Position numbers and translations under genes: made by a program. The notes beneath the pieces were generated by a model that was not told the origin of the DNA, searched no databases, and was given only the letters and a program-made list of their open reading frames with translations. A DNA stretch of 64,000 nt from a virus (taxonomy: Duplodnaviria > Caudoviricetes): positions 10,912-74,911 of the IMG/VR virus record IMGVR_UViG_2890351070_000001, one strand, 5' to 3'. How positions within the stretch are numbered: position 1 is the first letter of the stretch; every line of letters begins with the position of its first letter. This document shows, one piece after another, positions 1 to 64,000 of this stretch.

Positions 1-146
1 AAAGATAGCATAGTTCTATGATACTTTTCGTTCTCCTGATCCTGCAGGTAATATCTCTATGGGAAAATGCGCCTTACGATTAAAAAGCTCCGCTGATGTG
101 GGGCTTTTTTGTATTGGATAGCGATCAAGTTGAAAAGGAAATCAGA

Positions 147-1046
147 ATGCCAGGGTATAGTTCGCCAGGTGGCCATGGAAGCGATATAGGTGATCGTAGA
201 AGTAATAGTCCAAGTAGTACTCCTGGGGGAAACCCAGAGGGAGGTAGAGAAAAGAGGGATTGGAGTAAAAGAAATGCTGATGCAAGAGCTAAAGCCCAGA
301 AAGCAGCCAAACCAAAGGAGGTTGTTAAAGAAAAGAGAGGAGGATGGAAGCCTACTCCAAATATTGAAGAGATGGAATTTTATGATCCATCTCTGGATTG
401 GAGTCAAAATGTTGATCGTTATAACCAAAGTCAGGGCATAGGGAAGTATGGAGGGGGGGCTAATTCCAAACTTGGCTTTCATGAGATGCGTAATCGATCT
501 CAATTAAAAACTCCAGCAGCGAAACAAACATATTCTCAAAGAATTGCAGAAATAAATCATCCTGTTCAATCTGCGTTACGAGGTTTTTTATCTCATTTTG
601 TTCCTGGAGTAGTTGCATCAAAACTCACATACGATGCACAAGGTAATCTTGCAGATTATAGCGAGTTTGATCCGATTGACATGGCGACAGATTTAATTGC
701 AGTTGGTCCTAATCCGGGAATAAGAAAAGCACCTCAAATCGCTTATGGTGCCTTGAGACAAGCAGGATACGGTGCAAAGCCCTATACATCTATCCGATCA
801 CTGCCAGATGCTATGGCACAGGCCGCTCAAAGCAGTCGACAGCAAATGTCCCTGCGGAATTCATCAAATACAACTAGTAGATCTGTTTATGATCGAGCAA
901 CTCAGCAACTTTATCCAGTGGCTCCAAATGAAGAAGATTTACCCAACTTAGGCATTGGTGTTTCCCAAGGGAAATCCAGAGTACGCAAAGCACCAAAGCT
1001 ATCAACGCTAAAAGCCAGACGTGCAAACTTCGGTAGGGTGAGATAA
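147..1046 (+). CDS. phage hypothetical protein preceding portal (G/S/R-rich N-terminus, basic C-terminus)
   Basis: ATG 147 after AAGGA; homologous to 45428-46363 (shared KRDWS, YN..GIGKY.G, LG.GVSQGKS.VR.AP.LS.L). Confidence 0.75.
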   Translation: MPGYSSPGGHGSDIGDRRSNSPSSTPGGNPEGGREKRDWSKRNADARAKAQKAAKPKEVVKEKRGGWKPTPNIEEMEFYDPSLDWSQNVDRYNQSQGIGKYGGGANSKLGFHEMRNRSQLKTPAAKQTYSQRIAEINHPVQSALRGFLSHFVPGVVASKLTYDAQGNLADYSEFDPIDMATDLIAVGPNPGIRKAPQIAYGALRQAGYGAKPYTSIRSLPDAMAQAAQSSRQQMSLRNSSNTTSRSVYDRATQQLYPVAPNEEDLPNLGIGVSQGKSRVRKAPKLSTLKARRANFGRVR

Positions 1047-1364
1047 ATGGGATTAGCTAGTTTTTCATCTTATAATTATGAACCCACGAAAGACAGAGAT
1101 GTTGGGTTTCTAAAGAATAGCCTTTCATCCAACCGAGAAAATATAAGTGCCTCTCGGTCTTCTGGCAGTTCTAGCGGAAGCTTTCAAGCATCTCGGAGTT
1201 TGGATGGTGGATGGCGTTCACCTGAACAGGTTCTGTATCCAACTGTTAATAATCCAAAGCCTTTATTGACGCCCTATACCAGTTTGGCTCCATCACCTGT
1301 CCGACGGGTTCGTGGTTTGGCCACGTTAAATTTATACCGTCCTGAATATACCAAAATTCGTTGA
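1047..1364 (+). CDS. small Ser-rich basic protein, resembles C-terminus of the upstream gene
   Basis: Abuts upstream stop; QVLYP...VRRVRGLATLNLYRP parallels QQLYP...VRKAPKLSTLKARR. Confidence 0.55.
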   Translation: MGLASFSSYNYEPTKDRDVGFLKNSLSSNRENISASRSSGSSSGSFQASRSLDGGWRSPEQVLYPTVNNPKPLLTPYTSLAPSPVRRVRGLATLNLYRPEYTKIR

Positions 1365-1383
1365 GATTTATCTGCGTTATACT

Positions 1384-1431
1384 TTGTTTGAGTATAGGGG
1401 TAGCGGTATATTCGTTCTTGGATAAATAGGT
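1384..1431 (+). promoter_or_regulatory. sigma70-like promoter with module-1-specific downstream motif
   Basis: TTGTTT-17nt-TATATT followed by CGTTCTTGGATAAATAGGT, 17/19 identical to the motif at 13478-13496. Confidence 0.65.
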
Positions 1432-1504
1432 TCTTTGAATGTTACAATTGATCGACTGCCTCGTCGGTTTATCGAAATTAGAAAATTATGACGGACAAGT
1501 CTTG

Positions 1505-1538
1505 AACCCCTCGTATTTGATACGAGGGGTTTTGTTTT
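1505..1538 (+). terminator. intrinsic terminator in the leader of portal 1
   Basis: AACCCCTCGTAT-ttg-ATACGAGGGGTT followed by T-rich tract. Confidence 0.75.
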
Positions 1539-1583
1539 GGAGGCTTTGTTTTACTAGGGCAAATATAGTGAACTGGAGATCTT

Positions 1584-3245
1584 ATGGAACTTGCTGAGAA
1601 GGTAATTAATCGTCAGGCCGCGTTGGCAAATGAACGATCCAAGTTTGACAAGATCTGGGTGGAAACGGCTGAACGCCTCGATCCTTTCGGCTCGATACTG
1701 GAGGGCAGACGTGGGGACATGTCAAAGATGTTCAGCTCCCGTCCTTTACAGGATCTGGCGCGTTTTTCTGCGGCAATCGAAAGTCTGCTCATTCCACGGG
1801 GATCAATCTGGCATGGGTTAGAGCCTGTCGATGATGATTTGCGAGAGAGCGATGAAATTCAGGCCTGGGCAGAACAGCGTACGAAGAAGCTCTTTTCCAT
1901 TCGGTATATGGCGAGATCAGGCTTTGTCTCAAACACTCAACGGATGTTTCGGTCATTGGGGTGTTATGGCAATCAGGTGCTGATGACAGAGGAAGTACTA
2001 TCCAGAGGTCCGGGCGGTGAAGATTTGCCTCCTATTCGTTATCGCATGATCCCGATTATTGAATGCTTTCTGGCAACCACGGCCTGGGGACAGGTAGATA
2101 CCTTCTACCGGGTTTATAAGCTTACACTACGCCAGATTATTGATGAGTTTGGTCTGGAGGCTTTGCCTGAGTTTTTGATGACCCGATTGGACAAGCCAGA
2201 CTTGTTGGAAGAAAAGTTTGAAATTATCCATGCCATAGATACGACCCTGAGTGGGGATACGCAAACTGCCCTTCCCTGGCCATCTGTTCATGTTCTCAAA
2301 GGTCATCATCATGTCTTACGGCAGTCCGGCTATTACGAATTTCCCATTCACGCGTCATCATTCGTAGAGAGTGACGGCGAAGCTTATGGATGGGGGCCGG
2401 GCATGATGGCCCTGCCGGATATCAAACAGCTCAATGTGATGAACAAGACAACGATTGCAGCGGCTGAACAGGCAGTGTCACCAGCCTTTGCAACGGTGCA
2501 AAAGCTTAAGCGTAGACTGAATCTGAGTGCCAATGCAATCAATCCAGATCTTGTAACAGATGATGGACGTTTAAAAATTCAGCCAATTGTGACTGGTGCA
2601 CGACCGGATATCGGAGAACAATTGATTGCCAAGAAGCAGATGGATATCAGTGCGAATTTTTATGGGGATCTTTGGCAGATCCTTGTGAACAAGCCGGATA
2701 TGACCGCCTATGAAGCGGCGTTGCGGGCGCAGGAAAAGAACGAATTGATTGGGCCACCTTTTGCCAAGCAGGAAGAAATGCTGGCGTCTATGGTGATGCG
2801 TGAAAATGCAATTCTGGAACGACAGGCAGAGGACGGCATTATTGATTTGCCTCCTCGACCGGATGGATTAGAGGGCAAAAGTCTGACCCTGAAATTTACC
2901 AGCCCCATGGCTAAATTACGTCGTGCGGCAGAAGATGTGGGTATTCAACGGACGTTGGAAACGGCTGCGCAGCAGGCACAGTTCGACCCGACGATAATGG
3001 ATAACTTTGACCATGACCGTATTATTCGTGCCCGTGCAGATATTAATGGTATGCCCGCAGATTTGATGCGGCCTGTGGAAGACGTACAGGCAAGTAGACA
3101 GGCAAAAATAGATGCGGAGCAACAGCAGTTGATGGCGGCGCAGCAAGCACAGGATGTTGATACCGCAGGGAAAGCCTTGCCGATAATGGAAGCACTGGGG
3201 GCGGCTGGACTTAACCCTGATCAGATCCCGGAAGGAGAGGTTTAA
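1584..3245 (+). CDS. portal protein (head-tail connector, Bbp21-like)
   Basis: 553 aa, YGWGPGMMALPDIKQLN and MTAYEAALRAQEK motifs of podovirus portals; position; paralog of 46962-48602. Confidence 0.9.
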   Translation: MELAEKVINRQAALANERSKFDKIWVETAERLDPFGSILEGRRGDMSKMFSSRPLQDLARFSAAIESLLIPRGSIWHGLEPVDDDLRESDEIQAWAEQRTKKLFSIRYMARSGFVSNTQRMFRSLGCYGNQVLMTEEVLSRGPGGEDLPPIRYRMIPIIECFLATTAWGQVDTFYRVYKLTLRQIIDEFGLEALPEFLMTRLDKPDLLEEKFEIIHAIDTTLSGDTQTALPWPSVHVLKGHHHVLRQSGYYEFPIHASSFVESDGEAYGWGPGMMALPDIKQLNVMNKTTIAAAEQAVSPAFATVQKLKRRLNLSANAINPDLVTDDGRLKIQPIVTGARPDIGEQLIAKKQMDISANFYGDLWQILVNKPDMTAYEAALRAQEKNELIGPPFAKQEEMLASMVMRENAILERQAEDGIIDLPPRPDGLEGKSLTLKFTSPMAKLRRAAEDVGIQRTLETAAQQAQFDPTIMDNFDHDRIIRARADINGMPADLMRPVEDVQASRQAKIDAEQQQLMAAQQAQDVDTAGKALPIMEALGAAGLNPDQIPEGEV

Positions 3246-3249
3246 GGAT

Positions 3250-3531
3250 ATGCTTAAAGGCTGGCCCTTTTCCCTGCAAAAACAACACGAACTTGTCGAG
3301 GCTTATAGTCGACTTTTTGCGTCAAGTGATGGTCAGATTGTTTTGGCCGATATTCTTGACCAGGCGCAAGCTTTTGAGGCGACGCCCCCTGATGGGCCGT
3401 CTGTCTTCAATGACGGAAAGCGTGCTGTTGCGTTTGATATTCTTCGTAAAGCTTCTGTCAGTTCTGACTTAAGAGCAGAGCTGGCAAAAGCAACTTATCT
3501 GAAACAAGAGGAAGATACACAGAATGAGTGA
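3250..3531 (+). CDS. Bbp19-like small phage protein
   Basis: AY.RLF...DGQIVLADI...FNDGKRAV motif, directly after portal. Confidence 0.75.
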   Translation: MLKGWPFSLQKQHELVEAYSRLFASSDGQIVLADILDQAQAFEATPPDGPSVFNDGKRAVAFDILRKASVSSDLRAELAKATYLKQEEDTQNE

Positions 3532-4333
3532 CGATCCCGGTTCAAGTAGTCATGAGTTTTCGGGAGCCGAAAGTCCCGGTTATTCACAACCTTCTCCAGA
3601 TCAGCCCGCATCGCAAGATAGCGGGTCTTTTTATGCCGAAAATTCAAGCTATGCTCAAAACCAAAGTAATGATGACGGTGTAAATACCCAGGTTTTTGAA
3701 GCGCATGGTGGGGCATCCAATGAGGTTCTTCCAGAAAGCGAAGATCATACCATTGGGCAGGATGGTTATATCAAGTTACCCACAGAAGGGGCCAATGAAG
3801 ACGAAATTGACGCTTTTTATGAAGCGTTGGGCGTGCCGGAAACCCCGGATGGTTACGAACTGGAAGTTCCTGAAGAGCTCAGTTCTCAGCATAGTGAGGA
3901 AGACTGGAAAGCCTATACCGGAGCTATTAGTGAGTTGTCGCATGCACTGGGGCTTTCGCCAGAACAGGCACAGGCCCTGGCTGATATGGATTTACAGGCC
4001 AAAACACAATCCATGGAAAACATGGAGCGTGAGCAAGAACAGTATCTGAGCCAACAAATTGAGGAAACCACGGAAACGCTTCGCGATGAGTGGGGATCCA
4101 AAATGGATGTGAATGTCAGAACTGCCAATCGTGCCCTGAAGGCATTGGGTGGTTCTGAACTTGAGGGGGTGTTGTCTGAGGCCGGGGTTCTGAACGACCC
4201 TGTTGTCATTCGCGCCTTTCATAAAGCTGGCCTCTCCCTGGTAGAGGACAGCAGCCCCGGCGGTGCCGGTGCAACCAGACGCAACAAATCTGCTGCGGAA
4301 ATTCTCTACCCATCATCTACTAAGGAAGGCTGA
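3524..4333 (+). CDS. capsid scaffolding/assembly protein
   Basis: Acidic; LGVPETPDGYEL, LSPEQAQAL, LRDEWG motifs; precedes capsid gene. Confidence 0.8.
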   Translation: MSDDPGSSSHEFSGAESPGYSQPSPDQPASQDSGSFYAENSSYAQNQSNDDGVNTQVFEAHGGASNEVLPESEDHTIGQDGYIKLPTEGANEDEIDAFYEALGVPETPDGYELEVPEELSSQHSEEDWKAYTGAISELSHALGLSPEQAQALADMDLQAKTQSMENMEREQEQYLSQQIEETTETLRDEWGSKMDVNVRTANRALKALGGSELEGVLSEAGVLNDPVVIRAFHKAGLSLVEDSSPGGAGATRRNKSAAEILYPSSTKEG

Positions 4334-4335
4334 TC

Positions 4336-5355
4336 ATGGCTACACTTGGAAATACTTTTGTCGATCTTATCGATATTTACAAACAAACTGATCCAAATGG
4401 TTCTACGGCAACCATTATTGAGCTTCTCAAACAGCAAAATCCTATTCTGGATGATGCGATTGCGATGGAGTGTAATAAAGGATCAGAACACCTGCATACC
4501 ATTCGTACCGGTTTGCCGTCTGTTTCCTGGGGCGCGTTGTATCAGGGGATCACGCAATCAAAAGCCAAGCAGCAACAGGTAACCGATACAACAGGTTATC
4601 TGGAAGCTTTGGCAACCATTGATGAGCGTGTTCTAAGCTTGTCAAAAAATGAAGCGGGTGTCCGTCTTAACGAAGCTATGGCGTTCATGGAATCAATGAA
4701 CCAGGAAGCGGCTTCGGGGCTGTTTTATCATGACACAGCCTCTACCCCTGAAAAGTTCAAAGGGCTTTCTGCGCGATTTAGTGCCATTGGTGGCGGCGGT
4801 GCCGGCGAACAGGTCATTGACGCTGGTGGTACAGGATCTGACAACACGTCTATCTGGTTTGTTACCTGGGGCGATCGTCATTGTCATCTGCTTTATCCGC
4901 AAGGCACAAAAGCTGGCTTGCAACGGGACGATATGGGCCGTCAACGCGTTTTGGATGAAAACAATAATCCATACTATGTGAAGGAAGAAAAATTCACATG
5001 GCATCTTGGTTTGGCGGTCAAAGATTGGCGTTATGTATCCCGTGTTGCCAACATTGATGTGTCTGAAATGCAGGCGGGTAATGTGAAACTGTATGATTTC
5101 ATGCGTAAAGCCTATTACAAGCTGCAAAGTCGTATCCGTCGCGGAGATGCGGCAGGCGGTCGTCAGGTTATCTATTGTAACCGTGATGTGCTTGAAGCTT
5201 TGGACGCACTAGCCACGAATGCCGGGGCCGGAGACAACTTTGTTCGTCTGAAAGACAGTGAACTGGAAGGTCAGGAAGTTCTGACCTATCGCGGTATTCC
5301 AATTCGTGAAACCGATGCGTTGCTCAATACTGAAGCACGCGTTTTGTCTGCTTAA
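4336..5355 (+). CDS. major capsid protein (BPP-1 Bbp17/epsilon15-like HK97 fold)
   Basis: 339 aa, IRTGLPSVSW and GTGSDNTSIWFVTWG motifs; near-identical protein at 49573-50592. Confidence 0.92.
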   Translation: MATLGNTFVDLIDIYKQTDPNGSTATIIELLKQQNPILDDAIAMECNKGSEHLHTIRTGLPSVSWGALYQGITQSKAKQQQVTDTTGYLEALATIDERVLSLSKNEAGVRLNEAMAFMESMNQEAASGLFYHDTASTPEKFKGLSARFSAIGGGGAGEQVIDAGGTGSDNTSIWFVTWGDRHCHLLYPQGTKAGLQRDDMGRQRVLDENNNPYYVKEEKFTWHLGLAVKDWRYVSRVANIDVSEMQAGNVKLYDFMRKAYYKLQSRIRRGDAAGGRQVIYCNRDVLEALDALATNAGAGDNFVRLKDSELEGQEVLTYRGIPIRETDALLNTEARVLSA

Positions 5356-5364
5356 TCCTAGCAA

Positions 5365-5429
5365 AAATCTAGGGGTCAAAGTTTAGGGCCAAATTTAGAG
5401 GTCGGGCTTAAAGACCAAATTTAGAGAGA
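5365..5429. repeat. five degenerate 13-bp tandem units between capsid and cement genes
   Basis: AAATCTAGGGGTC / AAAGTTTAGGGCC / AAATTTAGAGGTC / GGGCTTAAAGACC / AAATTTAGAGAGA. Confidence 0.6.
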
Positions 5430-5437
5430 GATTTAAT

Positions 5438-5860
5438 ATGATTCATAGTAAGCAACTCACCTTCTCTGATCAGCAGGCAATTACCAGTACTGCTGCATCA
5501 ACCAACATTCTTGATCTTGGTGCAACCGGAACAGTTGTCGGTGCATCTGCTACGCTGCCAAGTAACCCTGGTGATGGTACTGCGGTGCCGTTGAATGTAC
5601 AGGTGACAGAGGATTTCAACAATCTGACGTCACTTAAGATTGGAATTGAAGTGGATAGCACAACAAGCTTCTCTTCTCCGCGTGAAGTATTGTCCCAGTC
5701 TATTGTACGGGCCGACCTCGTCGCTGGTAAACAGACGTCTTTCCACATTCTGCCCAAAGGTTTGAATGAACGTTATATGCGTCTGCGTTATACCGTGACG
5801 GGCACAAATCCGACCAACGGTAAAATTTCGGCGGCAATTGTGGCCGGAGTGCAGAGTTAA
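5438..5860 (+). CDS. capsid cement/decoration protein (Bbp16-like)
   Basis: FSDQQAIT...STNILDLG, RYMRLRYTV, GKISAAIV motifs. Confidence 0.82.
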   Translation: MIHSKQLTFSDQQAITSTAASTNILDLGATGTVVGASATLPSNPGDGTAVPLNVQVTEDFNNLTSLKIGIEVDSTTSFSSPREVLSQSIVRADLVAGKQTSFHILPKGLNERYMRLRYTVTGTNPTNGKISAAIVAGVQS

Positions 5861-6096
5861 TGGCGCTGCGGGCAAAATCAGCAAAAGGAGCGACTACAAA
5901 GGAGACGCGTCGTGCTGCACGATCAGTGTCTGCTGAAAACCTTTCCGGTGTCCAAAATACTGTGTCGGAAGCTGTGTCGTTGAATGTACGGGCGATTGCC
6001 TTGGGTTATTACGGTGCCCAACTCAGGGAGGAGGGGGATACCTTTGAATTGAGAGAGGCAGAGCACTTTTCATCCAGCTGGATGAAAAGGATTTAG
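5860..6096 (+). CDS. small phage structural-region protein
   Basis: GYYG..LRE.G..F.L....HFS..WM shared with 51025-51312. Confidence 0.7.
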   Translation: MALRAKSAKGATTKETRRAARSVSAENLSGVQNTVSEAVSLNVRAIALGYYGAQLREEGDTFELREAEHFSSSWMKRI

Positions 6097-6132
6097 CGTC
6101 ATCAAGGGTTAAAATTTCCTTTGATGTTTGAG

Positions 6133-6166
6133 AAAACGGGAGATCGGAACACTGATCTCCCGTTTT
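6133..6166 (+). terminator. intrinsic terminator after head genes
   Basis: AAAACGGGAGATC...GATCTCCCGTTTT inverted repeat. Confidence 0.75.
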
Positions 6167-6199
6167 ATATTTTCCCATAATTACAGGTCAGGAAAACAG

Positions 6200-6778
6200 A
6201 TGAGCAGCAAGGTTGAAATCTGTCGGGATGCTTTGCAGATCCTGGGGGATAAATCGATTGTCAGCCTGGAAGACAGCAGCAAAGAAGCACGACAGTGCAA
6301 GATTGCCTATCCCAGAGCGGTAGAGACCGTCTTGCGTAGCTATCCCTGGTCGTGCGCCATTCGTCGGGTCAAACTGGCTGCATCAGCAGAAGTATCTGCT
6401 TTTGGAGAGTGGAAACGATATCGCCGCCCGGTTGATGACATTCAGGTTTTGCCGATCACAACGACAGGTGAAGCCAATGGCTTACCCGTGACCTATCAAC
6501 TAGAGGGACGGTATATCCTGTGCCACCAAGACGCACCGCTTTATTATCGCTATATCAGTAGTGAGGTTGAACCGTCTGATATGCCGCCGGATTTACGCCG
6601 TGTTGTGGCAACTCAGTTGGCCGTGAGATTGGCAGAGGTTCTGACCGGATCGCAAACCAAATTGAATATGGCTCTTGGTCTCTATCGGAATGATTTGGCT
6701 CAGGCAAAAGCCAACGACATGATGGAAGATGGTGTGAGTGATATTATGTCTTCATCATGGGTGGAGGCGCGAAACTGA
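6200..6778 (+). CDS. tail adaptor / tail tubular protein A-like
   Basis: ATG 6200; EICRDALQILG...VLRSYPWSCAIRR; protein identical to 51394-51972. Confidence 0.82.
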   Translation: MSSKVEICRDALQILGDKSIVSLEDSSKEARQCKIAYPRAVETVLRSYPWSCAIRRVKLAASAEVSAFGEWKRYRRPVDDIQVLPITTTGEANGLPVTYQLEGRYILCHQDAPLYYRYISSEVEPSDMPPDLRRVVATQLAVRLAEVLTGSQTKLNMALGLYRNDLAQAKANDMMEDGVSDIMSSSWVEARN

Positions 6779-8541
6779 TGCCACCAAGAACCCTTCAGGC
6801 CAGCTTTGTTCGCGGCGAGATTACGCCCCGATTACATGGACGGGAAGATACACAGCTTTACCAAACAGGATTGGCGCTGTGCGAAAACTGGATCGTCCTC
6901 CCGCATGGTGGCATGACGCGGCGTCCTGGAACACGATTTGTCGCAAAAGCAAAACATGCGGATAAAGAATGTCGCCTTATTTCGTTCGAATATTCGACAG
7001 AAGACGCCTATATTCTGGAAATTGGCGATCTTTACATGCGGTTTTACCGTGATTTCGGGCAAATAGAAAAAGATGATGCCCCCTATGAAATTACCACACC
7101 TTATAAGGAAGAAGAGCTGTTTGATCTGGTTTTTACCCAGACGGAAAACAGTCTGTGGATTGTGCACAAGGATCATCCGCCAAAAGAATTGAAACGAAAT
7201 GATCATGCCGATTGGGCCTTGGCGGATATTACCTTTACCGCCAAACCGTCGGAATGGAAGGCAGGGAATTATCCCAGACGTTGCTCCTTTTATCAGCAGC
7301 GATCTATTTTTGCCTCACCACCTGATCAGCCACAAACCATCTGGACATCGAAAACATCTAATGAGAAAAATTTCACTTTAGGCACCAATGCTGACGATGC
7401 GTTTAAAGCCACGATCAAGGCCGGACAAGTCAACCACATTCAATGGATGGTCGAGGGACGTGCCCTAATGATGGGGACATCCGGAGCCACAAGGACATTG
7501 AGTGGATCTTCGGCCAATGAAGCCCTGACGGTTACGTCGGTTATCAACCGCCGCCATACCACCGAGGGATCAGCGGCTATTCCACCTATCCAGAAGGGGG
7601 AGGTGGCTCTATTTTTAAGCCGGAATAGAAAACGGTTGCATGAATTTGTGTTCTCGTTTGAGCGAGACAGCTTTATTGCGCCCGATCAAACCTTTTTATC
7701 CCAACATATAACGGGAACCGGGATCAAGGATATGGACATGGTCAATGACCCTGATTCCATTATCTGGATGGTCCGGGACGATGGACAACTGGTTGGCGTT
7801 ACTTATGAAAAATCTCAAGAGGTTGTCGCGTTCCACCGTCATAAGCTGGGCGGTTCAACAGACGAACATGAGTGGGGCGAAGTTGAAACCGTTGCTGTGA
7901 CCTATGAAGCCAAGCGTGAAGTTTTGTGGCTGTCGGTTAAACGTAAAGTCAATGGAGAAATTGTGCGCCACATTGAATTTATGGAAGCCGGGTTTGATGA
8001 TGGTCTGGACAAAAAAGACGCCTTCTTTGTGGATTGCGGCGGAACCTATGAAGGTGTCGCGGCGAACACAATTAATGGTTTTGATCATCTGATCGGGCAA
8101 GAGGTGGATATATTACACGATGGCAAGGTGTCTCCGCGATCAACGGTGGCAAATGATGGCAAGGTATCGCTAAAAAATAACCGTACAGGTTTGAAAATTA
8201 CAGCTGGCTTGCCTTACCAGTCGGTCGTACAGCCCTTGTCCCCGATTGTTGCTTTGCAAAATGGGACAGGCCGAGGCAAGAAAAAGCGTGTTGTTTCCAT
8301 GGGCGTTGATGTGATGAACACGGGAACAATCGAAGCCGGAGACAGCCTGGAAGACACTCAAACACATATCTTCCGCGATGGATCAACACCCTTTGGTCAA
8401 TCCCCGGATCTCTACACCGGGTACTTGGAAATTGATCCGGAAAACGGCTTTAGCGACAAGGCGCAAATTTTTATCAGAGCAAGACAGCCGTTACCGGCTA
8501 CTATCCGGTCACTCATCACAGAAGTACAGTCAGAGGGGTAA
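6778..8541 (+). CDS. tail nozzle / tail tubular protein B-like
   Basis: TGATG coupling; SFVRGEITPRLHGR and PHGGMTRRPGTRFV N-terminal motifs. Confidence 0.85.
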   Translation: MPPRTLQASFVRGEITPRLHGREDTQLYQTGLALCENWIVLPHGGMTRRPGTRFVAKAKHADKECRLISFEYSTEDAYILEIGDLYMRFYRDFGQIEKDDAPYEITTPYKEEELFDLVFTQTENSLWIVHKDHPPKELKRNDHADWALADITFTAKPSEWKAGNYPRRCSFYQQRSIFASPPDQPQTIWTSKTSNEKNFTLGTNADDAFKATIKAGQVNHIQWMVEGRALMMGTSGATRTLSGSSANEALTVTSVINRRHTTEGSAAIPPIQKGEVALFLSRNRKRLHEFVFSFERDSFIAPDQTFLSQHITGTGIKDMDMVNDPDSIIWMVRDDGQLVGVTYEKSQEVVAFHRHKLGGSTDEHEWGEVETVAVTYEAKREVLWLSVKRKVNGEIVRHIEFMEAGFDDGLDKKDAFFVDCGGTYEGVAANTINGFDHLIGQEVDILHDGKVSPRSTVANDGKVSLKNNRTGLKITAGLPYQSVVQPLSPIVALQNGTGRGKKKRVVSMGVDVMNTGTIEAGDSLEDTQTHIFRDGSTPFGQSPDLYTGYLEIDPENGFSDKAQIFIRARQPLPATIRSLITEVQSEG

Positions 8542-8545
8542 AGTT

Positions 8546-8989
8546 ATGGGATGGTTCAAAAATATATTTAAAGGTGTCAAAAAAGTTTTAAAAGGCGCGG
8601 TTCCTGTTGTTGCAGGCTTAGCAGGTATTGGCGGACTGGCATCGACGGCTGGTTTGCTTGGGGCAGGTGGGGCTCTTTTTAACGGTTTTTCCCAACGTAA
8701 ACGTGCCAAAAAACAGGCCAAAATGGCCCGAAGATTTGCGGCACAAGAGGCCGCGATTAGCCGGCGAAATACACAACGTTTGGCGGGGCAGCAACGTGCC
8801 AATTTTGCAGCGGCAGGCTTGAAAATTGAAGGCAGCCCAGCTTTGTTGATTGAAGAGACTGAAAAACTGGGGGCGCAGGAAGTTGATAATATTCTCTACG
8901 CCGGAAATCAGAAAGCCAAAGCTTATAAACGTGCCGGAAACAACGCTATGATCGGTGGCTTCTTGAATGCGGGATCAAGCTTCTTATAG
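8546..8989 (+). CDS. small internal virion (ejection) protein
   Basis: Gly/Ala-rich hydrophobic segments; GQQRANFAAAG..IEGSPALL shared with 53736-54203. Confidence 0.75.
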   Translation: MGWFKNIFKGVKKVLKGAVPVVAGLAGIGGLASTAGLLGAGGALFNGFSQRKRAKKQAKMARRFAAQEAAISRRNTQRLAGQQRANFAAAGLKIEGSPALLIEETEKLGAQEVDNILYAGNQKAKAYKRAGNNAMIGGFLNAGSSFL

Positions 8990-9088
8990 TTATTGATATG
9001 CGTGATAATTTTAAACCTTATGGTTGAATTTAATGTTGCTTTCTGAGTTAATTGGCTATCTGAATTTGATAGAAAATGAGATCATTGA

Positions 9089-9670
9089 ATGTTTATGACA
9101 GCTATTCAGTCACGTTTTAAGGAAATAGAATTCAAACGGGTATTGAAAGCCTTTATCATTTCTATACTGGTTCTTTTTCTTCTGACCTTTGTATATGAAT
9201 TTATTGATAAAATTTATTATGACTTTATTTCTATAGATGAAAAGAACCCTCAAAAGACAAATATGCTTCTGGAGAGAGTTCTGGAGTTGATCATAAAGTT
9301 TTCGCTTTATTTAATTCTCTATCAAATTCCGTCAAATTTGCCTGTTCTCTTGGGGGGATTGGTCCTGAATTTCTTTAAAGTGAAACGGATCATTTGGACA
9401 TATTTGCTCTTTGTTATCTGCTTCATTTCATATGATATTTATAACCTGTTTGAATTTATGTATCCACGTCAAGGTCCATCAACGTTTGGTTATAGCACGA
9501 GGGATTGCGTGGCTATTGTTGACAATGTTCGGACCGCTTGCGGGTATGAAATCTGGGCAAAAGGTTTTTTTGTGGATTTAGCTGAAGGTTTGATTGGTGC
9601 CGTAGTTTATTTGAGATTTTATCAAAAAGGAACAAAAGAGAATGTCAGACAAGTGGCAGATAAATATTGA
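9089..9670 (+). CDS. multi-pass membrane protein, no counterpart in the prophage copy
   Basis: About 4 hydrophobic helices, AT-rich DNA, CVAIVDNVRTACG loop. Confidence 0.65.
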   Translation: MFMTAIQSRFKEIEFKRVLKAFIISILVLFLLTFVYEFIDKIYYDFISIDEKNPQKTNMLLERVLELIIKFSLYLILYQIPSNLPVLLGGLVLNFFKVKRIIWTYLLFVICFISYDIYNLFEFMYPRQGPSTFGYSTRDCVAIVDNVRTACGYEIWAKGFFVDLAEGLIGAVVYLRFYQKGTKENVRQVADKY

Positions 9671-9819
9671 TCTGTAGGATGTTTTAATCCGCCACTTCAG
9701 ATCATAGTTTTTACCTTATCGTGTATAATCTCTAATTTTTTTTAGATCCACGCATTGCTGCTGGACTTGTTTTTTTCTGTCACAAATTCAGTTGGTTCAA
9801 GCTCAAAGGGTTTCCAAAA

Positions 9820-10161
9820 ATGCCAAATATTCCGGATAGTCGTACACCAGAAACTGTTAGATTTCAGCTTCCCGATGAGAATGTCAAAGATCTTGTCGAT
9901 GGGTATGAGTCTTTGGTGAAGGGAATTAAACGCAGGGGCTGGGATAAAAAACTGGATGCCTTTTTCTTTGGTGAACCAGAGGATGTTATTGATTCTGATG
10001 AAAAGCTTAAAAGCCATCGAGATGAGGCTTTAGAAGAGAAAGCCAAGATGAATAAGTTGAGAAAGCAGGCCGTTCACGAGAAATATAATCCAGGCTTACT
10101 TGGGGGGTATGCTGCTAATTCTTCATTGCTGTTTCGGACGAAGAAAACACGAAGGGTATAG
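9820..10161 (+). CDS. short protein with ejection-protein-like N-terminal leader
   Basis: Starts MPNIPD..RFQLPDEN like 10386 (MRNIPD..RFELPEEN) and 54203 (MPNIPD). Confidence 0.6.
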   Translation: MPNIPDSRTPETVRFQLPDENVKDLVDGYESLVKGIKRRGWDKKLDAFFFGEPEDVIDSDEKLKSHRDEALEEKAKMNKLRKQAVHEKYNPGLLGGYAANSSLLFRTKKTRRV

Positions 10162-10385
10162 GAAAATAATCTCTGAGAGCGCTTCGATTTGTTCGTTATT
10201 GAAAGAACATAAGCAGAGGTTTGTGACCTAGCTAGTCTTTGTGTTGTTGCTTTCTCGTTGTCCCGTTTGCGGGCAGATAAAACTTATCCAAAATCACCAT
10301 ACCTAATTTGCAAGGTCCGGTAGTTTATACACTGGGCCTTTTTTTATTCCGAGTATTTCTGGCTCGTACAACGAGGTTTTTTGCC

Positions 10386-13300
10386 ATGCGAAACATTCCT
10401 GATAATCAGGTATCGACCACAGCTCGATTTGAACTTCCTGAAGAAAACAGCGCCACAATTGAAAATGGCATTTCCCACCTTTCCAGTACCGTCGTGTTGC
10501 GTGAAACCCAAGAAAATAAAGAACAGAAAACATACCGGACGGAAAATGCTGATGATGGTGGACTGTTGGATGATATAAAATCCGGGATAGATACTGTATC
10601 AGAATACTTGCACAACACTTTGCAGGATGTCGATCTCCATGACGGCATTTCTGAGCTTACCACAAATATCTATCGGGGAGTTGTTGATCTAATCAATTTT
10701 GAAAATCTTTCCCCAACAGAAGTCCGGAAAAAAGTAGATCAGGAATATGGCGGAATAAAAGCCGAACTTTCTACTCGTCATAAAAAGGAGGCTCCAGAAC
10801 AAGCACACAAATTTGACGAAAAACTGGATAAAAAGATCAGTGCGGATAAACAGTATATTGAAAGTTTGCAGCAAAGTGCTTACCAGAAAAAAGCTTTTGG
10901 TACGATTGATCGTCTAGCTAAGAAATATGGTCATGGTGTTACGCAAAGCCCGGAAACCTTGACGGATGCTATGATTTCTATTGAGGATACTGTTAATAAG
11001 CTGGCTCCCGGAATTGGGCGGGATAGGGCCGTTACCAAAATAAAAGAAACGCGGGGAGTATTGTTTAACAACGCATTGCAGGGATATACGGATCAAAAAA
11101 ATTATATCGCAATTCAATCTCTTTTGGATGGCATTGATCCGGTGACGAATGCAAGGTTGAACAGTGGCGATTATATCACAGCAGAAGAGAGAGACTATTT
11201 CCAAAACCTGGCTGGCAAAGGATTAAGGCGTGAGGCGGCATACCAATTACTGGATGAAGTTGAGGCCCAGGTTATATCAACGGATGAGTTGTTGGATGCT
11301 TTGCAAAATCATCCCGATAGCAGTCTTGGTCAGGAAGCACTGTCCCTTTGGCAAGACAGAAAGCGAATTGAAAAAAAGGTAAACAGAGACCGGGCCAAAA
11401 AACAACGCTATTCAGTATGGCAAAATATTACAGAGACTAACGGTAATGTTGATGTCACTGATTTACCTTTGGATCTATCCGATGAAGATCGGGATCTATT
11501 CATTTCCTATCTGAATAATAAAGATGATCTGAACATGGGATTGTATGATCCCAAAGGCCCGGGCGCCAAGATTACGGACGTGCTCCTTTATGAAATAAAG
11601 AAGTTGCAGATAGCGAACCCGGACATTTTCGCAGATCGGGATTTATCTGGTTATTTCAGAGAGTTATCCCCCCAGAAAATTGCCCGGGTCATCGCAATGC
11701 AAGAAAACGGACTTGATCCCAAAGATGCCGCCAGTTTCAAAATGCGTGAAAGAGAGGCCCTCAGGGCTTGGAAACAAGTGACGGGCCGTAATGGTTATGA
11801 CGAACCGGACCGACAGGAGTTTATTAACTTCAGCATTCGTTTCGGCGAAGAAATTGACGACTTTATTACGCTTGAAGAAAGACCTGCAAGCGGTGGGGAT
11901 ATCAACAAAATCGCCAACAGGATGATTGAAAGTGATGAGATGATTTCACTAGAGAACGTGGATGAAGCACTTAGCGATGGAGAACAAGAGTTCTTTGAAA
12001 ATGAAAGAGATTTAAATGTTGATTTTCCAGTAACTGTATCAAATGAAGAAGAATTTAACAATTTAATTGAAAAGCAGGTTGAACTTCCAGAAGGAGTGAC
12101 AGCAACTTTTGTAGAAGATGAACAGACAGCTCTTGATGATAAGCATACAGGAAAACCAAGCTACAATGTTATCTTTCACGATGCAGATGGAAATCTTATA
12201 GATGGCCCTGCAACTATGAAACGTCTTCCTGGAGAGACTAACGAACAAAGCCATCTTAGGTATGTGCCGGGAGAGGGGTTTTTGAAAGATCAACCAAGAA
12301 ACAAAAAACAATATAATCTGGCGAGTACGGCTGCCAGGGATTACATCTACGGAATTCGTGGACGACATCCAGTAAATGAAGATGAAGAAAAAGAGATCTT
12401 CCTGTTAGCTGAAAATATCTACGGCATTATCCGGGAAGAGTACGGTGATGAGAATCATATCTCACAAGGTGAAATCTATACGATGGTTGATGACCTTGCT
12501 GCTGAAGGTAAAGCTCCTCGATTAAATGGATATAAACCACCAACTACACAATTAGGGCGAGATTTAGAGAAATACTACAAAGAAACGAATGTATTTGGAC
12601 GGTTTAGAAATGGGTTTATGTATGGCGCAAGAGGGATTATGGCCTCAGGTAATATTTCAATTGGGTTGAATCATCTTGAGCAGAGTGAACGTTTCGGAAA
12701 TTGGGCGGATAGAAAGCAAAAACAACTCGAAGCAGAAGAAGTTGCAATACGTAAAAAAGCAGAACATCTAGGCGTTGATTTTAAGGATGTCGAGCATTTA
12801 CTTTCACCAACTCGTATGAAGGTTAAAGAATATAGAAGATCTGAACAAGAGTATAGAGAAAACTTTATTGGCTTTATTACCAGAGGCGCAGAGTTTAAAG
12901 AGTTAATGGAGCAGGGGCGTCGAAATCCAGTTATAGTGGCAATGGAAAAAGTAGAAAATCCAGACGAATTTTGGGAGTTAATGTCTTATGATCCTATGGG
13001 TGTTGTTGGACAATATTTTCTAGAGAATTTGGCTAGCACTGCGGTAGATATGGCTAGTGGTGTCGTCGGAGGCCCCGCTGCCAGTGCTGCAGTTTCAGGC
13101 TCATTAGAGCACTCTAAGGTTCTAATGGAAAAATTAGAAGAATACGGTGCAGATTTGAAGGACCCCAAAAGCGTCCAAGAAACAATGACGGAACATGGCG
13201 ACGAAATAAGAAAAGATGCGAGAGTACAAGCATTTGTTGCTGGTGCTGCGAGTGTTATGACGGGGTGGATGGTTAACTCTGCAGTTAAAAAGCCGATTGT

Positions 13301-13430
13301 TCAAAAGGCATTAGAACCAGGTGGCAAGGTCGTCGAAGTAATAGGAGAAAATACTGTTTCTGCTGTTGGGAATGTTTTTTTGACACCATCTTCTAAATCT
13401 GTTGTTCGAGATGTGATTAGAGTACCTTAA
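10386..13430 (+). CDS. large internal virion/ejection protein, chimeric (1014 aa)
   Basis: N-terminal third similar to 54203-56275 (LLDGIDP motif), remainder unrelated; hydrophobic G/A segments near C-terminus. Confidence 0.72.
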   Translation: MRNIPDNQVSTTARFELPEENSATIENGISHLSSTVVLRETQENKEQKTYRTENADDGGLLDDIKSGIDTVSEYLHNTLQDVDLHDGISELTTNIYRGVVDLINFENLSPTEVRKKVDQEYGGIKAELSTRHKKEAPEQAHKFDEKLDKKISADKQYIESLQQSAYQKKAFGTIDRLAKKYGHGVTQSPETLTDAMISIEDTVNKLAPGIGRDRAVTKIKETRGVLFNNALQGYTDQKNYIAIQSLLDGIDPVTNARLNSGDYITAEERDYFQNLAGKGLRREAAYQLLDEVEAQVISTDELLDALQNHPDSSLGQEALSLWQDRKRIEKKVNRDRAKKQRYSVWQNITETNGNVDVTDLPLDLSDEDRDLFISYLNNKDDLNMGLYDPKGPGAKITDVLLYEIKKLQIANPDIFADRDLSGYFRELSPQKIARVIAMQENGLDPKDAASFKMREREALRAWKQVTGRNGYDEPDRQEFINFSIRFGEEIDDFITLEERPASGGDINKIANRMIESDEMISLENVDEALSDGEQEFFENERDLNVDFPVTVSNEEEFNNLIEKQVELPEGVTATFVEDEQTALDDKHTGKPSYNVIFHDADGNLIDGPATMKRLPGETNEQSHLRYVPGEGFLKDQPRNKKQYNLASTAARDYIYGIRGRHPVNEDEEKEIFLLAENIYGIIREEYGDENHISQGEIYTMVDDLAAEGKAPRLNGYKPPTTQLGRDLEKYYKETNVFGRFRNGFMYGARGIMASGNISIGLNHLEQSERFGNWADRKQKQLEAEEVAIRKKAEHLGVDFKDVEHLLSPTRMKVKEYRRSEQEYRENFIGFITRGAEFKELMEQGRRNPVIVAMEKVENPDEFWELMSYDPMGVVGQYFLENLASTAVDMASGVVGGPAASAAVSGSLEHSKVLMEKLEEYGADLKDPKSVQETMTEHGDEIRKDARVQAFVAGAASVMTGWMVNSAVKKPIVQKALEPGGKVVEVIGENTVSAVGNVFLTPSSKSVVRDVIRVP

Positions 13431-13448
13431 AACGTTTTTTGAGATGAA

Positions 13449-13496
13449 TTGTTCACCCCTTATCCTCCATCTATAATCATTCTTGGATAAACAGGT
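13449..13496 (+). promoter_or_regulatory. sigma70-like promoter with module-1-specific downstream motif
   Basis: TTGTTC-17nt-TATAAT then CATTCTTGGATAAACAGGT. Confidence 0.7.
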
Positions 13497-13499
13497 CTC

Positions 13500-13528
13500 A
13501 ACCTCTGCTTTTTAGCAGAGGTTTTTTT
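13500..13528 (+). terminator. intrinsic terminator in the leader of tail fibre 1
   Basis: AACCTCTGCT-tttt-AGCAGAGGTT followed by T run. Confidence 0.78.
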
Positions 13529-13544
13529 ATTGGGAAAATCTGAC

Positions 13545-14453
13545 ATGACTATTTCTGCGACACCGCGGAGGGCCTCTTACACCGGGGATGGCTCTACGGT
13601 AACTTTTGCTGTGCCCTTTAAGTTTCTTGCCGATAACCACTTGAAGGTTGTGGTGACAATGCCAAGCGGAGCTGAAACTCTTGTGACACCTTCGCAAATA
13701 AGTGGTGCGGGAACCGAAAGTGGTGGCTCTGTAACACTTTCTTTTGCACCTGTTACGGGGGATACGGTCACAGTTCTGGGAGCGACACCGTTGGAGCAGC
13801 AAACTGATCTCGCGGTATCAGATGGTATGCCCGCCGACGTTATTGAAACCGCTGTTGATCTGTTGACCATTCAGAACCAGGAACAGGACGTACAGATTGG
13901 TCGGGCAATTAAGTTACCCATTGCCTATTCAGGGGATGAGTTGCAATTCCCGGCACCGGTGCCCAATGAAGTGCCCTATTATGATGAAAATGGCAAACTG
14001 GTGATGTCATCAGTTGGCTTTAGCACCTTGATGTCGACGGTTCAGGATTTGATTAATCTCGCCAATGACACTGGTCAGGCACATACCCATGATTTTTCGG
14101 TTTTGACCGGAACAGATCAGGTTCTTTTGGCGAATTTATCCCGAATTTTGGGGGTGAGTTACCCGACCGCTGTTAATTCATATGGCAATACGACAGATAA
14201 TCCTGTGATTGATCTGACCAAAACCTTCCTCACATCAATGACCAATAATGGCAATGGGGTCATAACGGCGGATAAAGCCAATAACAACTCTGTTGATGTC
14301 TGGTTGACCAATGGACCGACAGCAGGGGCATTGGATATTTCCAGCTTTGATTATGTGAAGGGATCATTTGGTGTCGGGGACGGTGTGATCACCATCATGC
14401 ATATGTCTACCGTCAACGGCATTGCCCGCGTTGCGTTAGAGGTGTTGGAATGA
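13545..14453 (+). CDS. tail fibre anchor protein (T7 gp17-like N-terminal domain)
   Basis: YTGDGSTVTFAVPFKFL motif; N-terminal half shared with 59519-60868. Confidence 0.82.
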   Translation: MTISATPRRASYTGDGSTVTFAVPFKFLADNHLKVVVTMPSGAETLVTPSQISGAGTESGGSVTLSFAPVTGDTVTVLGATPLEQQTDLAVSDGMPADVIETAVDLLTIQNQEQDVQIGRAIKLPIAYSGDELQFPAPVPNEVPYYDENGKLVMSSVGFSTLMSTVQDLINLANDTGQAHTHDFSVLTGTDQVLLANLSRILGVSYPTAVNSYGNTTDNPVIDLTKTFLTSMTNNGNGVITADKANNNSVDVWLTNGPTAGALDISSFDYVKGSFGVGDGVITIMHMSTVNGIARVALEVLE

Positions 14454-17400
14454 GAGCTCTTTATTCAGGTACTGACGGCTGGAGCAATGATCTTGAGGCT
14501 TCTCTTGCTCTCTCAGCCGGGAAGAAGCTGACCTACACCCCTACGGTCACAGGAAATCGTCGTCAGTTTACGATTATGTGTAATGTTCGTCGGGTGAAAC
14601 ATGGGGCCTCACAGCATTTGTTTTCTGCGGGTACTGCTGCACAGACTAAAGGGTTTCAGATAAGGTTCGACGCTGATGATAAACTCGCGGTAGTTGATCA
14701 TTTTTCTGGAGGAATGTCACTAGGCACAAAACAACTTTTCAGAGATACAGAATGGATGTTTGTTGGGGTTTCAGTGGATACTGTGGCCCGAACTCTTAAA
14801 CTCGTCGTTAACGACCAAGAGGTAGATGACTTCGCTTCGTTCCGTATTCCTATCGCGAACTCGCAACTTGCTGTAAACGACAGCACGTCCAGTATGCGGA
14901 TTGGCGCGGACACTAATGGCGTAGCAAACGTCGAAGCCAACATATCCGATTTCGTTCTCCTTGATGGCGAAGTCCTGACGCCGCAGGAAATAATCAATTA
15001 CCGAACACAGAACATCCCCTTTGGTAATAACGTCATCACTACGACAAAGAAGTTCACAACTGAGGGACAGCAAGAGCGGTTCTTGGCATTACACAGGAAT
15101 GATCCAGCGAGTAATACAACCAAGATTCTTGATGAGGGCAAGTATGTTGAACGATCAACATCATCGTGGGACACCGTCCACTCTGACGTATTGCCAAGTA
15201 CAGGTAAATATCAGATTGAATTTGGATTGGGTGCGGATGCATTTAATGCCGTAGTAGGTATTGGTCCTTCTGAAAATACAAGCCCAAGAGGTGGGCTAAC
15301 CACGAATACATTTGGTAATTTTACGGGCATTACATTTAGTGGATCTTCTCTAAAATCCTTTAACAATGCCAGCACAACAATTGACCCACCAGAATGGGGT
15401 GCCAATGTTACACATGATATGTTCTCAATGTATGTTGATATGGATGCCAGAACGGCAATCCTTGCGATTAACGGGATAGAATTACCGACAGTTCATTCCA
15501 TAACTTCTGGCGATGTCCGCTACTACATAGACTTGCACAGTTTAAATCCCGGTGCGTCAGTCAACTTTGGTCAGGCCAATTACAAATACCCTAAAGCTGG
15601 TTATGGTCCCCTTAAAGAACCCGCAAAGTCTGACCTCAAGCGGTGTAAACTTCGTCCTAATGCATCGGGCCTTTTGACTTCCAGCCCGTCAAATGAATTT
15701 AAATCTCCGGGCAATTCCTGGTATTCGGCGGTATCTGATTTCGTCTGTCCTGCTGATGGTCGCAAATTCTATGCAGAAGTAACTATAGATGTATTAGGTA
15801 ACATTATGTTTGGGGCCTCCAAAGTAACCCCAAATGTTAATGAAACCTACCTTGGGCATTATGGAGATAGTGCCGGATACTATTGGCATGGCAGCAATAC
15901 AGGCTACTACCATGACAATATCTCAGTAAGTGCCGATCCTGCTGTTTTGTCAGCCACACAGTCTGGTGATTTTGTGCAGGTGGCTATTGATCCAAACATA
16001 GGTGATATGTGGGTCGGACGTAATGATGTGTGGGTTGGTGATCCTGCTGCAGGTACTGAGGCCCTTTATAATTTAGGCACCGACGGAATGAGATTTATGG
16101 TGTCTGCTAGTCAGACAGTAGCGCGAAGCACAATCAACTTCGGAGACCGTCCTTGGCAAGGATCTCCTCCAACGGGTTTTGTTGGCCCCGCCAGTGTAAA
16201 TTTTGACACGCTTCGTAAATCTGGCGACGCAGTAAACTACGAGTACGGCCCGAACGGTACGCAGCTATTGTTTGAAGATGGGGGTAACCTTGGGAAATCC
16301 TCTGCCGGTAATCTTTTGCTGTGGAGCCTGACAGGAATTACTTCAGATGATCAGATAACAGACACGCCGGGTGATCCTTATGCAGTCTTGAATTCGATTG
16401 ATATGCAGGGGCTTAAAATAACCTCGGGAGGTTTGGGTGTTACAGGTACAGCTTCAACATCATATGGTGGAGTTAAAGCTACTCTTCCTCTGATAGAGAT
16501 CGGCTCCTATTGGGAAGTTGAATCCACATCATCGAATACCGACGGGTTTGTGTGCATTGCTCATGTCGAAACAGCACCAGTATATTCGTCTTCGATCGTT
16601 TTCGGTAACGATGTTGGCAAGGATGACTTCTATTATAGAACTTACAATGGAGCTCTAAGAAGGAATGGTGGGGCTTCTCCTGCAATATCGGATTTAGCTT
16701 TAGGCGTGGGAGATCATGCTTGTATGGCTTACAAAGATGGTAATCTTTGGGTAGGCACTATCAAGAGTGGCATTCAGTCTTGGTATAACGGTGGAGATCC
16801 TGCAACAGGTGCGAACCCCACAGAAACTGGTTTTACTGGAGTTTTGTATCCTGCTGCTAACTGTACCAGTAATAATGGTCTTGTGTTTAATTTCGGGCAG
16901 CAAGTCTTTGAAGGTACTATTCCTGCTGGCTTCAAGGAACTCAAAAGTTCCAACCGGGAAACACCCAAGTATCACGGGCGGGATAAGTTTGATGTGAACC
17001 TACGAACCGGAACAGGTGCAGATGCTACAATTCTCACCCCGTTCGATAAGACGGGTTTGAGTTGGACTAAGAACAGAAATGCCTCGAACGAACACATCTT
17101 ACAAGACAGACTTCGCGGGGCAGGAAAAGAGTTGTACTCAAGCCTAGCAAGTGCCGAAGCAACTAGAGCAGATAGCGTTAAAGCCTTCAACGATGGGCAG
17201 ATTCTTATAGGTGATCGTAACGGGGTGAATAACAACGGCAATAACTTTGTCGATTGGATATTCGGTAATGATGGAACAGAGGTCACCAACAATGACGGTA
17301 CAATCCCTTCTCAGGTTGTAGCCGATAGTTCTGGTTATATGTCTATCCTTGAGCACATAGGGGACGGGCAAACAACCTCTACCGTTGGGCATGGGATGCC

Positions 17401-17992
17401 AGATGTTCCAGACCTCATCATCTCTAAAAATTTGGACACAGCACAGGATTGGGTTGTCCACACTGCTGTCATGACGACAGGATGGATAGGCTCTGATAGC
17501 TGGTTAAAACTTCATACATCCTCAGCTCAAGTAACCGGGACACTTTTAGGCACAGAACCAACCGATAAAGTTTTTCAGCCTACTAATAGTAGGAATAACG
17601 GGAACGGACAAAGGCATCTTCACTTGTGTTTTAAATCGGTCCCGGGGCTTTCCAAAGTCTTTAGCTATAAAGGTAATGGTTCCAATACTGGTCCCTATAT
17701 TGATTGCGGCTTCAAGCCTAGATGGATCATATACAAACGGATTAGTAGCACGTCTCAGTGGACCATTCACGATACTGAGCGCGATCAATTTAATCCCACA
17801 AGGGCAATCCTTGAAGCGAGTACATCTTCTGCCGAGAATGTTTTAACGACACTGGACATGGATATTTTGTCTGATGGTTTCAAGCTTAGAACTAGCCATC
17901 AAAATCATAATTATAGTGGTCATACCTACATCGGCCTCGCAATCGCAGATGTTGCTGGTGGCGGCAATCTTCCAGCTATCTTGGGGAATTAA
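14450..17992 (+). CDS. large receptor-binding/tail fibre protein with LamG- and SPRY-like beta-sandwich domains
   Basis: 1180 aa; repeated GKYQIE/KFYAEV/SYWEV ... NFGQ units; C-terminal YKGNG..GPYIDCGFKPRWI and DILSDGFKLR motifs typical of marine phage fibres. Confidence 0.72.
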   Translation: MRALYSGTDGWSNDLEASLALSAGKKLTYTPTVTGNRRQFTIMCNVRRVKHGASQHLFSAGTAAQTKGFQIRFDADDKLAVVDHFSGGMSLGTKQLFRDTEWMFVGVSVDTVARTLKLVVNDQEVDDFASFRIPIANSQLAVNDSTSSMRIGADTNGVANVEANISDFVLLDGEVLTPQEIINYRTQNIPFGNNVITTTKKFTTEGQQERFLALHRNDPASNTTKILDEGKYVERSTSSWDTVHSDVLPSTGKYQIEFGLGADAFNAVVGIGPSENTSPRGGLTTNTFGNFTGITFSGSSLKSFNNASTTIDPPEWGANVTHDMFSMYVDMDARTAILAINGIELPTVHSITSGDVRYYIDLHSLNPGASVNFGQANYKYPKAGYGPLKEPAKSDLKRCKLRPNASGLLTSSPSNEFKSPGNSWYSAVSDFVCPADGRKFYAEVTIDVLGNIMFGASKVTPNVNETYLGHYGDSAGYYWHGSNTGYYHDNISVSADPAVLSATQSGDFVQVAIDPNIGDMWVGRNDVWVGDPAAGTEALYNLGTDGMRFMVSASQTVARSTINFGDRPWQGSPPTGFVGPASVNFDTLRKSGDAVNYEYGPNGTQLLFEDGGNLGKSSAGNLLLWSLTGITSDDQITDTPGDPYAVLNSIDMQGLKITSGGLGVTGTASTSYGGVKATLPLIEIGSYWEVESTSSNTDGFVCIAHVETAPVYSSSIVFGNDVGKDDFYYRTYNGALRRNGGASPAISDLALGVGDHACMAYKDGNLWVGTIKSGIQSWYNGGDPATGANPTETGFTGVLYPAANCTSNNGLVFNFGQQVFEGTIPAGFKELKSSNRETPKYHGRDKFDVNLRTGTGADATILTPFDKTGLSWTKNRNASNEHILQDRLRGAGKELYSSLASAEATRADSVKAFNDGQILIGDRNGVNNNGNNFVDWIFGNDGTEVTNNDGTIPSQVVADSSGYMSILEHIGDGQTTSTVGHGMPDVPDLIISKNLDTAQDWVVHTAVMTTGWIGSDSWLKLHTSSAQVTGTLLGTEPTDKVFQPTNSRNNGNGQRHLHLCFKSVPGLSKVFSYKGNGSNTGPYIDCGFKPRWIIYKRISSTSQWTIHDTERDQFNPTRAILEASTSSAENVLTTLDMDILSDGFKLRTSHQNHNYSGHTYIGLAIADVAGGGNLPAILGN

Positions 17993-17994
17993 TC

Positions 17995-18546
17995 ATGAAA
18001 TATGCAATTGAAAAAAATGGGACCCTTGTTTCTCAAATAAGCGGTTGGACACTCGGACTAGCAAAGAAATGTAACCTTATAGGGAACAAACAGGCTCCTC
18101 AAGATTTGCCATTTGATTTGGGGGATGGCGCGACGCTTAGGGTTGTTCGGACTGTTAAAGCTAGTCCAACACCTTATCAATATGTTGTTGATGATGGTGC
18201 ATTGGTCGGGAATGAATGGGTTATCTCTCAAACAGCAAAGGACAAACCTACAGATCAAATTAGCACTCAAAAACGATTAGATATTAATATTGAAGCTGCT
18301 CGTCGGATCGAAAACATCGCACCGATCTGGAAACAGATTAGGGGGAGTGAACGTGCCATTGAATTACTTGAGATAAAAAGCACGAGGGAGTGGGGTGAAG
18401 ATGAGATTGTTGAGGCTGATTATCTTCGAGCAAAACGTAAAGAAATTGAGGCCATTCGCTCAAGGTCAAATGCTTTGATGCTTCTACCAGATGAAGAATT
18501 GATAAAAGTCGATGTTCTTGATGATATGACATGGCAAACATCATGA
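17995..18546 (+). CDS. putative tail fibre assembly/chaperone protein
   Basis: Position; INIEAARRIE..APIWKQ...IEAIRSRSN pattern. Confidence 0.55.
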   Translation: MKYAIEKNGTLVSQISGWTLGLAKKCNLIGNKQAPQDLPFDLGDGATLRVVRTVKASPTPYQYVVDDGALVGNEWVISQTAKDKPTDQISTQKRLDINIEAARRIENIAPIWKQIRGSERAIELLEIKSTREWGEDEIVEADYLRAKRKEIEAIRSRSNALMLLPDEELIKVDVLDDMTWQTS

Positions 18547-18572
18547 TTGATACAGTGCTAAGAGGAGAAAAC

Positions 18573-18743
18573 ATGGATAAATTTATCGGTGTTACAGCTG
18601 TATCAACTCCTTTATGGCTTCATTATTTTAACACTGGTATCGCGATCTGTGTTGGTCTTGGAGGCGTGTTGTTACTTGGCTTCAGGATAGCAAAGGCCAG
18701 ACAAGATTACTTAAAGGCGAAAGAGGAGAGGGGGAAGTCATGA
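18573..18743 (+). CDS. putative holin
   Basis: 56 aa, hydrophobic helix, basic tail, GAGGAG RBS, ATGA-coupled to endolysin. Confidence 0.55.
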   Translation: MDKFIGVTAVSTPLWLHYFNTGIAICVGLGGVLLLGFRIAKARQDYLKAKEERGKS

Positions 18744-19111
18744 CAAAATTGAATTGGCCCGACTATCCCAACTTCTCGGCCTCAGAGTTTGCTTGCAAGT
18801 GTGGCTGTGGGCGTGCTGATATGAAGCCTGAGTTTATGGAAAAGCTGCAAGAGCTTCGTAACCAAGTAGGACCTCTGGAAATCACAAGTGGTTTTCGTTG
18901 CAAGAACCATCCCGTTGAGAAGAACAAAAAACGACCCGGCGCACATTCAGCAGGACTTGCTGCGGATATCATCCCGCTTAAGGCAAGGCGTTACGAACTA
19001 CTCATCACCATTAGCGACATGCGTTTTAGGGGCATTGGGGTTGCTAAATCTTTCATTCACATAGACGAGGGTCACCCATACGCATATCGCCCCGCGTCCT
19101 GGAGTTATTAG
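18740..19111 (+). CDS. endolysin, peptidase M15A family
   Basis: EFACKCGCG, ITSGFRC, H..GLAADI, FIHID zinc peptidase motifs. Confidence 0.88.
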   Translation: MTKLNWPDYPNFSASEFACKCGCGRADMKPEFMEKLQELRNQVGPLEITSGFRCKNHPVEKNKKRPGAHSAGLAADIIPLKARRYELLITISDMRFRGIGVAKSFIHIDEGHPYAYRPASWSY

Positions 19112-19125
19112 GGAAGCTATTCACC

Positions 19126-19443
19126 ATGAAACACATACTGATAACAGTCGCTCTTGTAGCGGCTTTTTTTATGTCTGCCTGCACAACACCGGGCGGCAAT
19201 CGTCTGAGTGCTGAACAGCAGGTGCAGATTACCTGCGAAGGCATTATCTCAACGGTGCGGGTCCTTGCCGGTTATCGTGCTGCCGGTGAACTGTCAAAGG
19301 AAACGGTAAAGACTGTTACTGATTTGATGCCATCTACTGTGAAGCTCTGCTCTGGCGAGGTGACAGATTATCAATCTGCCCTGACCACCTTGCAGGAAAC
19401 GGCTTTTGTTCTTCTGACTGTAAAGAAAGGTGTTGAATCATGA
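19126..19443 (+). CDS. lysis-region lipoprotein
   Basis: Signal peptide with MSAC lipobox; near-identical to 61983-62300. Confidence 0.7.
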   Translation: MKHILITVALVAAFFMSACTTPGGNRLSAEQQVQITCEGIISTVRVLAGYRAAGELSKETVKTVTDLMPSTVKLCSGEVTDYQSALTTLQETAFVLLTVKKGVES

Positions 19444-19628
19444 ACCCGGCAACAATCGCAACAGTAAACGCGCTTATTGAAATCGGTGTGTTTGCATTTA
19501 AATCAATCAAGGCCGTTCAAAACGGTGATAAAACGCCAGAAGAGATCCGCGCTGAGTGGCCTGCTATTTCTGCAAAGTTAGAGGATGCCTGGACAGCTTG
19601 GGAGGCGGCAGGAAAAACCAATGGCTGA
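19440..19628 (+). CDS. small lysis-region protein
   Basis: ATGA coupling; near-identical to 62297-62485. Confidence 0.7.
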   Translation: MNPATIATVNALIEIGVFAFKSIKAVQNGDKTPEEIRAEWPAISAKLEDAWTAWEAAGKTNG

Positions 19629-20043
19629 TGGCTATGAGTTCACACCTGAATATGATCTAGCTCAGATTAAAGCATCTCGTCCGAGTGGCGGGGTGCTGGT
19701 CTGGGTATCGCCCGATGATCCGGATAATCCTTTTACGGCAGCATGCCCCCACCAGATCACAGGACCAAGAGGGATGTATGTTGTTGTTCCGGGTGGTTTC
19801 AACTACGACGGAGCAAGTGTTCCTCGTCCGTTGTGGTGGTTTATCCCCCGGGCTGATGCTCGGTTCTTTCGAGCAGCAACTTTACACGATTTGCTATACG
19901 GAACCCACGAAGGTTCACGAGCTGTAGCAGATGCCATAATGCGTATTGTCGCGGAACAAGATCGTATGCCGTGGCTCAAACGTTGGGTTGCTTATATTGC
20001 TGTTAGGCTGGGCGGGCAGGCTGCTTGGTTGAATGATGGCTAA
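19621..20043 (+). CDS. DUF1353 family protein
   Basis: VPGGFNYDGASVPR...AATLHDLLY...ADAI...AVRLGG. Confidence 0.85.
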   Translation: MADGYEFTPEYDLAQIKASRPSGGVLVWVSPDDPDNPFTAACPHQITGPRGMYVVVPGGFNYDGASVPRPLWWFIPRADARFFRAATLHDLLYGTHEGSRAVADAIMRIVAEQDRMPWLKRWVAYIAVRLGGQAAWLNDG

Positions 20044-20090
20044 TCTCAATATGATAACCTTTAATTTGTCATTGTATGCATTTTACAAAA

Positions 20091-20135
20091 AAGACACCTA
20101 ATAAAACTATATTACTGAGTTTTATTAGGTGTCTT
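20091..20135. terminator. bidirectional terminator between convergent genes
   Basis: 18-bp perfect inverted repeat AAGACACCTAATAAAACT / AGTTTTATTAGGTGTCTT with flanking A and T tracts. Confidence 0.78.
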
Positions 20136-20144
20136 GTCTTTTGA

Positions 20145-20435
20145 TCAAAGGTCTTGTGGCGCAAAGTATTTTACAATAGGTGGTACGAGAAAATATGTAA
20201 CAAGTTCCTGCATAATACCATTCTCGGTTATGAACTTGATATAGGCCTTATGCTCTTCAATAGATGCCCAATCTTCATCTATAAGCATTTCTTTTCTGCT
20301 AGGATCGAAAAGTATATTCACTCGAATATTGCCAGGAAACTGTCGAACATTTGGTAAGTTTTGTTTTAAAAAAGTAATTAGAGTATCTATTTTGTCGGTA
20401 TTAATCTGACAATTTAACGTTACTCTTACATACAT
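20145..20435 (-). CDS. antibiotic biosynthesis monooxygenase (ABM)-like protein
   Basis: 96 aa, LPNVRQFPGN...EDWASIEEHKAY pattern. Confidence 0.75.
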   Translation of the reverse strand: MYVRVTLNCQINTDKIDTLITFLKQNLPNVRQFPGNIRVNILFDPSRKEMLIDEDWASIEEHKAYIKFITENGIMQELVTYFLVPPIVKYFAPQDL

Positions 20436-20528
20436 AGTTTTTCTCCATATTATATTGATATGGAGAGGCTATGTATTTATAGAAATTAAAACTGCCCAGA
20501 AAATGTCAAGAATACCGTTTCTGTTTCA

Positions 20529-21440
20529 TTAAGTTATAAAGCGGCGATATTCTTTTGGTGTCATACCATAAGATTCTTTGTAAGATTTAATAAAGTGTGA
20601 AACGTTTTCATAGCCAATATCGAGCGCAATTTCTGTAATGGTTTGATTCTGTTCTCTTAGAAGTTTTTCTGCATAAGACAAACGTTGTTTTTTTAACCAC
20701 TGTTTTGGGGGCATGTTATAACTGGTACGGAAATCTCGATTGAAACTTGATAAACTTCTTCCTGATAATCTTGCTAGATCCGCAATACTGAGTCTCAGGT
20801 GTTCCGGGTTTTGTAGCAGCCTTTTTACATTTCTTTTTGCAGATCGAGGTCGCTGCTGGGCAATAAGTGATGGTAGATTAATTTCTGGATTAGAGAGAGC
20901 GAGCAGATTTAAAAACTCCAAAAGTTTACTTTTTAATAGTCCTTTAGAAGAAAGTTGTTGCTCATTAAAGAGCCTTAGCGATTGGAAGTAATGTTTAAAG
21001 GCAATGTTACTTTTAATATTTAAAAATTTAACTTCATTCTTTTGTTTATTTCGATTTCTAATGATTTGGTCGGCGAGAAAATTTTTTACAACATTTTCAT
21101 CCAAGAAAATTAGAAAAGCTTTCAGTTGGCTCGACGTTCTGACGTAATCACTATGTAAATTAATACCATAAGGAAGAAACGTTATCGTGTCGGCATTTAT
21201 TGTAACAATATTCCCATCGGATGAGGTTATACGTTCTTTGCCCTGTTCGGCGTATATAAAACATGGTGTGTTACAGTAAAACTCAACGTTTACGAGGTCT
21301 TCTTTCAGCTCTTTATAATAAACGGCATTATTCCCATCTTTCATTAAGCAAGACGCTTCCACGAAATTATCTAATGCTTGCGGTAAAACAAGTATGTTCT
21401 TGGTTGTGAATTTTGCAATGGTTTGTGATGGATTGACCAT
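20529..21440 (-). CDS. AraC family transcriptional regulator
   Basis: LARLSGRSLSSFNRDF and IALDIGYENVSHFIKSYK...GMTPKEYR. Confidence 0.93.
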   Translation of the reverse strand: MVNPSQTIAKFTTKNILVLPQALDNFVEASCLMKDGNNAVYYKELKEDLVNVEFYCNTPCFIYAEQGKERITSSDGNIVTINADTITFLPYGINLHSDYVRTSSQLKAFLIFLDENVVKNFLADQIIRNRNKQKNEVKFLNIKSNIAFKHYFQSLRLFNEQQLSSKGLLKSKLLEFLNLLALSNPEINLPSLIAQQRPRSAKRNVKRLLQNPEHLRLSIADLARLSGRSLSSFNRDFRTSYNMPPKQWLKKQRLSYAEKLLREQNQTITEIALDIGYENVSHFIKSYKESYGMTPKEYRRFIT

Positions 21441-21736
21441 TTTGTTAATCGATTTCTGTGTAATGTTTAATTATTGTCAGTTTGTTTCTCAAGTAGCACA
21501 TTGACCACCAAAATACTCTGCGTCATTTTGCTTTATAAATTTAACCGTTTATGAATTTGTTAGTTTAGCTTCTGTGATTTAGAATCCAAATTTTCTAATC
21601 AAAGTATTGATAGTATGGTTTTATAACGCTTTAACAGCACTGTTCCTGCGCACTTTGATAGAAAGTGCATTTTTCTGTATTTTTCACTTTACAGATTTGA
21701 TGTTAGACCTTAGTAATTCGGCTGTTCACAGAATGT

Positions 21737-21827
21737 GGAGAGTTGGCCGAGTGGCTGAAGGCGCTCCCCTGCTAAGGGAGTATACGTTAATCGCGTATCG
21801 AGGGTTCGAATCCCTCACTCTCCGCCA
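21737..21827 (+). tRNA. tRNA-Ser(GCT)
   Basis: GGAGAG acceptor pairing CTCTCC-GCCA, anticodon arm CTCCC-CTGCTAA-GGGAG, long variable arm, GGTTCGAATCC. Confidence 0.97.
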
Positions 21828-21834
21828 TTTTGAT

Positions 21835-21869
21835 AAGCTCCAAGGCGAAAGTCTCGGAGCTTTTCTTTT
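21835..21869 (+). terminator. intrinsic terminator after tRNA
   Basis: AAGCTCCAAGGC-GAAA-GTCTCGGAGCTT followed by T tract. Confidence 0.75.
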
Positions 21870-21958
21870 GTCTAAGTATCTGTATTTAAATGCATAATAT
21901 GAGGTTGAGGAAATAGGTATTCTCTCTTTTCTCGTTATCTGATAAAAGAAAATCATGT

Positions 21959-21982
21959 AAATCGAGACACAAATCGAGACAC
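21959..21982. repeat. 12-bp tandem direct repeat, candidate integrase arm-type sites
   Basis: AAATCGAGACAC twice, between tRNA and integrase. Confidence 0.6.
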
Positions 21983-22008
21983 ATTTAAGGTTTTCTGGAG
22001 TCACGCAC

Positions 22009-23310
22009 TTGGACAAAAAACATCTCTTGGTAGTAGGCAAGAAATGGTACTACAAGCGAAGAGTCCCTGAAGAATACCGTCATTTAGATAAGCGCGAGTT
22101 CGTCCGTGTGTCGCTGAAAACAGATAGTTATGATGAAGCTCTTAAAAGAGTTGTTGCTGTAAATCAGGCAACCGAAGAATATTGGGATAACCTTGAGGGC
22201 TCCCAATCTCAATTAGCACAAGAGCGATATGAAACTGCAATCAAAATGGCTCGTAAAGTGGGGCTGTCTTACCTGCAGGCAGAGGAAATCGCAACAATCC
22301 CACTAGAAGATATCATGCATCGCCTATCATTTATGAAGGGCAATAAAAAAGATGCGGCAAAGATGGCTGCTGTCTTTGGTGGTGTGGAAGAGCCAGAACT
22401 AACCTTAATGCAAGCCGAGCAACGTTTTATAGAGCTCGTGCCGGAAAAGTTAAAAGGTAAAAATGCTGATCAGTCCCGACGTTGGCGTAACCCACGAAAG
22501 AAAGCTATTCGTAACTTTATCTCGGTCATTGGAGACAAGCCATTATCAAAAATTACCAGGGATGATGCTCTTGTTTTTCGTGATTGGTGGTATAGGCGGA
22601 TATCAGAAGAGGGTTTAACCGAAAACTCAGCCAATAAGGATATCGGGCATATCCGGCAAATCTTCAACACCATTAAAGACCGCCTCAGAATACCTCTGCC
22701 TGATGATCCTTTTGAACGGTTATCGTTTTCTGAGAAAAGGTCGTCTGAACGATTGCCGCTCGATCGTAAGTTTGTGCAGACCGAACTTATTGACGGAAAA
22801 GCTTTAGCCGGTTTGAATGAAGAGGCTCAAGCTTTAGTCATGATTATGGCATCTACTGGTGCGAGGGTTGGCGAAGTGTGCGGGTTAACGTCCGAAGAGA
22901 TAGACCTCACCTCTGATATCCCGTTTATACGCATTCAGTTTAATGAAATTCGTGCTCTTAAAACAGTTTACTCTGTTCGAGACATACCGCTTTGCGGGTC
23001 TGCATTGATCGCGTTGCAAAAATTTCCTGATGGCCTAACAAGATACCTGGGCCGTGCCGATAGCTGTTCTACTGAAATCAACAAGTATTTTAGAGAGAAT
23101 TCTATTTTGCCCGATGAGGGTATGTCGCTTTATTCTTTACGTCACACGTTCCAAGACGAATTGGTCGCCCTTGAGTGTGGCGATAGAATGCAATGTGATC
23201 TAATGGGGCATAAATTTAATAGACCTAGATATGGTCGTGGGGCGACGTTAGCGCATAAGAAGGAATGGGTTGAGCGGTGTGCTTTTTACTCATCTTCAAC
23301 TCAGCCATAG
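22009..23310 (+). CDS. int: tyrosine integrase with DUF6538-like N-terminus
   Basis: WYYKRRVP...VSLKT N-terminus; TGARVGEV, YSLRHTF, LMGH, RYG catalytic motifs. Confidence 0.93.
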   Translation: MDKKHLLVVGKKWYYKRRVPEEYRHLDKREFVRVSLKTDSYDEALKRVVAVNQATEEYWDNLEGSQSQLAQERYETAIKMARKVGLSYLQAEEIATIPLEDIMHRLSFMKGNKKDAAKMAAVFGGVEEPELTLMQAEQRFIELVPEKLKGKNADQSRRWRNPRKKAIRNFISVIGDKPLSKITRDDALVFRDWWYRRISEEGLTENSANKDIGHIRQIFNTIKDRLRIPLPDDPFERLSFSEKRSSERLPLDRKFVQTELIDGKALAGLNEEAQALVMIMASTGARVGEVCGLTSEEIDLTSDIPFIRIQFNEIRALKTVYSVRDIPLCGSALIALQKFPDGLTRYLGRADSCSTEINKYFRENSILPDEGMSLYSLRHTFQDELVALECGDRMQCDLMGHKFNRPRYGRGATLAHKKEWVERCAFYSSSTQP

Positions 23311-23470
23311 CTGCCATAACTTCTAATTGGTCAGAAGCTCTTTTTCTTGCTTCATATTCTTTGTGTAACCGCTCAAATATTGGGCGATAAACATTGCCAT
23401 GTTCTTGAACGAGCCAAGCCATGAATGCCGTGGCATCTTCCAATTCCTCTATGGAAATGCGGCTATTCAT
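23225..23470 (-). CDS. phage hypothetical protein
   Basis: Last gene of leftward operon, GGAGA RBS, overlaps integrase 3' end. Confidence 0.55.
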   Translation of the reverse strand: MNSRISIEELEDATAFMAWLVQEHGNVYRPIFERLHKEYEARKRASDQLEVMAAMAELKMSKKHTAQPIPSYALTSPHDHI

Positions 23471-23642
23471 GGCTATTTATTATCTCCTTCCTCTCTACTT
23501 TCCATATTCAAGCTTTAGGCTTGGCCTCTATTACCTAATTCCCAATTCCTTGCTCAGCTTCTCGACTTGTTTTGCTGTGAGCGGTGGACGCCCGACAGCG
23601 GCTAAGGCTGCTTGTATACGGCTGCTGTAGGTCATGCGCTTG

Positions 23643-24554
23643 TTACTCTTGGTTTGTTGTTTCATCTTGAGGCCAAGCAGCTTCGTAGGCATCAATTGTG
23701 TCAGGGCTTTTGAGGTGTTCGAGCATTTGGTAACCTGTCTGACGATCAGGTGCTGATTGTATTAGCTCCATAACTTTCTCTTCAAGTTCGTCCTCGCCAG
23801 CACATTCAAAAACTTGACCGTTCCAATCTGTGACTGACCAGCTAAGTTCCGTTGCGTCTTTAAAATCGGGAACTTCTTCCTGATCAATGTCAACTAGTTC
23901 AGGCTCTGGCTTGGCTGGTTTCTGGGCCGTTGCAGCTTGGAGGTTTGGCTTATAGGTTCCGTACGGGTCTGCTTTTAGTTCGCCACTGGCTTGTATGTCG
24001 TCAAGTTCGTCAGTGGTTTTCATGCCATACATAACTTCTGGCATGTGCAACCGGATAAGAAATGTTGCTGACCTGTATGAGAGCATCAACTCAGGTATCG
24101 ATTGATACTTGGTGTTGCTTGTCCATCCTTCTGCCTTAGCCATGGCCATACTAACGGATTGGCTAATATTTTTCCCACCAAACTTATCTTTTAGCTTTGC
24201 TGTTGCTGTTACCTCGAGGCTTTCGCCAGATCCTTTTGTTTCAAAAGTAATGGGGTGCTCTAATTTCCCACATTGATTAGCGCAACTAATCAGATAGGTC
24301 GTTTTCCATCCGGGTGTTCCGTGAACAAAAAAGATGTTTTGAGCCAGCATAATTGGGTTAATCCGAAGGTCTAAAGCCATAATGCAGACAAGTGTGCAAT
24401 CCTCTTGTTTCTTTTGGAGGTGCTTCGGGACAAGCTGACTCTTAGCCAGCATAGTACCTGCCCGGTACATCTGGTTAAACAATTCAGGGTTTGTATACGC
24501 AGCCATTGGGCTGTTGCTCGGGCCTATAACTGGGACGATGTTTTGTTGTTCCAT
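23643..24554 (-). CDS. RecT/Redbeta-like single-strand annealing protein
   Basis: LAKSQLVPKH, INPIMLAQNIFFVHG, MAKAEGW, MLSYRSA...PEVMYG motifs; early operon position. Confidence 0.75.
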   Translation of the reverse strand: MEQQNIVPVIGPSNSPMAAYTNPELFNQMYRAGTMLAKSQLVPKHLQKKQEDCTLVCIMALDLRINPIMLAQNIFFVHGTPGWKTTYLISCANQCGKLEHPITFETKGSGESLEVTATAKLKDKFGGKNISQSVSMAMAKAEGWTSNTKYQSIPELMLSYRSATFLIRLHMPEVMYGMKTTDELDDIQASGELKADPYGTYKPNLQAATAQKPAKPEPELVDIDQEEVPDFKDATELSWSVTDWNGQVFECAGEDELEEKVMELIQSAPDRQTGYQMLEHLKSPDTIDAYEAAWPQDETTNQE

Positions 24555-24556
24555 AA

Positions 24557-25273
24557 TTATCTCACCACTGCTTGTTGTTCTTGGGTAATGCTCACACCGG
24601 GGATTTCGATAACCCCATCAGCATGAACAGCGCGGGCTGCTTTCAGAATGTCGTCATCTGAGAGATATTGCAGAAGGCTCGCGGAGACCTTGGCACGATC
24701 TTCGATAACAAAGACGGTTTTTGTGCGTAGGCTTGCTGTTTGCCCGTAGTTAGTCCTTACAGATGAATCAGCAGCCTTGATGTTTGCGGCCTTTTCCAGA
24801 GCCTTCTCAGCACGCTGCTTCTCAACTTCATTCTGTGCTGCTTCCCGTTCTGCTTTGGCCTTGGCCTCAGCTTCTTCACGGGCTTTTCTGGCGGCTTCAT
24901 CAGCAAGTTGTCTTTGCTCAACCTGATAAGCGGTAAGTTTTGCGCCTGCGACTTTTTTGGCCTTAGAGAGCATTTCGCCGAACGGCTTATAGAAAGCGTC
25001 TACGGTTTTACCGCTTTCCAGAAACGGGGCTTTATCTTCTTTTCTGGATTTGTCCGCATTAGAGCCAGCTTTAGAGATTTGTTTAATCAGGACAGTGACC
25101 TTGTCGGCAGTGTCTGCATCTTTAATATCAGGTACACGATGAGCGGCCTCATAAAGCTCTGAAACGCGGCCCTCAATACCTTCATTCTTTTCTTTAAGGT
25201 GAGCATTCAATAGCTCAATATCTGAGGGCGGGAAGTTATCGCCAATGCCAGGTGTTTGAATTGCAGTGTCCAT
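24557..25273 (-). CDS. phage coiled-coil protein (recombination region)
   Basis: GIGDNFPP start, RKEDKAPFL..GK.VDAFY, IPGVSI C-terminus. Confidence 0.7.
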   Translation of the reverse strand: MDTAIQTPGIGDNFPPSDIELLNAHLKEKNEGIEGRVSELYEAAHRVPDIKDADTADKVTVLIKQISKAGSNADKSRKEDKAPFLESGKTVDAFYKPFGEMLSKAKKVAGAKLTAYQVEQRQLADEAARKAREEAEAKAKAEREAAQNEVEKQRAEKALEKAANIKAADSSVRTNYGQTASLRTKTVFVIEDRAKVSASLLQYLSDDDILKAARAVHADGVIEIPGVSITQEQQAVVR

Positions 25274-25284
25274 CTTATGAACTC

Positions 25285-25638
25285 CTAAAAGGTTGGAACG
25301 GGTAGCTCGTTAATATCAACGGCCTTGCGTGGGTTGGCTTCCGGCATAAATGGGGCGCTTTCTTCTGCCCACTGCTTGGTTGCCATGAAGTAATCAAATT
25401 CTTGTTTGGTGATCGGTGTGTTGATCCAGACTTTAAAAGGGTCGGCTTCTATTCCGTTGACTTTCGCCATAAGCCAGCCTGAGCGATCACAACTTGGGCG
25501 GCTAACATGGGGAACACTTCCGCCGATAGTGCACTGACATTCGCGCCAGATACGTGCTGCAACCCAAGGGCCGTTTTTGACAAGGCGTGTCTTGAAGTAA
25601 CCGGGCTGTGGGTTTCCGATGTTTCTATGATTACTCAT
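25285..25638 (-). CDS. phage hypothetical protein
   Basis: PQPGYFKTRLVKNGPWVAARIW pattern; operon context. Confidence 0.7.
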   Translation of the reverse strand: MSNHRNIGNPQPGYFKTRLVKNGPWVAARIWRECQCTIGGSVPHVSRPSCDRSGWLMAKVNGIEADPFKVWINTPITKQEFDYFMATKQWAEESAPFMPEANPRKAVDINELPVPTF

Positions 25639-25776
25639 AGATTGCTCCGTGTATCTCTGTGGGTGTGGGGAGGTGAGGCGGCTCTGGTGCTGTTCTCGCT
25701 ATGCCAAATGCCGCCAGGGTGATGATGAAGGTGACAGCGGCAACGCTGAGAACTTCAACGAGCTTTGGGCGGGTCA

Positions 25777-26130
25777 TTACTCTGCTGCTAAACCAAGTGT
25801 ATCGCCATATGAGCCAACAAATAGGCTCTCGAACGCGCTTTCATCACGGAACACGCAGCCAGCATCTTCTAGCTGCTCTTTAGCGTCTGCCATGAAGTTG
25901 ACGTTGTTTGTTAGATCTTTGAACGCAACACCCTTAAGCGTGTCTGGCAGATCTCGAAGAATGGTTTCTTTGCTTGGATAGCCTTTGAAGCCTTCCATCT
26001 GTAATTCAGTAATCACGGGGCGGTTATCAGCAGCAGTGACAGTTGCAATCAGTTCCAAGCTGCTAAAACAAAACCCATCAACCTTATAGTCCCATGTCAA
26101 AGGTACGGTAGCTTCGATTGATTGTGTCAT
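25777..26130 (-). CDS. first gene of leftward early operon, hypothetical
   Basis: ATG 26130 with GAGG RBS, downstream of PL-like promoter. Confidence 0.6.
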   Translation of the reverse strand: MTQSIEATVPLTWDYKVDGFCFSSLELIATVTAADNRPVITELQMEGFKGYPSKETILRDLPDTLKGVAFKDLTNNVNFMADAKEQLEDAGCVFRDESAFESLFVGSYGDTLGLAAE

Positions 26131-26161
26131 CTGACTGGCCTCTATCTGTTGTGATAGATGC

Positions 26162-26215
26162 AATGTACCCATATTGGGTATAATAGTCAATAAAAATATG
26201 TACCCATATTGGGTC
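26162..26215 (-). promoter_or_regulatory. PL-like promoter with two repressor operators
   Basis: Minus strand TTGACT-17nt-TACATT; ATGTACCCATATTGGGT repeated at 26163-26179 and 26198-26214 (palindromic core TACCCA-N3-TGGGT). Confidence 0.85.
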
Positions 26216-26352
26216 TTTTTGTTTTTACGTTTTTTGCAAATGATTTGTTAATAGTCTCAGGGTACAAAAAATGCGTACTGGATTAACCGGTACGCTTCTT
26301 GATTGTGAATAAGCCTCAGCTAGATTTGCTGAGGTTTATTTTAATATAAATA

Positions 26353-26784
26353 TCAGATGTTTGTCGTTAATCTTTTAGCCACGAAATCGATAACAGCCCT
26401 TATATCCTGTGTATTCACTCCGTCCTCAGATGAAGATTTCTCAAGATAATAATCGTAAATAGAAACAAATGCTTCTGCGAAATCTTCTGGCTTAGCGTTT
26501 ACCACTCCGGGGTGTTCAGCAAGCCGCAAAGCAATTGACTGAATGGTTTCTCTTATATCTGGGGCTGGCTGTACGGGACCTATATGAAATAACATGCCGC
26601 TAGCATTCTCGATACTATTCAAGGTTTTTGAGCTTAGAGCGTGGGATGGATCGTCGGAGTTTATAAAGCGGTTGATCGTGGAAATAGCCACGCCGCTTTC
26701 ATTGGCTAGCTTGTAGCCAGACCAGCCTTTGCCGTCCATGACTTGGCGGATATATTTCTTCTGCTTATCAACTAAATTACTCAT
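26353..26784 (-). CDS. XRE-family HTH regulator
   Basis: GWSGYKLANESGVAISTINRF. Confidence 0.82.
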   Translation of the reverse strand: MSNLVDKQKKYIRQVMDGKGWSGYKLANESGVAISTINRFINSDDPSHALSSKTLNSIENASGMLFHIGPVQPAPDIRETIQSIALRLAEHPGVVNAKPEDFAEAFVSIYDYYLEKSSSEDGVNTQDIRAVIDFVAKRLTTNI

Positions 26785-26919
26785 TAAACAAGAGCCAAGC
26801 GAAGGGTAAGGGGAAATAATAAATCATACTAATGCCATATAGTCTATAATTGTGAAATTATGAATTGTACAACTATATGTATATGCTGTGCTGTTGCCAA
26901 AAATACACAGAGGTACAAT

Positions 26920-27639
26920 ATGCAAAGCACAAAAATGCTATACGATCTATCCTTTTGTTTGTCTGCAATAAAAGAGCAGCTTGAAGGATATGGAATAGGA
27001 ATTGAAACATCAGAAGATTTCGAGGAATTTCAATCCGTTTGCGCGGGAGCTGACAGAAGGCATTCAATCTCAGAACCTTTCAGTCCTGAGTATTTTGACA
27101 TCTTGCCTAAAGAAGGTGTCTGGATGAGAGGATATGATCATAACGGCAAAACCATTCATACTTCAGCCTTAAGAATAAATGATTTAGGAGATGTAACGCT
27201 AGCTGAGTATTGGTTAAAGCAGCTCAAGCGGTTGCACGGAGGTCAGCCCGCAAAGACATCGTGTCCAGGAGCGAAAAAAATAACAGGCAAAGTGGTTTAT
27301 CAGGGCGACGTTTGGTTGCATAAAGATCATAGAGGTAATGACTTGGGTGGTTTGTTTTTCAAGCTTGGCCTTGTAACCGCCTTATTGAAGTGGGACCCTG
27401 ATTATGTATATGGATTTGTAGCGGAGAAGTTAATTTTTAAGGGTTTCGCGGCTCGGGGCGGATACGTTCATTGCGAACCGGCAGGATCGCACTGGTCACA
27501 GACCCCAAATGTGGATCCGAAAGATTGGCTGGTATGGATGGGAAAGGATGATGTCCATTATCTCGCAGAACAACCAATGACCGTAACCACTGCAAAGAGC
27601 CGACCAATAGAATCCCATTTGGAAAGCGAACTGGCATAA
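26920..27639 (+). CDS. GNAT-fold acyltransferase-like protein
   Basis: VYQGDVWLHKDHRGNDLG resembles GNAT motif A; ATG 26920 after GAGG. Confidence 0.55.
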   Translation: MQSTKMLYDLSFCLSAIKEQLEGYGIGIETSEDFEEFQSVCAGADRRHSISEPFSPEYFDILPKEGVWMRGYDHNGKTIHTSALRINDLGDVTLAEYWLKQLKRLHGGQPAKTSCPGAKKITGKVVYQGDVWLHKDHRGNDLGGLFFKLGLVTALLKWDPDYVYGFVAEKLIFKGFAARGGYVHCEPAGSHWSQTPNVDPKDWLVWMGKDDVHYLAEQPMTVTTAKSRPIESHLESELA

Positions 27640-28048
27640 GTAATCGTTCATAATGAACGACACATTCGCCATGCTTAGGGTGTTGCAGTGGTGCAATTAC
27701 GGTGTGCAGTTGCGGCTCCCTTCGCTCTATGACGTCTGCGTATTCATCAGTGATCTTCTCATCAAACTCTCTGTCAGGTGGGCCGGGTGAACCTGCACAA
27801 GCTATTGCCCAATCTTTACCCCAAACGCGAGCAGCAAGAGATTTTGGGCCAACATGTAAGTAGGGGGGAGTTACACCCTTTTGTTCAACAACTGACAACT
27901 GCAAGTGCCTCAAAATAAAGGCTGCTTCTGCATTATTTCGTATCACGCCATCGTTCTGCTGCCACCAATCCATACCCATATTAAAAATAGGCCTGCTTTT
28001 ATCCTCTAGGAGAGAAAAAGATCTTGGCTCTATTAAGGTGACAGGCAT
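27437..28048 (-). CDS. PAS-like domain protein
   Basis: Y..V..RREPQLHTV...VHYERLLMP pattern of PAS_5-type domains. Confidence 0.5.
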   Translation of the reverse strand: MPVTLIEPRSFSLLEDKSRPIFNMGMDWWQQNDGVIRNNAEAAFILRHLQLSVVEQKGVTPPYLHVGPKSLAARVWGKDWAIACAGSPGPPDREFDEKITDEYADVIERREPQLHTVIAPLQHPKHGECVVHYERLLMPVRFPNGILLVGSLQWLRSLVVLRDNGHHPFPSIPANLSDPHLGSVTSAILPVRNERIRPEPRNP

Positions 28049-28049
28049 T

Positions 28050-28328
28050 TTACTGCCTTCCGATTGTATCGATTGGCACGACATTTTTGTCGTTTGCTTG
28101 AAGTAGTTGCTGATGAGTGAGAATTATCTTGTGAACTTCTACGAGCTGTTCGTAAGAAAGTTTTTCGATGTCGGTAGAGGTAAATCGTTTCTCTATAAAT
28201 TGATTTACGATTAAGTCTGTTTTATGAGTTTTAATCGAATGCAGAATATTGCTTTTTAATTCTTCTTTCGAAGGCTGGAGGCACCCTTCAAAGATTTCAA
28301 TTAGCCTCTGCTTTATTTCTGAGGTCAT
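28050..28328 (-). CDS. hypothetical protein
   Basis: Co-oriented, abuts PAS-like gene. Confidence 0.55.
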   Translation of the reverse strand: MTSEIKQRLIEIFEGCLQPSKEELKSNILHSIKTHKTDLIVNQFIEKRFTSTDIEKLSYEQLVEVHKIILTHQQLLQANDKNVVPIDTIGRQ

Positions 28329-28410
28329 ACGTTCCGAATACCCCTGTATGCGTTATTTTTGGTTGTTGCATCAAGAGGATACCAGTAACGGTGGTTGTGT
28401 CAATCTTGAG

Positions 28411-29007
28411 TTAAGAAACTTTCTTCAACGCTTGAACGATAACCCTTTGCATCTTAGTTTTTTCGGTTTCATCCAAAAATACTTTTATGCCCTCTTTAAT
28501 AGCCTCTTCTTTTGTCTCTGTAGGCATGTGGATACCTTCTTTATCGAGGACATACTGTAGTGCTTCTGCAGCAATGACTTCTAAATCAGGCTCAGATTTC
28601 ATTCTTTTGGGTAGTGATTTTGCTCGTGCAACCAATTCTCCCAATTTCATCCCTACTTTAAGTGTGTCGTCTTCTGTCGCACAGTATGTGTCTAGCTCAT
28701 CTATTATGGGGCTGAGATCTGCTCCGGATAACAAAATACCTTCTTCGAACAGAGCTTGAAGGAAAGTAACTCTTGTACTCCTGTCGGTAGCCATAAAAAG
28801 GAGTTCTGTCTCCTTTGATGAGCCGGGTAGGAGATCAGTAGGAGTCACATCAAGTGCCGCGGAAATGCGTAGCATCCATGATTGGGTTAGTTGGCGTTCA
28901 CCTCTTTCTAGTTTGGCGACTTGGGATCTGCCAGAGCCAATTTTTTCTGCGAGGTCAGTCTGAGAAAGGCCTGCGGCTTCTCGTAGTTGTTTGATTTTAT
29001 TCTCCAT
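28411..29007 (-). CDS. CI-like prophage repressor (XRE HTH)
   Basis: IKQLREAAGLSQTDLAEKIGSGRSQVAKLERG; divergent from Cro-like gene; no S24 peptidase domain recognised. Confidence 0.85.
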   Translation of the reverse strand: MENKIKQLREAAGLSQTDLAEKIGSGRSQVAKLERGERQLTQSWMLRISAALDVTPTDLLPGSSKETELLFMATDRSTRVTFLQALFEEGILLSGADLSPIIDELDTYCATEDDTLKVGMKLGELVARAKSLPKRMKSEPDLEVIAAEALQYVLDKEGIHMPTETKEEAIKEGIKVFLDETEKTKMQRVIVQALKKVS

Positions 29008-29008
29008 A

Positions 29009-29096
29009 TTGCCAATGTGGCCCATTTCTTTCCATCAAAAAAGATCCAATGTGGGTACATTTTTCATTGACTAATTGTTCCCAATATGGGTACATG
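29009..29096 (+). promoter_or_regulatory. PR-like promoter with 2-3 operators
   Basis: TTGACT 29067-29072, TACATG 29091-29096; operators TGTTCCCAATATGGGTACA (29076-29094), TCCAATGTGGGTACA (29045-29059), weaker CCAATGTGGCCCA (29012-29024). Confidence 0.8.
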
Positions 29097-29102
29097 CTGT
29101 TT

Positions 29103-29312
29103 ATGACAAAATTCAAAACGTACCTAAAGACTCACAAAATGACTGCGAAAAGCTTTGCCAAACTGATGCCTGTAAAGACAACGGCATTTGCCGTGAGGAA
29201 ATGGGCTAGGGGAGAGCGTATTCCTCAAGGAAAAAGAATGGATGCAGTTGTTAGGGTCACCAACGGTGCAGTCCAACCCAATGACTTCTACGACACAGGA
29301 GAAAGCGTATGA
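29103..29312 (+). CDS. Cro-like HTH protein (possibly leaderless)
   Basis: AVRKWARGERIP...IV..TNGAVQPNDFY-type Cro signature (here VVRVTNGAVQPNDFY). Confidence 0.82.
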   Translation: MTKFKTYLKTHKMTAKSFAKLMPVKTTAFAVRKWARGERIPQGKRMDAVVRVTNGAVQPNDFYDTGESV

Positions 29313-29326
29313 GTAGGGCATGCTTT

Positions 29327-29941
29327 TCATTCCTCAGCTGCAGCTTTCTCGGCATCAACCCGCTCCTGCCGCAACCTGATCATTTCAGGAAGTGTGTAGA
29401 TATAGGTCATGACCATTTTAGTGAGAAACCCAAGCTCTTTGGCTTCATTCACTGTAAACGGGTCTTCATCATGAACGGCATCATTCCCTCCAAGCCTAAC
29501 ATGATGGGAAAAGTCCCCAAGCTCTTCTGTCAACAAACCTTGGTTGACGAGCTTCTTCAGGCGAGAAGCCAAAAGTCCTTCTATTTCTGGAAACCGAATC
29601 TTCAACCCCACATCAAGAGCCTTACGGTACATAGCGCCCGCAGCATCAGCATGTTGCTGAAGAATACTCTCGGCCTGAAGGTAATAGTGCTCAACATTCT
29701 CAGGCATATGATCTGGAAGATCAGGCTCGTGTGGAGTTGGATAGAAACCCCTCAAATGTACTCTATCAAGAGCTTGAGCGACGGCAACAGCAGGAAAAGT
29801 ACATTCTGGGTTTCCGCACATCAAGAACCACGCAGAGGTATTTCTGTGATTGATAGAATCAAAGAAATCAAATTTGCCCTTTATCTCAAATCCAGAATTC
29901 TTTGTTCCACAATGCGGGCAATCGTGAGGAAAAGTTGCCAT
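29327..29941 (-). CDS. DUF4145 (HEPN-related) protein with N-terminal Cys motifs
   Basis: CPHC...CGNPEC; AAGAMYRKALD...VRLGGNDAVH. Confidence 0.8.
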   Translation of the reverse strand: MATFPHDCPHCGTKNSGFEIKGKFDFFDSINHRNTSAWFLMCGNPECTFPAVAVAQALDRVHLRGFYPTPHEPDLPDHMPENVEHYYLQAESILQQHADAAGAMYRKALDVGLKIRFPEIEGLLASRLKKLVNQGLLTEELGDFSHHVRLGGNDAVHDEDPFTVNEAKELGFLTKMVMTYIYTLPEMIRLRQERVDAEKAAAEE

Positions 29942-30112
29942 GTCTAATTCATCCCAATCACTAATGTATTTCGCTAATTCTATCGACATGACGTTGCGAA
30001 GCCAACAAGGATCTGGGGAGAAAATAGCAGAACTACTCAACTTACATGAGAAAGCCCCTGAAAGTGATCGGTTTGCATGTACCTGTGCATTGGTTACTGC
30101 GCTCATTAGTTC

Positions 30113-30322
30113 TTACGACACCCCAAAGAACCCCGGAAGCTCAGCCGCATGACGCATAAGCCCGTTCTCGATGCAGGACAGTTGGCTGATAGCAAGCTCG
30201 GCCTGACGTGCTGTGGCGAAATCAGCAATGTCTCTGGACTGTGCTTGAAGGTCTTGGAGCCTGAACATAGCCGCACTGATTGTATCGAGCGTGGGCCTGA
30301 TGCAGTTGGCGTCGTTTCTCAT
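30113..30322 (-). CDS. hypothetical protein
   Basis: ORF with AGGGA RBS. Confidence 0.45.
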   Translation of the reverse strand: MRNDANCIRPTLDTISAAMFRLQDLQAQSRDIADFATARQAELAISQLSCIENGLMRHAAELPGFFGVS

Positions 30323-30408
30323 TTTTATTCCCTGATGGTTGCTGCGTTGGTGCTAACCATGACGGGTGAAAATTCAAAAATCTATTGTAACTCAAGGGCG
30401 TTATTTCA

Positions 30409-30888
30409 ATGACGATGCAGAAAACCAGACTGCCAGATACGTTTGAAGATGCTGTTGTAAAGGTCATGGCAGAGCTTACCGCTGATGGATGCGGGCAGGT
30501 CATTGGCAAATCTGCAAGCCTCATACGCCAAGCCGCAGATCCAGACGCAGAGCATCAGTTAAATCTAAAGCAGGGCTTGCAACTGGATGTTGCTTACGTG
30601 ATGGCAACAGGCAAAGAACCGACAATTCTAACTGCGTATCGACGTCAATTATCAAGTGTTGCAGCCCCAAAGCATGAGCCTTGTGAGCGCACGGACCGTA
30701 TAGCGACTTTCGCGAAGGAAGCAGGTGAGGGGTTGTCTGCTTACTCCCTTCTGAAAGGCGAATATGTATCGCACAACGATGGCGCTGTTGCCTTGAAGGA
30801 ACTGTCTGAACTTGAAGACGTAATCAAGCTCATGAAGAGAGACATTGAGACGGCTATGGGGATCGATCCTCTTAAGGTTGTTGACTGA
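30409..30888 (+). CDS. CII-like phage regulatory protein
   Basis: Position after cro; HTH-like GQVIGKSASLIRQAADPD; KEAGE...LKELSEL. Confidence 0.55.
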   Translation: MTMQKTRLPDTFEDAVVKVMAELTADGCGQVIGKSASLIRQAADPDAEHQLNLKQGLQLDVAYVMATGKEPTILTAYRRQLSSVAAPKHEPCERTDRIATFAKEAGEGLSAYSLLKGEYVSHNDGAVALKELSELEDVIKLMKRDIETAMGIDPLKVVD

Positions 30889-31041
30889 TTTCTGATTTTC
30901 GACGCCGCCTGTGTTCGTGGCGGTCTCCCTCAGCATTGGAGTGCTGTGAATAACGAACAGGGGGCTTTTATCTGGTCCCAGCATACCAAAGCCTGATGAC
31001 TTAATTGGGCCAAAGATAGCTTAACTGCCTCAGAGGTGAGC

Positions 31042-31188
31042 AGAGAAGTGCCAGAGTCCGGTTAAATGGGCTGCCAGTGGGATTTTAAACGACGGTGTTA
31101 AGGCTTTTCTAGTGAGCCGTAATGCCCGGCCCCAGTATTGCAGTTGGGAGGAAATGCCCTTTCGTTGGTTCGAACCCAACCTTCTCTG
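31042..31188 (+). ncRNA. tRNA-like structured RNA with about 90-nt insert
   Basis: AGAGAAG/CTTCTCT acceptor stem, D-arm-like TGCCAGAGTCCGGTTAAATGG, T-arm GTTGG-TTCGAAC-CCAAC. Confidence 0.6.
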
Positions 31189-31299
31189 TTCTCCTGTGAA
31201 GCAGTTCACAACATACAGCGCCAGTGACCGCTATATGCCTGGAGCCTCCCTGTTAACTATGCCGGGGAAGGGTGTTCGCCCCGGCAGCTTTTTTGAGGA

Positions 31300-31557
31300 A
31301 TGAGAATGATGAAATACATCGCAAAAGATAAGAACGGAACAGTTCTAAGCAAAGGCGACAAGATCAAACACGTCTTCCCAGCTTATGTAAATGACGCCAC
31401 CGGAACCGTTGTTAACCCCGTTCCGAACGCCCCTTCTGATGGGTTTGATGGCGAGCGATATGTTGCTGACGTCGTTGGGCCCAATGCAGTGCGGGTCGTC
31501 TCAGCAAGCAGACGCATTCCTGTTTACGGATCAGTTTACGTTGAAAAGGTGGCGTGA
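31300..31557 (+). CDS. phage hypothetical protein
   Basis: GAGG RBS, coupled to next gene. Confidence 0.6.
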   Translation: MRMMKYIAKDKNGTVLSKGDKIKHVFPAYVNDATGTVVNPVPNAPSDGFDGERYVADVVGPNAVRVVSASRRIPVYGSVYVEKVA

Positions 31558-31889
31558 TGCTTACAGAAGAAACCAGCCCAACCCAACACCTCGAAGGACA
31601 GGAAGAGGCGTTTAAGACAACAGAAATGCGACCAGAGACGAGCTTGAACGCAATCAACGGCGTCACGGCTGATCGTCTCCGCGGGTTTATCGAGAGAATT
31701 GAGCGTCTGGAAGAAGAGAAAAAGGGCATCACTGACGACATCAAGGAAATCTATGCGGAAAGTAAGGCCCTCGGTTTCAACACCAAGATAATGCGCAAAA
31801 TCGTGTCGCTTCGGAAGCTCGAACAGCAGGACCGGATGGAGCTAGAAGAGCTTATTGATGTTTATAAGCATGCTTTGGGAATGGTGTGA
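31554..31889 (+). CDS. gapR: GapR/DUF2312 family DNA-binding protein
   Basis: ADRLRGFIERIERLEEEKKGITDDIKEIYAE.K..GF..KIMR. Confidence 0.88.
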   Translation: MMLTEETSPTQHLEGQEEAFKTTEMRPETSLNAINGVTADRLRGFIERIERLEEEKKGITDDIKEIYAESKALGFNTKIMRKIVSLRKLEQQDRMELEELIDVYKHALGMV

Positions 31890-32765
31890 TGCTCAAAGTT
31901 CTCGATCTCTTCTCAGGCATAGGTGGCTTCTCTCTTGGTCTTGAACGAACAGGCGGTTTTAAAACCGTGGCCTTTTGCGAGATTGAGGAATATCCCCGCA
32001 AGGTTTTGGCGAAACACTGGCCTAATGTGCCGATCTATAAGGACGTTCGAAATGTCAACGCAAAGCAGCTTCTTGCCGATGGAGTTACCGCTGATGTCGT
32101 TACAGGAGGCTTCCCTTGTCAAGACCTCAGCACAGCAGGAAAGCAAGCTGGCATTGAAGCCGAACGATCCGGTCTATGGTCCGAACTCTGCCGAGTTATT
32201 GGCGATGTTAGACCCAAATACGCAATCGTGGAGAACGTCGCAAACCTGCTTAGTGGCCCTAGCGAACAACGAGGCGGATGGTTTGGGCGTGTTCTCGGAG
32301 ACTTGGCCTCGATCGGGTATGATGCGGAATGGCATTGCATACCGGCTGCCGCCGTTGGTGCCCCTCACAGGAGAGATCGGGCTTGGATTATTGCCTACCC
32401 CAAGAGCAAACGATGCTCACAAGCGGGGGAACTTCAACATAGAAGAACCCAGGAACGGATTTCCGGCAGCGGTAAAGCGAGTGTTCTTACCGACAATCTC
32501 AAAGAACGAATTCAAGGGAGCAAGTCGCGATCGTTATCGGGGGGGGGGAGCATTTTCGTGGTGCCAAAATGTCAGAAGGGCTGAGGAACTGCGAGGAAGA
32601 TCCGATATACCTGAACCCCTGTTTTGCGGAAGTCGTGATGGGATTCCCAATTGGGTGGAGCGACTTGAAGGATGCGGTAACGCCGTAGTTCCTCAAATCC
32701 CCGAACTTATCGGTTACGCAATCCTTGACGTTGATGCAGCCCGTACAGCAGAGGCAGCGGAATAA
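31886..32765 (+). pseudogene. C5-cytosine DNA methyltransferase, alpha chain, frameshifted at G10 tract 32539-32548
   Basis: Motifs I (DLFSGIGG), IV (GFPCQD), VI (ENV), VIII (PHRRDR) in one frame; motif X (GNAVVPQ) in another frame after the G run. Confidence 0.85.
32052..32688 (+). pseudogene. overlapping-frame methyltransferase beta chain (M.EcoHK31I-beta-like), broken at the same G10 tract
   Basis: SWRTSQ...TWPRSGMMRNG...LLPTP before tract; LNPCFAEVVMGFPIGW (motif IX-like) in third frame after tract, TAG 32686-32688. Confidence 0.72.
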
Positions 32766-33217
32766 TGCTCTCCTCAATCCTCAAGCTCCTGACCCACAAT
32801 AGCAAGCTCTCAAGCCGAGCATATAACCGCCTCGGCCCAGAAGACAAGCTCGCCGTTAAAGTCGCCGCAGCATTACGCGAATGGTCACTGTCGGGTCGGC
32901 TTGAGGGTGTCTGGACGCATCCTCCGCATGAAGTAGCCGGCGGCACAAAAGGCGCAGCAGTCAAGTACGCAATCGCTTGTGCTATGGGCATGATTACAGG
33001 CGCTCCTGATTACCTGTTTATCTCAAGTCACGGCGGGGCCTTGATCGAGCTTAAAAGCAAGACAGGGCGATTAAACGACAATCAGAAGAATTTCAAAGCA
33101 TGGGCCGAGAAACACAACGTTCCATATGCGCTTTGCCGATCACTGGATGAGGTCGAGGCGTTTCTTTGTGATGTTGGGTTATTGGCTCCATTGGCAGGAT
33201 ATGGGAGGGCGGCGTGA
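32765..33217 (+). CDS. VRR-NUC / PD-(D/E)XK nuclease
   Basis: GAPDYLF...IELKSKTGRLNDNQKNF. Confidence 0.82.
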   Translation: MLSSILKLLTHNSKLSSRAYNRLGPEDKLAVKVAAALREWSLSGRLEGVWTHPPHEVAGGTKGAAVKYAIACAMGMITGAPDYLFISSHGGALIELKSKTGRLNDNQKNFKAWAEKHNVPYALCRSLDEVEAFLCDVGLLAPLAGYGRAA

Positions 33218-33396
33218 AACGTAACGACTGGAAGAAACACCATGCGAGGCTTCAAGAAGTGACAGAGTCCGGAGATACCAGAGGCATTCACGATGCTTGG
33301 AAAAAACTCCGTCAGTCCACAACACAGAAGCTGATAGACGAAATGCCGCTGACCTCAAAGATACGCTTGAGTGTTAGCCGAATGACGAGGGGGTGA
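33214..33396 (+). CDS. phage hypothetical protein
   Basis: GTGA-coupled at both ends. Confidence 0.6.
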   Translation: MKRNDWKKHHARLQEVTESGDTRGIHDAWKKLRQSTTQKLIDEMPLTSKIRLSVSRMTRG

Positions 33397-33803
33397 GTAT
33401 GAGTGATCAAGCTTTGCAAACAGAGTCAAACCTAGTCGAAACACTTTATGATCGAGGCGTTCTCGGGCTTAAAGATAGCAGGGATCGTCGCGCAGAACGG
33501 CGTAGGGATGATGCTCTTTGGTTGATGGAGCTGTACGAATTTCTCTACCACCCTAAAGACGCTGCCCGTTACGAACCTTTCTCCAATCATGCCAAAGGCT
33601 ACGGCGCAGAAATGAGTGACGAAGAGGCTGAACTGCGTTCGCTTTATCATCGCTACCTGCGCGGCTTGCCTGCCTCTATCACTCAGTCGCTTCGCTTTCT
33701 TTGTAAGGATCAGCAAATGCCCCGAAAGCAGATAGCGCCACTTGCTGAATGCTTGGATCAGTTGAGTGATTTTAGAAAATCAGAAGAGAAGAGGGGCGGG
33801 TGA
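33393..33803 (+). CDS. DUF6456-like putative late regulator, paralog 1
   Basis: LYDRGVLG...LWLMELY...EMSDEE...LRF.CKDQ...CLD.L shared with 36209-36667. Confidence 0.5.
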   Translation: MSMSDQALQTESNLVETLYDRGVLGLKDSRDRRAERRRDDALWLMELYEFLYHPKDAARYEPFSNHAKGYGAEMSDEEAELRSLYHRYLRGLPASITQSLRFLCKDQQMPRKQIAPLAECLDQLSDFRKSEEKRGG

Positions 33804-34030
33804 TGGAAGCTAAAGCAAAGACAAAGATCAAAAGCAGTGGGTATGCCGGACTGGATATTATCAGAGGGCGTCATGGGCTTAAAAGACGACTACTCAAGGG
33901 CGAGAAGGTTTTCTTTGATGTGAGGGTTCAAGTCGATCCTGATCCTCGCGCATGGAGTGATGATGGCACCTCAATAGAGTTTGGTTGCATCGTCCTCGAT
34001 GTTGATGAGGTGGAGCAGCCGAATGACTGA
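33800..34030 (+). CDS. phage hypothetical protein
   Basis: Coupled; DDGTSIEF motif. Confidence 0.6.
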   Translation: MMEAKAKTKIKSSGYAGLDIIRGRHGLKRRLLKGEKVFFDVRVQVDPDPRAWSDDGTSIEFGCIVLDVDEVEQPND

Positions 34031-34058
34031 GAAAATCAATATGCTAGAGGTTGAGGAT

Positions 34059-34388
34059 TTACTTACAGGGCCAAGACTTAGTGAACCAAACCACCATCAA
34101 CTCGAGGGATGGTTTGCTACGTTCTTTAGGGTTTTCACTCAAATTTTTCATAACGAGTTTTTTTACTTGTTCGTTACTAATGTCGCTTGGAGGGCAAATA
34201 TATTCATTGAATTCAAGGGTGTCGTAGACCGCTCGTATGGGAATATCGCAATCTTCTTTCCCTGCATTACATGCGTGAAAAAGGTCATTTCCGCTATCGT
34301 TTTTATCTGCATAAGCAGAACCACTGAGACAAATGATGATGATAGCAAACAATATTACTGGAACTCTGAAGGGATCTTTAGTGCTCAT
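34059..34388 (-). CDS. Rap1a/Tai-family immunity-like exported protein
   Basis: Signal peptide; GNDLFHAC...C...ICPP...Q...LV...L..NP...WPC pattern. Confidence 0.7.
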   Translation of the reverse strand: MSTKDPFRVPVILFAIIIICLSGSAYADKNDSGNDLFHACNAGKEDCDIPIRAVYDTLEFNEYICPPSDISNEQVKKLVMKNLSENPKERSKPSLELMVVWFTKSWPCK

Positions 34389-34426
34389 GGTGTTGTCCTG
34401 TCAGGGGAGGTTGCGTGATGCGAAAG

Positions 34427-34942
34427 TTATTTACGGATTACAGTAAACAAAAAGACTTTCTTACTTTCAGCCGTAGCCCAGTATTTAAACTCTCTGAATT
34501 CCTTTTCTGCTCTTTTAATTTGCCCAGATGTAACTGGTTTAACCGTGTGTCTAACGATATTTTTCAATTCGTCGGAGGTCAAAGAAGGGTCGATAAGAGA
34601 TATTACATTTATGGCGAGCAGGAGAAACTTGTTTCTATCCCCGCTAACTACCGTAGCGGAACCAGTGAGATCAGAGTATTTTTGCCCTCTGGTAAACCTT
34701 ACACTATCGTTGTTCAAGTGATAGCTGCAATAGGATTCAGATCCCGCTTCGCACTTTTTGTCTGTAATTTTATAATCCAAAGAGAGTCTTTGGGTCAGCT
34801 CTGTGAAAGTGCTCTCAAACTTATTGAAATCAACTTCTTCTTTTCCTTGGTTATCCGCATAAGCAGAGCTTATGAAAGTACACAAAGTAATAGCGAAGAG
34901 TGCTTTAAAAATAAACTTCATATCAATTCCCCCATTACTCAA
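34427..34942 (-). CDS. exported hypothetical protein (moron)
   Basis: MKFIFKALFAITLCTFISSAYA signal peptide (true start probably this Met). Confidence 0.6.
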   Translation of the reverse strand: MSNGGIDMKFIFKALFAITLCTFISSAYADNQGKEEVDFNKFESTFTELTQRLSLDYKITDKKCEAGSESYCSYHLNNDSVRFTRGQKYSDLTGSATVVSGDRNKFLLLAINVISLIDPSLTSDELKNIVRHTVKPVTSGQIKRAEKEFREFKYWATAESKKVFLFTVIRK

Positions 34943-35014
34943 ACTCTCCCAAAAGGACTCTCACAGTGTCTAGAGGTATTTGATTTTGATAGCAGAAAAG
35001 CGGGGGTTTGGTAG

Positions 35015-35887
35015 ATGGCTGAAGGCTGGATGCAGCTTCATCGACAGTTAGTCGAGTGGGAATGGTATACGGATGCGAATACGTTTCGTGTGTTCATGCA
35101 TATCCTGCTTAACGCAAATCATAGTGAAAATAGCTGGCGTGGAGTGGTCATTAAACCGGGTCAATTTGTTACCGGAAGAAAGGCATTAGCCAAAGATTTA
35201 GGGCTTTCTGAACAACAGATACGCACCACCCTAAACAACCTGCAATCAACCAGCGAAATAACCATCAAAACAACTAACAAATATTCAATAATATCAATAG
35301 TTAAATGGTCAGAGTATCAGGGTAAGCAACCAGCAGAAAAACCTGCAATCAACCAGCCAGATAACCAACAATCAACCACAAACAATAATGATAATAATTT
35401 TAATAATATAATACCCCCTATTAATCCCCCACAAAAAACACCTGAAAAAACAAAGCCGAAATCTAAGCCCAAGACTTACCGACTACCGGAAGACTGGAAG
35501 CTTTGTGATGAAGGCATCAAGTTCGCCCGAGAAAAAGGAATGACCGATGATGAGATCAGAACCACAGCGGAAGAATTCAAACTCTACTGGCTTGACCAGA
35601 GCACCAAGCGTCCGGGGTGGCACAGAACTTGGTGCCGTTGGATCATCAAAAAATGCGAAAGTCGTGGCGCGTCTTTTGGCAGCAAGTCCACAGGACAACG
35701 ACAAGGCGGTAATGACGTCCTTGGAGCGTACACTCGGGTGCTCGATAGGGCTGAAGCGAAAGACGCTCTTTCCGAAGAACGGCGGAATAGTGGAGGTGAT
35801 CGAGAAAGTGACAATCCATGGGAAACCTACGACGGATCAGCTAACGGAGGCATTGGACATTCTGAAATCATCGACAACGCCACTTAG
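35015..35887 (+). CDS. phage replication initiator
   Basis: GWMQLHRQLVEWEWY...GQFVTGRKALA wHTH; C-terminal RLPEDW...F..YW...W..TW..W. Confidence 0.8.
   Translation: MAEGWMQLHRQLVEWEWYTDANTFRVFMHILLNANHSENSWRGVVIKPGQFVTGRKALAKDLGLSEQQIRTTLNNLQSTSEITIKTTNKYSIISIVKWSEYQGKQPAEKPAINQPDNQQSTTNNNDNNFNNIIPPINPPQKTPEKTKPKSKPKTYRLPEDWKLCDEGIKFAREKGMTDDEIRTTAEEFKLYWLDQSTKRPGWHRTWCRWIIKKCESRGASFGSKSTGQRQGGNDVLGAYTRVLDRAEAKDALSEERRNSGGDRESDNPWETYDGSANGGIGHSEIIDNAT
35237..35413. repeat. candidate replication origin: iterons plus AT-rich tract inside initiator gene
   Basis: AACCTGCAATCAACCAGC at 35237-35254 and 35340-35357, further AACCA units, then AAT-rich run. Confidence 0.65.
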
Positions 35888-36212
35888 CCAAGTTGAAATC
35901 ACCAAAGGCTTGATGAAACTCAGAGCGCTGACAGCAACCAGAAATGAACAAGCTGGAATGGTAGAAATCCAACTAGATACCTACGCCGAAGAACTTGGAG
36001 CTTGTGCTGCTGATTGCACAGCTTATGCGCTTAAACAAGCGGGGAAAGAAAAGTGGTGGCCTACGTGGTCCGAACTATTGGCTCATCTGAATGAAGTTGA
36101 TCAGGTTCGCAAGATCCTAACACGGGAAATGGAAAAACAATTGAGTATTGTGAACACGGATCGAGAGCCAGGTATGCACAGTTTCGGTGAATTGATGAAA
36201 GCGGAGGGGTGA
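35547..36212 (+). CDS. replication partner (helicase loader/P-like), start uncertain
   Basis: Overlaps initiator 3' end; Y...L......A...W..KWWPTWSEL-type pattern. Confidence 0.5.
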   Translation: MMRSEPQRKNSNSTGLTRAPSVRGGTELGAVGSSKNAKVVARLLAASPQDNDKAVMTSLERTLGCSIGLKRKTLFPKNGGIVEVIEKVTIHGKPTTDQLTEALDILKSSTTPLSQVEITKGLMKLRALTATRNEQAGMVEIQLDTYAEELGACAADCTAYALKQAGKEKWWPTWSELLAHLNEVDQVRKILTREMEKQLSIVNTDREPGMHSFGELMKAEG

Positions 36213-36667
36213 GGGTGAATAAACTCGAAATTGTTACCAACGAACGCAGGCAACACGACAAACTTCGTGCAGGTCATGACACGATCCATGTGGAAAACTC
36301 AACCCTGATCGAAAAGCTTTATGATCGCGGGGTTCTGGGGGCTAAGGGTGCGCCGGGGAAAAAAGCAGAGCAGCGTAGAGATCATGGTTTATGGCTGATG
36401 GAGCTTTACGCTGATGTGTACCGTTCTGAGGGTGTGGCTAAGTATCAACCTCCCGGTACAGGTGGTGGTAGTTACGAGATGAGCGATGAGGAAGACAGAA
36501 TACACACGCTTTATCGCAGGTATTTAAGAACACTCCCGCCAGTGGTGACGCAGACGCTGAGGTTCGTGTGTAAGGATCAGTCGTTGCCCAGACTGATGAG
36601 TGTCCCAATTACTGATTGTCTGGATAAGTTAGGGGAGTTTCGGAAGGCGGAGAGGGAGAAAAGGTGA
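36209..36667 (+). CDS. DUF6456-like putative late regulator/antiterminator, paralog 2
   Basis: Last early gene before late region (Q position); paralog of 33393-33803. Confidence 0.55.
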   Translation: MRVNKLEIVTNERRQHDKLRAGHDTIHVENSTLIEKLYDRGVLGAKGAPGKKAEQRRDHGLWLMELYADVYRSEGVAKYQPPGTGGGSYEMSDEEDRIHTLYRRYLRTLPPVVTQTLRFVCKDQSLPRLMSVPITDCLDKLGEFRKAEREKR

Positions 36668-36759
36668 TCATTTAGTTTGGTTTGTATTTGATATAATATT
36701 CAGTTGGTGCATTATTCTGTTGTGGCAACTTATAGTAGATTTATTTGAGGGGATAAATA

Positions 36760-37881
36760 ATGAAAAAAATCAAACTAGTTTCTAGTGCTTTTTTGATGGC
36801 GACAATGTTGAGCGGCTGTGAATACCTGAGGGCAGCATCTTTTCAAAAAGCCAATGATACCGGAATTAGCAAAGGTCAGTTTTCTAGCTTAGTTTATATG
36901 AATAAAAGTCAACATGTATCCGATGCATTTAATGACAAAGAAGAATATAATCAACTGGTGGAATGGGATCTTGAGTTAGATAAGGCTATTAACGTGTGCT
37001 TAACGCCTCCACCTATACCTCCAATTCCATTGCCATCTGATGTAATGCCTCTTAATTCCTTAACTGTGGTAGCAGCTCCATTCATTGCGGCGGGGGTTCA
37101 GCTTGCTTTTGGTTTTGCTGTCGATGAGTTGTCGAGCAGAGTTATTGAACTTAAAAAAAGAGGCTCTAAAACATATGCAAAAAATATTGTAGTGCCTGGT
37201 AGTGTGCTGGATGTATCAAATTCAACTGCACTCAACAAAGAAGTTGAGCTTAACGCAAACCAGTCAAATGATGTGATTATAGAATGCTTGCTGCTTCATA
37301 GAAAAACAATGGTTCCCGTTGAAGATAAGAATGGCAAAAAAATAAAAGATGAGAAGGGGAAAATTAAACTTGAACCAAAGATTAAGATGGCAACAGTCGT
37401 TCAAGTCTTGAAGCGGGGAAATGGAGCAGTCTTCAGAACGTCATACTTGCGTTTAGATAATGGTGTTGCTTTGACAAGTAAGCCTAAAAAAGGTGGTTCT
37501 CCTGCCTTAGCTGTTTCATCAGCAATATCTTCTAAAGGACTCAGGAAAAATACAAAAAATCAGGGTGTTGATAAGGTTCTTCTCGCTGCAGAAAGCCTAG
37601 GGACGGTTTTAGTTAAAGTAGGTAGTGAAAAATCGGTTTTTGCTAATTGTGGTTATACTAGGGATGAAGAGAAAGATCTTAGAGAGTGTGGCCCTGAAAG
37701 TGATATTGTGGCTCCTTCAGATGGTACGTTGTTGGGTAGCTCTTACACAGTAGCTATTACTGAGAAGGGGTCTATTGGCTTTGATGCTGACAGAGCAAAA
37801 GCTGAGCTAGATACAGTCAAAGCTGCAATCGGTCCTGTCATCGGTGAGTATGTTAACAATCGGTTGAATCCGCCTGAGTGA
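36760..37881 (+). CDS. lipoprotein moron
   Basis: LSGC lipobox, own AT-rich promoter region, Pro-rich linker and hydrophobic segment. Confidence 0.7.
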   Translation: MKKIKLVSSAFLMATMLSGCEYLRAASFQKANDTGISKGQFSSLVYMNKSQHVSDAFNDKEEYNQLVEWDLELDKAINVCLTPPPIPPIPLPSDVMPLNSLTVVAAPFIAAGVQLAFGFAVDELSSRVIELKKRGSKTYAKNIVVPGSVLDVSNSTALNKEVELNANQSNDVIIECLLLHRKTMVPVEDKNGKKIKDEKGKIKLEPKIKMATVVQVLKRGNGAVFRTSYLRLDNGVALTSKPKKGGSPALAVSSAISSKGLRKNTKNQGVDKVLLAAESLGTVLVKVGSEKSVFANCGYTRDEEKDLRECGPESDIVAPSDGTLLGSSYTVAITEKGSIGFDADRAKAELDTVKAAIGPVIGEYVNNRLNPPE

Positions 37882-37901
37882 AGTAGATCAGAAAGCTTCT
37901 A

Positions 37902-37982
37902 TTGAAATAACTTTCTAAAAATTCTATAATTTCTACGGATACTTACGCCTAAAGCCCTTCTCATTTGAGTTGGGCTTTTTTT
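37902..37982 (+). promoter_or_regulatory. late promoter plus leader terminator
   Basis: TTGAAA-17nt-TATAAT, then TTCTACGGATAC, then AGCCC...GGGC-T run just before terS RBS. Confidence 0.75.
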
Positions 37983-37995
37983 GTGGAGAAAGCAA

Positions 37996-38448
37996 ATGAG
38001 CCTCACCGATAAACAGCAACGCTTTGTTGAGGAATACCTGATTGACCTCAATGCAACGCAGGCTGCGATAAGGGCTGGACACAGCATCAAAACGGCAAGA
38101 CAGATAGGTTCCGAGAACTTGTCAAAACCAGATATTGCAGTTGCTATTGCTCAAGGCATGGAAAGCCGAAGTGAACGTACTGAGATTAACGCGGATTGGG
38201 TTTTAAATGGTGCTGTGGAGTTGTTCAATAAATCTATGCAGCACGAAGGCTTGGTCGATGAAAACGGAGACCCTGTCGGCGAGTATAAATTCAACGCTGC
38301 GGGAGCTGGTAAAGCACTGGATCTTGTAGGCAAGCATGTTGATGTCCAGGCATTCAAAGAAAGAGTAGAGCACACCGTCGAGGGCGAGCTTATGGAGAGG
38401 CTTTTGGCTGGTCGTAAGCGCTTGAACGAGGAAGCGGATGGCGAGTAA
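37996..38448 (+). CDS. terS: terminase small subunit
   Basis: LTDKQQRFVEEYLIDLNATQAAIRAG...ALDLVGKH. Confidence 0.93.
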   Translation: MSLTDKQQRFVEEYLIDLNATQAAIRAGHSIKTARQIGSENLSKPDIAVAIAQGMESRSERTEINADWVLNGAVELFNKSMQHEGLVDENGDPVGEYKFNAAGAGKALDLVGKHVDVQAFKERVEHTVEGELMERLLAGRKRLNEEADGE

Positions 38449-39901
38449 GGTTGATCTCGATATTGCTGAGGATTGCTCACGCTTCTACGCTGACCCATTA
38501 GGTTTTGTGGTATGGGCTTTCAATTGGGGTAAGGGTGATCTTGCTGGCTTTGAGGGGCCTAGAGATTGGCAGAGAAAGTATCTCACTGAGCTTGGTGAGC
38601 AGATCAAGAACCGTAACTTTGATGGTCTTCACCCGGTTGCGCCGATGGATATGGCGACAAGCTCAGGACACGGCATTGGCAAATCAGCAATGTCGGCCTG
38701 GCTTATCCTTTTTGTTATGTCCACACGGCCCTTCGCTAAAGGCGTTGTAACATCCAATACAAGCGACCAGCTAAAGACCAAGACGTGGGCCGAGCTTGGC
38801 AAGTGGCATAAACGCTGCTTAACGGGCCACTGGTTCACATACAACGCCAGCAAGGGAAATATGAACCTCATCCACAAAAGGCACCCTGAGAGTTGGCGAG
38901 TGGATGCTCAGACGTGTCGCGAGGAAAACTCTGAAAGCTTTGCCGGATTGCACGCCGCAAACTCAACACCGTTCTATCTCTTTGATGAAGCATCCGCAGT
39001 GCCTGATAAAATCTGGGAGGTTTCTGACGGCGGTTTGACCGATGGCGAACCTATGCGCTTTGTCTTTGGCAACCCAACACGAAACACAGGTCGCTTCTTT
39101 GAGTGCTTCAACCGGTTACGCCATAGATGGAATACACGGCAGATTGATAGCCGCAATGTAGCCGGCACAAACGACAATCTCATGGCCCAGTGGGTAGAAG
39201 ACTACGGCGAAGATAGTGATTTTGTCCGTGTTCGTGTCCGTGGCGTCTTCCCTCGGGCTGGATCTACCCAGTTCATCAGTTCTGAACTTGTCGAGAACGC
39301 CCAGAAATGTGACCTACAGGACAATCTCAACATGCCGTTGGTCATCGGTGTAGATGTGGCCCGTTTTGGTGATGATCAGTCCGTTATTCTCGTTCGGCGT
39401 GGCCGCAAGGTTTTAGAAATAACAAAGTACCGTGTGGATACCATGACATTGGTTGGTCATGTGATTGAGATGATCCGCAAGTGGAAGCCTGATGGTGTGC
39501 TGGTTGATGGTGTGGGCGTTGGTGGTGGCGTTGTCGATCGTCTAAAGCAATTGGGTCATGACTGTATTGATGTGAATGCAGGAGCCAGAGCACATGACCA
39601 GAAAACCTACATGAACAAACGTGCTGAAATGTGGGGCAAAATGCGCGACTGGCTCAAGGGTGGTGATATCCCCGCTGATGATCAGGAGCTTGAAACTGAC
39701 CTCACAGCGATTGAGTACGGCTTTGATGCCAAGAACAGACTACAGCTTGAGCGCAAGGAAGACATGAAGAAGCGCGGGCTGCACTCGCCTGATGTGGCGG
39801 ATGCACTGGCGCTCACCTTTGCCGAGGACATCGTTAAGTGGTCAGAGGATGATTACGGCGATATGGAGGTCGCTATCTCGGATTATGAGCCGGGGGGTTA
39901 A
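38438..39901 (+). CDS. terL: terminase large subunit
   Basis: Walker A SGHGIGKS, Walker B LFDEAS, GNPT, GVDVARFGDD, SPDVADALALTF. Confidence 0.95.
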   Translation: MASKVDLDIAEDCSRFYADPLGFVVWAFNWGKGDLAGFEGPRDWQRKYLTELGEQIKNRNFDGLHPVAPMDMATSSGHGIGKSAMSAWLILFVMSTRPFAKGVVTSNTSDQLKTKTWAELGKWHKRCLTGHWFTYNASKGNMNLIHKRHPESWRVDAQTCREENSESFAGLHAANSTPFYLFDEASAVPDKIWEVSDGGLTDGEPMRFVFGNPTRNTGRFFECFNRLRHRWNTRQIDSRNVAGTNDNLMAQWVEDYGEDSDFVRVRVRGVFPRAGSTQFISSELVENAQKCDLQDNLNMPLVIGVDVARFGDDQSVILVRRGRKVLEITKYRVDTMTLVGHVIEMIRKWKPDGVLVDGVGVGGGVVDRLKQLGHDCIDVNAGARAHDQKTYMNKRAEMWGKMRDWLKGGDIPADDQELETDLTAIEYGFDAKNRLQLERKEDMKKRGLHSPDVADALALTFAEDIVKWSEDDYGDMEVAISDYEPGG

Positions 39902-40521
39902 CCAGAGATAGTTCCAATGTAAGATAATACGCCTACAAATATAGCAACTACAGCGATACAGAGAGATGCAACTGTTGCTGTATACCCAAACAGGGCTGTT
40001 CTTGAAGGCATCTTTGCTAAGGATAAGATTATCGCTCGCTGATCGTCACGTAATCCTCGAATTTCTTTATTAGTGTCTTTGATATCATTTCTGATATCGT
40101 CCATATCTCTACGAATGTATTCGAAGTGAGTTTCTAGCTTAGCTACTCTTTCTTCCATCTCGTCGTGCTCTCCTTCGCCTGCAGGCGTGGTTTCATACTG
40201 CTCTTCGGCCGCTTCTTCGTCAAGTTCACTGTCCATATCGGCCCAGTCCAAGCCGGGATATTCAGTAGCCGTCTCGTCTTCTGCCTGAGCGTGGGCAATT
40301 GCCTTCGTGGCCTCTAGTAATGCTTTTGCCGCCTCGTTTGAAATACGGCCAAACGATGGGGGAACAGAATTTTCACTGGCTTGGCGAGTTAAAAAACTAG
40401 GCAGTTCCCCTTCTCTTTTGTATTTCTTTATTCTAGTAAATTTACCTCGACTACCTTTACTAACTGTAAATGTGCCTGAGTTTTCTATGTAATGTTTTGT
40501 TTTCTTATCGCTGGCTGCCAT
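39898..40521 (-). CDS. hypothetical protein with coiled coil and C-terminal membrane anchor
   Basis: MEERVAKLE...coiled coil...hydrophobic tail. Confidence 0.6.
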   Translation of the reverse strand: MAASDKKTKHYIENSGTFTVSKGSRGKFTRIKKYKREGELPSFLTRQASENSVPPSFGRISNEAAKALLEATKAIAHAQAEDETATEYPGLDWADMDSELDEEAAEEQYETTPAGEGEHDEMEERVAKLETHFEYIRRDMDDIRNDIKDTNKEIRGLRDDQRAIILSLAKMPSRTALFGYTATVASLCIAVVAIFVGVLSYIGTISG

Positions 40522-40559
40522 GATTTATCTCTAATATATGGTTATTTATCAATTAGATA

Positions 40560-40691
40560 TCAATGACAGTGATAGCCGCCAGTTGCGGTTTCATTGTGAC
40601 AGCCGTTTGAATCTGTCCCACCTGAGTGTGAATAAGCAGCAGAAATTCCCAAAGCCAGAACGGCAATGATAGCAAGAATAGATTGTTTCAT
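40560..40691 (-). CDS. 43-aa exported His/Cys peptide (YHYH-domain-type), copy 1
   Basis: MKQSILAIIAVLALGISAAYS-HSGGTDSNGCHNETATGGYHCH; below ORF-track cutoff; GGGGGAG RBS. Confidence 0.8.
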   Translation of the reverse strand: MKQSILAIIAVLALGISAAYSHSGGTDSNGCHNETATGGYHCH

Positions 40692-40755
40692 TGATTACTC
40701 CCCCGTTTAACGCGAAAAATATTGCGCCTAAAGGTTGCGGGAGTCAAGGTTGCGT

Positions 40756-41145
40756 CTAATCGAACGCCTCAACCTGTTGTTGTGTGAGTGTGTTGGGCTG
40801 TTTCTTGATGAGAAAGTAAATACGGAAGAAGTCGAAGAAGAGGACAAGAGGTAGTAGCCAGCCTGACACAATGTAGCTTGTTCCAATTATTATTGCTAAC
40901 AAATCATGCCTTTGAAATTTATTTATTAGTCCCTCTACCCCTAATCCTAGCAACCAAGTTAGTTTAGTATAAATAACGAAAGGGCCATTTCGTGTGTCTA
41001 AAAGCACGATAGTTAGGAAAATAAAGAACACCCCAACCACACTCATGGCCAAAGCACTCCATCGCTTCCCCAAATACCACCGATGCCCACCGAAGACACC
41101 AGTGAACAGCCAGAGTAAGTACGCTATGGGCAAGGATTTATTCAT
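40756..41145 (-). CDS. TM2-domain membrane protein
   Basis: KSLPIAYLLWLFTGVFGGHRWYLG. Confidence 0.85.
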   Translation of the reverse strand: MNKSLPIAYLLWLFTGVFGGHRWYLGKRWSALAMSVVGVFFIFLTIVLLDTRNGPFVIYTKLTWLLGLGVEGLINKFQRHDLLAIIIGTSYIVSGWLLPLVLFFDFFRIYFLIKKQPNTLTQQQVEAFD

Positions 41146-41151
41146 GGGGAT

Positions 41152-41979
41152 TTAAAGTTCTTTTATATCTAAACCATACTCAGTGTCACTCATTTGAGCT
41201 CGTACAATTTTTATTTCTGTTGGGTATTCTGTGATTAATTTTCTTATGAAGATTTCGTTTGAAGAAGAAATATTACTTCCAAGGATAACTGCATCTAGTG
41301 CTTCTGGGGGAAAGTAGAAAAATTTTCTAACTTTCCGAGAGATATTATTTTTAGGCGGGATTTCGATCAAACGATACTCTTTCTCATACGCCCACTGTGA
41401 TGATTTTGTTAAAAGTGCCTTTTTGTATCGAAGCTCATCATTGTCTTTTATTAGATTTATAATTGGGCGGTTTTCTTCATAAAATACAGGAAAGGCATTT
41501 TTTAATCGGGATCTGCTATTCACTAGATTGAGGCGCAAGCATATTCCTTCGTGGTTTCCCCCATAATGTGACCACATTAATATGTTGCTGCAATTTGCAG
41601 AGAGAGACAATACCCGTGATACATTCGCTAATAATTTCCTAGCGTCATTTTTTCCCTTATTGAACAACTCATTGTCAGTTGATTGTTTTCTTAACCTCTT
41701 TAACCCTTGTCTAACTTTCTTCCGAGTTTGACTTTTTGTGAATTTTCGAGCGTCTTCTTCAATTAAATCTCTTAGATAGAGTTTCCGTGCGTATGATGAT
41801 GCTTCCCAACTGTATGCTGGGCAGCAGTCAAAAGGATCATTAAACTGAGAGGGAGTGGCACAATAAAGACGTTTATGTGTGAATATCTCTGAAACTTTTC
41901 TTAAGTCATCAGGATTTGATAGAGCTCTGTATTTGTACAAGAATTCAGGCGGGTCTTGTGAAATGAAATCTGCTGTCAT
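41152..41979 (-). CDS. DUF2971 domain protein
   Basis: LYKYR, FNDPFDC, LMWSHYG..HEGICL, TKS..WAYEKEYR. Confidence 0.88.
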   Translation of the reverse strand: MTADFISQDPPEFLYKYRALSNPDDLRKVSEIFTHKRLYCATPSQFNDPFDCCPAYSWEASSYARKLYLRDLIEEDARKFTKSQTRKKVRQGLKRLRKQSTDNELFNKGKNDARKLLANVSRVLSLSANCSNILMWSHYGGNHEGICLRLNLVNSRSRLKNAFPVFYEENRPIINLIKDNDELRYKKALLTKSSQWAYEKEYRLIEIPPKNNISRKVRKFFYFPPEALDAVILGSNISSSNEIFIRKLITEYPTEIKIVRAQMSDTEYGLDIKEL

Positions 41980-42029
41980 TGCATGATCTTCTTAAATATC
42001 ACTCAAACAAAGAAGGAAGAGGGCGAGGG

Positions 42030-42689
42030 TTAGAAGGGAATTTCATTTCCCTCGTATCTTGTGTCGGGTTTCGAATAAATATCTTCTTTAGAAGCTAGTC
42101 TGCTTTTTTCAAGAAAATCAGATATTGTGAAAAAACCAGTCCAGTTCACGTAAGCACTGATTTCTTCTTCTGTGTGCCAGTTCACGTCATATATTGCGAC
42201 GCCTTTTGATTCAATATCTGTTCTTTTTGGACCCGTTTTGTTAATTACCCTTAGATACCAATAGTTATTGGTATTTATCTCTTGGTCGATAATATTTTCA
42301 ATTAAGTTCATGTATTTATTGAATTCTTGAGTGTCTATTGGAAGTATCCATTCTGTGCTGTCAAAAGTAATTCCTGCACTTAACAAATTCTTCGCCACTT
42401 CTCTTACTTCACTTTCTGGTGCGTAAAGGCGTACACCGCTTCCATACATTTTAGGCCGGGTGGGTTGCCCTATCGTATCCTCTGCTTCAGAATCATTAAC
42501 AAACACGATGCCTTGAGATTCGAGGCAGGCTATAGCAATGTCGTAACTGGCAATAGAAATATTTTCAGTACCTTTGTTTTCCATTCTTTGGATAGTCGAA
42601 ATCCCTAAGCCAGTTGCATTTGCTAGATCAGTAGCCGACCATTTTATTAGCGCGCGCGCGGCACGAATTTGTGATGCAGATATTATCAT
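42030..42689 (-). CDS. XRE-family HTH regulator
   Basis: SQIRAARALIKWSATDLANATGLGISTIQRME. Confidence 0.85.
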   Translation of the reverse strand: MIISASQIRAARALIKWSATDLANATGLGISTIQRMENKGTENISIASYDIAIACLESQGIVFVNDSEAEDTIGQPTRPKMYGSGVRLYAPESEVREVAKNLLSAGITFDSTEWILPIDTQEFNKYMNLIENIIDQEINTNNYWYLRVINKTGPKRTDIESKGVAIYDVNWHTEEEISAYVNWTGFFTISDFLEKSRLASKEDIYSKPDTRYEGNEIPF

Positions 42690-42783
42690 TGTGATCTTTT
42701 TTGTTTACATTGAACTAAATTGGTTCTATTTTATTGCCTGTGATATAAAATCGCTCAATAATTACTATGGAAAGATATCTATC

Positions 42784-42963
42784 ATGTCCAATCAAAACCA
42801 TAATAAGGTCCTGTGTTCTGTTCCAATTACCGAAGATCTAGGGGTACGCATTAGTAATTGGAGACGTAAACAACCAATTATTCCGAGCAGAGCGCAAGCG
42901 CTTGTGTATCTTGTCAACAAAGGCCTAGCCGCAGAGGAGGCCGCACATGTCACACATGACTGA
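42784..42963 (+). CDS. ribbon-helix-helix (Arc-like) regulator
   Basis: SVPI......I.NWRRKQP.IPSRAQAL..LV.KGL. Confidence 0.65.
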   Translation: MSNQNHNKVLCSVPITEDLGVRISNWRRKQPIIPSRAQALVYLVNKGLAAEEAAHVTHD

Positions 42964-43249
42964 CCTATGGGCCGCTTATCGCAAGCACGAAGACAAAGCG
43001 GATACATATGGCAAAGAAGATGTGCCAGATAGCTGGTTCACAGAAGCCCGTAAAATAGAGCTCGGTATCACTGAGAACACACCGCAAACCGCAGAAGACG
43101 TGGTTGTTAAGCTGAAACTGCTTAGGGAATACGTGAAGTTTAGTTGCGGAGATACCGAAGAAAAGCTGATCGATTGTGTGATCAGTTCCCTACAAAAAGA
43201 AATACCGATGACCAGTGCGTCGAAACATAAGGTCATCGGTACTTACTAG
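42947..43249 (+). CDS. hypothetical protein
   Basis: GAGGAGG RBS; P.T.ED..VKL pattern. Confidence 0.6.
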   Translation: MSHMTDLWAAYRKHEDKADTYGKEDVPDSWFTEARKIELGITENTPQTAEDVVVKLKLLREYVKFSCGDTEEKLIDCVISSLQKEIPMTSASKHKVIGTY

Positions 43250-43274
43250 AACGCTCCAAGAAAGGAGACATTAC

Positions 43275-44033
43275 ATGCTTAATTTAGTCCCAACACCGAA
43301 AAATAACAACCCCATCATTATCGATGGTCAAGAATTGCCATGTGATGAGTATGGTCGAGTGCACTTGAATTCACTTCATAAGTTGAGTGGTGCAGGGGGG
43401 CATAAGCGCCCCTATGAATGGCTTCGATTGATTGCCACTCAGCAATTATTAGAGGAATACTCCCAGAACGATGATACCCGTTCTGGCGTTTCGACCCAAA
43501 ACGGCGGCTCCAACTCTGGGACTTACGCGAACGAACTTTTAGCTGTTTCATATGCAGGATGGATCAGCCCTGCTTTTCAACTCAAAGTGAATGCCGTTTT
43601 CTTGGCGGTACGTAATGGTGAGATTCAATCAGCAATCCCCCAGACCAGAGCCGAGATACTGAGGCTTGCTTTAGAGGTTGAGGAAAAGAATGAGCAATTA
43701 ACCGCGGAGAATAAACAGTAAGAAATCGAGGTCCAAAAGAACGAGGGTAAGGCGAATTTCATGGACCAGTTCGTTAATGCTGATGGTTTATATGGGATAC
43801 AAAATGCAGGTCGAGCATTAGGGTGCAAACCAAACCTGTTCAGCCGTTGGCTCAAGCAGGACTATCTATTCTATCAAGGCAACGCCCTTGTTCCTAAAGC
43901 TAAATTTATACAGCAAGGCATATTCGAAGTGAAAAGCACGATCATTGACGATAAGGCGAGGCCCAGAGCATTCGTTACACCAAAAGGGCTGGAATACCTA
44001 GCACCTCGAACGCCGGAAAATGTGAGAGTATAG
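43275..44033 (+). pseudogene. antirepressor (KilA-N plus KilAC/ANT) interrupted by in-frame TAA at 43719-43721
   Basis: KilA-N motifs LNSLHK, GTYA..LLAVSYAGWISPAF; frame continues after TAA into KANFMDQFV...FVTPKGLEYL. Confidence 0.82.
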
Positions 44034-44127
44034 AGTAGGAGAGGCTCCATTTTGGAGCCTTTTCTTTTATAGACAGATAAAGTAGTGATATGCACTTAGT
44101 TATGCACGTGTTGATTGGGGGGAAGTA

Positions 44128-44496
44128 ATGTTTCGTTTGTCGGTATTAATAATAGGGTTAGCTCTTGTTGTGTCTGGATGTAATTCAAGACAAATTGGTT
44201 TAACTGGCTCTGGTCCAATACAGCTAGGTCCAGAAATTTATGGTCAATACTTAGAGTATCTAGATTCTAACCCCATAGTATTTTCTGTCTCTGCAGATGG
44301 TCGCACAGGTTGGCATGCCTATACTTGCAAACAAACAATATGCAGGCCTGATATTAACCACTTGAAACAGATTTCAGTACAGTCATGCGAAATAAGGGCA
44401 GGTAAATATATGGATAACGAGGATGTTGTTTGTAAAGTGTACGATGTAAATGGAAGAATTGTTTGGGATCAATCCGGCCCACCAGTTGTAAAATAA
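44128..44496 (+). CDS. Cys-rich lipoprotein moron
   Basis: LVVSGC lipobox. Confidence 0.7.
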   Translation: MFRLSVLIIGLALVVSGCNSRQIGLTGSGPIQLGPEIYGQYLEYLDSNPIVFSVSADGRTGWHAYTCKQTICRPDINHLKQISVQSCEIRAGKYMDNEDVVCKVYDVNGRIVWDQSGPPVVK

Positions 44497-44565
44497 CTCT
44501 AAGATAATATTGTTTCTTTAAAACTCAACTAAGGCCCTTCGGGGCTTTTTTAGCGGGGCCAGTCC

Positions 44566-44694
44566 TTAATGGCAGTGATAAGACCCAGTTTTGTGGTTTG
44601 TGTGGCAGCCATTAGCATCAGTTCCGCCAGAGTGTGCGTAAGCAGCCGATGCACTGAGGGCTAGGATAGCAAGCGTTGCGAGTAAGCGTTTCAT
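44566..44694 (-). CDS. 42-aa exported His/Cys peptide (YHYH-domain-type), copy 2
   Basis: MKRLLATLAILALSASAAYA-HSGGTDANGCHTNHKTGSYHCH; GGAG RBS. Confidence 0.8.
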   Translation of the reverse strand: MKRLLATLAILALSASAAYAHSGGTDANGCHTNHKTGSYHCH

Positions 44695-44726
44695 TTTTGT
44701 CTCCATTGTTCCCATTGCGTTCTAAC

Positions 44727-44951
44727 TCAATCACAAACTTTAGTGTAACCTGATCCTGTACAATTACCCCTGTTGTCAGATCCCCATTCTCCATCAAGAG
44801 AATACAAAAATGCACCCATAGAGCCTACAATCACAATAAGCCCTACCCATTCAATAGCCTTACTCTTAAGCTCCTCTTTCTTTTCTTGCCTTAGAGCATT
44901 TCTCTTTTGTAGTTCGTCCATGTTGCGTTCTAACTCAATATCTCGTATCAT
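44727..44951 (-). CDS. small single-pass membrane protein
   Basis: One TM helix, C-terminal Cys pair; bounded by 17-bp direct repeats. Confidence 0.5.
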   Translation of the reverse strand: MIRDIELERNMDELQKRNALRQEKKEELKSKAIEWVGLIVIVGSMGAFLYSLDGEWGSDNRGNCTGSGYTKVCD

Positions 44952-45001
44952 TCTCGCGGGCTAGTTCGCCCAAAGGCTCTGCAAACGCAGGGCCTTTTTT
45001 G

Positions 45002-45358
45002 TTATGTGTTTGGGTCTTCAAACCAGCAGAAGCCAGTTGTTCCATTTGAAGAATAACATCGACGGGTTAAGTCAGTTGTTTGCTCTATAGGTTGCTTGTG
45101 ACAGTTCGCAACAACCTTACCGCAGACTGTGGCTTCTTTGGCTGTGGAAAGGTGTTTTGTATCGGCAGCGCAGACATCACTAGAAAGGAGTGATGATGTG
45201 CAGTTGTAGTTGTTTCTATAATCAGAACCAACGCCTGCACCACCAAGAGCATCAAGTGATCCAGTTATTAGACCGGGACCGAAGCTATTCAGATGAAATG
45301 AATTACAGGCAGACAAGCTTATAATTAAACAACCGATCACGTTAAACCGAACAAACAT
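45002..45358 (-). CDS. Cys-rich lipoprotein moron
   Basis: LSAC lipobox, multiple cysteines. Confidence 0.6.
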   Translation of the reverse strand: MFVRFNVIGCLIISLSACNSFHLNSFGPGLITGSLDALGGAGVGSDYRNNYNCTSSLLSSDVCAADTKHLSTAKEATVCGKVVANCHKQPIEQTTDLTRRCYSSNGTTGFCWFEDPNT

Positions 45359-45427
45359 AATAACCCCCGTTATCTGCTCTTATGATGAGAGTGGAAACGG
45401 CAAGAGTCAACTATAAGGAGTTGAGAA

Positions 45428-46363
45428 ATGGTATCCAGAGCAGGGCCAGCAGGTGCAGGAAATGCCGAAGCAGCTAGCGGACGCGGTGGCGGTAACTCTA
45501 ATCCTGATAGAGATAGCCCACGTGGCGGGAATAGCAACAAGAGAGATTGGAGTGCAAAAGGAGGCGGTTTCTCGACCAAGAATAAGCCGGGGTTTAGTAA
45601 AGCCAAAACGAAAGCCAAGAAAAGAACAGGGTTTAAGCCGACCCCAGCTCCAGAAGACGATGAGACTTTTAGCCATCCTAATGGTGTTCAATCTCCGGAG
45701 GCAAGACGGGAATATGCGGATCAATATAATAGGGCTAATGGTATTGGCAAATATTCAGGACGGGGGCAAGACTATGGGATGAAAGTTCACCCTAGCGTTC
45801 TACCAGCCCTCAATCCCACTGCTAGAAAATCCATTGCTGAAAAGATAGCTCCCGAGCGTAGTTATGGTAGTGCTTTTGGTAATTTCTTTAGTGGCTTGCT
45901 TGGGCAAAGTTTTGCTAAAGCTGATGTGACTATTGATGATGCGGGACAGATTGCATACGAAGAAAACATCAATCCTGCTGGCTATGCATTTGATCAATTC
46001 GCACAAGGCATTCCGGGGGGCGGTTTTTTCTCGGCAGGTATCGGCACGAGTGAGTATTTTGGTGGCCCTGGTATTCCTGGAGGAATAAAAAGCACCACAT
46101 CAGCCGAGAAAGTAGATCAGCGTGCGGACGCTAACCGTGATAACCGCCAACGAGCAGGCGCAGGTGTTGGGCAGGGGAATAGAGCAGGGGGCGGTTCTGT
46201 CTTCGAGCGCGCACAACAAGTCCTTTATCCGCAACAAGCGCCAATAGCAGACGAAGACAAGCCGCAGCTAGGCGTAGGAGTGAGCCAAGGCAAGTCTAAG
46301 GTACGTAGAGCGCCGCAGTTATCTGTGTTGAATGTGAAGAGGCCGACGTTTGGGAGGGGTTAG
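45428..46363 (+). CDS. phage hypothetical protein preceding portal
   Basis: AGGAG RBS; homolog of 147-1046. Confidence 0.78.
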   Translation: MVSRAGPAGAGNAEAASGRGGGNSNPDRDSPRGGNSNKRDWSAKGGGFSTKNKPGFSKAKTKAKKRTGFKPTPAPEDDETFSHPNGVQSPEARREYADQYNRANGIGKYSGRGQDYGMKVHPSVLPALNPTARKSIAEKIAPERSYGSAFGNFFSGLLGQSFAKADVTIDDAGQIAYEENINPAGYAFDQFAQGIPGGGFFSAGIGTSEYFGGPGIPGGIKSTTSAEKVDQRADANRDNRQRAGAGVGQGNRAGGGSVFERAQQVLYPQQAPIADEDKPQLGVGVSQGKSKVRRAPQLSVLNVKRPTFGRG

Positions 46364-46764
46364 GGGAGTTGTGATTCTGTCAGGCCATTAAAGCAAGCAG
46401 CCTGACAAGTGCATGTTCCTTCGACTTCTGGATCTGGCGCGATATATAGCTGCCATTCTTTTGATGTTACATCGGGTTTATTTATTTGACAAAGGCAGGC
46501 CTGTGAACTTTTCTGTGTTCCCACTGTAAGTAGCGCGCAGACTTGATGTTCTCCTAAAAATTGGCTCATGACACTATTCGTCGTTTGAACTGGAAAAACC
46601 TTTACTGTTGGATTTGTTAGTTCTTCGACCTTGTCCGCAGCAGTAATGCCCGCAAAGTAATTAGATCCAAAAATTGATGCGCCGATTGTTGCAAATGCCC
46701 CTATAAGAGCGACAATGATTGTTGTTTGGTTTGATTGTCTAATGTTGTCTGGTGAATCAGTCAT
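46360..46764 (-). CDS. membrane-anchored Cys-rich moron
   Basis: N-terminal TM IIVALIGAFATIGASIF; Cys-rich domain. Confidence 0.6.
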   Translation of the reverse strand: MTDSPDNIRQSNQTTIIVALIGAFATIGASIFGSNYFAGITAADKVEELTNPTVKVFPVQTTNSVMSQFLGEHQVCALLTVGTQKSSQACLCQINKPDVTSKEWQLYIAPDPEVEGTCTCQAACFNGLTESQLP

Positions 46765-46869
46765 TATATGCCCCCCTTAATGTATGCAACTTTAGGTTAT
46801 TGTGGTGTAAAAGCAAATTGTAAAAAACGGGAAATTAAACAGGGCATACATATTTAACTTACACCCCCA

Positions 46870-46950
46870 TTGCATTTCATAACGAATACGGCTATTATTT
46901 CCCACGGATCATTCCGTCAGTCTCATGTTTTCACACATGGGGCTTTTTTT
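46870..46950 (+). promoter_or_regulatory. late promoter plus leader terminator before portal 2
   Basis: TTGCAT-17nt-TATTAT, TTCCCACGGATC, hairpin TCTCATGT/ACATGGGG followed by T run. Confidence 0.68.
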
Positions 46951-46961
46951 ATGGGAGAAAT

Positions 46962-48602
46962 ATGCAGTTAGCCGAAACGGTTATCAATCGACAGAGTGCG
47001 CTCCAACAGGATCGCCAGAAGTATGACAAGGTCTGGAAAGAGACCGCCGAGCGCATGGACCCCTTTGGCTCCATCCTTGATGGTAAACGGGGTGACATGT
47101 CAAAGATGTTCAGCTCTCGCCCCCTACAAGACCTCAGCCGTTTTGCAGCCGCCATAGAAAGCCTTCTTATCCCTCGTGGATCTGTCTGGCATGGCCTAGA
47201 GCCTGTCGAAGACGAGCTTAAAGAAGATGATGAGGTTCAGGCTTGGGGCGAGGCGAGGGCAAAGAAACTCTTCCAGGTTCGCTATATGGCTAAGTCCGGC
47301 TTTGTCTCCAACACACAACGAATGTTCAAGTCTCTTGGTTGTTACGGTAATCAGGTGTTGATGACAGAAGAAGTGCTTGAGCGCGGACCAGGTGGCGAAG
47401 ATCTCCCCCCCATCCGCTATAGGTCTATCCCAATCAACGAATGTTATCTGGCCTCCAATGCATGGGGACAAACAGACGTCTTCTATCGCGTTTACAAACT
47501 TACCCTCCGCCAGATCATTACTGAATTTGGTGAAGACAATATCCCTCTGCACCTAAAGCAGCGGATGGACAAGCCTGATCTGCTTGAAGAGAAATTTGAA
47601 ATCATCCATGCGATAGATGCTTCATTGTCTGGCAAGATAAAAACGAACTTTGCGTGGCCTTCCGTTCACGTTCTCAAACTACATCATCATGTGTTGCGTG
47701 AGTCCGGCTATTACGAATTTCCTATTCATGCATCTTCATTCGTAGAGAGCGACGGGGAAACTTATGGATGGGGTCCGGCTATGATGGCCTTACCTGATAT
47801 CAAGCAACTCAATGTGATGAACAAGACCACCATTGCAGCAGCAGAACAGGCAGTGTCTCCCGCCTTTGCAACGGTTCAAAAGCTGAAACGTCGCCTTAAC
47901 CTCGGTGCCAATGCAATCAATCCGGATCTGGTTACTGATGATGGCCGATTAAAGATTCAACCAATTGTGACCGGTGCGCGTCCTGATATTGGTGAACAGC
48001 TTATAGAGAAGAAGCAACTCGATATCTCTGCAAACTTCTATGGTGATCTCTGGCAGATCCTTGTGAACAAGCCAGATATGACAGCCTATGAAGCTGCTTT
48101 ACGGGCACAGGAAAAGAACGAGTTGATTGGGCCACCTTTTGCCAAGCAGGAAGAAATGCTGGCGTCTATGGTCATGCGTGAGAATGCTATTCTTGAGCGT
48201 CAAGCTGCCGATGGTATTATTGAGCTGGCCCCACGTCCTCAAGCTTTAGAAGGTCGCAGCCTTTCCCTGAAATTCACCAGCCCAATGGCTAAGCTGCGTC
48301 GTGCTGCGGAAGATGTGGGCATTCAACGGACGTTAGAAACAGCAGCACAACAGGCGCAGTTCGATCCCTCTATCATGGATAACTTTGATCACGACAAAAT
48401 CATTCGTGCGCGCGCTGATATTAATGGCATGCCCGCAGATCTTCTGCGATCCATTGATGAGGTTCAGGGGAGCAGGCAAGCGAAGGCTGAGGCCGAACAG
48501 CAGCAAGGGCTATTAGAGCAACAACAGCAACAGGCCGAAATTCAGAAAACATTGGCACCTGCATTGGATGCGCAAACCCGAGCGAATGAGGCGCTTCGAT
48601 AA
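46962..48602 (+). CDS. portal protein
   Basis: Paralog of 1584-3245. Confidence 0.9.
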   Translation: MQLAETVINRQSALQQDRQKYDKVWKETAERMDPFGSILDGKRGDMSKMFSSRPLQDLSRFAAAIESLLIPRGSVWHGLEPVEDELKEDDEVQAWGEARAKKLFQVRYMAKSGFVSNTQRMFKSLGCYGNQVLMTEEVLERGPGGEDLPPIRYRSIPINECYLASNAWGQTDVFYRVYKLTLRQIITEFGEDNIPLHLKQRMDKPDLLEEKFEIIHAIDASLSGKIKTNFAWPSVHVLKLHHHVLRESGYYEFPIHASSFVESDGETYGWGPAMMALPDIKQLNVMNKTTIAAAEQAVSPAFATVQKLKRRLNLGANAINPDLVTDDGRLKIQPIVTGARPDIGEQLIEKKQLDISANFYGDLWQILVNKPDMTAYEAALRAQEKNELIGPPFAKQEEMLASMVMRENAILERQAADGIIELAPRPQALEGRSLSLKFTSPMAKLRRAAEDVGIQRTLETAAQQAQFDPSIMDNFDHDKIIRARADINGMPADLLRSIDEVQGSRQAKAEAEQQQGLLEQQQQQAEIQKTLAPALDAQTRANEALR

Positions 48603-48880
48603 TGCTTAAGGGCTGGCCTTTCTCTCTCAAAAAACAGCATGAGCTTGTTGAGGCCTATAGCCGTATCTTCGCAACGGATGACGGACAAGTTGTTCTTGCT
48701 GACATTCTCGATCAAGCACAGGCATTTGAAGCAACTCCACCCGATGGGCCAAGTGAATTTAATGACGGCAAGCGTGCCGTTGCTTTCGACATTCTCCGCA
48801 AGGCCTCAGTAAGCCCTGAGTTAAGGGCTGAGCTGGCTAAAGCGGCATATCTAAAACAAGAGGAAGATGAACATGAGTGA
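48602..48880 (+). CDS. Bbp19-like protein
   Basis: Paralog of 3250-3531. Confidence 0.75.
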   Translation: MLKGWPFSLKKQHELVEAYSRIFATDDGQVVLADILDQAQAFEATPPDGPSEFNDGKRAVAFDILRKASVSPELRAELAKAAYLKQEEDEHE

Positions 48881-49568
48881 AGAGCAGAGCGCAGAAGCTC
48901 CCCCCGTTGAAACATCAAACGAAACACCAAATGAAGCCTCCGAAAACGGGGGCTTTTTTGATGGCAAATCGGTTGAGCAAGAGCAGGAAGGTTTTCTTGC
49001 GGATAAAGGTGATGCTGAAAGCAATGGTGATGAGGCTCCAAAGGGCGAGCAGGACAACACCGATGATAAGCCCGTTGAGTATGAGTTCAAGCTTCCTGAT
49101 GGCATCGAAGACAGTGAAGAAACACAAGCTTATACGAATGAGCTAAAGACTATGGCCCAAGCCTTAAAGCTTTCTCCTGAGCAAGCTCAAGCCCTTCTGG
49201 AATTGGACATTAAAGCAAAAACAGAAGGCGCCGAGGAGTACAAGGCTGCTCAGGAAAAGGATGAGAAGGACAAGATTAAAGCGGCAGAGAAAGCCGTTAT
49301 AGAAACGAAAGCTGCCCTTAAGGAAGAGTGGGGCGGCGATACAGACAAGAACGTCAGAACCGCCAACAGAGCTTTAAAGGAGTTTGGCGGTTCTGAGTTG
49401 GAAGGCGTTTTGAATGAAGCTGGTGTTTTAAATAACGCCACTGTCATTCGTGCTTTCCACAAGGCTGGCCTCTCCTTGGTGGAGGACAGCAGCCCCGGTG
49501 GAGCTGGCGCAACCAAGCGCAACAAATCCGCTGCGGAAATTCTCTACCCAGATGAAAAGAAAGGTTAG
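48873..49568 (+). CDS. capsid scaffolding protein
   Basis: C-terminal half shared with 3524-4333, ends KSAAEILYP. Confidence 0.8.
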   Translation: MSEEQSAEAPPVETSNETPNEASENGGFFDGKSVEQEQEGFLADKGDAESNGDEAPKGEQDNTDDKPVEYEFKLPDGIEDSEETQAYTNELKTMAQALKLSPEQAQALLELDIKAKTEGAEEYKAAQEKDEKDKIKAAEKAVIETKAALKEEWGGDTDKNVRTANRALKEFGGSELEGVLNEAGVLNNATVIRAFHKAGLSLVEDSSPGGAGATKRNKSAAEILYPDEKKG

Positions 49569-49572
49569 CTAG

Positions 49573-50592
49573 ATGGCTACACTTGGGAACACTTTTGTCG
49601 ATCTTATCGACATCTACAAGCAGACGGACCCGAACGGCTCGACTGCAACTATTATTGAGCTTTTGAAGCAGCAAAATCCCGTTTTGGATGATGCGATTGC
49701 TATGCAATGTAACAAGGGATCAGAACACCTGCATACCATTCGTACCGGTTTGCCGTCTGTTTCCTGGGGCGCGTTGTATCAGGGGATCACGCAATCAAAA
49801 GCCAAACAACAACAGGTAACCGATACAACAGGTTATCTGGAAGCTTTGGCAACCATTGATGAGCGTGTCCTGAACCTGTCAAAGAATGAAGCAGGTGTAC
49901 GCCTTAATGAGGCTATGGCGTTCATGGAATCGATGAACCAGGAAGCGGCTTCGGGTTTGTTCTATCATGATACAAAAACAACCCCTGAGAAGTTCAAAGG
50001 GCTTTCCGCACGCTTCAATGTCGTTGGTGGTGGTGGCGCAGGTAATCAGGTGATTGATGCCGGTGGTACAGGGTCGGACAACACATCTATCTGGTTTGTA
50101 ACTTGGGGTGATCGTCACTGCCACTTACTTTATCCGGAAGGCACAAAAGCCGGCCTTGATCGTGAAGATATGGGCCGTCAACGCGTTTTGGATGAAAACA
50201 ACAATCCGTACTATGTGAAAGAAGAAAAATTCACATGGCATCTTGGATTGGCGGTCAAGGATTGGCGTTATGTATCCCGTGTTGCAAATGTGGACGTGTC
50301 TGAAATGCAGGCGGGCAATGTCGCATTGTACGATTTCATGCGCAAAGCCTTCTACAAACTGCAAAGCCGTATGCGTCGGGGTGATGCAGCGGGTGGTCGT
50401 CAGGTTATCTACTGCAACCGTGATGTGCTGGAAGCCTTGGACGCACTGGCAACGAATGCCGGGTCTGGCGATAACTTTGTGCGCCTAAAGGGCACCGAGC
50501 TTGAGGGCAAAGAAGTCCTTACCTATCGCGGCATTCCTATCCGTGAAACTGACGCGCTTCTGAATACAGAAGCTCGCGTACTTGCTGCTTAA
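49573..50592 (+). CDS. major capsid protein
   Basis: 339 aa, near-identical to 4336-5355. Confidence 0.92.
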   Translation: MATLGNTFVDLIDIYKQTDPNGSTATIIELLKQQNPVLDDAIAMQCNKGSEHLHTIRTGLPSVSWGALYQGITQSKAKQQQVTDTTGYLEALATIDERVLNLSKNEAGVRLNEAMAFMESMNQEAASGLFYHDTKTTPEKFKGLSARFNVVGGGGAGNQVIDAGGTGSDNTSIWFVTWGDRHCHLLYPEGTKAGLDREDMGRQRVLDENNNPYYVKEEKFTWHLGLAVKDWRYVSRVANVDVSEMQAGNVALYDFMRKAFYKLQSRMRRGDAAGGRQVIYCNRDVLEALDALATNAGSGDNFVRLKGTELEGKEVLTYRGIPIRETDALLNTEARVLAA

Positions 50593-50603
50593 GGAGAATT
50601 GAC

Positions 50604-51032
50604 ATGATTTTCAGCAAACAGCTTACATTCTCAGATCAGCAAGCCATTACTGGTGATGCTGCATCGACGAACATTCTGGATCTCGGTGTGCCTGGTACTG
50701 TTTACGGTGCATCTGCTGCCATGAAGCAGGATATTGGCCCGGGTGATAAAATCCCGCTTCTTGTACAGGTGACGGAAGATTTCAATAATCTCACCAACCT
50801 GAAAATCTCTATTGAGGTCGATAGCACGACCGCTTTTTCTTCACCGAAACAGCTTGCCTCTCAAGCAATCCTTTTGTCCGAGCTAAAGGTGGGCAAACAG
50901 TTCAGTGTCGATTGTATTCCGAATGGTGCTGATGAACGTTACATGCGTATTCATTACGATGTCTCTGGCACGAACCCTTCGACGGGCAAGGTAACAGCCG
51001 GTATTACGATGGGAGTTCAGACTAATGGCTAA
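50604..51032 (+). CDS. capsid cement protein (Bbp16-like)
   Basis: Paralog of 5438-5860. Confidence 0.82.
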   Translation: MIFSKQLTFSDQQAITGDAASTNILDLGVPGTVYGASAAMKQDIGPGDKIPLLVQVTEDFNNLTNLKISIEVDSTTAFSSPKQLASQAILLSELKVGKQFSVDCIPNGADERYMRIHYDVSGTNPSTGKVTAGITMGVQTNG

Positions 51033-51312
51033 CCGTAACAAGAGAAAGCCTGCTCCTGCAGCCACTCAAGAGCCTGTTGTTGAAGCTCCTACAGAGGAAG
51101 CGACGCAGAAAGAGAAGGAGGCAGTCAGAGATGATAGCACTTCTTCAGATGCTGATGAGGATGCTCAAGAGCCTGTTGTTGAAGAGAGCCTTGAAGTGAT
51201 AGCCACCAAATCTGGTTATTACGGGTCCAAACTCCGAGAGGTGGGTGAAGATTTCACGCTCAGGGACAAAGATCACTTCTCCAAAAATTGGATGAAGCGC
51301 AAAGAGGCTTAG
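51025..51312 (+). CDS. small phage structural-region protein
   Basis: Paralog of 5860-6096 in C-terminal half. Confidence 0.7.
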   Translation: MANRNKRKPAPAATQEPVVEAPTEEATQKEKEAVRDDSTSSDADEDAQEPVVEESLEVIATKSGYYGSKLREVGEDFTLRDKDHFSKNWMKRKEA

Positions 51313-51393
51313 AGCCTCTTTTTTTATGGGAGGGCTTAATGTGTTTGGCCCTCTCTCTTTTAGATCATTTCATAAAATTATTAGAGGTTTTCC

Positions 51394-51972
51394 ATGAGCA
51401 GCAAAGTAGAGATTTGCCGAGATGCTTTACAGATCTTGGGTGATAAATCCATTGTCTCATTGGAAGACAGCAGCAAGGAAGCACGACAGTGCAAGATTGC
51501 CTATCCCAGAGCGGTAGAGACCGTCTTGCGTAGCTATCCCTGGTCGTGCGCCATTCGTCGGGTCAAACTGGCTGCATCAGCAGAAGTATCTGCTTTTGGA
51601 GAGTGGAAACGATATCGCCGCCCGGTTGATGACATTCAGGTTTTGCCGATCACAACGACAGGTGAAGCCAATGGCTTACCCGTGACCTATCAACTAGAGG
51701 GACGGTATATCCTGTGCCACCAAGACGCACCGCTTTATTATCGCTATATCAGTAGTGAGGTTGAACCGTCTGATATGCCGCCGGATTTACGCCGTGTTGT
51801 GGCAACTCAGTTGGCCGTGAGATTGGCAGAGGTTCTGACCGGATCGCAAACCAAATTGAATATGGCTCTTGGTCTCTATCGGAATGATTTGGCTCAGGCA
51901 AAAGCCAACGACATGATGGAAGATGGTGTGAGTGATATTATGTCTTCATCATGGGTGGAGGCGCGAAACTGA
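51394..51972 (+). CDS. tail adaptor / tubular protein A-like
   Basis: Protein identical to 6200-6778. Confidence 0.82.
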   Translation: MSSKVEICRDALQILGDKSIVSLEDSSKEARQCKIAYPRAVETVLRSYPWSCAIRRVKLAASAEVSAFGEWKRYRRPVDDIQVLPITTTGEANGLPVTYQLEGRYILCHQDAPLYYRYISSEVEPSDMPPDLRRVVATQLAVRLAEVLTGSQTKLNMALGLYRNDLAQAKANDMMEDGVSDIMSSSWVEARN

Positions 51973-53735
51973 TGCCACCAAGAACCCTTCAGGCCAGCTT
52001 TGTTCGCGGCGAGATTACGCCCCGATTACATGGACGGGAAGATACAGATCTTTACCAGCAGGGCCTTGCTCTATGTGAAAATTGGATTGTTTTGCCTCAT
52101 GGGGGCATGACACGACGCCCTGGTACACGATTTGTCGCCAACGCAAAACATTCGGATAAGCAGTGCCGGTTAATATCATTTGAATACTCGACAACTGACA
52201 CCTACACAATTGAAGTAGGTGATTTGTATATGCGGTTTTACCGTGATTTCGGGCAAATAGAAAAAGATGATGCCCCCTATGAAATTACCACACCTTATAA
52301 GGAAGAAGAGCTGTTTGATCTGGTTTTTACCCAGACGGAAAACAGTCTGTGGATTGTGCACAAGGATCATCCGCCAAAAGAATTGAAACGAAATGATCAT
52401 GCCGATTGGGCCTTGGCGGATATTACCTTTACCGCCAAACCGTCGGAATGGAAGGCAGGGAATTATCCCAGACGTTGCTCCTTTTATCAGCAGCGATCTA
52501 TTTTTGCCTCACCACCAGATCAACCACAAACCATCTGGACGTCGAAAACATCTAATGAGAAAAATTTCACTTTAGGCACGAATGCCGACGATGCGTTCAA
52601 AGCCACGATCAAGGCCGGACAAGTCAACCATATTCAATGGATGGTCGAGGGACGTGCCCTGATGATGGGGACGTCCGGTGCCACAAGGACTTTGAGTGGA
52701 TCTTCGGCCAATGAAGCCTTAACGGTTACGTCGGTTATCAACCGTCGCCATACCACCGAGGGATCAGCCGCTATTCCACCGATCCAGAAGGGGGAGGTGG
52801 CCCTCTTTTTAAGCCGGAACAGAAAGCGGTTGCATGAATTTGTTTTTTCGTTTGAGCGAGACAGCTTTATTGCGCCGGATCAGACTTTTTTATCTCAACA
52901 TATAACGGGAACTGGAATTAAAGACATGGCCCTTGCCACCGATCCGGACGCAATCATTTGGATGGTTCGGGATGATGGTCAACTTGTTGGTGTAACCTAT
53001 GAGAAAGAAAACGAAGTTGTTGCTTATCATAGGCACAAACTTGGCGGATCGACCGATGATCATGAATGGGGTGAGGTTGAATCTCTAACCGTTACCTATG
53101 ATACTTTGCGAGATGTCCTCTGGATGTCGGTTAAACGCAAGATCAATGGTGCAGTGGTCCGCCATATTGAATACATGGAAGCGGTTTTTGAAGAAGGCGC
53201 CAAGAAGGAAGATGCTTTCTTCGTAGATTGTGGTGGCACTTATGATGGTGTTGAAGCTGGCACAATAACCGGATTTGATCACCTCGCCACAGAGAGTATT
53301 GACCTCCTTCATGATGGCAAAGTATCCCCCCAGACAACTGTTGCAGGGAATGGTTCTATTGAACTTCCCAACAATCGGATGGCAAAGAAAATAACAGCAG
53401 GACTCCCCTATGATTCTGTGATCCTCCCCTTATCACCAGCCGTAGCCACACAGAATGGCACTGGTAGAGGCAAGAAGAAGCGCGTTGTTTCCATGGGCGT
53501 GGATGTCATGAACACCGGCACGATTGAAGCTGGGGATAGTCTTGCTGATACACAAAGTCATATCTTCCGGGATGGATCGACACCTTTTGGTCAATCCCCG
53601 GATCTCTATACCGGATATCTGGAAATTGATCCGGAAAACGGCTTTAGCGATAAGGCACAGATTTATATCAGAGCAAGACAGCCATTACCGGCAACAATCA
53701 GATCGTTGATCGCAGAAGTGCAATCGGAGGGATAA
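51972..53735 (+). CDS. tail nozzle / tubular protein B-like
   Basis: Paralog of 6778-8541. Confidence 0.85.
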   Translation: MPPRTLQASFVRGEITPRLHGREDTDLYQQGLALCENWIVLPHGGMTRRPGTRFVANAKHSDKQCRLISFEYSTTDTYTIEVGDLYMRFYRDFGQIEKDDAPYEITTPYKEEELFDLVFTQTENSLWIVHKDHPPKELKRNDHADWALADITFTAKPSEWKAGNYPRRCSFYQQRSIFASPPDQPQTIWTSKTSNEKNFTLGTNADDAFKATIKAGQVNHIQWMVEGRALMMGTSGATRTLSGSSANEALTVTSVINRRHTTEGSAAIPPIQKGEVALFLSRNRKRLHEFVFSFERDSFIAPDQTFLSQHITGTGIKDMALATDPDAIIWMVRDDGQLVGVTYEKENEVVAYHRHKLGGSTDDHEWGEVESLTVTYDTLRDVLWMSVKRKINGAVVRHIEYMEAVFEEGAKKEDAFFVDCGGTYDGVEAGTITGFDHLATESIDLLHDGKVSPQTTVAGNGSIELPNNRMAKKITAGLPYDSVILPLSPAVATQNGTGRGKKKRVVSMGVDVMNTGTIEAGDSLADTQSHIFRDGSTPFGQSPDLYTGYLEIDPENGFSDKAQIYIRARQPLPATIRSLIAEVQSEG

Positions 53736-54203
53736 ATGGCTGGGTTTTTTGACGGTATTTCCAGCTTCTTTGGTGGGGTGAAGGGCCTTGCTAGTACGGC
53801 AAAGACTGCAGCTACGCTTTTTAATGTGGGAGCTTCTGTTTACAACGGTATTACTGGAGCAAGGGATGCTAAAAAGAACGCGAAATTAATTCGCCAGCAA
53901 TCAGAGAGAGAAGCGGACTTAAAGCGTAGGCAAACGCGACGTTTAGTAGGCCAGCAACGTGCTAATTTTGCTGCTGCAGGAATACAAATTGAAGGTAGCC
54001 CGGCGCTCTTGATCGAAGAAACAGAGCAGCTTGGCGAAGAAGAAGCACAGAACATTCTGCAGTACGGCAATGCTCAGGCTAAAGCATATAAATCCCAAGG
54101 AACAAATGCGCTGATAGGTTCCGGATTAAGTGCAGGTGCTGGTCTTCTCGGTGGGTTTGCCCAGAACCAACTCTTTAATTCTAAACTTAAGGCAATCAGC
54201 TAA
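53736..54203 (+). CDS. small internal virion (ejection) protein
   Basis: Paralog of 8546-8989. Confidence 0.75.
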   Translation: MAGFFDGISSFFGGVKGLASTAKTAATLFNVGASVYNGITGARDAKKNAKLIRQQSEREADLKRRQTRRLVGQQRANFAAAGIQIEGSPALLIEETEQLGEEEAQNILQYGNAQAKAYKSQGTNALIGSGLSAGAGLLGGFAQNQLFNSKLKAIS

Positions 54204-56275
54204 TGCCTAATATTCCTGATCCCCTCCGTGCAGCGGGAAGGGGCCCGCGTAAGGCGTTGCCAAGCACTGGTGGGCATCTAGTCGCACAGGGCGTTCAGCA
54301 GGCTGCGAATGCATTGGGTCAAATAGGATCGCAACAGCAGCAGATTGAGATCGATAAAGCGACCAGACTAAATGCGATTCAGGACAAGACGAAGGTACTG
54401 GATCAGCAGACTAAGTGGGGTGAGTTTGAACTGGAAACTCTGGATACAGTTATTAAGCGCGAAGATTTTGCAGATCTATCACCTGAAGCTTTAGGCGAGG
54501 AATATGACAAGCTCTATGGGGATTACATAGATACTCAAATTAAAGAGCGCGGTTTTGCTGAAACTGAAATGGGGCAGGCAAACAGCAAGCTTTACAGGGA
54601 AGAATTAGAAGCCAAAAAAGCAATGGCACTCAAGCGCATTGAGATAGAACATGAAAGAGCTATTGGCGTTAAGGCTGATACTGTTATTCAGGCACAAAAC
54701 AACCGTCTATCAAACGCATTGACCAATGATCCCACTATGCTGATCGAAATCTTTGAGGTTTCTCAGGATAATTACAATGAAGTTGGAAGCGTAACGGGAA
54801 AGGCGGCGGCGGACCAATCGGCGGCAGGGGCAAGGGGGCTTTTTATTCGCACTGCTGCTCAGGCTTATATTGATCGCAAAGATTGGAGGGCTGTGGATCA
54901 ACTCTTAGACGGGATCGATCCGGCAACAGGCAACGAAATAGACACTACCGGCCTACTTACAGTCGAGCAAACGGAAAGTATTCGAGGCGTTAAAGAGAGA
55001 GCAATCAAACAGGATCTTGAATGGGCATATCAAGACTTAAAGCGTTCAGTTGATCTTGGTCAGGCAGGACACTCTAAAATAGAGGAGTGGCGGGATAATG
55101 GTTTACTGACACCTAGTCAGTGGGGAGCTTTAACTTCAATCGCTGATAAGAGGACAATAGAGCAAAGTGAGAAACAAGATAGATTAGCTGTCGTAGGATT
55201 GGCTCTGGATGGAGATCTTATGCTTGACCCCGCAGATTCAGAGCACAAAAAAGGTGTTGATGAGATTACCCTCACTATAATGCAAAGCGACCAGTTTCAA
55301 GAAAGTAGTTTATACCAACAAAATGCTGCTTTGGCTGGGCTTGTTATGCAGACAGGTATCCTTTCCAAATACACTAAATCCTATATTCGAACAGGCATGA
55401 ATGGTAATTCTGAGGCGCAAATCAGAACAGCAGATCTTGTTACGCGTTTGGATCAAATGCCTTTTGATGCTTTGCAAGGGGTGAATGAAGGCGACCTAGC
55501 AAAATCTAGATTAATTAGCAGTATGATTGAAGCCGGGATTGAGCCTGTTAGTGCTGTAAAGAGGGCTGGCGAGTTAAGTGATCCTGCCAACCAGACATTA
55601 ATTGAAGGAAGAAGAACCGCCTTTAAGGACAAAGGTTTTAACAGGCTAAGTTCAGACGAAATTACTGACAATTTTGATCCTGGTATCCTTACTGATGAGC
55701 CGAGCCTTCCTGAGTATTTATCTGCTGAATTGCTACAAGAAGCTAATGGATTATTCCAAAGACAGTTCGAGTTGACTGGTGATGAAGATGTTTCTAAAGA
55801 CTACGCATTAAATCAATTGAAGAAGGTGTGGGGTGGATCTCGAGTTATGGGCGACTTTCAGTTGATGCGGTATCCTCCCGAGTTATTTTATGGCTTTGAT
55901 GGGGAGGATGAGTGGATTGGGGAGCAATTAAAGAATGACCTTAAAGAACTGGATGTTCCTGAAAGCGCTATAGTTAGGTTGATTTCTGATAGTCAAACAG
56001 GGAGAGAGGCTACAAGTGGCCGTCCCAGCTATAAGTTAATGGTTTTTGATGGCGAGTATAAAACTATAGAGGGGCTTGAGGATAAAAGGTGGGCGCCTGA
56101 TGCAAATAATGTGAGGGAGGGAAGGGAGCGGGAATTACTAGAAGAAGCTAAAGAAAAAAGGTCAATCTCACTCTCAATAGAAGAAAATACTAGAGTTATG
56201 AAGCGGTCGGTTGAGGCAATGGAAGCTGAGCGATTTAAGGATATGCACCCTGGATTGAAAGAGGCGATTCAATAA
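54203..56275 (+). CDS. internal virion (ejection) protein, 690 aa
   Basis: Helical; second of three coupled genes after nozzle. Confidence 0.72.
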   Translation: MPNIPDPLRAAGRGPRKALPSTGGHLVAQGVQQAANALGQIGSQQQQIEIDKATRLNAIQDKTKVLDQQTKWGEFELETLDTVIKREDFADLSPEALGEEYDKLYGDYIDTQIKERGFAETEMGQANSKLYREELEAKKAMALKRIEIEHERAIGVKADTVIQAQNNRLSNALTNDPTMLIEIFEVSQDNYNEVGSVTGKAAADQSAAGARGLFIRTAAQAYIDRKDWRAVDQLLDGIDPATGNEIDTTGLLTVEQTESIRGVKERAIKQDLEWAYQDLKRSVDLGQAGHSKIEEWRDNGLLTPSQWGALTSIADKRTIEQSEKQDRLAVVGLALDGDLMLDPADSEHKKGVDEITLTIMQSDQFQESSLYQQNAALAGLVMQTGILSKYTKSYIRTGMNGNSEAQIRTADLVTRLDQMPFDALQGVNEGDLAKSRLISSMIEAGIEPVSAVKRAGELSDPANQTLIEGRRTAFKDKGFNRLSSDEITDNFDPGILTDEPSLPEYLSAELLQEANGLFQRQFELTGDEDVSKDYALNQLKKVWGGSRVMGDFQLMRYPPELFYGFDGEDEWIGEQLKNDLKELDVPESAIVRLISDSQTGREATSGRPSYKLMVFDGEYKTIEGLEDKRWAPDANNVREGRERELLEEAKEKRSISLSIEENTRVMKRSVEAMEAERFKDMHPGLKEAIQ

Positions 56276-59200
56276 TGCCCATTTTCGATGACAAAAATAC
56301 TCAGACCTCTCTCTCTATTGGAATAAATCCCGGATCGAACAACTCTGAACTAGAGCCAGAGTTTTTTAAGGATACTTTGCCAGCCGCTTTTAGGTTGGAA
56401 AACACAATAGGTTCATTCCTCACAAACAAAAGCCAAGGCCCAATAAGAGAGATAGATGCTGATTACGACGTATTTAGTGATATTGAAGGGTACGAACAAT
56501 ATGCAGAAAGGTTCGCAAATAGCCGTGATCCTGTAGACACGACATTAATCAAGAAAAGAATTGACCGCGAACTCAAGGACAGGCGGACACTTGGCGCATC
56601 AGGATTTGCAGGAACCGCGGCGGAATTTGCAGCGGGGTTATTTGATCCTGTTAATCTTATCCCAGTTGGAGGGCAAGCGTATCGAACTTATCGTGTTGGA
56701 GGGTCAATTCTCAAAGGGGCATTAACAACAGCCAGAGCAGGGTTTATTGGCTCAACTGCTGCTGAAGCTTTGCTTTACAATACACAAGAACTGAGAACTG
56801 TAGAAGAGAGTGCCTCAAATATAGCGGCGGCAACATTTCTCTCAGGTGTTCTTGGTGGCTCCGTAGGTGCCGTTCGTGATGCTATTAATGCTCAAAAAGG
56901 AGGGAATATAAAGTCATGGCAGGAGTTGCAGAAAACTGTCGAGAACGACCTAACCGTTCCGGATGAATTTTCCCCAGACATTACTGAGCCAAATTCAATA
57001 AACATAAAGCAAGATGAGCTCGTTGCTGATACTGGAGCAGATGTTAGTGAAGAGCTCTTGGATGCAGACGATCTTCCTAAAGTCAATCGACCAGAACTGG
57101 CGGAAGGTGGTTCCGTTGGTGCTGCATCACTTAGAGAGAATGTAGCGGAAGAACGACTTAAATCTGCCCTTGGTGTAGAGAAAGTACTATCGTTTCAAGA
57201 TCCTATGTTGAGGCTTGCTACATCGTCCAGTATTGAGGCTCGACGTATTATTCAAGAACTTGCTGAAACACCTATGGCTTACGAAAAAAACGCTCTTGGT
57301 GTGGCGACGCCTATTGGTGTGGAAACCAGAGTGAAGATGTATCAGGCTCCGCTCTATGAATCGCTTAAGTTTATGGATGATGCGTTTGTTCGGTATCGGT
57401 TGGGCCGTAATCAAAAATTTGGTGATATTGCAAAGTTAGGCGCGAGGGATCTAATCGGCTTTGGTGAGCGCCGAAAGTTGGATTATGCAGCATTCAGAAA
57501 AGAAGTGTCATTTGCCTTAAGAAGAAGCGATCAGCATCAAATTCCAGAAGTAGCCGAAGCGGCTAAAGAGTTCAGATCAAAGGTTTTCGACCCTGCAAAA
57601 AAGAAAGCTATCGAAGTTGGCTTGCTTCCTGAGAATGTAACTGTTGAAACTGCACCTTCCTATCTCACCAGAATGTACGACCATCAGAAGATCGCCGCAC
57701 GTAGAGATGAATTTACAGAGGTGGTTGCTAGGTGGCTCAAGACTCAAGAGGAGCAGGTGGGGTTTGATGATCTTGATTTGCTGGATTTAGCAGATGAAAT
57801 AACGGATCGGATTTTAGGCACTCCTGACGGACGATTGCCATATGATGCGCACATTGAATCTAGACGCATGGAGCCTGAGCCGGGCGTTTCTGTTCGCGGC
57901 CCTTTAAGGGCCAGAGAGTTTCCTATTCCAGATAAATTGATTGAAGATTTCTTGGAAAATGATATTGCGATTGTTGCTAAATCTTATACGCGGACAATGG
58001 CTCCAGATGTAGAAATAACAGCGCAATTTGGCTCAATCGGTATGGATGAGCAACTTGGCGCCATCCGAAGAGAATTTGCACAAAAAGCAGGGGCAGCGCA
58101 GACCAAAAAAGCTCGAAAGAAACTGCAAGAAGATCGCGAGGCGGCAATTAGAGACATATCTGCTGTCAGAGATAGAATTCGTGGCGATTATGGTATGCCC
58201 TCAGACCCGAATAGCATTCATGTGCGCTTGTTCCGTAATATTCGAAATCTAAACTATATTCGACTTCTTGGGGGCATGACACTATCTGCAATTCCAGATA
58301 TCGCACGTCCTATTATGGTTCACGGCTTCAATCGTGTATTTGGTGCTGGTTTCGTGCCTATGGTTAAGAACTTCAAAGCATATCGAATAGCCTCTAACGA
58401 AGTAAAGTTAGCTGGCACAGCACTCGATATGGTTTTGGATAGTAGATCGATGGCGATTGCTGATGTTCTGGATAACTTCGGTAGACAAACCGTTGTTGAA
58501 AGAGGTCTCCAGGCAGCGACGGATCGATTTGGTAAAGTTGCACTTATGGCTCCTTGGAACGCAGCAATGAAGCAATTTTCAGGTATTATTACCATGACAC
58601 GAATGATCCAAGCCTCAGATGCTATTCGTAACGGAGGTGGTAAAGCCAAAGAAGTTGAAAAGCTTGCAAGCCAAGGTATTGATCAATCAATGGCAGTGCG
58701 TATCTCTGAACAGTTTGAGCAGTTTGGCGAGATAAGTGATGGCATCTATATGGCGAACACATCTCAATGGATTGATAAGGATGCCTTGGAAGCATTTAGG
58801 GCTGGCCTCGTTAAAGAGGTGGATAAAATCATTATAACACCTGGACAAGATAAGCCCCTTTGGATGAGTACTGAAACTGGCAAAGTTATCGGGCAATTCA
58901 AATCCTTTGGCCTCGCTTCCACTCAAAGAGCTTTGCTTAGTGGCCTTCAGGATAGAGATTTGAACGCTTTGCAAGGAGCGGCTTTTATGGTGGGTCTTGG
59001 TTCGCTTTCGTATGCTTTTAAAACTTGGGATGCTGGACGTGAGGTTTCCGATGACCCTACTGTTTGGCTTGCAGAAGGTGTTGATAGATCAGGCCTCACT
59101 GGATGGTTGTTTGAGGCTAACAATGTGATGGAAAAGGTCTCTCGCGGGACAGTGGGTGTATCTGCTTTAACAGGTGGTCCACAAATGAGTAGATATCAAT

Positions 59201-59409
59201 CGCGCAACATCCTCGGTTCTCTTGTCGGACCAACAGCGGGAACGATAAAAGACCTCTCCCAAGCTGTTGGCTCTGCTACTTCCGGAGATTGGACACAGAG
59301 TGATTCGAGAGCCTTGCGTAGGCTATTACCCTATCAAAACCTAATGGGAATGCGCCAGGTATTTGATGAAGCGGAAAAAGGTATTAACGAAAGTTTGGGT
59401 GTGAGGTAA
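56275..59409 (+). CDS. large internal virion (ejection) protein, 1044 aa
   Basis: Third ejection gene; N-terminal G/A hydrophobic segments, C-terminal GQFKSF...RLLPYQNL pattern of podovirus gp16-like proteins. Confidence 0.75.
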   Translation: MPIFDDKNTQTSLSIGINPGSNNSELEPEFFKDTLPAAFRLENTIGSFLTNKSQGPIREIDADYDVFSDIEGYEQYAERFANSRDPVDTTLIKKRIDRELKDRRTLGASGFAGTAAEFAAGLFDPVNLIPVGGQAYRTYRVGGSILKGALTTARAGFIGSTAAEALLYNTQELRTVEESASNIAAATFLSGVLGGSVGAVRDAINAQKGGNIKSWQELQKTVENDLTVPDEFSPDITEPNSINIKQDELVADTGADVSEELLDADDLPKVNRPELAEGGSVGAASLRENVAEERLKSALGVEKVLSFQDPMLRLATSSSIEARRIIQELAETPMAYEKNALGVATPIGVETRVKMYQAPLYESLKFMDDAFVRYRLGRNQKFGDIAKLGARDLIGFGERRKLDYAAFRKEVSFALRRSDQHQIPEVAEAAKEFRSKVFDPAKKKAIEVGLLPENVTVETAPSYLTRMYDHQKIAARRDEFTEVVARWLKTQEEQVGFDDLDLLDLADEITDRILGTPDGRLPYDAHIESRRMEPEPGVSVRGPLRAREFPIPDKLIEDFLENDIAIVAKSYTRTMAPDVEITAQFGSIGMDEQLGAIRREFAQKAGAAQTKKARKKLQEDREAAIRDISAVRDRIRGDYGMPSDPNSIHVRLFRNIRNLNYIRLLGGMTLSAIPDIARPIMVHGFNRVFGAGFVPMVKNFKAYRIASNEVKLAGTALDMVLDSRSMAIADVLDNFGRQTVVERGLQAATDRFGKVALMAPWNAAMKQFSGIITMTRMIQASDAIRNGGGKAKEVEKLASQGIDQSMAVRISEQFEQFGEISDGIYMANTSQWIDKDALEAFRAGLVKEVDKIIITPGQDKPLWMSTETGKVIGQFKSFGLASTQRALLSGLQDRDLNALQGAAFMVGLGSLSYAFKTWDAGREVSDDPTVWLAEGVDRSGLTGWLFEANNVMEKVSRGTVGVSALTGGPQMSRYQSRNILGSLVGPTAGTIKDLSQAVGSATSGDWTQSDSRALRRLLPYQNLMGMRQVFDEAEKGINESLGVR

Positions 59410-59425
59410 TATATTGACTACTTTA

Positions 59426-59504
59426 TTGAAGAATAATCAAAACTAAGCTAGTATTCCTCACGGATACATGTGTCACAGCCTCACCTTTTGGTGGGGCTTT
59501 TTTT
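59426..59504 (+). promoter_or_regulatory. late promoter plus leader terminator before tail fibre 2
   Basis: TTGAAG-17nt-TAGTAT, TCCTCACGGATAC, hairpin GCCTCACC/GGTGGGGC followed by T run. Confidence 0.7.
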
Positions 59505-59518
59505 ATGGGAAATCGGAA

Positions 59519-60868
59519 ATGACTATTTCTGCAACACCCCGTAGAGCCACCTATAACGGGGACGGTTCTACGGTGACTTTTGCTGTGCCCTTTAAGTTTT
59601 TGGCTGACAGTCATCTAGTTGTTGTTTTGACTGATGCGGAAGGTGTTGAGGTAATAGCAACTCCCTCCTCTGTGAGTGGCGCGGGCGATGCAAATGGTGG
59701 TTCGGTAACTTTAACCTCAGCGCCGGCAGTTGATGTCTCTGTCACTGTTTTAGGTCGAGCTCCAATAGAGCAGCAAACAGATCTGGCAATTTCCGATGGA
59801 ATGCCTGCCGATGTGATCGAGACCGCTGTTGATCAGCTAACTATTCAAAACCAAGAACAGAAGGAGGAGATAGGAAGAGCCATCAAGCTTCCAGTTTCAC
59901 ACACTGGCAGTGAGTTGCAATTTCCGGCACCGGTTCCAAATGAGGTGCCTTACTATGATGAGAATGGTAAACTCGTTATGTCATCGGTGGGATTCAGTAC
60001 TCTTATGAGTACGGTTTCAAATCTTATCACCTTAGCGCAACAAACAGGACAGGCTCATACGCATACTTTAGCGAGTATCACAGATGCCAAGGATTGGGCT
60101 AAAAAAGATCCGTCAACATCTCCGGCCAAAACAGAAAACTATACACTAGTGGAGGCTGATGACGGGAAGGTTATTCCCTTTGACGCAACAGGCGCAGCCC
60201 GCACCATCCCTCTACTGCCCGCTGCTACAGCCGGAAACGGCTTCTCAGTCACCATCAAAAAGACAGATGCAAGCGCGAACGCTGTCACAATCGACGGCGA
60301 TGGCTCTGAGGTTATTGACGGAGCAGAAACGCTCGTTCTTAGCGCGCAAAATGATGCAATTGAACTTCGTTGCGATGGTACAGGTTGGCAAGTGGTCTCT
60401 AAGGTTTCATCGGGTGGCGGTGGACTTGTCGTAAAATCAGCCCACGTCCAGTATAGCGGTGTCGCAACAGGAACTTCGACAATTCCCCTTGATGATACAA
60501 AGCCTCAAAACACAGAAGGCACCGAGTTCATGACTCTGGCATTCACGCCGACGGATGCTGCAAATGAACTTGAGATTGAGGTGGTGTTTAACTTCTCAAA
60601 CTCTGCGAATAACAATCAACATGTTGCGCTGTTTAAGGATTCTGATGCGGATGCAATAGCCTCTGCGCCCCAAATGATTGATGCGAGTCAGCTGGGTAAC
60701 GTTAGCTTTAAGTACCGAATGACTGCGGGTACGACTTCCGAGATAACCTTCAAGGTGAGGTCTGGTGGTAATTCATCTGGGACAACAACTTTTAACGGGA
60801 GATCGTCCGCACGGCTGCACGGTGGGTCTATGGCTTCATCAATTAGCATCAAGGAGATTAAAGTATGA
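59519..60868 (+). CDS. tail fibre protein
   Basis: gp17-like N-terminus shared with 13545-14453; different C-terminal domains. Confidence 0.85.
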   Translation: MTISATPRRATYNGDGSTVTFAVPFKFLADSHLVVVLTDAEGVEVIATPSSVSGAGDANGGSVTLTSAPAVDVSVTVLGRAPIEQQTDLAISDGMPADVIETAVDQLTIQNQEQKEEIGRAIKLPVSHTGSELQFPAPVPNEVPYYDENGKLVMSSVGFSTLMSTVSNLITLAQQTGQAHTHTLASITDAKDWAKKDPSTSPAKTENYTLVEADDGKVIPFDATGAARTIPLLPAATAGNGFSVTIKKTDASANAVTIDGDGSEVIDGAETLVLSAQNDAIELRCDGTGWQVVSKVSSGGGGLVVKSAHVQYSGVATGTSTIPLDDTKPQNTEGTEFMTLAFTPTDAANELEIEVVFNFSNSANNNQHVALFKDSDADAIASAPQMIDASQLGNVSFKYRMTAGTTSEITFKVRSGGNSSGTTTFNGRSSARLHGGSMASSISIKEIKV

Positions 60869-61242
60869 GCAACTTAGCCACGGTCCTTGAGTGGAAATAT
60901 CCGGGCGTTGAGGGGATTGAAACTCGAGAGGGCATCTTAACGGCTTGGCCCGAGAGTATTCCTCAACCAACGGATGAGCAGATATCCGACTTTATGGCTG
61001 AATACGTTGAGCCACTGCCAACTGTCTCTAAGCGGGATTTTATGAAGCGCTTTACGGACGACGAACGCAACACAATCACGGCTGCGGCTCTTCAATCAGT
61101 CCCATTAGCGCGATGGAAAGAAGGCCTCTTGCTCGCCGACGATATCAGATTGGATCATCCGGATTTGCTGGTGGGTATGAATGCGATTGTTACTCGTGGT
61201 CTTCTGACTGAGGCCCGCAAGGTGGAGATTTTGACACCATGA
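60865..61242 (+). CDS. tail fibre-associated/chaperone protein (XkdW-like N-terminus)
   Basis: W.YP...AWP..IPQPT.EQ and FMKRFT..E...GLLT..R..EIL patterns. Confidence 0.6.
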   Translation: MSNLATVLEWKYPGVEGIETREGILTAWPESIPQPTDEQISDFMAEYVEPLPTVSKRDFMKRFTDDERNTITAAALQSVPLARWKEGLLLADDIRLDHPDLLVGMNAIVTRGLLTEARKVEILTP

Positions 61243-61622
61243 TTGTAGAAGTTGATCTTCTCGACCTATTTCTTGGTATTGGCGGCTTGATCGTTGGGAT
61301 TGTTGGCCAAACATTCTTAATGCTTCGATGGATTAGCGCCCACTTTGACAAGGCGCATACCCGCATCAACAGCATTGAGCGAGGGTTTGTCCGTCGTGAT
61401 GATTTTGAGCAAGCATACAGTCGAATCAATGAGATTAAAGACAACTATGTCAGGCGCGACGACCACAACAAAGAGGTCGCCCGGCTGGAGAAAGAACTTG
61501 AAGCAATGCGCTCTGATATCCGGCATGGCTTTTCAAATCTGTCAACACGCATTGACCTACTTAATCACAACCTGAGCGAACGCCGTGCTGCCTTAAATGG
61601 AGGTATTGCAGATGCCCCTTAA
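61239..61622 (+). CDS. putative holin-like membrane/coiled-coil protein
   Basis: N-terminal TM, repeated (F/Y)VRRDD; precedes endolysin. Confidence 0.55.
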   Translation: MIVEVDLLDLFLGIGGLIVGIVGQTFLMLRWISAHFDKAHTRINSIERGFVRRDDFEQAYSRINEIKDNYVRRDDHNKEVARLEKELEAMRSDIRHGFSNLSTRIDLLNHNLSERRAALNGGIADAP

Positions 61623-61980
61623 CTGGTCAGATTACCCTAACTTCTCTGCGTCCGAGTTCGCCTGTAAATGTGGCTGTGGCCTGGCTGATATGAAGCCTGA
61701 GTTTATGGCAAAGCTGCAAGAGCTTCGTAACCAAGTAGGGCCTTTGGAAATCACAAGCGGCTTTCGTTGCAAGAACCATCCTGTCGAGAAGAGCAAGAAA
61801 CGACCGGGTGCACATTCTACCGGACTTGCTGCGGATATCATTCCGCTTAAAGCAAGGCGATACGATTTACTCACCACTATTAGCGACATGCGTTTTAAAG
61901 GCATTGGGGTTGCTAAATCTTTCATCCACATAGACGAGGGCCACCCATACGCATATCGCCCTGCGTCATGGAGTTATTGA
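61612..61980 (+). CDS. endolysin, peptidase M15A family
   Basis: Near-identical to 18740-19111. Confidence 0.88.
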   Translation: MPLNWSDYPNFSASEFACKCGCGLADMKPEFMAKLQELRNQVGPLEITSGFRCKNHPVEKSKKRPGAHSTGLAADIIPLKARRYDLLTTISDMRFKGIGVAKSFIHIDEGHPYAYRPASWSY

Positions 61981-61982
61981 TC

Positions 61983-62300
61983 ATGAAAAACATACTGATG
62001 ACAGTCGCTTTTGTAGCGGCTTTTTTTATGTCTGCTTGCACGACACCGAGCGGTAATCGTCTGAGTGCTGAACAACAGGTGCAGATTACCTGTGAGGGCA
62101 TCATTTCAACAGTGCGTGTCCTTGCTGGTTATCGTGCAGCCGGTGAGTTGTCAGAAGAAACTGTGAAGACCGTTTCTGATCTGATGCCATCCACTGTGAA
62201 GCTCTGCTCTGGCGAGGTGACAGATTATCAATCTGCCCTGACCACCTTGCAGGAAACGGCTTTTGTTCTTCTGACTGTAAAGAAAGGTGTTGAATCATGA
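61983..62300 (+). CDS. lysis-region lipoprotein
   Basis: MSAC lipobox. Confidence 0.7.
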   Translation: MKNILMTVAFVAAFFMSACTTPSGNRLSAEQQVQITCEGIISTVRVLAGYRAAGELSEETVKTVSDLMPSTVKLCSGEVTDYQSALTTLQETAFVLLTVKKGVES

Positions 62301-62485
62301 ACCCGGCAACAATCGCAACAGTAAACGCGCTTATTGAAATCGGTGTGTTTGCATTTAAATCAATCAAGGCCGTTCAAAACGGTGATAAAACGCCAGAAGA
62401 GATCCGCGCTGAGTGGCCTGCTATTTCTGCAAAGCTGGACGATGCCTGGGCAGCTTGGGAAGCAGCAGGAAAATCCAATGGCTGA
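62297..62485 (+). CDS. small lysis-region protein
   Basis: Paralog of 19440-19628. Confidence 0.7.
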   Translation: MNPATIATVNALIEIGVFAFKSIKAVQNGDKTPEEIRAEWPAISAKLDDAWAAWEAAGKSNG

Positions 62486-62900
62486 TGGCTATGAGTTCAC
62501 ACCTGAATACGACATAGCCCAGATTAAAGCATCTCGCCCAAGCGGCGGGGTGCTGGTCTGGGTGTCTCCCGAAGATCCAGATAACCCATTTACGGCTGCT
62601 TGCGCTCATAAGATCACAGGGCCAAGAGGTATGGACGTTACTGTTCCGGGTGGCTTTAACTATGACGGTGCCTCTGTGCCGCGCCCGCTGTGGTGGTTTA
62701 TCCCTCGGGCTGATGCACGGTTCTTTCGGGCGGCAACTCTGCATGATTTACTTTATGGCACCCGGGAAGGTTCACGGGCTGTAGCTGATGCGATCTTGCG
62801 GATAGTCGCAGAGCAAGACCGTATGCCATGGCTCAAGCGATGGGCGGCTTATCTAGCTGTCAGGCTTGGTGGTCGGGCGGCTTGGCTGGATGGTGATTAA
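62478..62900 (+). CDS. DUF1353 family protein
   Basis: Paralog of 19621-20043. Confidence 0.85.
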   Translation: MADGYEFTPEYDIAQIKASRPSGGVLVWVSPEDPDNPFTAACAHKITGPRGMDVTVPGGFNYDGASVPRPLWWFIPRADARFFRAATLHDLLYGTREGSRAVADAILRIVAEQDRMPWLKRWAAYLAVRLGGRAAWLDGD

Positions 62901-63151
62901 TTGTCTAAAGTTTTAAGGACGCCACAAGAGGCAGGAATGTCTAAGTCACAGGCTTTTTTGAAGTATATTTTAGCTCTTTCAAGATCCTTATCGACACCAA
63001 GGCCATGTTGGTAAATTACCCCAATCATAAAGCAAGATTTACCGACATCCTTGTCACAAGCAGCTTTAGCATCACCAATGGTTACCTCTTCAGTCGCGGA
63101 ACTGACAGAGACTGTTAAAATTAAAAAAACAAGTGTTAAGAAAGTTTTCAT
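62897..63151 (-). CDS. exported Sel1-like repeat protein
   Basis: Signal peptide; AC......SC..IGVIYQHGLGVDKDLERAKIYFKKACD. Confidence 0.82.
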   Translation of the reverse strand: MKTFLTLVFLILTVSVSSATEEVTIGDAKAACDKDVGKSCFMIGVIYQHGLGVDKDLERAKIYFKKACDLDIPASCGVLKTLDN

Positions 63152-63226
63152 GCTGTTCTCTGTTTAAGACGTGTTCGATTTTTAATCGCTATGAATCAAA
63201 TATTCAGTATTAATTCAAGATAACTT

Positions 63227-64000
63227 CTACTCCCAAAACCACTCATTATTAACAACAGTTTCATCAGCATCACTCAGCGGATTAATATCCAACCCAGATC
63301 TCTGCTCAATCTCATCAATAGAAACAGCAAAACTCGGCACTGGTGCGCTTCTCTCGGCTGTCTGCTCCATGATAAAGCTGGCTGATTTTCCATCTTTAGT
63401 TTGAATTATCTTCCAAAAACCTGATGGCACTTTATGCGTTTCATCTGCGCCTGGTAGCGGTGCCATTTCTATTTCGTATAGCGGTCCTGTCTGTACCCAT
63501 ACAGCATTCCCTTTAAGCACATACGTTCGCACCTTCTCTTCAAGTATCCGCCACGGTCCTTGGTTAAGTGCTGCTGCTTGTGGAGTGATGTTTGAGTAAT
63601 AGTTCACATCGGATGCGTAAACGCTGCCTTTGAACGAGGCGAGGGGTGCAAGATGTCCTCTATCGAACTTGAAGCCTTCTACTTTGCTAGCCTTATGATA
63701 ATCGTCTTTAGCCTTCTTGCCCGGCTCTAATCGCTCGTCAGCATCAAGGAATGGATCTGGGCGCCATTTCCTCACTAAATCTGGTTCAGTCCATACTTCG
63801 CGTGGTGTTAGTTGATAGGCGACCCAATCAGCGAACTTGGTGTCATCATTGTTTGATAGAGCATAAGGTCTGCGAATGATCAGGTCATTACTCTCGCTCA
63901 GGCCTTCTGGGATGCCGTAAAGCCAGTGGTCTGAGTGGATTTCAAGAGCGGATACGCTTGTTGATGAGAGTAAAATTGTGAGTGTAAGTAATGTGCGCAT
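63227..64000 (-). CDS. exported DNA/RNA non-specific endonuclease (NucA/Serratia nuclease family)
   Basis: Signal peptide; ADWVAY, DRGHLAP, SNITPQ...LNQGPW..LE, VPSGFWK. Confidence 0.92.
   Translation of the reverse strand: MRTLLTLTILLSSTSVSALEIHSDHWLYGIPEGLSESNDLIIRRPYALSNNDDTKFADWVAYQLTPREVWTEPDLVRKWRPDPFLDADERLEPGKKAKDDYHKASKVEGFKFDRGHLAPLASFKGSVYASDVNYYSNITPQAAALNQGPWRILEEKVRTYVLKGNAVWVQTGPLYEIEMAPLPGADETHKVPSGFWKIIQTKDGKSASFIMEQTAERSAPVPSFAVSIDEIEQRSGLDINPLSDADETVVNNEWFWE

Follow-up and report, generated by a model that had tools for sequence, protein, structure and literature searches.

The 26.7-kb gene cluster E1, which runs from terS to the lysis genes, is probably the packaging, virion and lysis half of an old temperate podophage of the BPP-1 type that has become fixed in the chromosome of the marine genus Kiloniella with its control half split off, and we propose that it makes DNA-carrying particles. 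Its right end lies at position 20043 of the window (the whole 64,000-nucleotide stretch analysed here) and its left end upstream of the window. From its gene content, E1 is a candidate GTA- or PBSX-like element of podovirus type, whose role may be the movement of DNA between cells. To our knowledge, only a few cases have been described in which phages were independently domesticated as particle-making systems of their hosts; among those of Alphaproteobacteria, the RcGTA family, of siphovirus type, and the Bartonella agent are the best studied. If our reading is true, E1 would have been exapted independently from a BPP-1-type podophage in an order reported without RcGTA-like clusters, and would stand out by its full-size head genes, a repressor/regulator locus separated from the structural genes, and conserved leader-terminator switches.

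Pfam and PHROG matches define an intact BPP-1-type portal-to-lysis operon at window positions 96-20043, and all E1 reading frames are unbroken (Table 1), as an earlier note on this DNA had claimed. The gene order (portal PF12236, Bbp19, GP7 capsid, Bbp16 cement, then T7-type tail tube genes) is that of a BPP-1-type podovirus virion module. The earlier note had also reported that no terminase, integrase or replication gene was visible. The terminase part of that statement does not hold, as terS and terL stand just left of the window, but the rest does: Pfam and PHROG searches of the E1 ORFs and of the 10.9 kb upstream of the window found no integrase, excision, repressor or replication gene. 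Six proteins (p316, p105, p193, p113, p1040 and p183) match no Pfam or PHROG family. A tailocin is ruled out by the presence and conservation of capsid, portal, terS and terL. A phage satellite (PICI, cf-PICI or P4-like) was rejected as well, since the locus encodes all of its own virion and lysis proteins but neither an integrase nor a replication protein; neither the satellite nor the protein-delivery variant suggested earlier found support.

Table 1. Features of E1, its right flank and the related prophage P2 (window positions unless a contig is named).
Feature	Position	Strand	Remarks
terS	G000:C1:4260-4709		Terminase_2, PF03592; just left of window
terL	G000:C1:4772-6235		just left of window; 86% aa identity to P2 terL
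p316	96..1046	+	first + strand gene, structural block; position kept, sequence variable
p105, small conserved protein	1047..1364	+	47-98% aa between species
Late leader 1	1400..1583	+	5' of portal gene; -10-like TATATT, motif TTCTTGGATAAATAGGT (core 1418-1426), terminator
Leader 1 intrinsic terminator	1504-1532	+	13-pair hairpin
Portal protein	1584..3245	+	PF12236, 8e-78
Bbp19-like head protein	3250..3531	+	PF25181, 9e-13
Scaffold or protease-like protein	3524..4333	+	phrog_3742, phrog_458
Major capsid protein (MCP), BPP-1 GP7 type	4336..5355	+	PF20911, 7.5e-133
Bbp16-like cement protein	5438..5860	+	PF21190, 6e-17
Internal terminator hairpin	6133..6166	+	15-pair stem, top of scan; 5' of tail genes
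Tail tubular protein A-like (p216)	6200..6778	+	phrog_394, 4e-42
Tail tubular protein B-like (p594)	6757..8541	+	phrog_376, 4e-174; 84-99% aa between species
Internal virion protein (p203)	8378..8989	+	phrog_418, 8e-12
Ejection/internal-protein region (p193, p113, p1040)	9089..13430	+	three genes; 193, 113 and 1040 aa
Late leader 2	13431..13529	+	GATGAATTG box (13443), TATAAT, TTCTTGGATAAACAGGT (core 13483-13491)
Leader 2 terminator	13500-13523	+	10-pair hairpin
Tail fibre adaptor (T7 tail-fibre N-terminal type)	13530..14453	+	PF03906, 5e-4, under the curated cut-off
Large tail fibre or receptor-binding protein	14450..17992	+	DUF7483, 2e-74
p183, possible fibre accessory protein	17995..18546	+	47-96% aa between species
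56-aa membrane protein, holin candidate	18573..18743	+	one hydrophobic helix, directly 5' of endolysin
Endolysin (Peptidase M15)	18740..19111	+	PF08291, 1e-10
Lysis block, two further genes	19126..20043	+	105 aa; DUF1353, 152 aa (PF07087, 1e-18)
Right flank: 96-aa ORF and AraC/ExsA-type regulator	20145..21440	-	HTH_18, ExsA_N; neighbours of E1
tRNA-Ser(GCT)	21737-21827	+	right landmark of E1, downstream; P2 attachment point
P2, related complete temperate prophage	22009..62900	+	~41 kb, not part of E1; integrase, cI-like repressor, virion and lysis genes
P2 regA	33393-33803		
P2 regB	36209-36667		
P2 terS/terL	37981-39901		

Conservation between genomes varies along the operon. Among the head genes, the scaffold or protease-like protein is the least conserved (59-99% aa). 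At the left end, p316 is 87% identical in EL199 and 28-68% over partial alignments in other genomes, and the p105 alignments cover about half its length in several genomes. In the ejection region, p193 is 82-96% identical in the six-member clade where found and 35-43% in K. antarctica and genome G027, with no match in three genomes, and p113 and p1040 are 32-58% identical except in K. majae (100% and 91%); the aligned parts of all three are free of stops. Between species, the tail fibre adaptor is 64-95% identical and the large tail fibre just 40-74%.

The operon also contains two late leaders with a common layout, in which a -10 element is followed by TTCTTGGATAAAYAGGT and then by a hairpin. 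The leader 1 motif is kept in place in 10 of the 11 regions compared, including the window and both K. laminariae regions, with no copy at that position in G027. Leader 2 is near-identical in all species, K. antarctica and K. laminariae included. The exact 17-mer of the motif was confined to E1 in 5/5 genomes, in agreement with the conserved promoter motif that the earlier note had assigned to this operon. In a terminator scan, the three strongest hairpins all fell within the E1 operon; total promoter and terminator counts were not above those of shuffled sequence. P2 and a Kiloniella outgroup strain, GXU_MW_B19, have late leaders of the same layout with different motifs.

Where in the chromosome does E1 lie? 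Left of terS and terL, on the opposite strand, stands a cellular gene for Topo IA-RecD2, followed by two-component signalling genes, and this cellular flank is syntenic in related genomes (histidine kinases, a binding protein and a GGDEF-EAL protein). terS and terL adjoin Topo-RecD2 at 12 of 18 loci, are absent at five, and one locus is too short to judge. Compared gene by gene, E1 is collinear, complete and unbroken in nine other Kiloniella genomes: K. majae, EL199, K. litopenaei, EA05, K. antarctica, K. spongiae, two K. laminariae and G027. Only one capsid gene is present in eight of these nine, which therefore have no P2-like prophage; G009, the remaining genome, also contains a distant second copy (54% identical). 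Within the family, MCP was found at no less than 96% aa identity in 10 of 46 genomes, at the same locus wherever the locus was examined. Its copy number was one per genome in 5/5 genomes of a first set and 3/5 of a second, the exceptions being G009 and the metagenome-assembled genome G010, which has none: everything after terL is lost there, terS and terL being kept. Neither MCP nor portal was found in G029.

On the right, the complete tRNA-Ser lies downstream of E1, as previously reported, and homology to K. majae stops about 10 nt beyond its 3' end. The same tRNA stands right of E1 in five of the nine genomes (K. majae, EL199, K. litopenaei, EA05 and K. antarctica) and right of the G010 remnant; no tRNA was found in the stretches compared for K. 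spongiae, both K. laminariae genomes and G027. The AraC/ExsA flank is present in K. majae, K. litopenaei, K. antarctica and G027 and absent from EL199 and both K. laminariae regions; the K. spongiae contig stops short of it.

An ordinary second temperate prophage, with integrase, immunity and replication genes lying past the contig end, would account for the full terminase-to-lysis set and for the IMG/VR classification of E1 as a provirus, and the contig does end 10.9 kb left of the window. However, several features make this explanation extremely improbable: (i) the sequence left of terS is cellular and syntenic; (ii) the P2 integrase has no match in the nine complete E1 regions, the G010 remnant or the GXU_MW_B19 region; (iii) the same site is used at 12/18 loci, in species whose Topo-RecD2 is just 61-87% identical; (iv) E1 is located 5' of the tRNA, and no part of the tRNA is repeated; and (v) CheckV rates the two IMG/VR copies as 69% and 80% complete. 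Together they largely refute it, and the outcome that the earlier note had named as its refutation, a normal set of prophage genes upstream and a sporadic element, did not appear. More generally, the integrase, att ends and contiguous immunity and replication modules of an intact temperate prophage are not found at the E1 locus, nor is its distribution sporadic.

Within the window, E1 and the P2 late region share seven collinear blocks of 68-87% nucleotide identity (portal, capsid, cement, tail tube, internal protein, fibre N-terminus and lysis), which confirms the collinearity first noted. Protein identities are 85% for portal, 94% for MCP, 64% for the cement protein, 100% over 192 aa for p216, 89% for p594, 93% for endolysin and 90-94% for the lysis-block pair (DUF1353, 90%). 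Silent divergence between closely similar genes, also noticed earlier, is evident in the first 90 nt of the genes at 6200 and 51394, where 15/15 differences are synonymous. The p316 counterpart in P2 (45428-46363) is 31% identical. For the large tail fibre, p183, p193, p113 and p1040, P2 counterparts are absent or weak (no homologue of the large fibre; 25% over 192 aa for the ejection-region genes), in line with the different fibre and rebuilt ejection genes described before. Two E1/P2 blocks, 6291-6790 (overlapping p216) and 7091-7290, are 100% identical. Within them, E1 is the same as in K. majae, a genome without P2; therefore, transfer ran from E1 to P2. The flow of DNA from a domesticated element back into an active phage can be readily studied here. 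The pairing of E1 with its prophage, proposed in the earlier note, is incidental to the presence of E1, although the two exchange DNA and P2 has a copy of the host-type regulator.

E1 proteins are strongly conserved (MCP 96-100% in 10 genomes, portal 84-99.6%, terL 82-96%) compared with the host neighbour Topo-RecD2 (61-97%). By the NG86 method, dN/dS of core virion genes is about 0.01-0.05 at dS 0.4-1.7 (MCP 0.005/0.6, p594 0.01/0.8, portal 0.02/1.0, terL 0.02-0.03/0.97; host Topo 0.07-0.10/1.0-1.3), which bears out the suggestion that the module is maintained by selection. The E1 virion and Topo trees agree on four starred clades, with P2 placed outside the clade of six members. In IMG/VR, the nearest records are just the proviruses of two of these genomes (terL 93-94%; next best 67%). 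Yet E1 dS is equal to or below that of six flanking host genes (0.85 to saturated), and between the window and K. majae dS is 0.6 for terS and terL, 0.16 for Topo and 0.06 for portal. Some E1 sequence has therefore been replaced by homologous recombination between lineages, and E1 was not inherited in a purely vertical way. With this caveat of dS and terS/terL discordance, E1 is transmitted vertically within a cellular genome, as expected of a GTA or viriform.

The same discordance, together with the low dS and the identical E1/P2 blocks, could be taken to mean that E1 is a functionless grounded remnant whose intact look comes from constant overwriting through recombination with circulating P2-like phages, the purifying selection being that of the phages and not of the host. 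We find this quite unlikely. Transfer in the identical blocks ran in the opposite direction, a P2-like second capsid is missing from eight of the nine other genomes (the second copy in G009 being only 54% identical), the E1 tree mirrors the host clades, and non-coding leaders and species-specific fibre genes have been kept.

A second conserved locus, R, lies upstream of E1 in the same orientation. It contains a cI/LexA-type repressor (HTH and Peptidase_S24), two or three early genes homologous to P2 35015-36212, and Reg, a protein of about 180 aa adjoining the repressor. Reg is a late-regulator candidate homologous to two P2 genes; it matches no Pfam family, and its AlphaFold model, of mediocre confidence (pLDDT 64), gave no fold match. 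Reg homologues (E <=1e-39) occur in 12 of 46 genomes, namely all 10 E1 genomes, G010 and G029. In 8/8 genomes with both genes on one contig, Reg lies upstream of terS and co-oriented, at a gap of 188-445 kb. In the outgroup GXU_MW_B19, repressor, early genes, Reg, terL and virion genes are contiguous. As these parts are contiguous in the outgroup and split elsewhere, E1 is probably half of a split prophage. With a wild relative, P2, in the same cell and an unsplit outgroup relative, the steps of domestication would be directly readable. Reg may control E1, and the adjoining repressor may in turn hold it in check; the link between Reg or locus R and E1 draws on P2 homology, on co-occurrence in one clade (phylogenetically non-independent) and on co-variation of motifs in three elements.

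Compared with the probable chromosomal Reg of its own genome, P2 regA shows 79% identity, but the E1-type leader motif is missing from P2. This observation, the acquisition of E1 DNA by P2 and the fast-evolving E1 fibre, different from that of P2, would suit domestication for a phage-related role: a defence that interferes with related phages, a killer particle, or a structural gene set turned on and exploited by related temperate phages through phenotypic mixing. We regard such a role as unlikely, because terS and terL are conserved at 67-96% aa, so that DNA packaging is part of the selected function, because E1 is retained in eight genomes without a related prophage, and because Pfam detects no known defence domain in E1.

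What, then, might E1 do? In the scheme that we favour, in which E1 is the structural half of a split podophage, the ancestral prophage would have lost its integrase and separated into E1, between Topo IA-RecD2 and tRNA-Ser, and locus R. A signal such as DNA damage would inactivate the R repressor, Reg would be produced, and RNA polymerase would, through Reg, initiate at the E1 late promoters and pass the leader terminators. Terminase, full-size heads, short tails and lysis proteins would follow, and lysis would free DNA-filled podovirus particles, with chromosomal DNA as their probable cargo, as in GTA and PBSX particles. In this scheme the module would make particles, as the earlier note supposed. 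Since the capsid is 94% identical to that of the ~41-kb P2, heads are probably full size, and E1 is shorter than this likely head capacity (~41 kb, as for P2); in principle, it could be packaged whole in one head. Given their distance, R and E1 would not fit together into a single head, and genes for excision or replication are missing from E1; therefore, viral self-propagation is not expected.

Alternatively, E1 could be a self-transducing machine, induced remotely by R and Reg and packaged in situ by headfuls from near terS rightwards into full-size T=7 podovirus heads. The first headful would hold E1 and the tRNA-Ser island hot spot, later ones the adjacent chromosome, and recipients would fix the DNA through homologous recombination; P2-like phages would carry their regA copy to turn E1 on and borrow genes and fibres. 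Such self-transduction would account for the single site, for E1 likeness above that of the flanks and for the shuffled terS/terL alleles, but we hold it to be fairly unlikely.

How does E1 compare with known systems? RcGTA is controlled by CtrA/GafA, whereas control of E1 looks phage-like (cI/S24 repressor). RcGTA is built from an HK97-type siphovirus set with no homology to the BPP-1/T7-type portal, capsid, cement and tail-tube genes of E1, and an RcGTA-like cluster was rejected, E1 matching PF12236, PF25181, PF20911, PF21190 and T7-type tail PHROGs instead. As far as the accessible text of the sources goes, E1 resembles RcGTA in that a cluster of phage origin encodes head, tail, terminase and lysis proteins but neither integrase nor replication functions (PMC9662315, PMC6821227), in its chromosomal inheritance, purifying selection and candidate regulator elsewhere in the genome, and in its alphaproteobacterial host. 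The accessible part of one of them reports no RcGTA-like cluster in five Kiloniellales genomes (PMC6821227). E1 also differs from classical small-headed GTAs in that the cluster would fit one head and its heads are probably full size.

PBSX particles are contractile-tailed, small-headed and encoded at one locus, whereas E1 is of podovirus type and has its control genes ~200-450 kb away. The two also have features in common: both are defective prophages that cannot propagate themselves, are shared by related species and encode terminase, a complete virion and lysis proteins, and a phage-type repressor goes with each, in E1 as a candidate for control. PBSX of Bacillus is described, in the accessible text, as GTA-like and as packaging fragments of 13.4 kb (PMC12946183). 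The earlier note knew of no domesticated particle of podovirus type, a statement now dated, as the accessible text of a 2026 paper proposes FpGTA of Faecalibacterium as a podovirus-like GTA-like element with two loci, conserved across species of the genus (PMC12946183). Its operons measure 10.5 and 5.5 kb and its packaged fragments 8.4-8.9 kb (PMC12946183). Set side by side by description, E1 and FpGTA share the podovirus type, the two loci and the genus-wide distribution; the host of FpGTA belongs to another phylum and its operons are much smaller. The BPP-1-like podophages P2 and the GXU_MW_B19 prophage share the virion gene order, protein families and late-leader architecture of E1, which differs from them in lacking integrase, immunity and replication genes at its locus, in occupying one fixed site in the genus, and in having its own leader motif and fibre.

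E1 is the particle cluster that runs from terS to the lysis genes, and P2 is the related complete prophage in the window. An ORF listing, a tRNA scan and family searches verified the E1 operon within the window, which covers bases 10912–74911 of a single 74,911-bp virus record. Compared by blastn, the left and right parts of the record aligned in collinear blocks of 68–87% identity. Reading frames, protein families and these blocks agree, which bears out the earlier note's description of an intact portal-to-lysis operon collinear with the late region of P2. Protein identity between the two is lowest in the scaffold (56%) and highest in p216 (100%, 192 aa), and the example cited for synonymous-only change (6200 versus 51394) does carry 15 differences in its first 90 nt with 0 protein changes. 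Counterparts in P2 are missing or weak for the E1 fibre, p183 and the ejection-region genes, in line with the different tail fibre and rebuilt ejection genes described from the sequence. A megablast of window 1–20100 against phage records returned a single match, of 523 nt at 74%.

Features of E1, P2 and related loci (L001, the 10.9 kb left of the window; record, the whole virus record)
Feature	Coordinates	Strand	Description
Topo-RecD2	L001:1-4017	-	host gene, at least 1338 aa, left of terS, runs off contig
terS	record 4260-4709		PF03592
terL	record 4772-6235		487 aa, 86% identical to P2 terL
E1 cargo block	L001:6257-10824	opposite	between terL and portal region
E1 operon	window 96-20043	+	verified part in window
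E1 head genes		+	in order: portal (PF12236), Bbp19-like, scaffold/protease-like, GP7-type capsid, Bbp16-like cement
E1 after cement		+	two T7-type tail-tube proteins, internal virion protein, three genes without family
E1 3' part		+	tail-fibre adaptor, 1180-aa fibre (DUF7483), M15 endolysin, DUF1353 protein
tRNA-Ser(GCT)	window 21737-21827		followed by P2 integrase
regA	window 33393-33803		P2 gene, paralogous to regB
regB	window 36209-36667		P2 gene, paralogous to regA
P2 cargo block	window 39898-42689	opposite	between terL and portal region
Segment past P2 lysis genes	window 62897-64000	-	84-aa ORF, non-specific endonuclease (PF01223)
Second capsid gene, K. laminariae G21630-S1	G009:C61:142385-143296		54% aa identity
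E1 remnant, MAG G010	G010:C14 ~795-802 kb		Topo-RecD2, terS, terL, AraC remnant, tRNA-Ser
Duplicated p105-leader segment, K. majae M56.1	G003:C1 ~270.6-271.4 kb		TTCTTGGATAAATAGGT motif, three copies, not two

What lies upstream of the operon? The terminase is indeed not visible in the window, as first noted, but terS and terL both exist just left of it, and the upstream sequence, read for a phage gene set, continues from them into the host gene Topo-RecD2. After E1 terL comes ~5 kb of opposite-strand cargo that includes a TM2-domain protein, and P2 is arranged likewise; both blocks hold TM2-domain proteins and paralogous secreted-looking proteins, with content unlike in every species. Topo-RecD2 is an unusual fusion of Toprim and topoisomerase IA domains to a RecD2-type helicase (HHH, AAA_30, SH3_13), kept at 49–96% aa identity across Kiloniella, Sneathiella and Aestuariispira. 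By tblastn, the whole fusion was absent from phage records, where only half-length matches of at most 32% were found.

We scanned species-representative genomes for Topo-RecD2 and found 18 loci, mostly in Kiloniella (49–96% aa), one of them a 3.3-kb fragment. The terminase genes directly adjoin Topo-RecD2 in 12 loci and are not within 10 kb in five (two Sneathiella, Aestuariispira, one unclassified alphaproteobacterium and Kiloniella sp. GXU_MW_B19). Past Topo-RecD2, the syntenic genes are cellular: two histidine kinases, a periplasmic binding protein and a GGDEF-EAL response regulator. An extra 2.5–3.4 kb separates Topo-RecD2 from terS in one clade, that of K. antarctica and two MAGs, G027 and G010 (loci L110, L099 and L102). 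Nine whole regions were compared (K. majae, K. spongiae, EL199, K. litopenaei, two K. laminariae, K. antarctica and two MAGs). Gene order from terS to DUF1353 was identical in all nine, with every gene present except p193 and p113, which had no match or only a short one in several; the aligned parts of E1 genes contained no stops, and the P2 integrase had no match in any region. The tRNA-Ser lies after E1 in five of the nine (K. majae, EL199, K. litopenaei, EA05 and K. antarctica) and after the G010 remnant; the regions retrieved for K. spongiae, both K. laminariae genomes and G027 contained no identified tRNA. An ancestral empty site was not recovered, the five E1-less loci having no tRNA within 10 kb of Topo-RecD2.

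Of the 46 genomes in the GTDB family, 11 have the capsid gene, and in 10 its identity is at least 96%. Among the nine with a complete E1, eight carry a single capsid copy; the ninth (K. laminariae G21630-S1) has a second, distant copy that probably belongs to an unrelated prophage with this type of virion. E1 thus exists without P2, and the module is syntenic in related strains lacking a P2-like prophage. In IMG/VR, the two nearest records are the K. spongiae and K. litopenaei E1 copies themselves, excised as proviruses with estimated completeness of 80% and 69%; beyond these two, terL identity reaches no more than 67%. That E1 is an ordinary prophage is largely refuted. In the G010 MAG, the structural genes are deleted and the locus for the regulator Reg is still there; neither capsid nor portal was found in the G029 assembly, which may be incomplete.

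At the protein level, E1 is better conserved than its host neighbour: in the K. laminariae comparison, identity was 96% for MCP, 84% for portal and 82% for terL versus 61–65% for Topo-RecD2. We computed pairwise NG86 dN/dS for pairs with K. majae, K. spongiae and K. litopenaei and found dN far below dS in the E1 core genes: MCP (dN 0.005–0.009, dS 0.60–0.72), p594 (about 0.01, about 0.8), portal (0.02–0.03, 1.0–1.4) and terL (0.02–0.03, about 0.95). The values were 0.07–0.11 and 1.0–1.3 for Topo-RecD2, and 0.04–0.20 and 0.85 to saturated for six other host neighbours. Ratios above 2 for p216 in some pairs were alignment artefacts and were discarded. With more than 20 intact frames at such synonymous depth, E1 cannot be a neutral relic.

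Four clades with full support were common to a portal+MCP+p594+Bbp16 tree and a Topo-RecD2 tree; P2 falls outside the six-member clade containing the E1 of the window, and the tree does not settle its deeper placement. The descent of E1 is not purely vertical: its dS tends to lie below that of flanking genes, and between the window and K. majae dS is 0.6 for terS/terL, 0.16 for Topo-RecD2 and 0.06 for portal. This lower dS and the terS/terL discordance indicate that allelic replacement by homologous recombination occurs. Exchange also involved P2: E1 6291–6790 and 7091–7290 are 100% identical to P2 51485–51984 and about 52285–52484, and the K. majae E1, in a genome without P2, matches the window's E1 at 96–100% in these blocks. 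On these sequences, the simplest reading is that transfer ran from E1 into the phage, a direction that weakens the already weak alternative of phages continually refreshing a dead E1 remnant. At the other end of P2, nothing downstream of tRNA-Ser in the K. majae region matched the segment past the lysis genes. No attR was identified, window 62000–64000 having no tRNA 3'-end repeat longer than 13 nt, and the right end of P2 may lie beyond the contig end.

Where might the control genes of E1 lie? The P2 genes regA and regB each match one chromosomal homologue, Reg (~180 aa), at E ≤1e-39 in 12 of the 46 family genomes, namely all ten E1 genomes, G010 and G029. In K. majae, Reg is preceded by an HTH+Peptidase_S24 repressor, a 203-aa gene and homologues of P2 35015–35887 and 35547–36212. 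This locus, R, has the gene order of P2, and synteny of the block extends to four other species. R lies 188–445 kb upstream of terS and is co-oriented with E1 in 8/8 genomes with both on one contig. In GXU_MW_B19, a 50–70% relative has repressor (44% identical to that of R), early genes, Reg, terL and virion genes contiguous at another site. This gene arrangement suggests that E1 and R derive from a single prophage, now in two parts and stripped of its integrase.

No Pfam family was found for regA or regB at E ≤0.01, and scanning seven Reg family members at E up to 5 returned just two unrelated families, one member each. The AlphaFold2 model of Reg (pLDDT 64) had 0 Foldseek matches in the PDB at E ≤0.001, and kinship with GafA/DUF6456, supported by neither Pfam nor Foldseek, was dropped. 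A Reg tree (8 rows, 115 columns) had 0 starred branches and was not used to judge capture of regA from the host.

In E1, the portal and fibre genes each have a leader in which a −10 hexamer is followed by TTCTTGGATAAA(T/C)AGGT and then by a strong intrinsic terminator. All regions compared have a GATGAATTG box ahead of the fibre leader, and all but K. antarctica and one K. laminariae also have one ahead of terS. The fibre leader is near-invariant, including in species with saturated coding dS, and in 5/5 genomes the two or three copies of an exact 17-mer of the leader all fall within E1; E1 has its own leader motif. In P2 and the GXU prophage, leaders of this layout sit at the corresponding places but have ACGGATAC/ACGGATCA and CCGGATCA as motifs instead. 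P2 is without the E1-type leader motif although its regA is of the host/E1 type. We infer that Reg may be a late activator or antiterminator with element-specific targets.

Metatranscriptome run X8 gave short contigs in 22 of 30 bins of window 1–20000, where DNA carry-over is possible and a silent control stretch is lacking, and these are no evidence of E1 transcription; two polyA RNA runs gave 0 reads there.

On the best reading, E1 is the structural half of a BPP-1-type prophage that was split, occurs genus-wide and is maintained by selection. This makes it a podovirus-type candidate for a GTA/PBSX-like particle system, with a putative particle function. The central proposal of the earlier note, a particle module maintained by selection, is supported by the sequence-based checks proposed with it. 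Our literature search found no paper tying Kiloniella or BPP-1-type phages to a GTA or domesticated particle. Kogay et al. 2019 (PMC6821227) report 0 RcGTA-like clusters among 5 Kiloniellales genomes, and the viriform paper (PMC9662315) recognises three independent GTA groups. E1 may instead have a phage-directed function, for instance in defence or as something that P2 exploits, and P2 may switch on E1 via regA. Among 5.8 billion proteins, the Reg family numbers 22 members, the named ones all being Kiloniella hypothetical proteins; one member, P0007, is 79% identical to regA and probably represents the chromosomal Reg of the window genome itself.

What the first reader, a model, noticed from the sequence alone, without database searches (positions are those of the whole stretch)
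8546..13430. Ejection-protein region of module 1 rebuilt as a cassette with a shared M(P/R)NIPD leader and no equivalent of the 1044-aa ejection protein
Seen: the prophage has three tightly coupled ejection genes (155, 690, 1044 aa). Module 1 keeps the small one, then has a membrane protein (9089), a 113-aa ORF and a 1014-aa ORF separated by long spacers. The last two begin MPNIPD...RFQLPDEN and MRNIPD...RFELPEEN, matching the MPNIPD start of the 690-aa protein. The 1014-aa protein matches the 690-aa one only in its first third and turns more AT-rich after an acidic linker near 11940. Known: podovirus ejection proteins form the trans-envelope DNA channel. Inference: a conserved loading leader with variable C-termini and an adjacent membrane gene resembles a cargo/immunity arrangement, so the particle may deliver proteins or breach membranes rather than inject a genome.
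Basis: partly seen in the sequence, partly recalled or inferred. Interest (0 to 1): 0.75.

Follow-up and report, generated by a model that had tools for sequence, protein, structure and literature searches.

The report
Mosaic ejection-protein locus lacking gp16
This is the internal "ejection protein" locus of a podovirus-like element fixed in the chromosome of Kiloniella bacteria: it has no gp16-type protein, has a long mix-and-match gp15-type protein instead, and has picked up accessory genes, but shows no sign of a toxin/immunity pair.

Summary
Window 8546-13430 encodes a gp14-like protein, an AT-rich four-segment membrane protein (mem193), a 113-aa ORF and a 1014-aa protein. The last two share the M(P/R)NIPD start with the 690-aa protein of the neighbouring prophage (3 hits, 0 in 100 shuffles). 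No homologue of the 1044-aa gp16-like protein exists in module 1. It is also absent from all 9 related loci where the position can be read, and from five whole Kiloniella genomes.

The "leader" is the conserved N-terminus of this gp15-like family. It is copied together with an upstream terminator-like hairpin whenever DNA is inserted there. orf113 is a conserved small paralogue (3 lineages, ORF kept open), not debris.

The 1014-aa protein has three parts. Residues 1-533 are the family N-domain, present here as a divergent allele. A short module is shared with the 690-aa protein. A swappable C-terminal extension has a core found near the N-termini of giant phage "polyvalent" proteins. No toxin or enzyme fold was found.

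mem193 follows the backbone, not the extension type, so the immunity reading fails. Module 1 itself looks domesticated: fixed locus, no integrase found, strong purifying selection. That keeps a bolder, GTA-like reading alive.

The parts
8546..8989 (+). gp14-like small internal virion (ejection) protein, 147 aa, with a Gly-rich hydrophobic N-terminal part
   Evidence: phrog_418 'internal virion protein', E 7e-11. 56% identical to the prophage's 155-aa protein. 71-92% identical in 6 related loci. dN/dS 0.055-0.061 against G001, G003 and G004.
9089..9670 (+). mem193: lineage-specific integral membrane protein, about 4 hydrophobic segments, 34% GC. An accessory (moron-like) gene of unknown function.
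   Evidence: Hydropathy and GC. No Pfam, PHROG, NCBIfam or PADLOC family. Homologues only in Kiloniella elements and two unnamed metagenome proteins. Present at the same position in 6 of 7 genome loci and in L029. dN/dS 0.18-0.29.
9747..9775 (+). Weak terminator-like hairpin plus U-run, about 50 nt upstream of the orf113 start
   Evidence: strand folding gives -6.8 kcal/mol, z -0.75. It aligns with the conserved hairpin in the 11-sequence alignment A9.
9820..10161 (+). orf113: small protein that carries the gp15-family leader (about the first 36-50 residues), then an acidic GEPEDVIDSD patch and a basic tail
   Evidence: Full-length homologues at the same position in L006 (46%) and L010 (41%), with 38 invariant columns. 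The ORF stays open in all three. dN/dS about 0.3 against G002; other comparisons are saturated. No family match.
10312..10347 (+). Terminator-like hairpin plus U-run, about 45 nt upstream of the p1014 start
   Evidence: -15.2 kcal/mol, z -2.0. Consensus hairpin across 11 sequences: 10 pairs, 4 of them with compensatory changes.
10386..11984 (+). p1014 residues 1-533: leader (1-22, predicted disordered) plus an all-helical gp15-like N-domain, present here as a divergent allele
   Evidence: 74% identical to P0002 but only 32-40% to the orthologues in G001-G005, whose neighbouring genes are 82-94% identical in G001, G003 and G004. Homologous to p690 residues 57-279, E 8e-14. AF2 pLDDT is above 90 over roughly 170-520. 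Weak fold matches to PhiM1 and T7 core/ejectosome chains, Z 7.0-8.0.
11934..12053 (+). Acidic, low-confidence linker (about residues 517-556). This is the junction where identity to P0002 ends and GC drops.
   Evidence: pLDDT below 50 at residues 526-552.
12042..12305 (+). Module 2 (residues 553-640): small beta-rich module shared with the C-terminal end of the p690 family
   Evidence: 57% identical to P0011 and P0012. Matches p690 residues 581-636, E 3e-4. Modelled alone with its flank (residues 540-735): pLDDT 69.6, no fold match at Z 8 or above.
12537..13373 (+). Module 3 (residues 718-996; core 845-965 = 12918-13280): helical domain with a Gly/Ala-rich hydrophobic stretch, shared with N-terminal regions of giant phage polyvalent proteins
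   Evidence: phmmer finds hits in 25 of the other 40 stored proteins. Among them are proteins of 2176-4843 aa that carry SNF2-like, InPase, ART-PolyVal, PBECR, RelA_SpoT, SLT or M15 domains. No Pfam model covers it. PF18834 (LPD22) does not match. Hydrophobic window at residues 949-967.
13500..13523 (+). Terminator-like hairpin between p1014 and the tail-fibre gene (13530-14453)
   Evidence: 10-pair stem followed by a T-run. Homology with the prophage resumes at 13522.
53736..59409 (+). Comparator: the gp14 / gp15 / gp16-type trio of the neighbouring complete prophage (155, 690 and 1044 aa)
   Evidence: phrog_418 for the 155-aa protein. phrog_342 'internal virion protein with endolysin domain', E 7.5e-119 over profile positions 225-1226, for the 1044-aa protein. 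The 1044-aa protein has tblastn matches in 118 phage records, 55 covering at least 80%.

Best explanation
The region is the ejection-protein (internal core) locus of a BPP-1-like/T7-tailed podovirus-derived element. That element sits at one chromosomal place in Kiloniella, between a TopoIA-RecD2 gene and tRNA-Ser.

Shown:
- The usual trio gp14/gp15/gp16 is reduced here to a gp14-like protein plus one long gp15-like protein. A gp16 homologue is absent from every member examined.
- MPNIPD... is the conserved, disordered N-terminus of the gp15-like family.
- The unit 'terminator-like hairpin, ribosome site, first 40-50 codons' has been duplicated where foreign DNA was inserted upstream. One such duplicate has become a conserved small gene, orf113.
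- The gp15-like gene is modular. It has a conserved N-domain, here replaced by a divergent allele, and a swappable C-terminal extension of at least three kinds, or none.
- The window's extension carries a domain otherwise found near the N-termini of polyvalent proteins. In the one context fetched, that protein lies among virion genes.
- mem193 is an AT-rich accessory membrane gene that follows the backbone.

Inferred:
- The leader is the gp14-contacting or core-assembly end of the protein, as proposed for the T7 gp15 N-terminus. orf113 would then be co-assembled through it.
- The hydrophobic C-terminal extension takes over part of gp16's role at the inner membrane.
- mem193 acts in the producing or lysogenic cell, for example in exclusion of related particles. 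It is not an immunity protein to a cargo.
For: Position and homology:
- The locus lies between tail tube B (phrog_376) and a T7-type fibre N-domain. The gp14-like protein hits phrog_418.
- p1014 matches p690.
- Weak fold matches to PhiM1 and T7 core chains.

gp16 absent:
- No match in module 1.
- 0 of 7 genome loci and 0 of 3 metagenome loci have one. In 9 of these 10 the fibre gene follows the gp15-like gene directly; L005 ends too early to tell.
- P0004 finds nothing in 0 of 5 whole genomes.
- phrog_342 hits only profile positions up to 158 (read here as its lytic-transglycosylase end) in 4 of 4 other genomes. In G000, the positive control, it hits 225-1227.

Leader:
- 3 hits against 0 in 100 shuffles.
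- It is the N-terminus of both the p690 family and the long-N family.
- In 5 genomes it stands at an ORF start only at this locus.
- pLDDT is below 50 for residues 1-22.

Hairpin:
- 11 aligned copies, 10 pairs, 4 with compensatory changes.
- L006 holds three copies of the unit, one of them with ATG changed to ATA.

orf113 is conserved.

Mosaic:
-.
- The window's N-domain is 36-40% identical to G001, G003 and G004, while gp14-like, mem193 and fibre307 are 82-94% identical.

Module 3:
-.
- One IMG/VR contig places a 2205-aa bearer between virion genes and an endolysin.

Selection:
- Structural genes have dN/dS 0.007-0.06.

Literature, passages read:
- PMC8954989: the T7 gp15 N-terminal domain is stabilised by gp14. 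Membrane-spanning elements are conserved in gp14 and gp16 homologues. Domain swapping between ejection proteins is common.
Against: - No profile (Pfam, PHROG, NCBIfam) and no PDB sequence search ties p1014 or p690 to T7 gp15.
- The fold matches (Z 7.0-8.0, rmsd 13-37 A) are within the noise range the tool quotes for helical proteins.
- The 'extension replaces gp16' step is weak. The K. spongiae allele (P0006) has no extension and no hydrophobic window, yet also lacks gp16. The window's own hydrophobic window is marginal (1.31).
- hhalign of the module-3 alignment against p1044 found nothing. BLASTP of P0012, which carries the E1 extension, against p1044 found nothing.
- Binding of the leader to the gp14-like protein could not be tested.
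- Expression is not shown. RNA-library contigs cover parts of the locus but may be DNA carry-over.
Confidence: 0.55

Rival explanations
1. Cargo/immunity cassette. The leader is a loading signal that puts variable effector domains into the particle. mem193 protects the producer against the cargo. The particle's main job is protein delivery or membrane attack.
For: - Two leader-bearing ORFs occur in 3 lineages.
- C-terminal halves are swapped between otherwise near-identical elements.
- Module 3 is shared with polyvalent proteins, a class proposed to be injected effectors (PMC5512222, passages read).
- The accessory genes between the gp14-like and gp15-like genes vary from genome to genome.
Against: - mem193 is 82-89% identical in OWN (extension E2), G001 (E3), G003 (E1) and G004 (none). 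It is missing from G005, which is E2 like the window.
- No toxin, nuclease, peptidase or defence family appears in p1014, orf113 or the other alleles.
- No enzyme fold was found.
- What p1014 shares with polyvalent proteins is their common N-terminal module, not an effector domain.
- The conserved part is about 530 aa long, not a short tag.
- No other leader-bearing gene exists in 5 genomes.
Confidence: 0.15
2. Decay. Module 1 is a defective prophage remnant. gp16 was lost by deletion, orf113 is a leftover 5' fragment of a displaced gp15 allele, the long spacers are scars, and the locus no longer works.
For: - No integrase, repressor or replication gene was found in the element in G001.
- The locus has long spacers, an IS in L010, a pseudo-leader (ATA) in L006 and a possibly truncated 641-aa allele in L005.
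- One low-depth contig of a 90-95% relative has a 313-nt gap inside mem193.
Against: - All structural ORFs are intact in 5 species, with dN/dS 0.007-0.06 at dS 0.4-1.3.
- gp15-like ORFs of 845-1110 aa stay open in 7 full loci.
- orf113 stays open, with 38 invariant columns, in three lineages only 41-46% identical. By my own arithmetic, about 75 unconstrained codons staying free of stops has a chance of about 0.03 per lineage.
Confidence: 0.1
3. Arms race with exclusion. The block 9670-13430 was replaced by recombination because resident relatives block entry at the ejection step, through mem193-type membrane proteins. Diversity in gp15-like alleles would then be escape from superinfection exclusion. 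This overlaps with the best explanation and differs only in the driving force.
For: - The host carries two related elements in tandem whose homology breaks exactly at the ejection block and again at the distal fibre.
- mem193 sits inside the ejection locus, is AT-rich, and has a promoter-like site upstream.
- From memory, not from a call: the HK97 gp15 moron is an inner-membrane protein that blocks DNA entry.
Against: - No homology of mem193 to any described exclusion or defence protein.
- The promoter scan found no more sites than shuffled sequence does (9 found, 10.7 expected).
- mem193 is absent from the prophage copy and from L010, L027 and L028.
Confidence: 0.2

Closest known systems
T7-type ejectosome / internal core proteins gp14, gp15, gp16 (also PhiM1 EP3/OEP/TEP)
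   Same: - Same gene position, between tail tube B and the fibre.
- A small Gly-rich hydrophobic gp14-like protein.
- A large all-helical second protein without strong TM helices.
- Modular swapping of domains between ejection proteins (PMC8954989 and PMC11440229, passages read).
   Different: - No gp16/TEP homologue at all.
- Accessory genes and terminator-like hairpins are inserted inside the block.
- The gp15-like protein carries a 260-aa insertion and a variable C-terminal extension.
- No profile-level match to T7 gp15.
Polyvalent proteins of phages and conjugative elements (Iyer et al. 2017, PMC5512222; abstract and passages read)
   Same: p1014 residues about 845-965 are homologous to a module near the N-terminus of proteins of 2176-4843 aa. 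Pfam finds polyvalent-type domains in those scanned (LPD38, LPD23, LPD1, ART-PolyVal, PBECR3/5, ddrB-ParB, InPase). One bearer is encoded among virion genes.
   Different: - p1014 has no recognisable enzymatic or effector domain.
- The shared module sits at its C-terminus, behind a gp15-like body.
- The module has no Pfam model, and LPD22 did not match.
T4 internal proteins with a capsid-targeting sequence (recalled from memory, not from a call)
   Same: A short shared N-terminal sequence on otherwise different proteins of the capsid interior, encoded at a variable locus.
   Different: - Here only two kinds of protein carry it, and it is the native N-terminus of a structural protein.
- No cleavage site or prohead protease has been shown. 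The scaffold-position gene hits phrog_458 'protease', but no Pfam family.
Prophage morons / superinfection-exclusion membrane proteins (HK97 gp15 and P22 SieA recalled from memory)
   Same: mem193 is a small multi-pass membrane protein of lower GC. It is inserted in a late structural operon and followed by a terminator-like hairpin.
   Different: - No sequence relationship to any known one.
- The function is untested.
Gene transfer agents (RcGTA-type)
   Same: Context only. Module 1 holds head, tail, terminase and lysis genes at a conserved chromosomal locus. No integrase or replication genes were found, and it is under strong purifying selection.
   Different: - The structural module is podovirus-type (BPP-1-like: Bbp16 and Bbp19 hits), not RcGTA-like.
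- Kiloniellales had 0 RcGTA-like clusters in 5 genomes (PMC6821227, table passage read).
- What DNA the particles package is unknown.

Membership tests
T7-type gp15 (periplasmic tunnel / octameric ejection protein) | Encoded between the gp14-type gene and the gp16/fibre genes of a T7-type tail module | tested here: met
   Gene order is tube A, tube B, gp14-like..., p1014, fibre with a T7 tail-fibre N-domain.
T7-type gp15 (periplasmic tunnel / octameric ejection protein) | Sequence or profile homology to recognised gp15-type proteins | tested here: inconclusive
   p1014 is homologous to p690, which holds the gp15 position in a complete trio (E 8e-14). But there is no PHROG, Pfam or NCBIfam family and no PDB sequence hit for either protein.
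T7-type gp15 (periplasmic tunnel / octameric ejection protein) | Fold like solved gp15 chains | tested here: inconclusive
   8vb2_E: Z 8.0, rmsd 20.4, 280 aligned. 9jyy_G: Z 7.2, rmsd 13.0, 292 aligned. 7k5c_A: Z 7.0, rmsd 36.9, 299 aligned. All three align within the first ~615 residues. These lie within the range the tool gives for unrelated helical proteins. Best Foldseek hit is 8vb2_E, E 0.027.
T7-type gp16 (inner-membrane / tetrameric ejection protein) | Homology to the gp16 body (phrog_342 positions about 225-1227) | tested here: not met
   No PHROG hit for p1014. No BLAST or tblastn match to p1044. hhalign of the module-3 alignment against p1044: probability 0.3. p1044 itself matches at E 7.5e-119.
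T7-type gp16 (inner-membrane / tetrameric ejection protein) | Membrane-spanning segments | tested here: inconclusive
   One marginal hydrophobic window at residues 949-967 (mean 1.31), plus a Gly/Ala-rich stretch at 885-905. p1044 has one window, at 182-201.
Polyvalent proteins (Iyer et al. 2017) | Two or more domains of disparate biochemical activity in one polypeptide | tested here: not met
   No enzymatic domain found in p1014 by Pfam, PHROG, NCBIfam or PADLOC or by fold search.
Polyvalent proteins (Iyer et al. 2017) | Shares a conserved associated module and is encoded with virion genes | tested here: met
   Module 3 is shared with 25 of the other 40 stored proteins, many of them giant. 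p1014 lies in the structural operon. The L026 bearer lies between virion genes and an endolysin.
Polymorphic toxin with cognate immunity | Variable C-terminal toxin domain | tested here: inconclusive
   C-terminal halves are variable. No known toxin family or fold was found in any of them. An unknown toxin cannot be excluded.
Polymorphic toxin with cognate immunity | Adjacent immunity gene that co-varies with the toxin domain | tested here: not met
   mem193 is 82-89% identical across four different extension states. It is absent from G005, which shares the window's extension type.
Capsid-targeting leader (T4 CTS type) | Short N-terminal sequence shared by several unrelated packaged proteins and removed by the prohead protease | not testable with these tools
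   Only gp15-like and orf113-like proteins carry it. Neither cleavage nor packaging can be read from sequence.
Gene transfer agent (context of module 1) | Structural genes only, at a conserved chromosomal locus, under purifying selection | tested here: met
   The left flank PBP - His kinase - TopoIA-RecD2 - TerS is syntenic in G001-G004. tRNA-Ser lies to the right in the window's own record, G001, G002 and G003. No integrase or replication gene was found in G001. dN/dS 0.007-0.06.
Gene transfer agent (context of module 1) | Particles carry random host DNA and cannot propagate themselves | not testable with these tools
   No particle or packaging data are available.

The most novel reading that the evidence does not exclude
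Module 1 is a domesticated podovirus-type particle of the genus Kiloniella, a lineage in which no RcGTA-type cluster was found. Its ejection apparatus has been rebuilt on purpose:
- The inner-membrane/translocation protein gp16 was discarded in all members.
- A gp14 + gp15-like two-part conduit remains. It would reach only the periplasm, with DNA uptake left to the recipient's ComEC-type machinery, as for RcGTA. Alternatively the conduit delivers its own swappable C-terminal modules.
- The hairpin-leader unit serves as a landing pad that gives new genes both expression and entry to the capsid core. orf113 is the first such passenger.
Probability: 0.2. Interest if true: 0.8.

Novelty: new variant of a known kind. 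Interest (0 to 1): 0.6.

Why it matters
Podovirus ejection proteins are known to be mosaic. A whole lineage that keeps head, tail, terminase and lysis genes under strong selection while doing without any gp16-type protein is unusual.

It gives a natural test of which ejectosome functions are dispensable. It also tests whether a gp15-type protein with add-on modules can do the job alone.

The duplicated 'hairpin + leader' unit shows how new genes get inserted and possibly recruited to the capsid core.

The shared module links T7-type ejection proteins to the giant polyvalent proteins. It may be their common packaging or membrane-insertion handle.

If module 1 is a GTA-like particle, it would be an independent, podovirus-based domestication in Alphaproteobacteria.

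Tried and rejected
- Isolated phages: p1014 (whole, and residues 718-1014) has no tblastn match in 50,697 phage records.
- IMG/VR: no relative by peptide patterns. P0011 likewise.
- PDB by sequence: nothing for A1, p1044 or p690.
- hhalign of the module-3 alignment against p1044: nothing. BLASTP of P0012 (extension E1) against p1044: nothing.
- Pfam at E up to 5 and NCBIfam at E up to 1: only chance-level rows.
- PADLOC: nothing for mem193, orf113, p1014 or 8 accessory ORFs, except a weak ankyrin-type row for the L008 262-aa protein.
- Rfam: 0 matches at E up to 0.1 in 8300-13700.
- The protein-atlas lead 'LPD22' (score 0.85) was checked with PF18834 on the record: no match.
- Fold search of residues 540-735 alone: best Z 7.3 (a helical Sld7 domain), none at Z 8 or above. 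BFVD: none at E 0.001 or below. The full-length VIA rows for 737-850 are generic long-helix matches.
- Repeat scan of the region: only short chance-level repeats.
- The promoter/terminator scan is not enriched over shuffles.
- The extra genome hit of the leader pattern (G001:C3) lies inside an unrelated 390-aa ORF and was dismissed.
- RNA evidence: two polyA RNA runs laid 0 reads, so they give no test. One metatranscriptome gave 9 small contigs at 95-100% identity, including 9971-10270. This cannot be told apart from DNA carry-over.
- ComEC is present in 5 of 5 Kiloniella genomes but also in 10 of 14 controls, so it says little.
- The search for related loci with alignments A2 and A6 failed for lack of a conserved stretch.
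- Earlier findings of this scan: none on this genome.

Full report
**Setting**

The window is bases 10912-74911 of a 74.9-kb IMG/VR 'provirus' record. It holds two related podovirus-type gene sets.

- Module 1 covers window 96-20043. Its own TerS and TerL lie just upstream, in L003.
- After a tRNA-Ser(GCT) at 21737-21827 and an integrase at 22009-23310 comes a complete lambdoid-type prophage that runs to the window's end.

Bbp16 and Bbp19 Pfam hits, phrog_332/212/394/376 and a T7-fibre N-domain mark the structural module as BPP-1-like with a T7-type tail.

blastn of module 1 against the prophage gives 74-87% identity for portal, capsid, tube A/B and the lysis end. Homology breaks exactly between 8542 and 13522, apart from 87 nt inside the gp14-like gene.

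**The observation**

- The pattern for M(P/R)NIPD hits 9820, 10386 and 54203, with 0 hits in 100 shuffles.
- The small protein is kept: 56% identity, phrog_418.
- The 193-aa protein has about four hydrophobic segments and 34% GC.
- p1014 matches p690 at 77-289 (E 8e-14). It also has a short second match, 563-619 against 581-636.
- p1014 does not match p1044, and neither does any frame of module 1.
- GC drops after the acidic linker.

**Relatives**

p1014 has no match among 50,697 phage records or in IMG/VR.

An exhaustive HMMER search found 39 proteins at E 0.001 or below. They split p1014 into three parts.

- Residues 1-540 are shared with eight proteins of 641-1253 aa. By their source names, six are from Kiloniella species (four are the genome copies fetched as L005, L007, L008, L010), one is from a Halopseudomonas MAG (L009), and one is unnamed.
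- Residues 552-640 are shared with the p690 family.
- Residues 718-996 are shared with N-terminal regions of proteins of up to 4843 aa.

Seven genome loci and three metagenome loci were mapped with the window's proteins.

- All ten lack a p1044 homologue. In nine, the fibre gene follows the gp15-like gene directly. L005 ends too early to tell.
- P0004 finds nothing in five whole Kiloniella genomes.
- phrog_342 finds there only profile positions up to 158, in 488-697-aa ORFs. I read these as host lytic transglycosylases. In the window's own record it finds the gp16 body.
- By contrast, p1044 has matches in 118 phage records, 55 of them covering at least 80% of it. The trio is therefore the ordinary state, and its loss is particular to this lineage.

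**The leader**

MPNIPDS is the N-terminus of both the p690 family (P0011, P0012, P0021, P0022) and the long-N family. In the long-N family conservation runs on to about residue 36: MPNIPDSRAP....F.LPDEN...V..G...LS.

- The model leaves residues 1-22 disordered.
- In five genomes the pattern stands at an ORF start only at this locus. The one other hit lies inside an unrelated ORF.
- About 45-70 nt upstream of each leader ATG lies a hairpin followed by a U-run. In an alignment of 11 copies it has 10 pairs, 4 of them with compensatory changes.
- The unit 'hairpin, ribosome site, leader' is duplicated. It stands before orf113 and p1014 in the window, and before orf113-like and gp15-like genes in L006 and L010. 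L006 holds a third copy, in which ATG has become ATA, in front of two inserted genes.

I read the duplications as footprints of recombination that inserted DNA upstream of the gp15-like gene.

In T7, the flexible gp15 N-terminal domain is said to be stabilised by gp14 (PMC8954989, passage read). That makes the leader a candidate gp14-contact or core-assembly element. This step is inference.

**orf113**

It is not debris. Full-length homologues stand at the same place in K. antarctica (46%) and K. laminariae (41%), with 38 invariant columns. These include a GEPE.VIDSD patch and a C-terminal LL.G..N...RR.

The ORF is open in all three despite saturated synonymous change. Its function is unknown.

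Sharing the first 36-50 residues with the gp15-like protein suggests that it enters the same assembly.

**p1014 is a mosaic**

Its N-domain is 74% identical to P0002. It is only 36-40% identical to the orthologues in G001, G003 and G004, whose flanking genes are 82-94% identical to the window's. The gene was therefore replaced by a distant allele. The replaced block begins after mem193: the 276-304-aa gene that follows mem193 in 6 of 7 loci is missing here.

Behind the N-domain the family carries different extensions.

- E1: G002, G003, L029, P0010-12, P0021.
- E2, with module 3: the window, G005, P0002.
- E3: G001, P0041, L009.
- None: G004, whose C-half is p690-like.

Ten of fourteen proteins scanned have a moderately hydrophobic window, always in the C-terminal part. 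G004's protein (P0006), P0002 and p690 have none.

**Module 3**

The core is residues 845-965. It is a clear domain: NP..A....EFW..F..DP.GV.GQ, then a Gly/Ala-rich stretch, then GADL.DP.SV....HGDEIR.

- It is found in 25 of the other 40 stored proteins.
- Pfam finds polyvalent-type domains in the bearers scanned: AAA_34/Helicase_C_4, InPase, LPD38, LPD23, LPD1, ART-PolyVal, PBECR3/5, RelA_SpoT, SLT, M15 and ddrB-ParB.
- One bearer of 2205 aa lies between virion genes and an endolysin.
- The module has no Pfam model, and LPD22 did not match.

**Structure**

The model of p1014 has mean pLDDT 75.3.

- Foldseek gave no match at E 0.001 or below. The best hit is a chain of the PhiM1 ejectosome, E 0.027.
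- VIA-align lists PhiM1 (Z 8.0), T7 core (Z 7.2) and T7 gp15 tunnel (Z 7.0) chains, all aligned within the first ~615 residues (21-387 to 37-615). These values are within the noise quoted for helical proteins.
- Residues 540-735 modelled alone gave nothing at Z 8 or above.
- No toxin or enzyme fold appeared anywhere.

**mem193**

Homologues occur only in these elements. It has no family in four libraries.

It is under purifying but relaxed selection, dN/dS 0.18-0.29.

It tracks the backbone. It is 82-89% identical in G001, G003 and G004, like the gp14-like gene, whatever the extension type. It is absent from G005, L027 and L028.

That speaks against a cognate immunity role. A moron-type function such as exclusion is my guess, not a result.

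**Context that changes the weight of the finding**

- In G001 the element is bounded on the left by host genes (periplasmic binding protein, histidine kinase) and a TopoIA-RecD2 fusion. On the right it is bounded by tRNA-Ser. No integrase, repressor or replication gene was found in between.
- The left flank is syntenic in G001-G004.
- TerL is intact in 5 of 5 genomes.
- Structural genes have dN/dS 0.007-0.06 at dS 0.4-1.3. The host flanks are as diverged or more so: dS 1.15-1.29, or saturated. These figures come from my own Nei-Gojobori script run on tblastn alignments.

Module 1 is therefore a conserved, apparently domesticated element, while the complete prophage beside it keeps gp16.

Kiloniellales had no RcGTA-like cluster in 5 genomes (PMC6821227, table passage read). 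My two literature searches (listings only) showed no description of such an element.

**Expression**

This is not settled. One metatranscriptome gave small contigs at 95-100% identity over parts of mem193, orf113 with its downstream spacer, and p1014. DNA carry-over cannot be excluded. A 12.7-kb contig from another run, about 97.6% identical, shows that the same allele set exists elsewhere.

**Verdict**

The cargo/immunity interpretation is only partly supported.

The best reading is a gp16-less, mosaic ejection locus whose 'leader' is the family's assembly end. The bolder GTA-like reading remains open.

Noticed in passing
window 1-20043 plus L003 (record bases 1-10911); relatives L004, L016-L018, L019-L025: Module 1 is a structural-only element: TerS, TerL, head, tail and lysis genes. 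It sits at a fixed locus between a TopoIA-RecD2 gene and tRNA-Ser(GCT) in at least four Kiloniella species. No integrase, repressor or replication gene was found in G001. Structural genes have dN/dS 0.007-0.06, and their dS is lower than that of the host flanks.
   Followed up: partly
window 20145-23310: An AT-rich insert (a 96-aa ORF and an AraC/ExsA-type regulator, both on the minus strand) lies between module 1 and tRNA-Ser (21737-21827). The integrase of the second prophage starts 180 nt after the tRNA, so that prophage sits at the tRNA site next to module 1.
   Followed up: partly
L003:1-4017 (-), L016:14588-18631 (-): A fusion protein of 1338+ / 1347 aa with Toprim, Topoisomerase IA, RecD2-type helicase and SH3_13 domains borders the element on the left in all genomes looked at. 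Whether it belongs to the element or to the host is unclear.
   Followed up: no
L017:848-5451 (G001, between TerL and portal): The TerL-portal gap is an island of accessory genes: two TM2-domain proteins, two Rap1a-type (T6SS immunity) proteins and an IS4/5-type transposase. The window's own copy (L003 6257-10824) has different genes there.
   Followed up: no
window 31886-32765: Two overlapping ORFs in different frames (31886-32584 and 31923-32765) both hit DNA methyltransferase families. Their phrog_363 matches fall on adjoining parts of that profile. This looks like a frameshifted or split methyltransferase gene in the prophage.
   Followed up: no
L010:7516-8408: An IS4/5-family transposase (DUF4096 plus DDE_Tnp_1, in two ORFs) is inserted in the ejection locus of K. 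laminariae, which also lacks mem193.
   Followed up: no
window 9125-9439 (run X5, record 1): A 582-nt contig from a 90-95% relative skips 313 nt inside mem193. That would break the frame, so mem193 may be dispensable in some strains. The contig is low depth and is the only record.
   Followed up: no
window 14450-17992: The distal fibre protein (1180 aa, DUF7483, weak SPRY) is only 42-48% identical between species over its full length (74% over its first 36% in G004). The proximal fibre protein (307 aa) is 93-94% identical in G001, G003 and G004. This is a second hypervariable cassette in module 1.
   Followed up: no
L004:9035-9865 and homologues in L005-L009: A conserved 276-304-aa protein (starting MSDKWQLN.DGTATF...) overlaps the end of mem193 in 6 of 7 loci. 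It has no family in any library and is missing from the window.
   Followed up: partly
L026:2022-8639 (-): A 2205-aa polyvalent-type protein carries module 3 near residue 287 and has PHROG matches to a methyltransferase-annotated family. It is encoded between virion structural genes and an endolysin on a high-GC IMG/VR contig.
   Followed up: partly

Follow-up and report, generated by a model that had tools for sequence, protein, structure and literature searches.

The window, that is the whole 64,000-nucleotide stretch of DNA analysed here (positions 10,912 to 74,911 of the IMG/VR virus record IMGVR_UViG_2890351070_000001, Duplodnaviria; Caudoviricetes), carries a rightward early operon of plus-strand genes and, within it, several genes that point backwards (Table 1). 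The cro-like protein at its head has a homologue of 38% identity at the same position in the K. antarctica prophage locus L105, and a homologue of the 159-aa protein, 46% identical, occupies the same position in locus L106. The 159-aa gene had been designated as CII-like, a name which proved to follow from its position only: the protein matches phrog_38866, its BLASTP comparison with a phrog_101 CII-like protein gave E = 0.28, no Pfam family scored above the cut-off, similarity to CII-like activators was not found, and the searched viral contigs, phage records and genome contigs contained no relative.

Table 1. Features of the early operon and its backward genes (positions in the window)
Feature	Position	Strand	Evidence or remark
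cI-like repressor, 204 aa	28411..29025	-	Pfam HTH_3 2.5e-15; PHROG transcriptional repressor families
cro-like gene, opens the rightward early operon	29103..29312	+	phrog_35 transcriptional repressor 2.8e-6
ORF-A, 212 codons, stop TAA 29945-29947	29309..29947	+	codon-aligned antisense frame spanning the whole RAZR gene, stop-free
RAZR/PD-T7-4-type predicted defence gene, Zn ribbon and DUF4145 HEPN-like domain, 204 aa	29327..29941	-	profile matches
ORF-B, real small gene, 70 aa	29940..30152	+	conserved divergent partner of RAZR; annotated at NCBI
69-aa gene, function unassigned, co-oriented with cI	30113..30322	-	homologues at 77% and 68% identity
ORF-C, 87 codons, ATGA-coupled at both ends	30149..30412	+	codons 1-58 run antisense to the 69-aa gene in the aligned frame
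159-aa early gene	30409..30888	+	phrog_38866 1.2e-16, family without assigned function
Second bridge, part 1, overlaps the preceding ORF by 8 nt at its start	34023..34418	+	antisense to the Rap1a-like gene in the aligned frame, without stops
Rap1a-like protein gene, 109 aa, export predicted	34059..34388	-	Pfam Rap1a 2.3e-10; phrog_3870 7.2e-10
Second bridge, part 2, GGGGAGG before start, stop abuts ATG 35015	34415..35014	+	antisense to the 164-aa gene in the aligned frame, without stops
164-aa protein gene, signal-peptide-like N-terminus	34427..34921	-	translation; annotated at NCBI
DnaD-like replication gene, reached by the second bridge	35015..35887	+	phrog_2514 1.7e-30

Judged by its sequence, the first backward gene is a real RAZR/PD-T7-4-type gene with a predicted role in abortive infection. 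Its product matches Pfam DUF4145 (PF13643, 2.8e-8, its 34.1 bits exceeding the cut-off of 23.1), which represents the C-terminal divergent HEPN domain, as well as phrog_1305 (2e-31) and PADLOC PD-T7-4 (3e-8). In the alignment of homologues (11 for the ribbon), C8, C11 and C47 of the N-terminal Cys4 zinc ribbon (motif CPHCG) are invariant and C44 nearly so, while in the HEPN domain R149 is invariant and H157 nearly invariant. The main text of the paper on RAZR (ring-activated zinc-finger RNase, formerly PD-T7-4) describes the same combination of a zinc ribbon, a DUF4145/HEPN-like domain and a conserved Arg and His, and gives R146 and H154 as the catalytic HEPN residues of the E. coli protein (PMC13017515); from the same 8-residue spacing, we infer that R149 and H157 are their counterparts. 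A longer reading of the DUF4145 ORF (259 codons, 29327-30106) was rejected, as the homologues all begin at the methionine of MAxxxHDCPHCG and the extra part contains five TTA/CTA/TCA codons.

The original prediction that ORF-A runs antisense to an inserted reverse gene was borne out, since it is the codon-aligned frame over this RAZR gene. Among the 204 codons of the latter, 20 for Leu and 6 for Ser, the stop-complement codons TTA, CTA and TCA are absent, against 6.4 expected from the codon use of the window (P0 = 6e-4). We refer to such genes as open, and to those containing any of the three codons as closed. The remaining two antisense frames contain 13 and 10 stops, and the depletion is therefore frame-specific. 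The same holds for ORF-C, which likewise follows the aligned frame over a real and conserved backward gene, as had been proposed. Differences between copies of the 69-aa gene are distributed 13/14/32 over codon positions 1/2/3, and 53 of 69 residues are identical in the sense frame versus 37 in the aligned antisense frame; this pattern of change places the constraint on the minus strand, and ORF-C as the sole real gene at 30149-30322 was dismissed accordingly. No TTA, CTA or TCA codon is found in the 69-aa gene either (2.9 expected, P0 = 0.038), and the ORF-C homologues P0019 and P0020 diverge completely past residue 58. A wider search for the 69-aa gene among the 46 genomes in the family of G001 gave one extra match only, weak and interrupted, and PADLOC found no match for the 69-aa, 159-aa and neighbouring proteins.

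ORF-B had been taken for a further ribosome bridge, a claim which did not survive the comparison: it is a member of a conserved family of 55-85 aa, encoded divergently at the start of RAZR genes and sharing a C-terminal FVxALIGxL-type motif. An HMM constructed from nine RAZR-adjacent ORFs matches ORF-B with E = 7.4e-4 (4266 ORFs searched), and the family comprises 204 clusters at E <= 0.001, among which the ORF-B of the window is the most divergent. In the pair L012/L017 change amounts to 0.36/0.23/0.55 at codon positions 1/2/3, a coding pattern, and the codon log-odds of ORF-B are +56. The ATG codons of ORF-B and RAZR overlap on opposite strands in CATG, and the Shine-Dalgarno motif of ORF-B sits within the RAZR coding sequence. 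As far as predicted genes can tell, the survey shows that RAZR usually is accompanied by a small divergent partner gene with an overlapping start codon. The partner also adjoins closed RAZR genes (L090, L093, L075, L065), and its presence was therefore discarded as the cause of openness.

Every junction of the chain described originally, from cro through ORF-A, ORF-B and ORF-C to the 159-aa gene, was re-found: the TGA of the cro-like gene (29310-29312) shares an ATGA with the ORF-A start at 29309 (AGGAG 7 nt upstream), ORF-A and ORF-B overlap by 8 nt with GAGGA preceding the ATG at 29940, and ATGA joins ORF-B to ORF-C at 30149 and ORF-C to the 159-aa gene at 30409. Starts in the window thus overlap or abut the preceding stop and have a Shine-Dalgarno-like motif upstream. 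ATGA overlaps are a classic device of translational coupling, and since 4-nt overlaps are the norm among the real genes throughout the operon (29103-36667), the couplings alone do not single out the bridge ORFs. The openness of ORF-A does exceed chance. Downstream of the 159-aa gene, the stretch 30889-31299 contains no plus-strand ORF of 45 codons, save one of 63 codons from 31112; either an untranslated gap is tolerated or a new transcript begins there. Promoter and terminator scans of 28300-31300 gave site counts no higher than in shuffles (30005-29977, upstream of RAZR, fits the -35/-10 consensus and no more), the DNA of 28400-31000 had no match among phage records, a tRNA search of the region found none and Rfam gave no match at E <= 0.1.

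A second bridge further along the operon consists of two frames which match no protein family. The genes beneath them are again free of TTA, CTA and TCA, with 4.1 expected in the Rap1a-like gene (P0 = 0.009) and 6.9 in the 164-aa gene (P0 = 3.7e-4). No relative of the Rap1a-like protein, nor of a 171-aa protein, was found in viral contigs. In contrast, five opposite-strand genes of the window that are not embedded in a plus-strand operon carry 9-27 of these codons each.

Three related Kiloniella prophages (L104, L105 and L106) are without RAZR, but have retained the backward 69-aa gene. None of the four copies contains any of the three codons, even with differences at 26-34 of the 69 third positions in pairwise comparison (17 for the K. 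antarctica pair). Every one of the four prophages has the ORF-C-like frame open and coupled, although the window shares just 28-37 of 69 antisense residues with each of the other three. In two of the three prophages, further backward genes occur inside coupled plus-strand ORFs and likewise leave no stop on the operon strand, namely a 201-aa gene in L104 (P0 3.7e-4) and a TM2-domain gene in L105 (Pfam 6.1e-9; P0 0.0024). The comparison of homologous phages with different morons hence agrees with the original prediction. All nine backward genes identifiable in the early operons of these four loci (45-48% GC) are open on the operon strand; for eight of the nine, the product of P0 values is 2e-19, and 2e-9 with deliberately inflated per-gene odds.

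A survey of RAZR genes in viral contigs and phage records (clusters at >=70% identity) found 11 of 36 clusters open, whereas the codon use of the flanks predicts 1.77 (P = 2.3e-8). A null based on the genes' own composition (P about 1e-28) was set aside, because CTA generally is rarer than third-position A predicts and this null thereby overstates significance; we rely on the flank-codon null and on an empirical background, the last 210 codons of ORFs of >=180 codons from the same loci. In this background, ORFs free of the three codons number 1/36 at GC < 0.50, 1/21 at 0.50-0.56, 3/17 at 0.56-0.60 and 9/41 at >= 0.60, which is above the estimate of the codon model, and the open RAZR genes of high GC (L002, L003/4, L013-16, L021, L031, L042, L048) therefore are not individually significant. 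At mid GC, 5/17 RAZR loci are open versus 2/57 background ORFs (Fisher 0.006), or 6/26 when the metagenome set is added (Fisher 0.010). The independent metagenome sample itself reproduces the excess poorly, with only two open clusters among 30 new ones (L048, L083), and a third, L098, only after start correction. Eight of the 11 open clusters (7/10 without the window) have the exact 4-nt overlap of an antisense ATG or GTG with the upstream stop (chance 0.095 per locus, P = 6.5e-6), and most antisense-ORF starts at open loci are preceded by a Shine-Dalgarno-like motif. A layout like that of ORF-A recurs in L047, L012, L017, L013-16, L003/4 and others, the frame always ending 4-11 nt beyond the next ATG, and the genes flanking RAZR (cro, TerS/TerL, DNA methyltransferases, CII-like, replication O-like) differ between loci and are unrelated. 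On the RAZR tree openness is labile, since the supported branches cannot be reconciled with fewer than 4 changes. In the clade of the window it accompanies embedding: embedded genes are open in eight cases and closed in two, none of those not embedded is open, and five not embedded or of undetermined embedding are closed (Fisher 0.007). It should be noted that gene calls and flank orientation in the 100 RAZR loci used followed a crude longest-ORF rule, and that many backward RAZR genes are closed despite a tight convergent neighbour (for example, L005, L027, L036, L057, L077, L090), so that openness is not a general rule.

What is selected, the comparisons show, is the absence of stops. L012 and L017 RAZR are 65% identical and both stop-free, with synonymous change at 56% of conserved residues (80/144), a level matched by the adjacent CII-like gene (52/93), and their antisense translations are 36% identical, against 33% for an ordinary gene's shadow. 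Neither this pair nor the 69-aa gene gave a sign of purifying selection acting on the antisense protein sequence, and in both families diverged relatives have remained without stops more often than chance allows (69-aa gene 4/4, RAZR 11/36; more weakly in metagenomes). Selection for translatability rather than for a protein is thus well supported by the comparisons, as the claim that these ORFs are selected to stay open had it.

A transcript running antisense through a gene normally is untranslated and a target of Rho, and the known remedies for Rho polarity are processive antiterminators (lambda N/Q, RfaH). We consider it the probable explanation that the backward accessory genes have been recoded so that ribosomes bridge them, sparing the transcript from Rho/NusG. 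The rightward early operon would be a single chain of translationally coupled ORFs into which RAZR, the 69-aa, the Rap1a-like and the 164-aa exported-protein gene were inserted backwards; by synonymous avoidance of TTA, CTA and TCA, these genes leave the codon-aligned frame on the operon strand without a stop. ORF-A, ORF-C and both frames of the second bridge each possess their own Shine-Dalgarno-like motif and a start overlapping the preceding gene's stop, and their ends coincide with the start of the next gene or lie slightly beyond it. Ribosomes would translate them irrespective of the polypeptide produced and be handed over to the next gene, after ORF-A to ORF-B, the conserved partner of RAZR; the operon transcript would never be bare over 200-640 nt of antisense sequence, and its termination by Rho/NusG would be prevented. 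Relief from Rho polarity is a plausible benefit: the plus-strand RNA over ORF-A has a C/G ratio of 1.17, with 80-nt windows up to 1.85, compared with 0.69-0.97 in the sense genes of the operon. The proposed mechanism draws on exactly the established biology of translational coupling and of termination by Rho/NusG, two factors described as ending transcripts that are not translated, among them antisense RNAs (PMC11551753).

Frames kept open and translated might serve another benefit, which we regard as rather unlikely, even if all evidence for selection on openness fits it equally well. The end of ORF-A just past the next ATG and the Shine-Dalgarno motif of ORF-B inside the RAZR coding sequence speak for such a benefit. 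Termination-reinitiation could be indispensable for starting ORF-B and the genes beyond it; however, downstream starts have Shine-Dalgarno-like motifs of their own, so that coupling is not obviously needed, and ORF-B adjoins closed RAZR genes, too. Ribosomes could also shield the mRNA from RNases, block its pairing with the convergent moron mRNA, or help RNA polymerase to override the backward promoter, silencing RAZR in lytic growth. RAZR is reported to be activated by phage portal rings (main text of PMC13017515), and a prophage would therefore have a motive to shut off its own.

Chance together with codon bias is a poor explanation, although it has points in its favour: only three sense codons need be absent, compact operons yield couplings by themselves ([AG]TGA terminates 28% of long ORFs), high-GC background ORFs often lack the three codons, metagenome clusters are open in just 2 to 3 of 30, and a 195-codon shadow ORF antisense to a methyltransferase gene in L105 exemplifies how long a chance frame may become. 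Against it stand the nine of nine open backward genes at 45-48% GC, improbable even with inflated odds, the excess of open RAZR clusters at mid GC, the 4-nt coupling in the single correct frame, the survival of openness through saturated synonymous change, and the normal use of A-ending codons (18-35%) in the other four-fold families of open RAZR genes. Equally improbable is that ORF-A and similar frames are true antisense overlapping genes with functional proteins. Their start codons, Shine-Dalgarno-like motifs and coupling are gene-like, one source calls ORF-A as a protein, ORF-C is annotated at NCBI and BtTXDOH_27 is annotated antisense to a RAZR homologue; yet the frames match no family (ORF-A none in Pfam or PHROG), their residues are no better conserved than an ordinary shadow, synonymous change is not reduced, and the 69-aa gene is less conserved in antisense than in sense. 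The ORF ends move with each neighbour, some frames being fused to neighbouring coding sequence (324-473 codons), and the bridged genes span six unrelated families. A functional ORF-A protein was rejected on its coding-versus-shadow codon log-odds of -53 and its unconstrained antisense translation.

Returning to translated bridges that counter Rho polarity, ambigrammatic narnaviruses are the closest analogue. Their reverse ORF, as described, is codon-aligned and covers the whole forward RdRp gene (PMC6884476; PMC8316113), stops are removed via synonymous Leu/Ser codon choice (DeRisi et al. 2019; Retallack et al. 2021), the reverse-ORF protein is not recognisable and translation itself has been proposed to matter. 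Here, too, the reverse frame is aligned and covers the whole gene, with no stop-complement codon in RAZR, the 69-aa, the Rap1a-like and the 164-aa gene. Narnaviruses differ in being eukaryotic RNA viruses in which each of the complementary RNA strands of the replicon bears one ORF and the gene spanned is the core polymerase, whereas in this dsDNA prophage inserted accessory genes are spanned, the open frame lies on the operon mRNA, starting and stopping by overlap with neighbouring genes, and the proposed anti-polarity benefit is specific to bacteria. An earlier survey of antisense frames similarly reported that frames without stops, most of them aligned ones, are statistically overrepresented and that their translations are free of negative selection, its authors speculating that translation might matter; it differs in offering no context or mechanism and no link to backward operon genes or stop-start coupling, and its main example, dnaK, was attributed largely to codon optimisation. 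Our literature search found neither the translatable antisense of an inserted gene among printed anti-Rho remedies nor any earlier account of phage bridge frames, and the supplements of the RAZR paper may show genomic context. Its main text treats RAZR as a single protein, lacks the words 'antisense', 'operon' and 'prophage', and mentions neither the divergent ORF-B partner nor the open antisense frame (PMC13017515).

To carry a bridge frame may even be a rule of design that holds generally for backward accessory genes in tightly coupled phage operons without processive antitermination, an extension that we put forward tentatively, as falling a little short of probable. A meaningless polypeptide would then be translated across defence, immunity and membrane morons, keeping transcription-translation coupling intact and perhaps silencing the backward gene during lytic growth. 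DNA phages would thereby have a counterpart to the ambigrammatic RNA viruses, and the frames would form a class of ORFs that are translated although their protein is irrelevant. Backward early-operon genes apparently avoid every stop-complement codon so that operon ribosomes read across them; if true, selection for translation itself shapes hundreds of nucleotides of phage DNA opposite real genes, a rule emerges for where accessory genes can land, and it is explained how backward defence and immunity genes enter an operon without breaking it. The old question of how Rho polarity constrains operon architecture would become directly testable by silent mutations, and the absence of TTA, CTA and TCA combined with overlapping start and stop codons would constitute a sequence signature of hidden translation. 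RAZR and its divergent partner are also relevant to the control a prophage exerts over an RNase which its own portal could trigger. An annotation problem would likewise be explained, the wrong strand sometimes being called, as with BtTXDOH_27; in Klebsiella phage 2b LV-2017, the RAZR homologue carries no annotation.

A prophage immunity region lies in the window, and from the cro stop to 30888 ORF-A, ORF-B, ORF-C and the gene for a 159-aa protein together leave no gap on the plus strand. The four junctions of the original prediction (cro/ORF-A, ORF-A/ORF-B, ORF-B/ORF-C, ORF-C/159-aa gene) were all exactly reproduced from the sequence, as ATGA, an 8-nt overlap, ATGA and ATGA; AGGAG precedes the start of ORF-A and GAGGA that of ORF-B. 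Since junctions of this style also link real genes on to 36667, coupling is the norm for this operon. The sole break in the coupled chain from cro to 36667 is 30889-31299, where the plus strand has no long ORF and ARAGORN and Rfam gave nothing; 31180-31298 is 84-96% identical to two related Kiloniella prophages (L104, L105), far above the flanking DNA, so that this stretch is likely to hold a promoter or a conserved element that does not code for protein. The cytosine methyltransferase gene at 31886-32765 is split across two overlapping frames, its intact homologues measuring 262 aa (L104) and 291 aa (L105).

Features of the early operon and its backward genes (window positions; P0, chance of zero TTA/CTA/TCA codons given the window's codon use)
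Feature	Position	Strand	Remarks
cI-like repressor gene	28411-29025	minus	HTH_3 2.5e-15
cro-like gene	29103-29312	plus	phrog_35 2.8e-6
ORF-A	29309-29947	plus	aligned antisense frame over RAZR
RAZR gene	29327-29941	minus	204 aa; DUF4145 domain; phrog_1305 2e-31; PADLOC PD-T7-4 3e-8
ORF-B	29940-30152	plus	real small gene, divergent from RAZR
69-aa gene	30113-30322	minus	without family; homologues 68-77% identical in Kiloniella genomes
ORF-C	30149-30412	plus	aligned antisense frame over 69-aa gene
159-aa gene	30409-30888	plus	
Rap1a-like gene	34059-34388	backward	Pfam 2.3e-10; no TTA/CTA/TCA, P0 0.009
164-aa gene	34427-34921	backward	signal-peptide-like start; no TTA/CTA/TCA, P0 3.7e-4

Both backward genes under this chain are real. 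Eleven homologues of the defence gene RAZR all share the N-terminus MAxxxHDCPHCG, which sets its start at 29941, and in these Cys and Arg149 are invariant and His157 nearly so. RAZR, the present name of PD-T7-4, is described as a zinc-finger HEPN RNase assembling on phage portal rings (PMC13017515). For the 69-aa gene, the comparison with L104 yields 13/14/32 differences at codon positions 1/2/3, and 53 of its 69 residues are kept, compared with 37 of 69 for the aligned frame on the plus strand, which makes the minus strand the constrained one; the NCBI annotation of this site calls ORF-C and omits the 69-aa gene. In four Kiloniella prophages (the window, and L104, L105 and L106 at 6001-6207) the 69-aa gene lies backward just ahead of the early gene for the 159-aa protein, and the plus-strand ATGA junction coincides with its conserved LM(R/A/V)HA motif. 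It has the orientation of cI, and a leftward transcript from it would cross RAZR and then run antisense to cro into cI, in analogy to lambda's establishment transcript.

A TTA, CTA or TCA codon in the sense gene reads as a stop in the codon-aligned antisense frame. RAZR has 20 Leu and 6 Ser codons, none of them among these three where 6.4 would be expected (P0 = 6e-4), and the 69-aa gene has none against 2.9 expected (P0 0.038). The remaining two antisense frames of RAZR are interrupted by 13 and 10 stops. Selection has kept stops out of the one frame. The codon usage score is shadow-like for ORF-A (-53) and gene-like for RAZR (+59). A second bridge, as we call such an open frame, spans the Rap1a-like and 164-aa genes on the plus strand and leads into a DnaD-like gene at 35015, with GGAG and GGGGAGG upstream of the starts of its frames. 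Five opposite-strand genes outside the plus operon contain 9-27 TTA/CTA/TCA codons.

Of the predicted bridging ORFs, ORF-A and ORF-C are aligned antisense frames; ORF-B, which had been counted among them, is instead a real gene, as judged from its coding-type change, HMM family and start layout. Its equivalents in two RAZR loci (L012 and L017) differ by 0.36/0.23/0.55 at codon positions 1/2/3. An HMM built from nine RAZR-adjacent ORFs, run on 4266 ORFs, picks out the window's ORF-B (E = 7.4e-4) and matches further RAZR-adjacent ORFs outside the building set, and a 16-sequence profile retrieved 204 clusters, mostly of 55-85-aa proteins, in a search of 1.84 billion. The ATGs of ORF-B and RAZR overlap on opposite strands in CATG (29939-29942), which places the RBS of RAZR within the divergent ORF and vice versa. 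This arrangement is common among RAZR genes: a divergent ORF of at least 58 aa is placed likewise in L005 (a Stx phage, where the pair is annotated gp19/gp20), L009, L011, L012, L019, L021, L025 and L047, and the start overlap also in L083 and L048. At most CATG loci the divergent ORF is a 55-85-aa member of the one 204-cluster family; those of L019 and L025 gave no match to the ORF-B model. An ORF-B-type protein may regulate or restrain RAZR.

The original prediction had proposed homologous phages with different inserts as a check, and these agree with it: L104, L105 and L106, which have cro, the 69-aa gene, the 159-aa gene or GapR in common with the window, have no RAZR, and their backward genes are stop-free too. 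The 69-aa gene lacks TTA/CTA/TCA in 3/3; the plus-strand frame over it begins M(T/S/N)H(K/Q)P, couples to the preceding ORF and reaches the next gene. More to the right, L104 carries a backward gene of 201 aa (without family; codon log-odds +38; P0 3.7e-4) and L105 a backward TM2-domain gene (Pfam 6.1e-9; P0 0.0024), each within a coupled plus-strand ORF (324 and 387 codons, respectively). Counting the window and L104-L106 together, all nine backward genes lack stops on the operon strand; the 201-aa and 164-aa genes are taken as real only from their composition, annotation and N-terminal shape. In the ORFs of 324 and 387 codons, as in L031 (2917-4338) and L042 (2263-3597), both on the minus strand in locus coordinates, the bridge is fused to neighbouring coding sequence, seemingly giving a real protein with a long meaningless extension read from the backward gene's antisense. 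The place of RAZR and ORF-B is occupied in L105 (K. antarctica) by a T5orf172/MUG113-domain gene on the operon strand (6171-6668, locus minus strand); the slot between cro and the 69-aa gene is a hot spot for accessory genes.

Across the RAZR family, 46 loci from viral contigs and phage records plus the window formed 36 clusters, of which 11 are open where flank codon use predicts 1.77 (P = 2.3e-8). In the other four-fold codon families of the open genes, 18-35% of codons end in A. Gene calls in the compared loci followed a longest-ORF rule. Of the 12 loci examined, 11 have ATG as the first codon of the antisense ORF and L047 has GTG. This start shares exactly 4 nt with the stop upstream in 8/11 clusters (7/10 without the window; P = 6.5e-6 versus a chance of 0.095), and the ORF ends 4-11 nt past the next ATG; by these sequence features, bridge frames have gene-like starts and couplings. 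Their neighbours vary: L047 has phrog_1123 and a replication O-like gene, L012 and L017 have a CII-like gene, L021 and L002 a methyltransferase, L013-16 TerS and TerL, and Burkholderia phages a CII-like gene and a PAPS reductase. Between L012 and L017 the antisense translation is 36% identical and RAZR synonymous change is 56%, as in the neighbouring gene, which shows that the antisense translation, the product of the bridge, is unconstrained. On the tree, the open state requires at least four changes, and in the window's clade it is associated with being embedded (Fisher 0.007), the two members that are embedded yet closed being enterobacterial phages (L005, L006).

Several findings weaken the case. 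TTA/CTA/TCA are absent from 9/41 background ORFs of the same loci at GC >= 0.60 but from only 2/57 below 0.56; only mid-GC open loci carry weight singly (5/17: window, L047, L012, L017, L009; Fisher 0.006). In a fresh metagenome sample just 2/30 clusters were open (L048, L083), plus L098 after start correction; all three share the ORF-B layout, and those with flanking sequence also show the coupling. As many tightly convergent RAZR arrangements are closed and the window's own chain is broken at 30889-31299, the open-frame trait, on this survey, is real but patchy, concentrated in phage operons of some lineages.

We infer that the bridge frames are translated and that the benefit would be ribosomes kept on the transcript. 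This may shield operon RNA across the backward gene from Rho/NusG termination. Such a Rho anti-polarity reading is attractive because the plus-strand RNA over RAZR is richer in C than in G (C/G 1.17; windows up to 1.85) and because the named embedded closed cases are lambdoid-type enterobacterial phages, which use N/Q antitermination. A third attraction is the range of Rho/NusG targets, reported to include untranslated and antisense RNAs (PMC11551753). Translation could instead be needed for other ends, such as ORF-B reinitiation, mRNA protection, avoidance of sense-antisense duplexes or override of the RAZR promoter in lytic growth. The nearest described likeness is the narnavirus ambigrammatic reverse ORF, which, in the accessible parts of its descriptions, is codon-aligned, kept open in a subset of lineages and without a recognisable protein, translation itself being proposed to matter (PMC6884476, PMC8316113). 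Stop avoidance with no selection on the protein has been reported from a survey of antiparallel ORFs in prokaryotes, whose accessible part offers neither context nor mechanism (10.1101/724807); our literature searches found no description of bridge frames in phages.

In L013-L016 the RAZR homologue (3001-3651) lies backward with the small terminase gene on one side and the large one on the other, and 4-nt overlaps tie its antisense frame to both, a striking location since portal rings trigger RAZR. Public annotations at other loci miss the gene or call the wrong strand: in phage phiBt-TXDOH (L004, 2405-3310) BtTXDOH_27 is annotated on the antisense ORF and not on the strand of the RAZR homologue, in phi644-2 (L003) the homologue appears only as a fragment, gp55, and in Klebsiella phage 2b LV-2017 (L006, 2501-3133) it carries no annotated feature.
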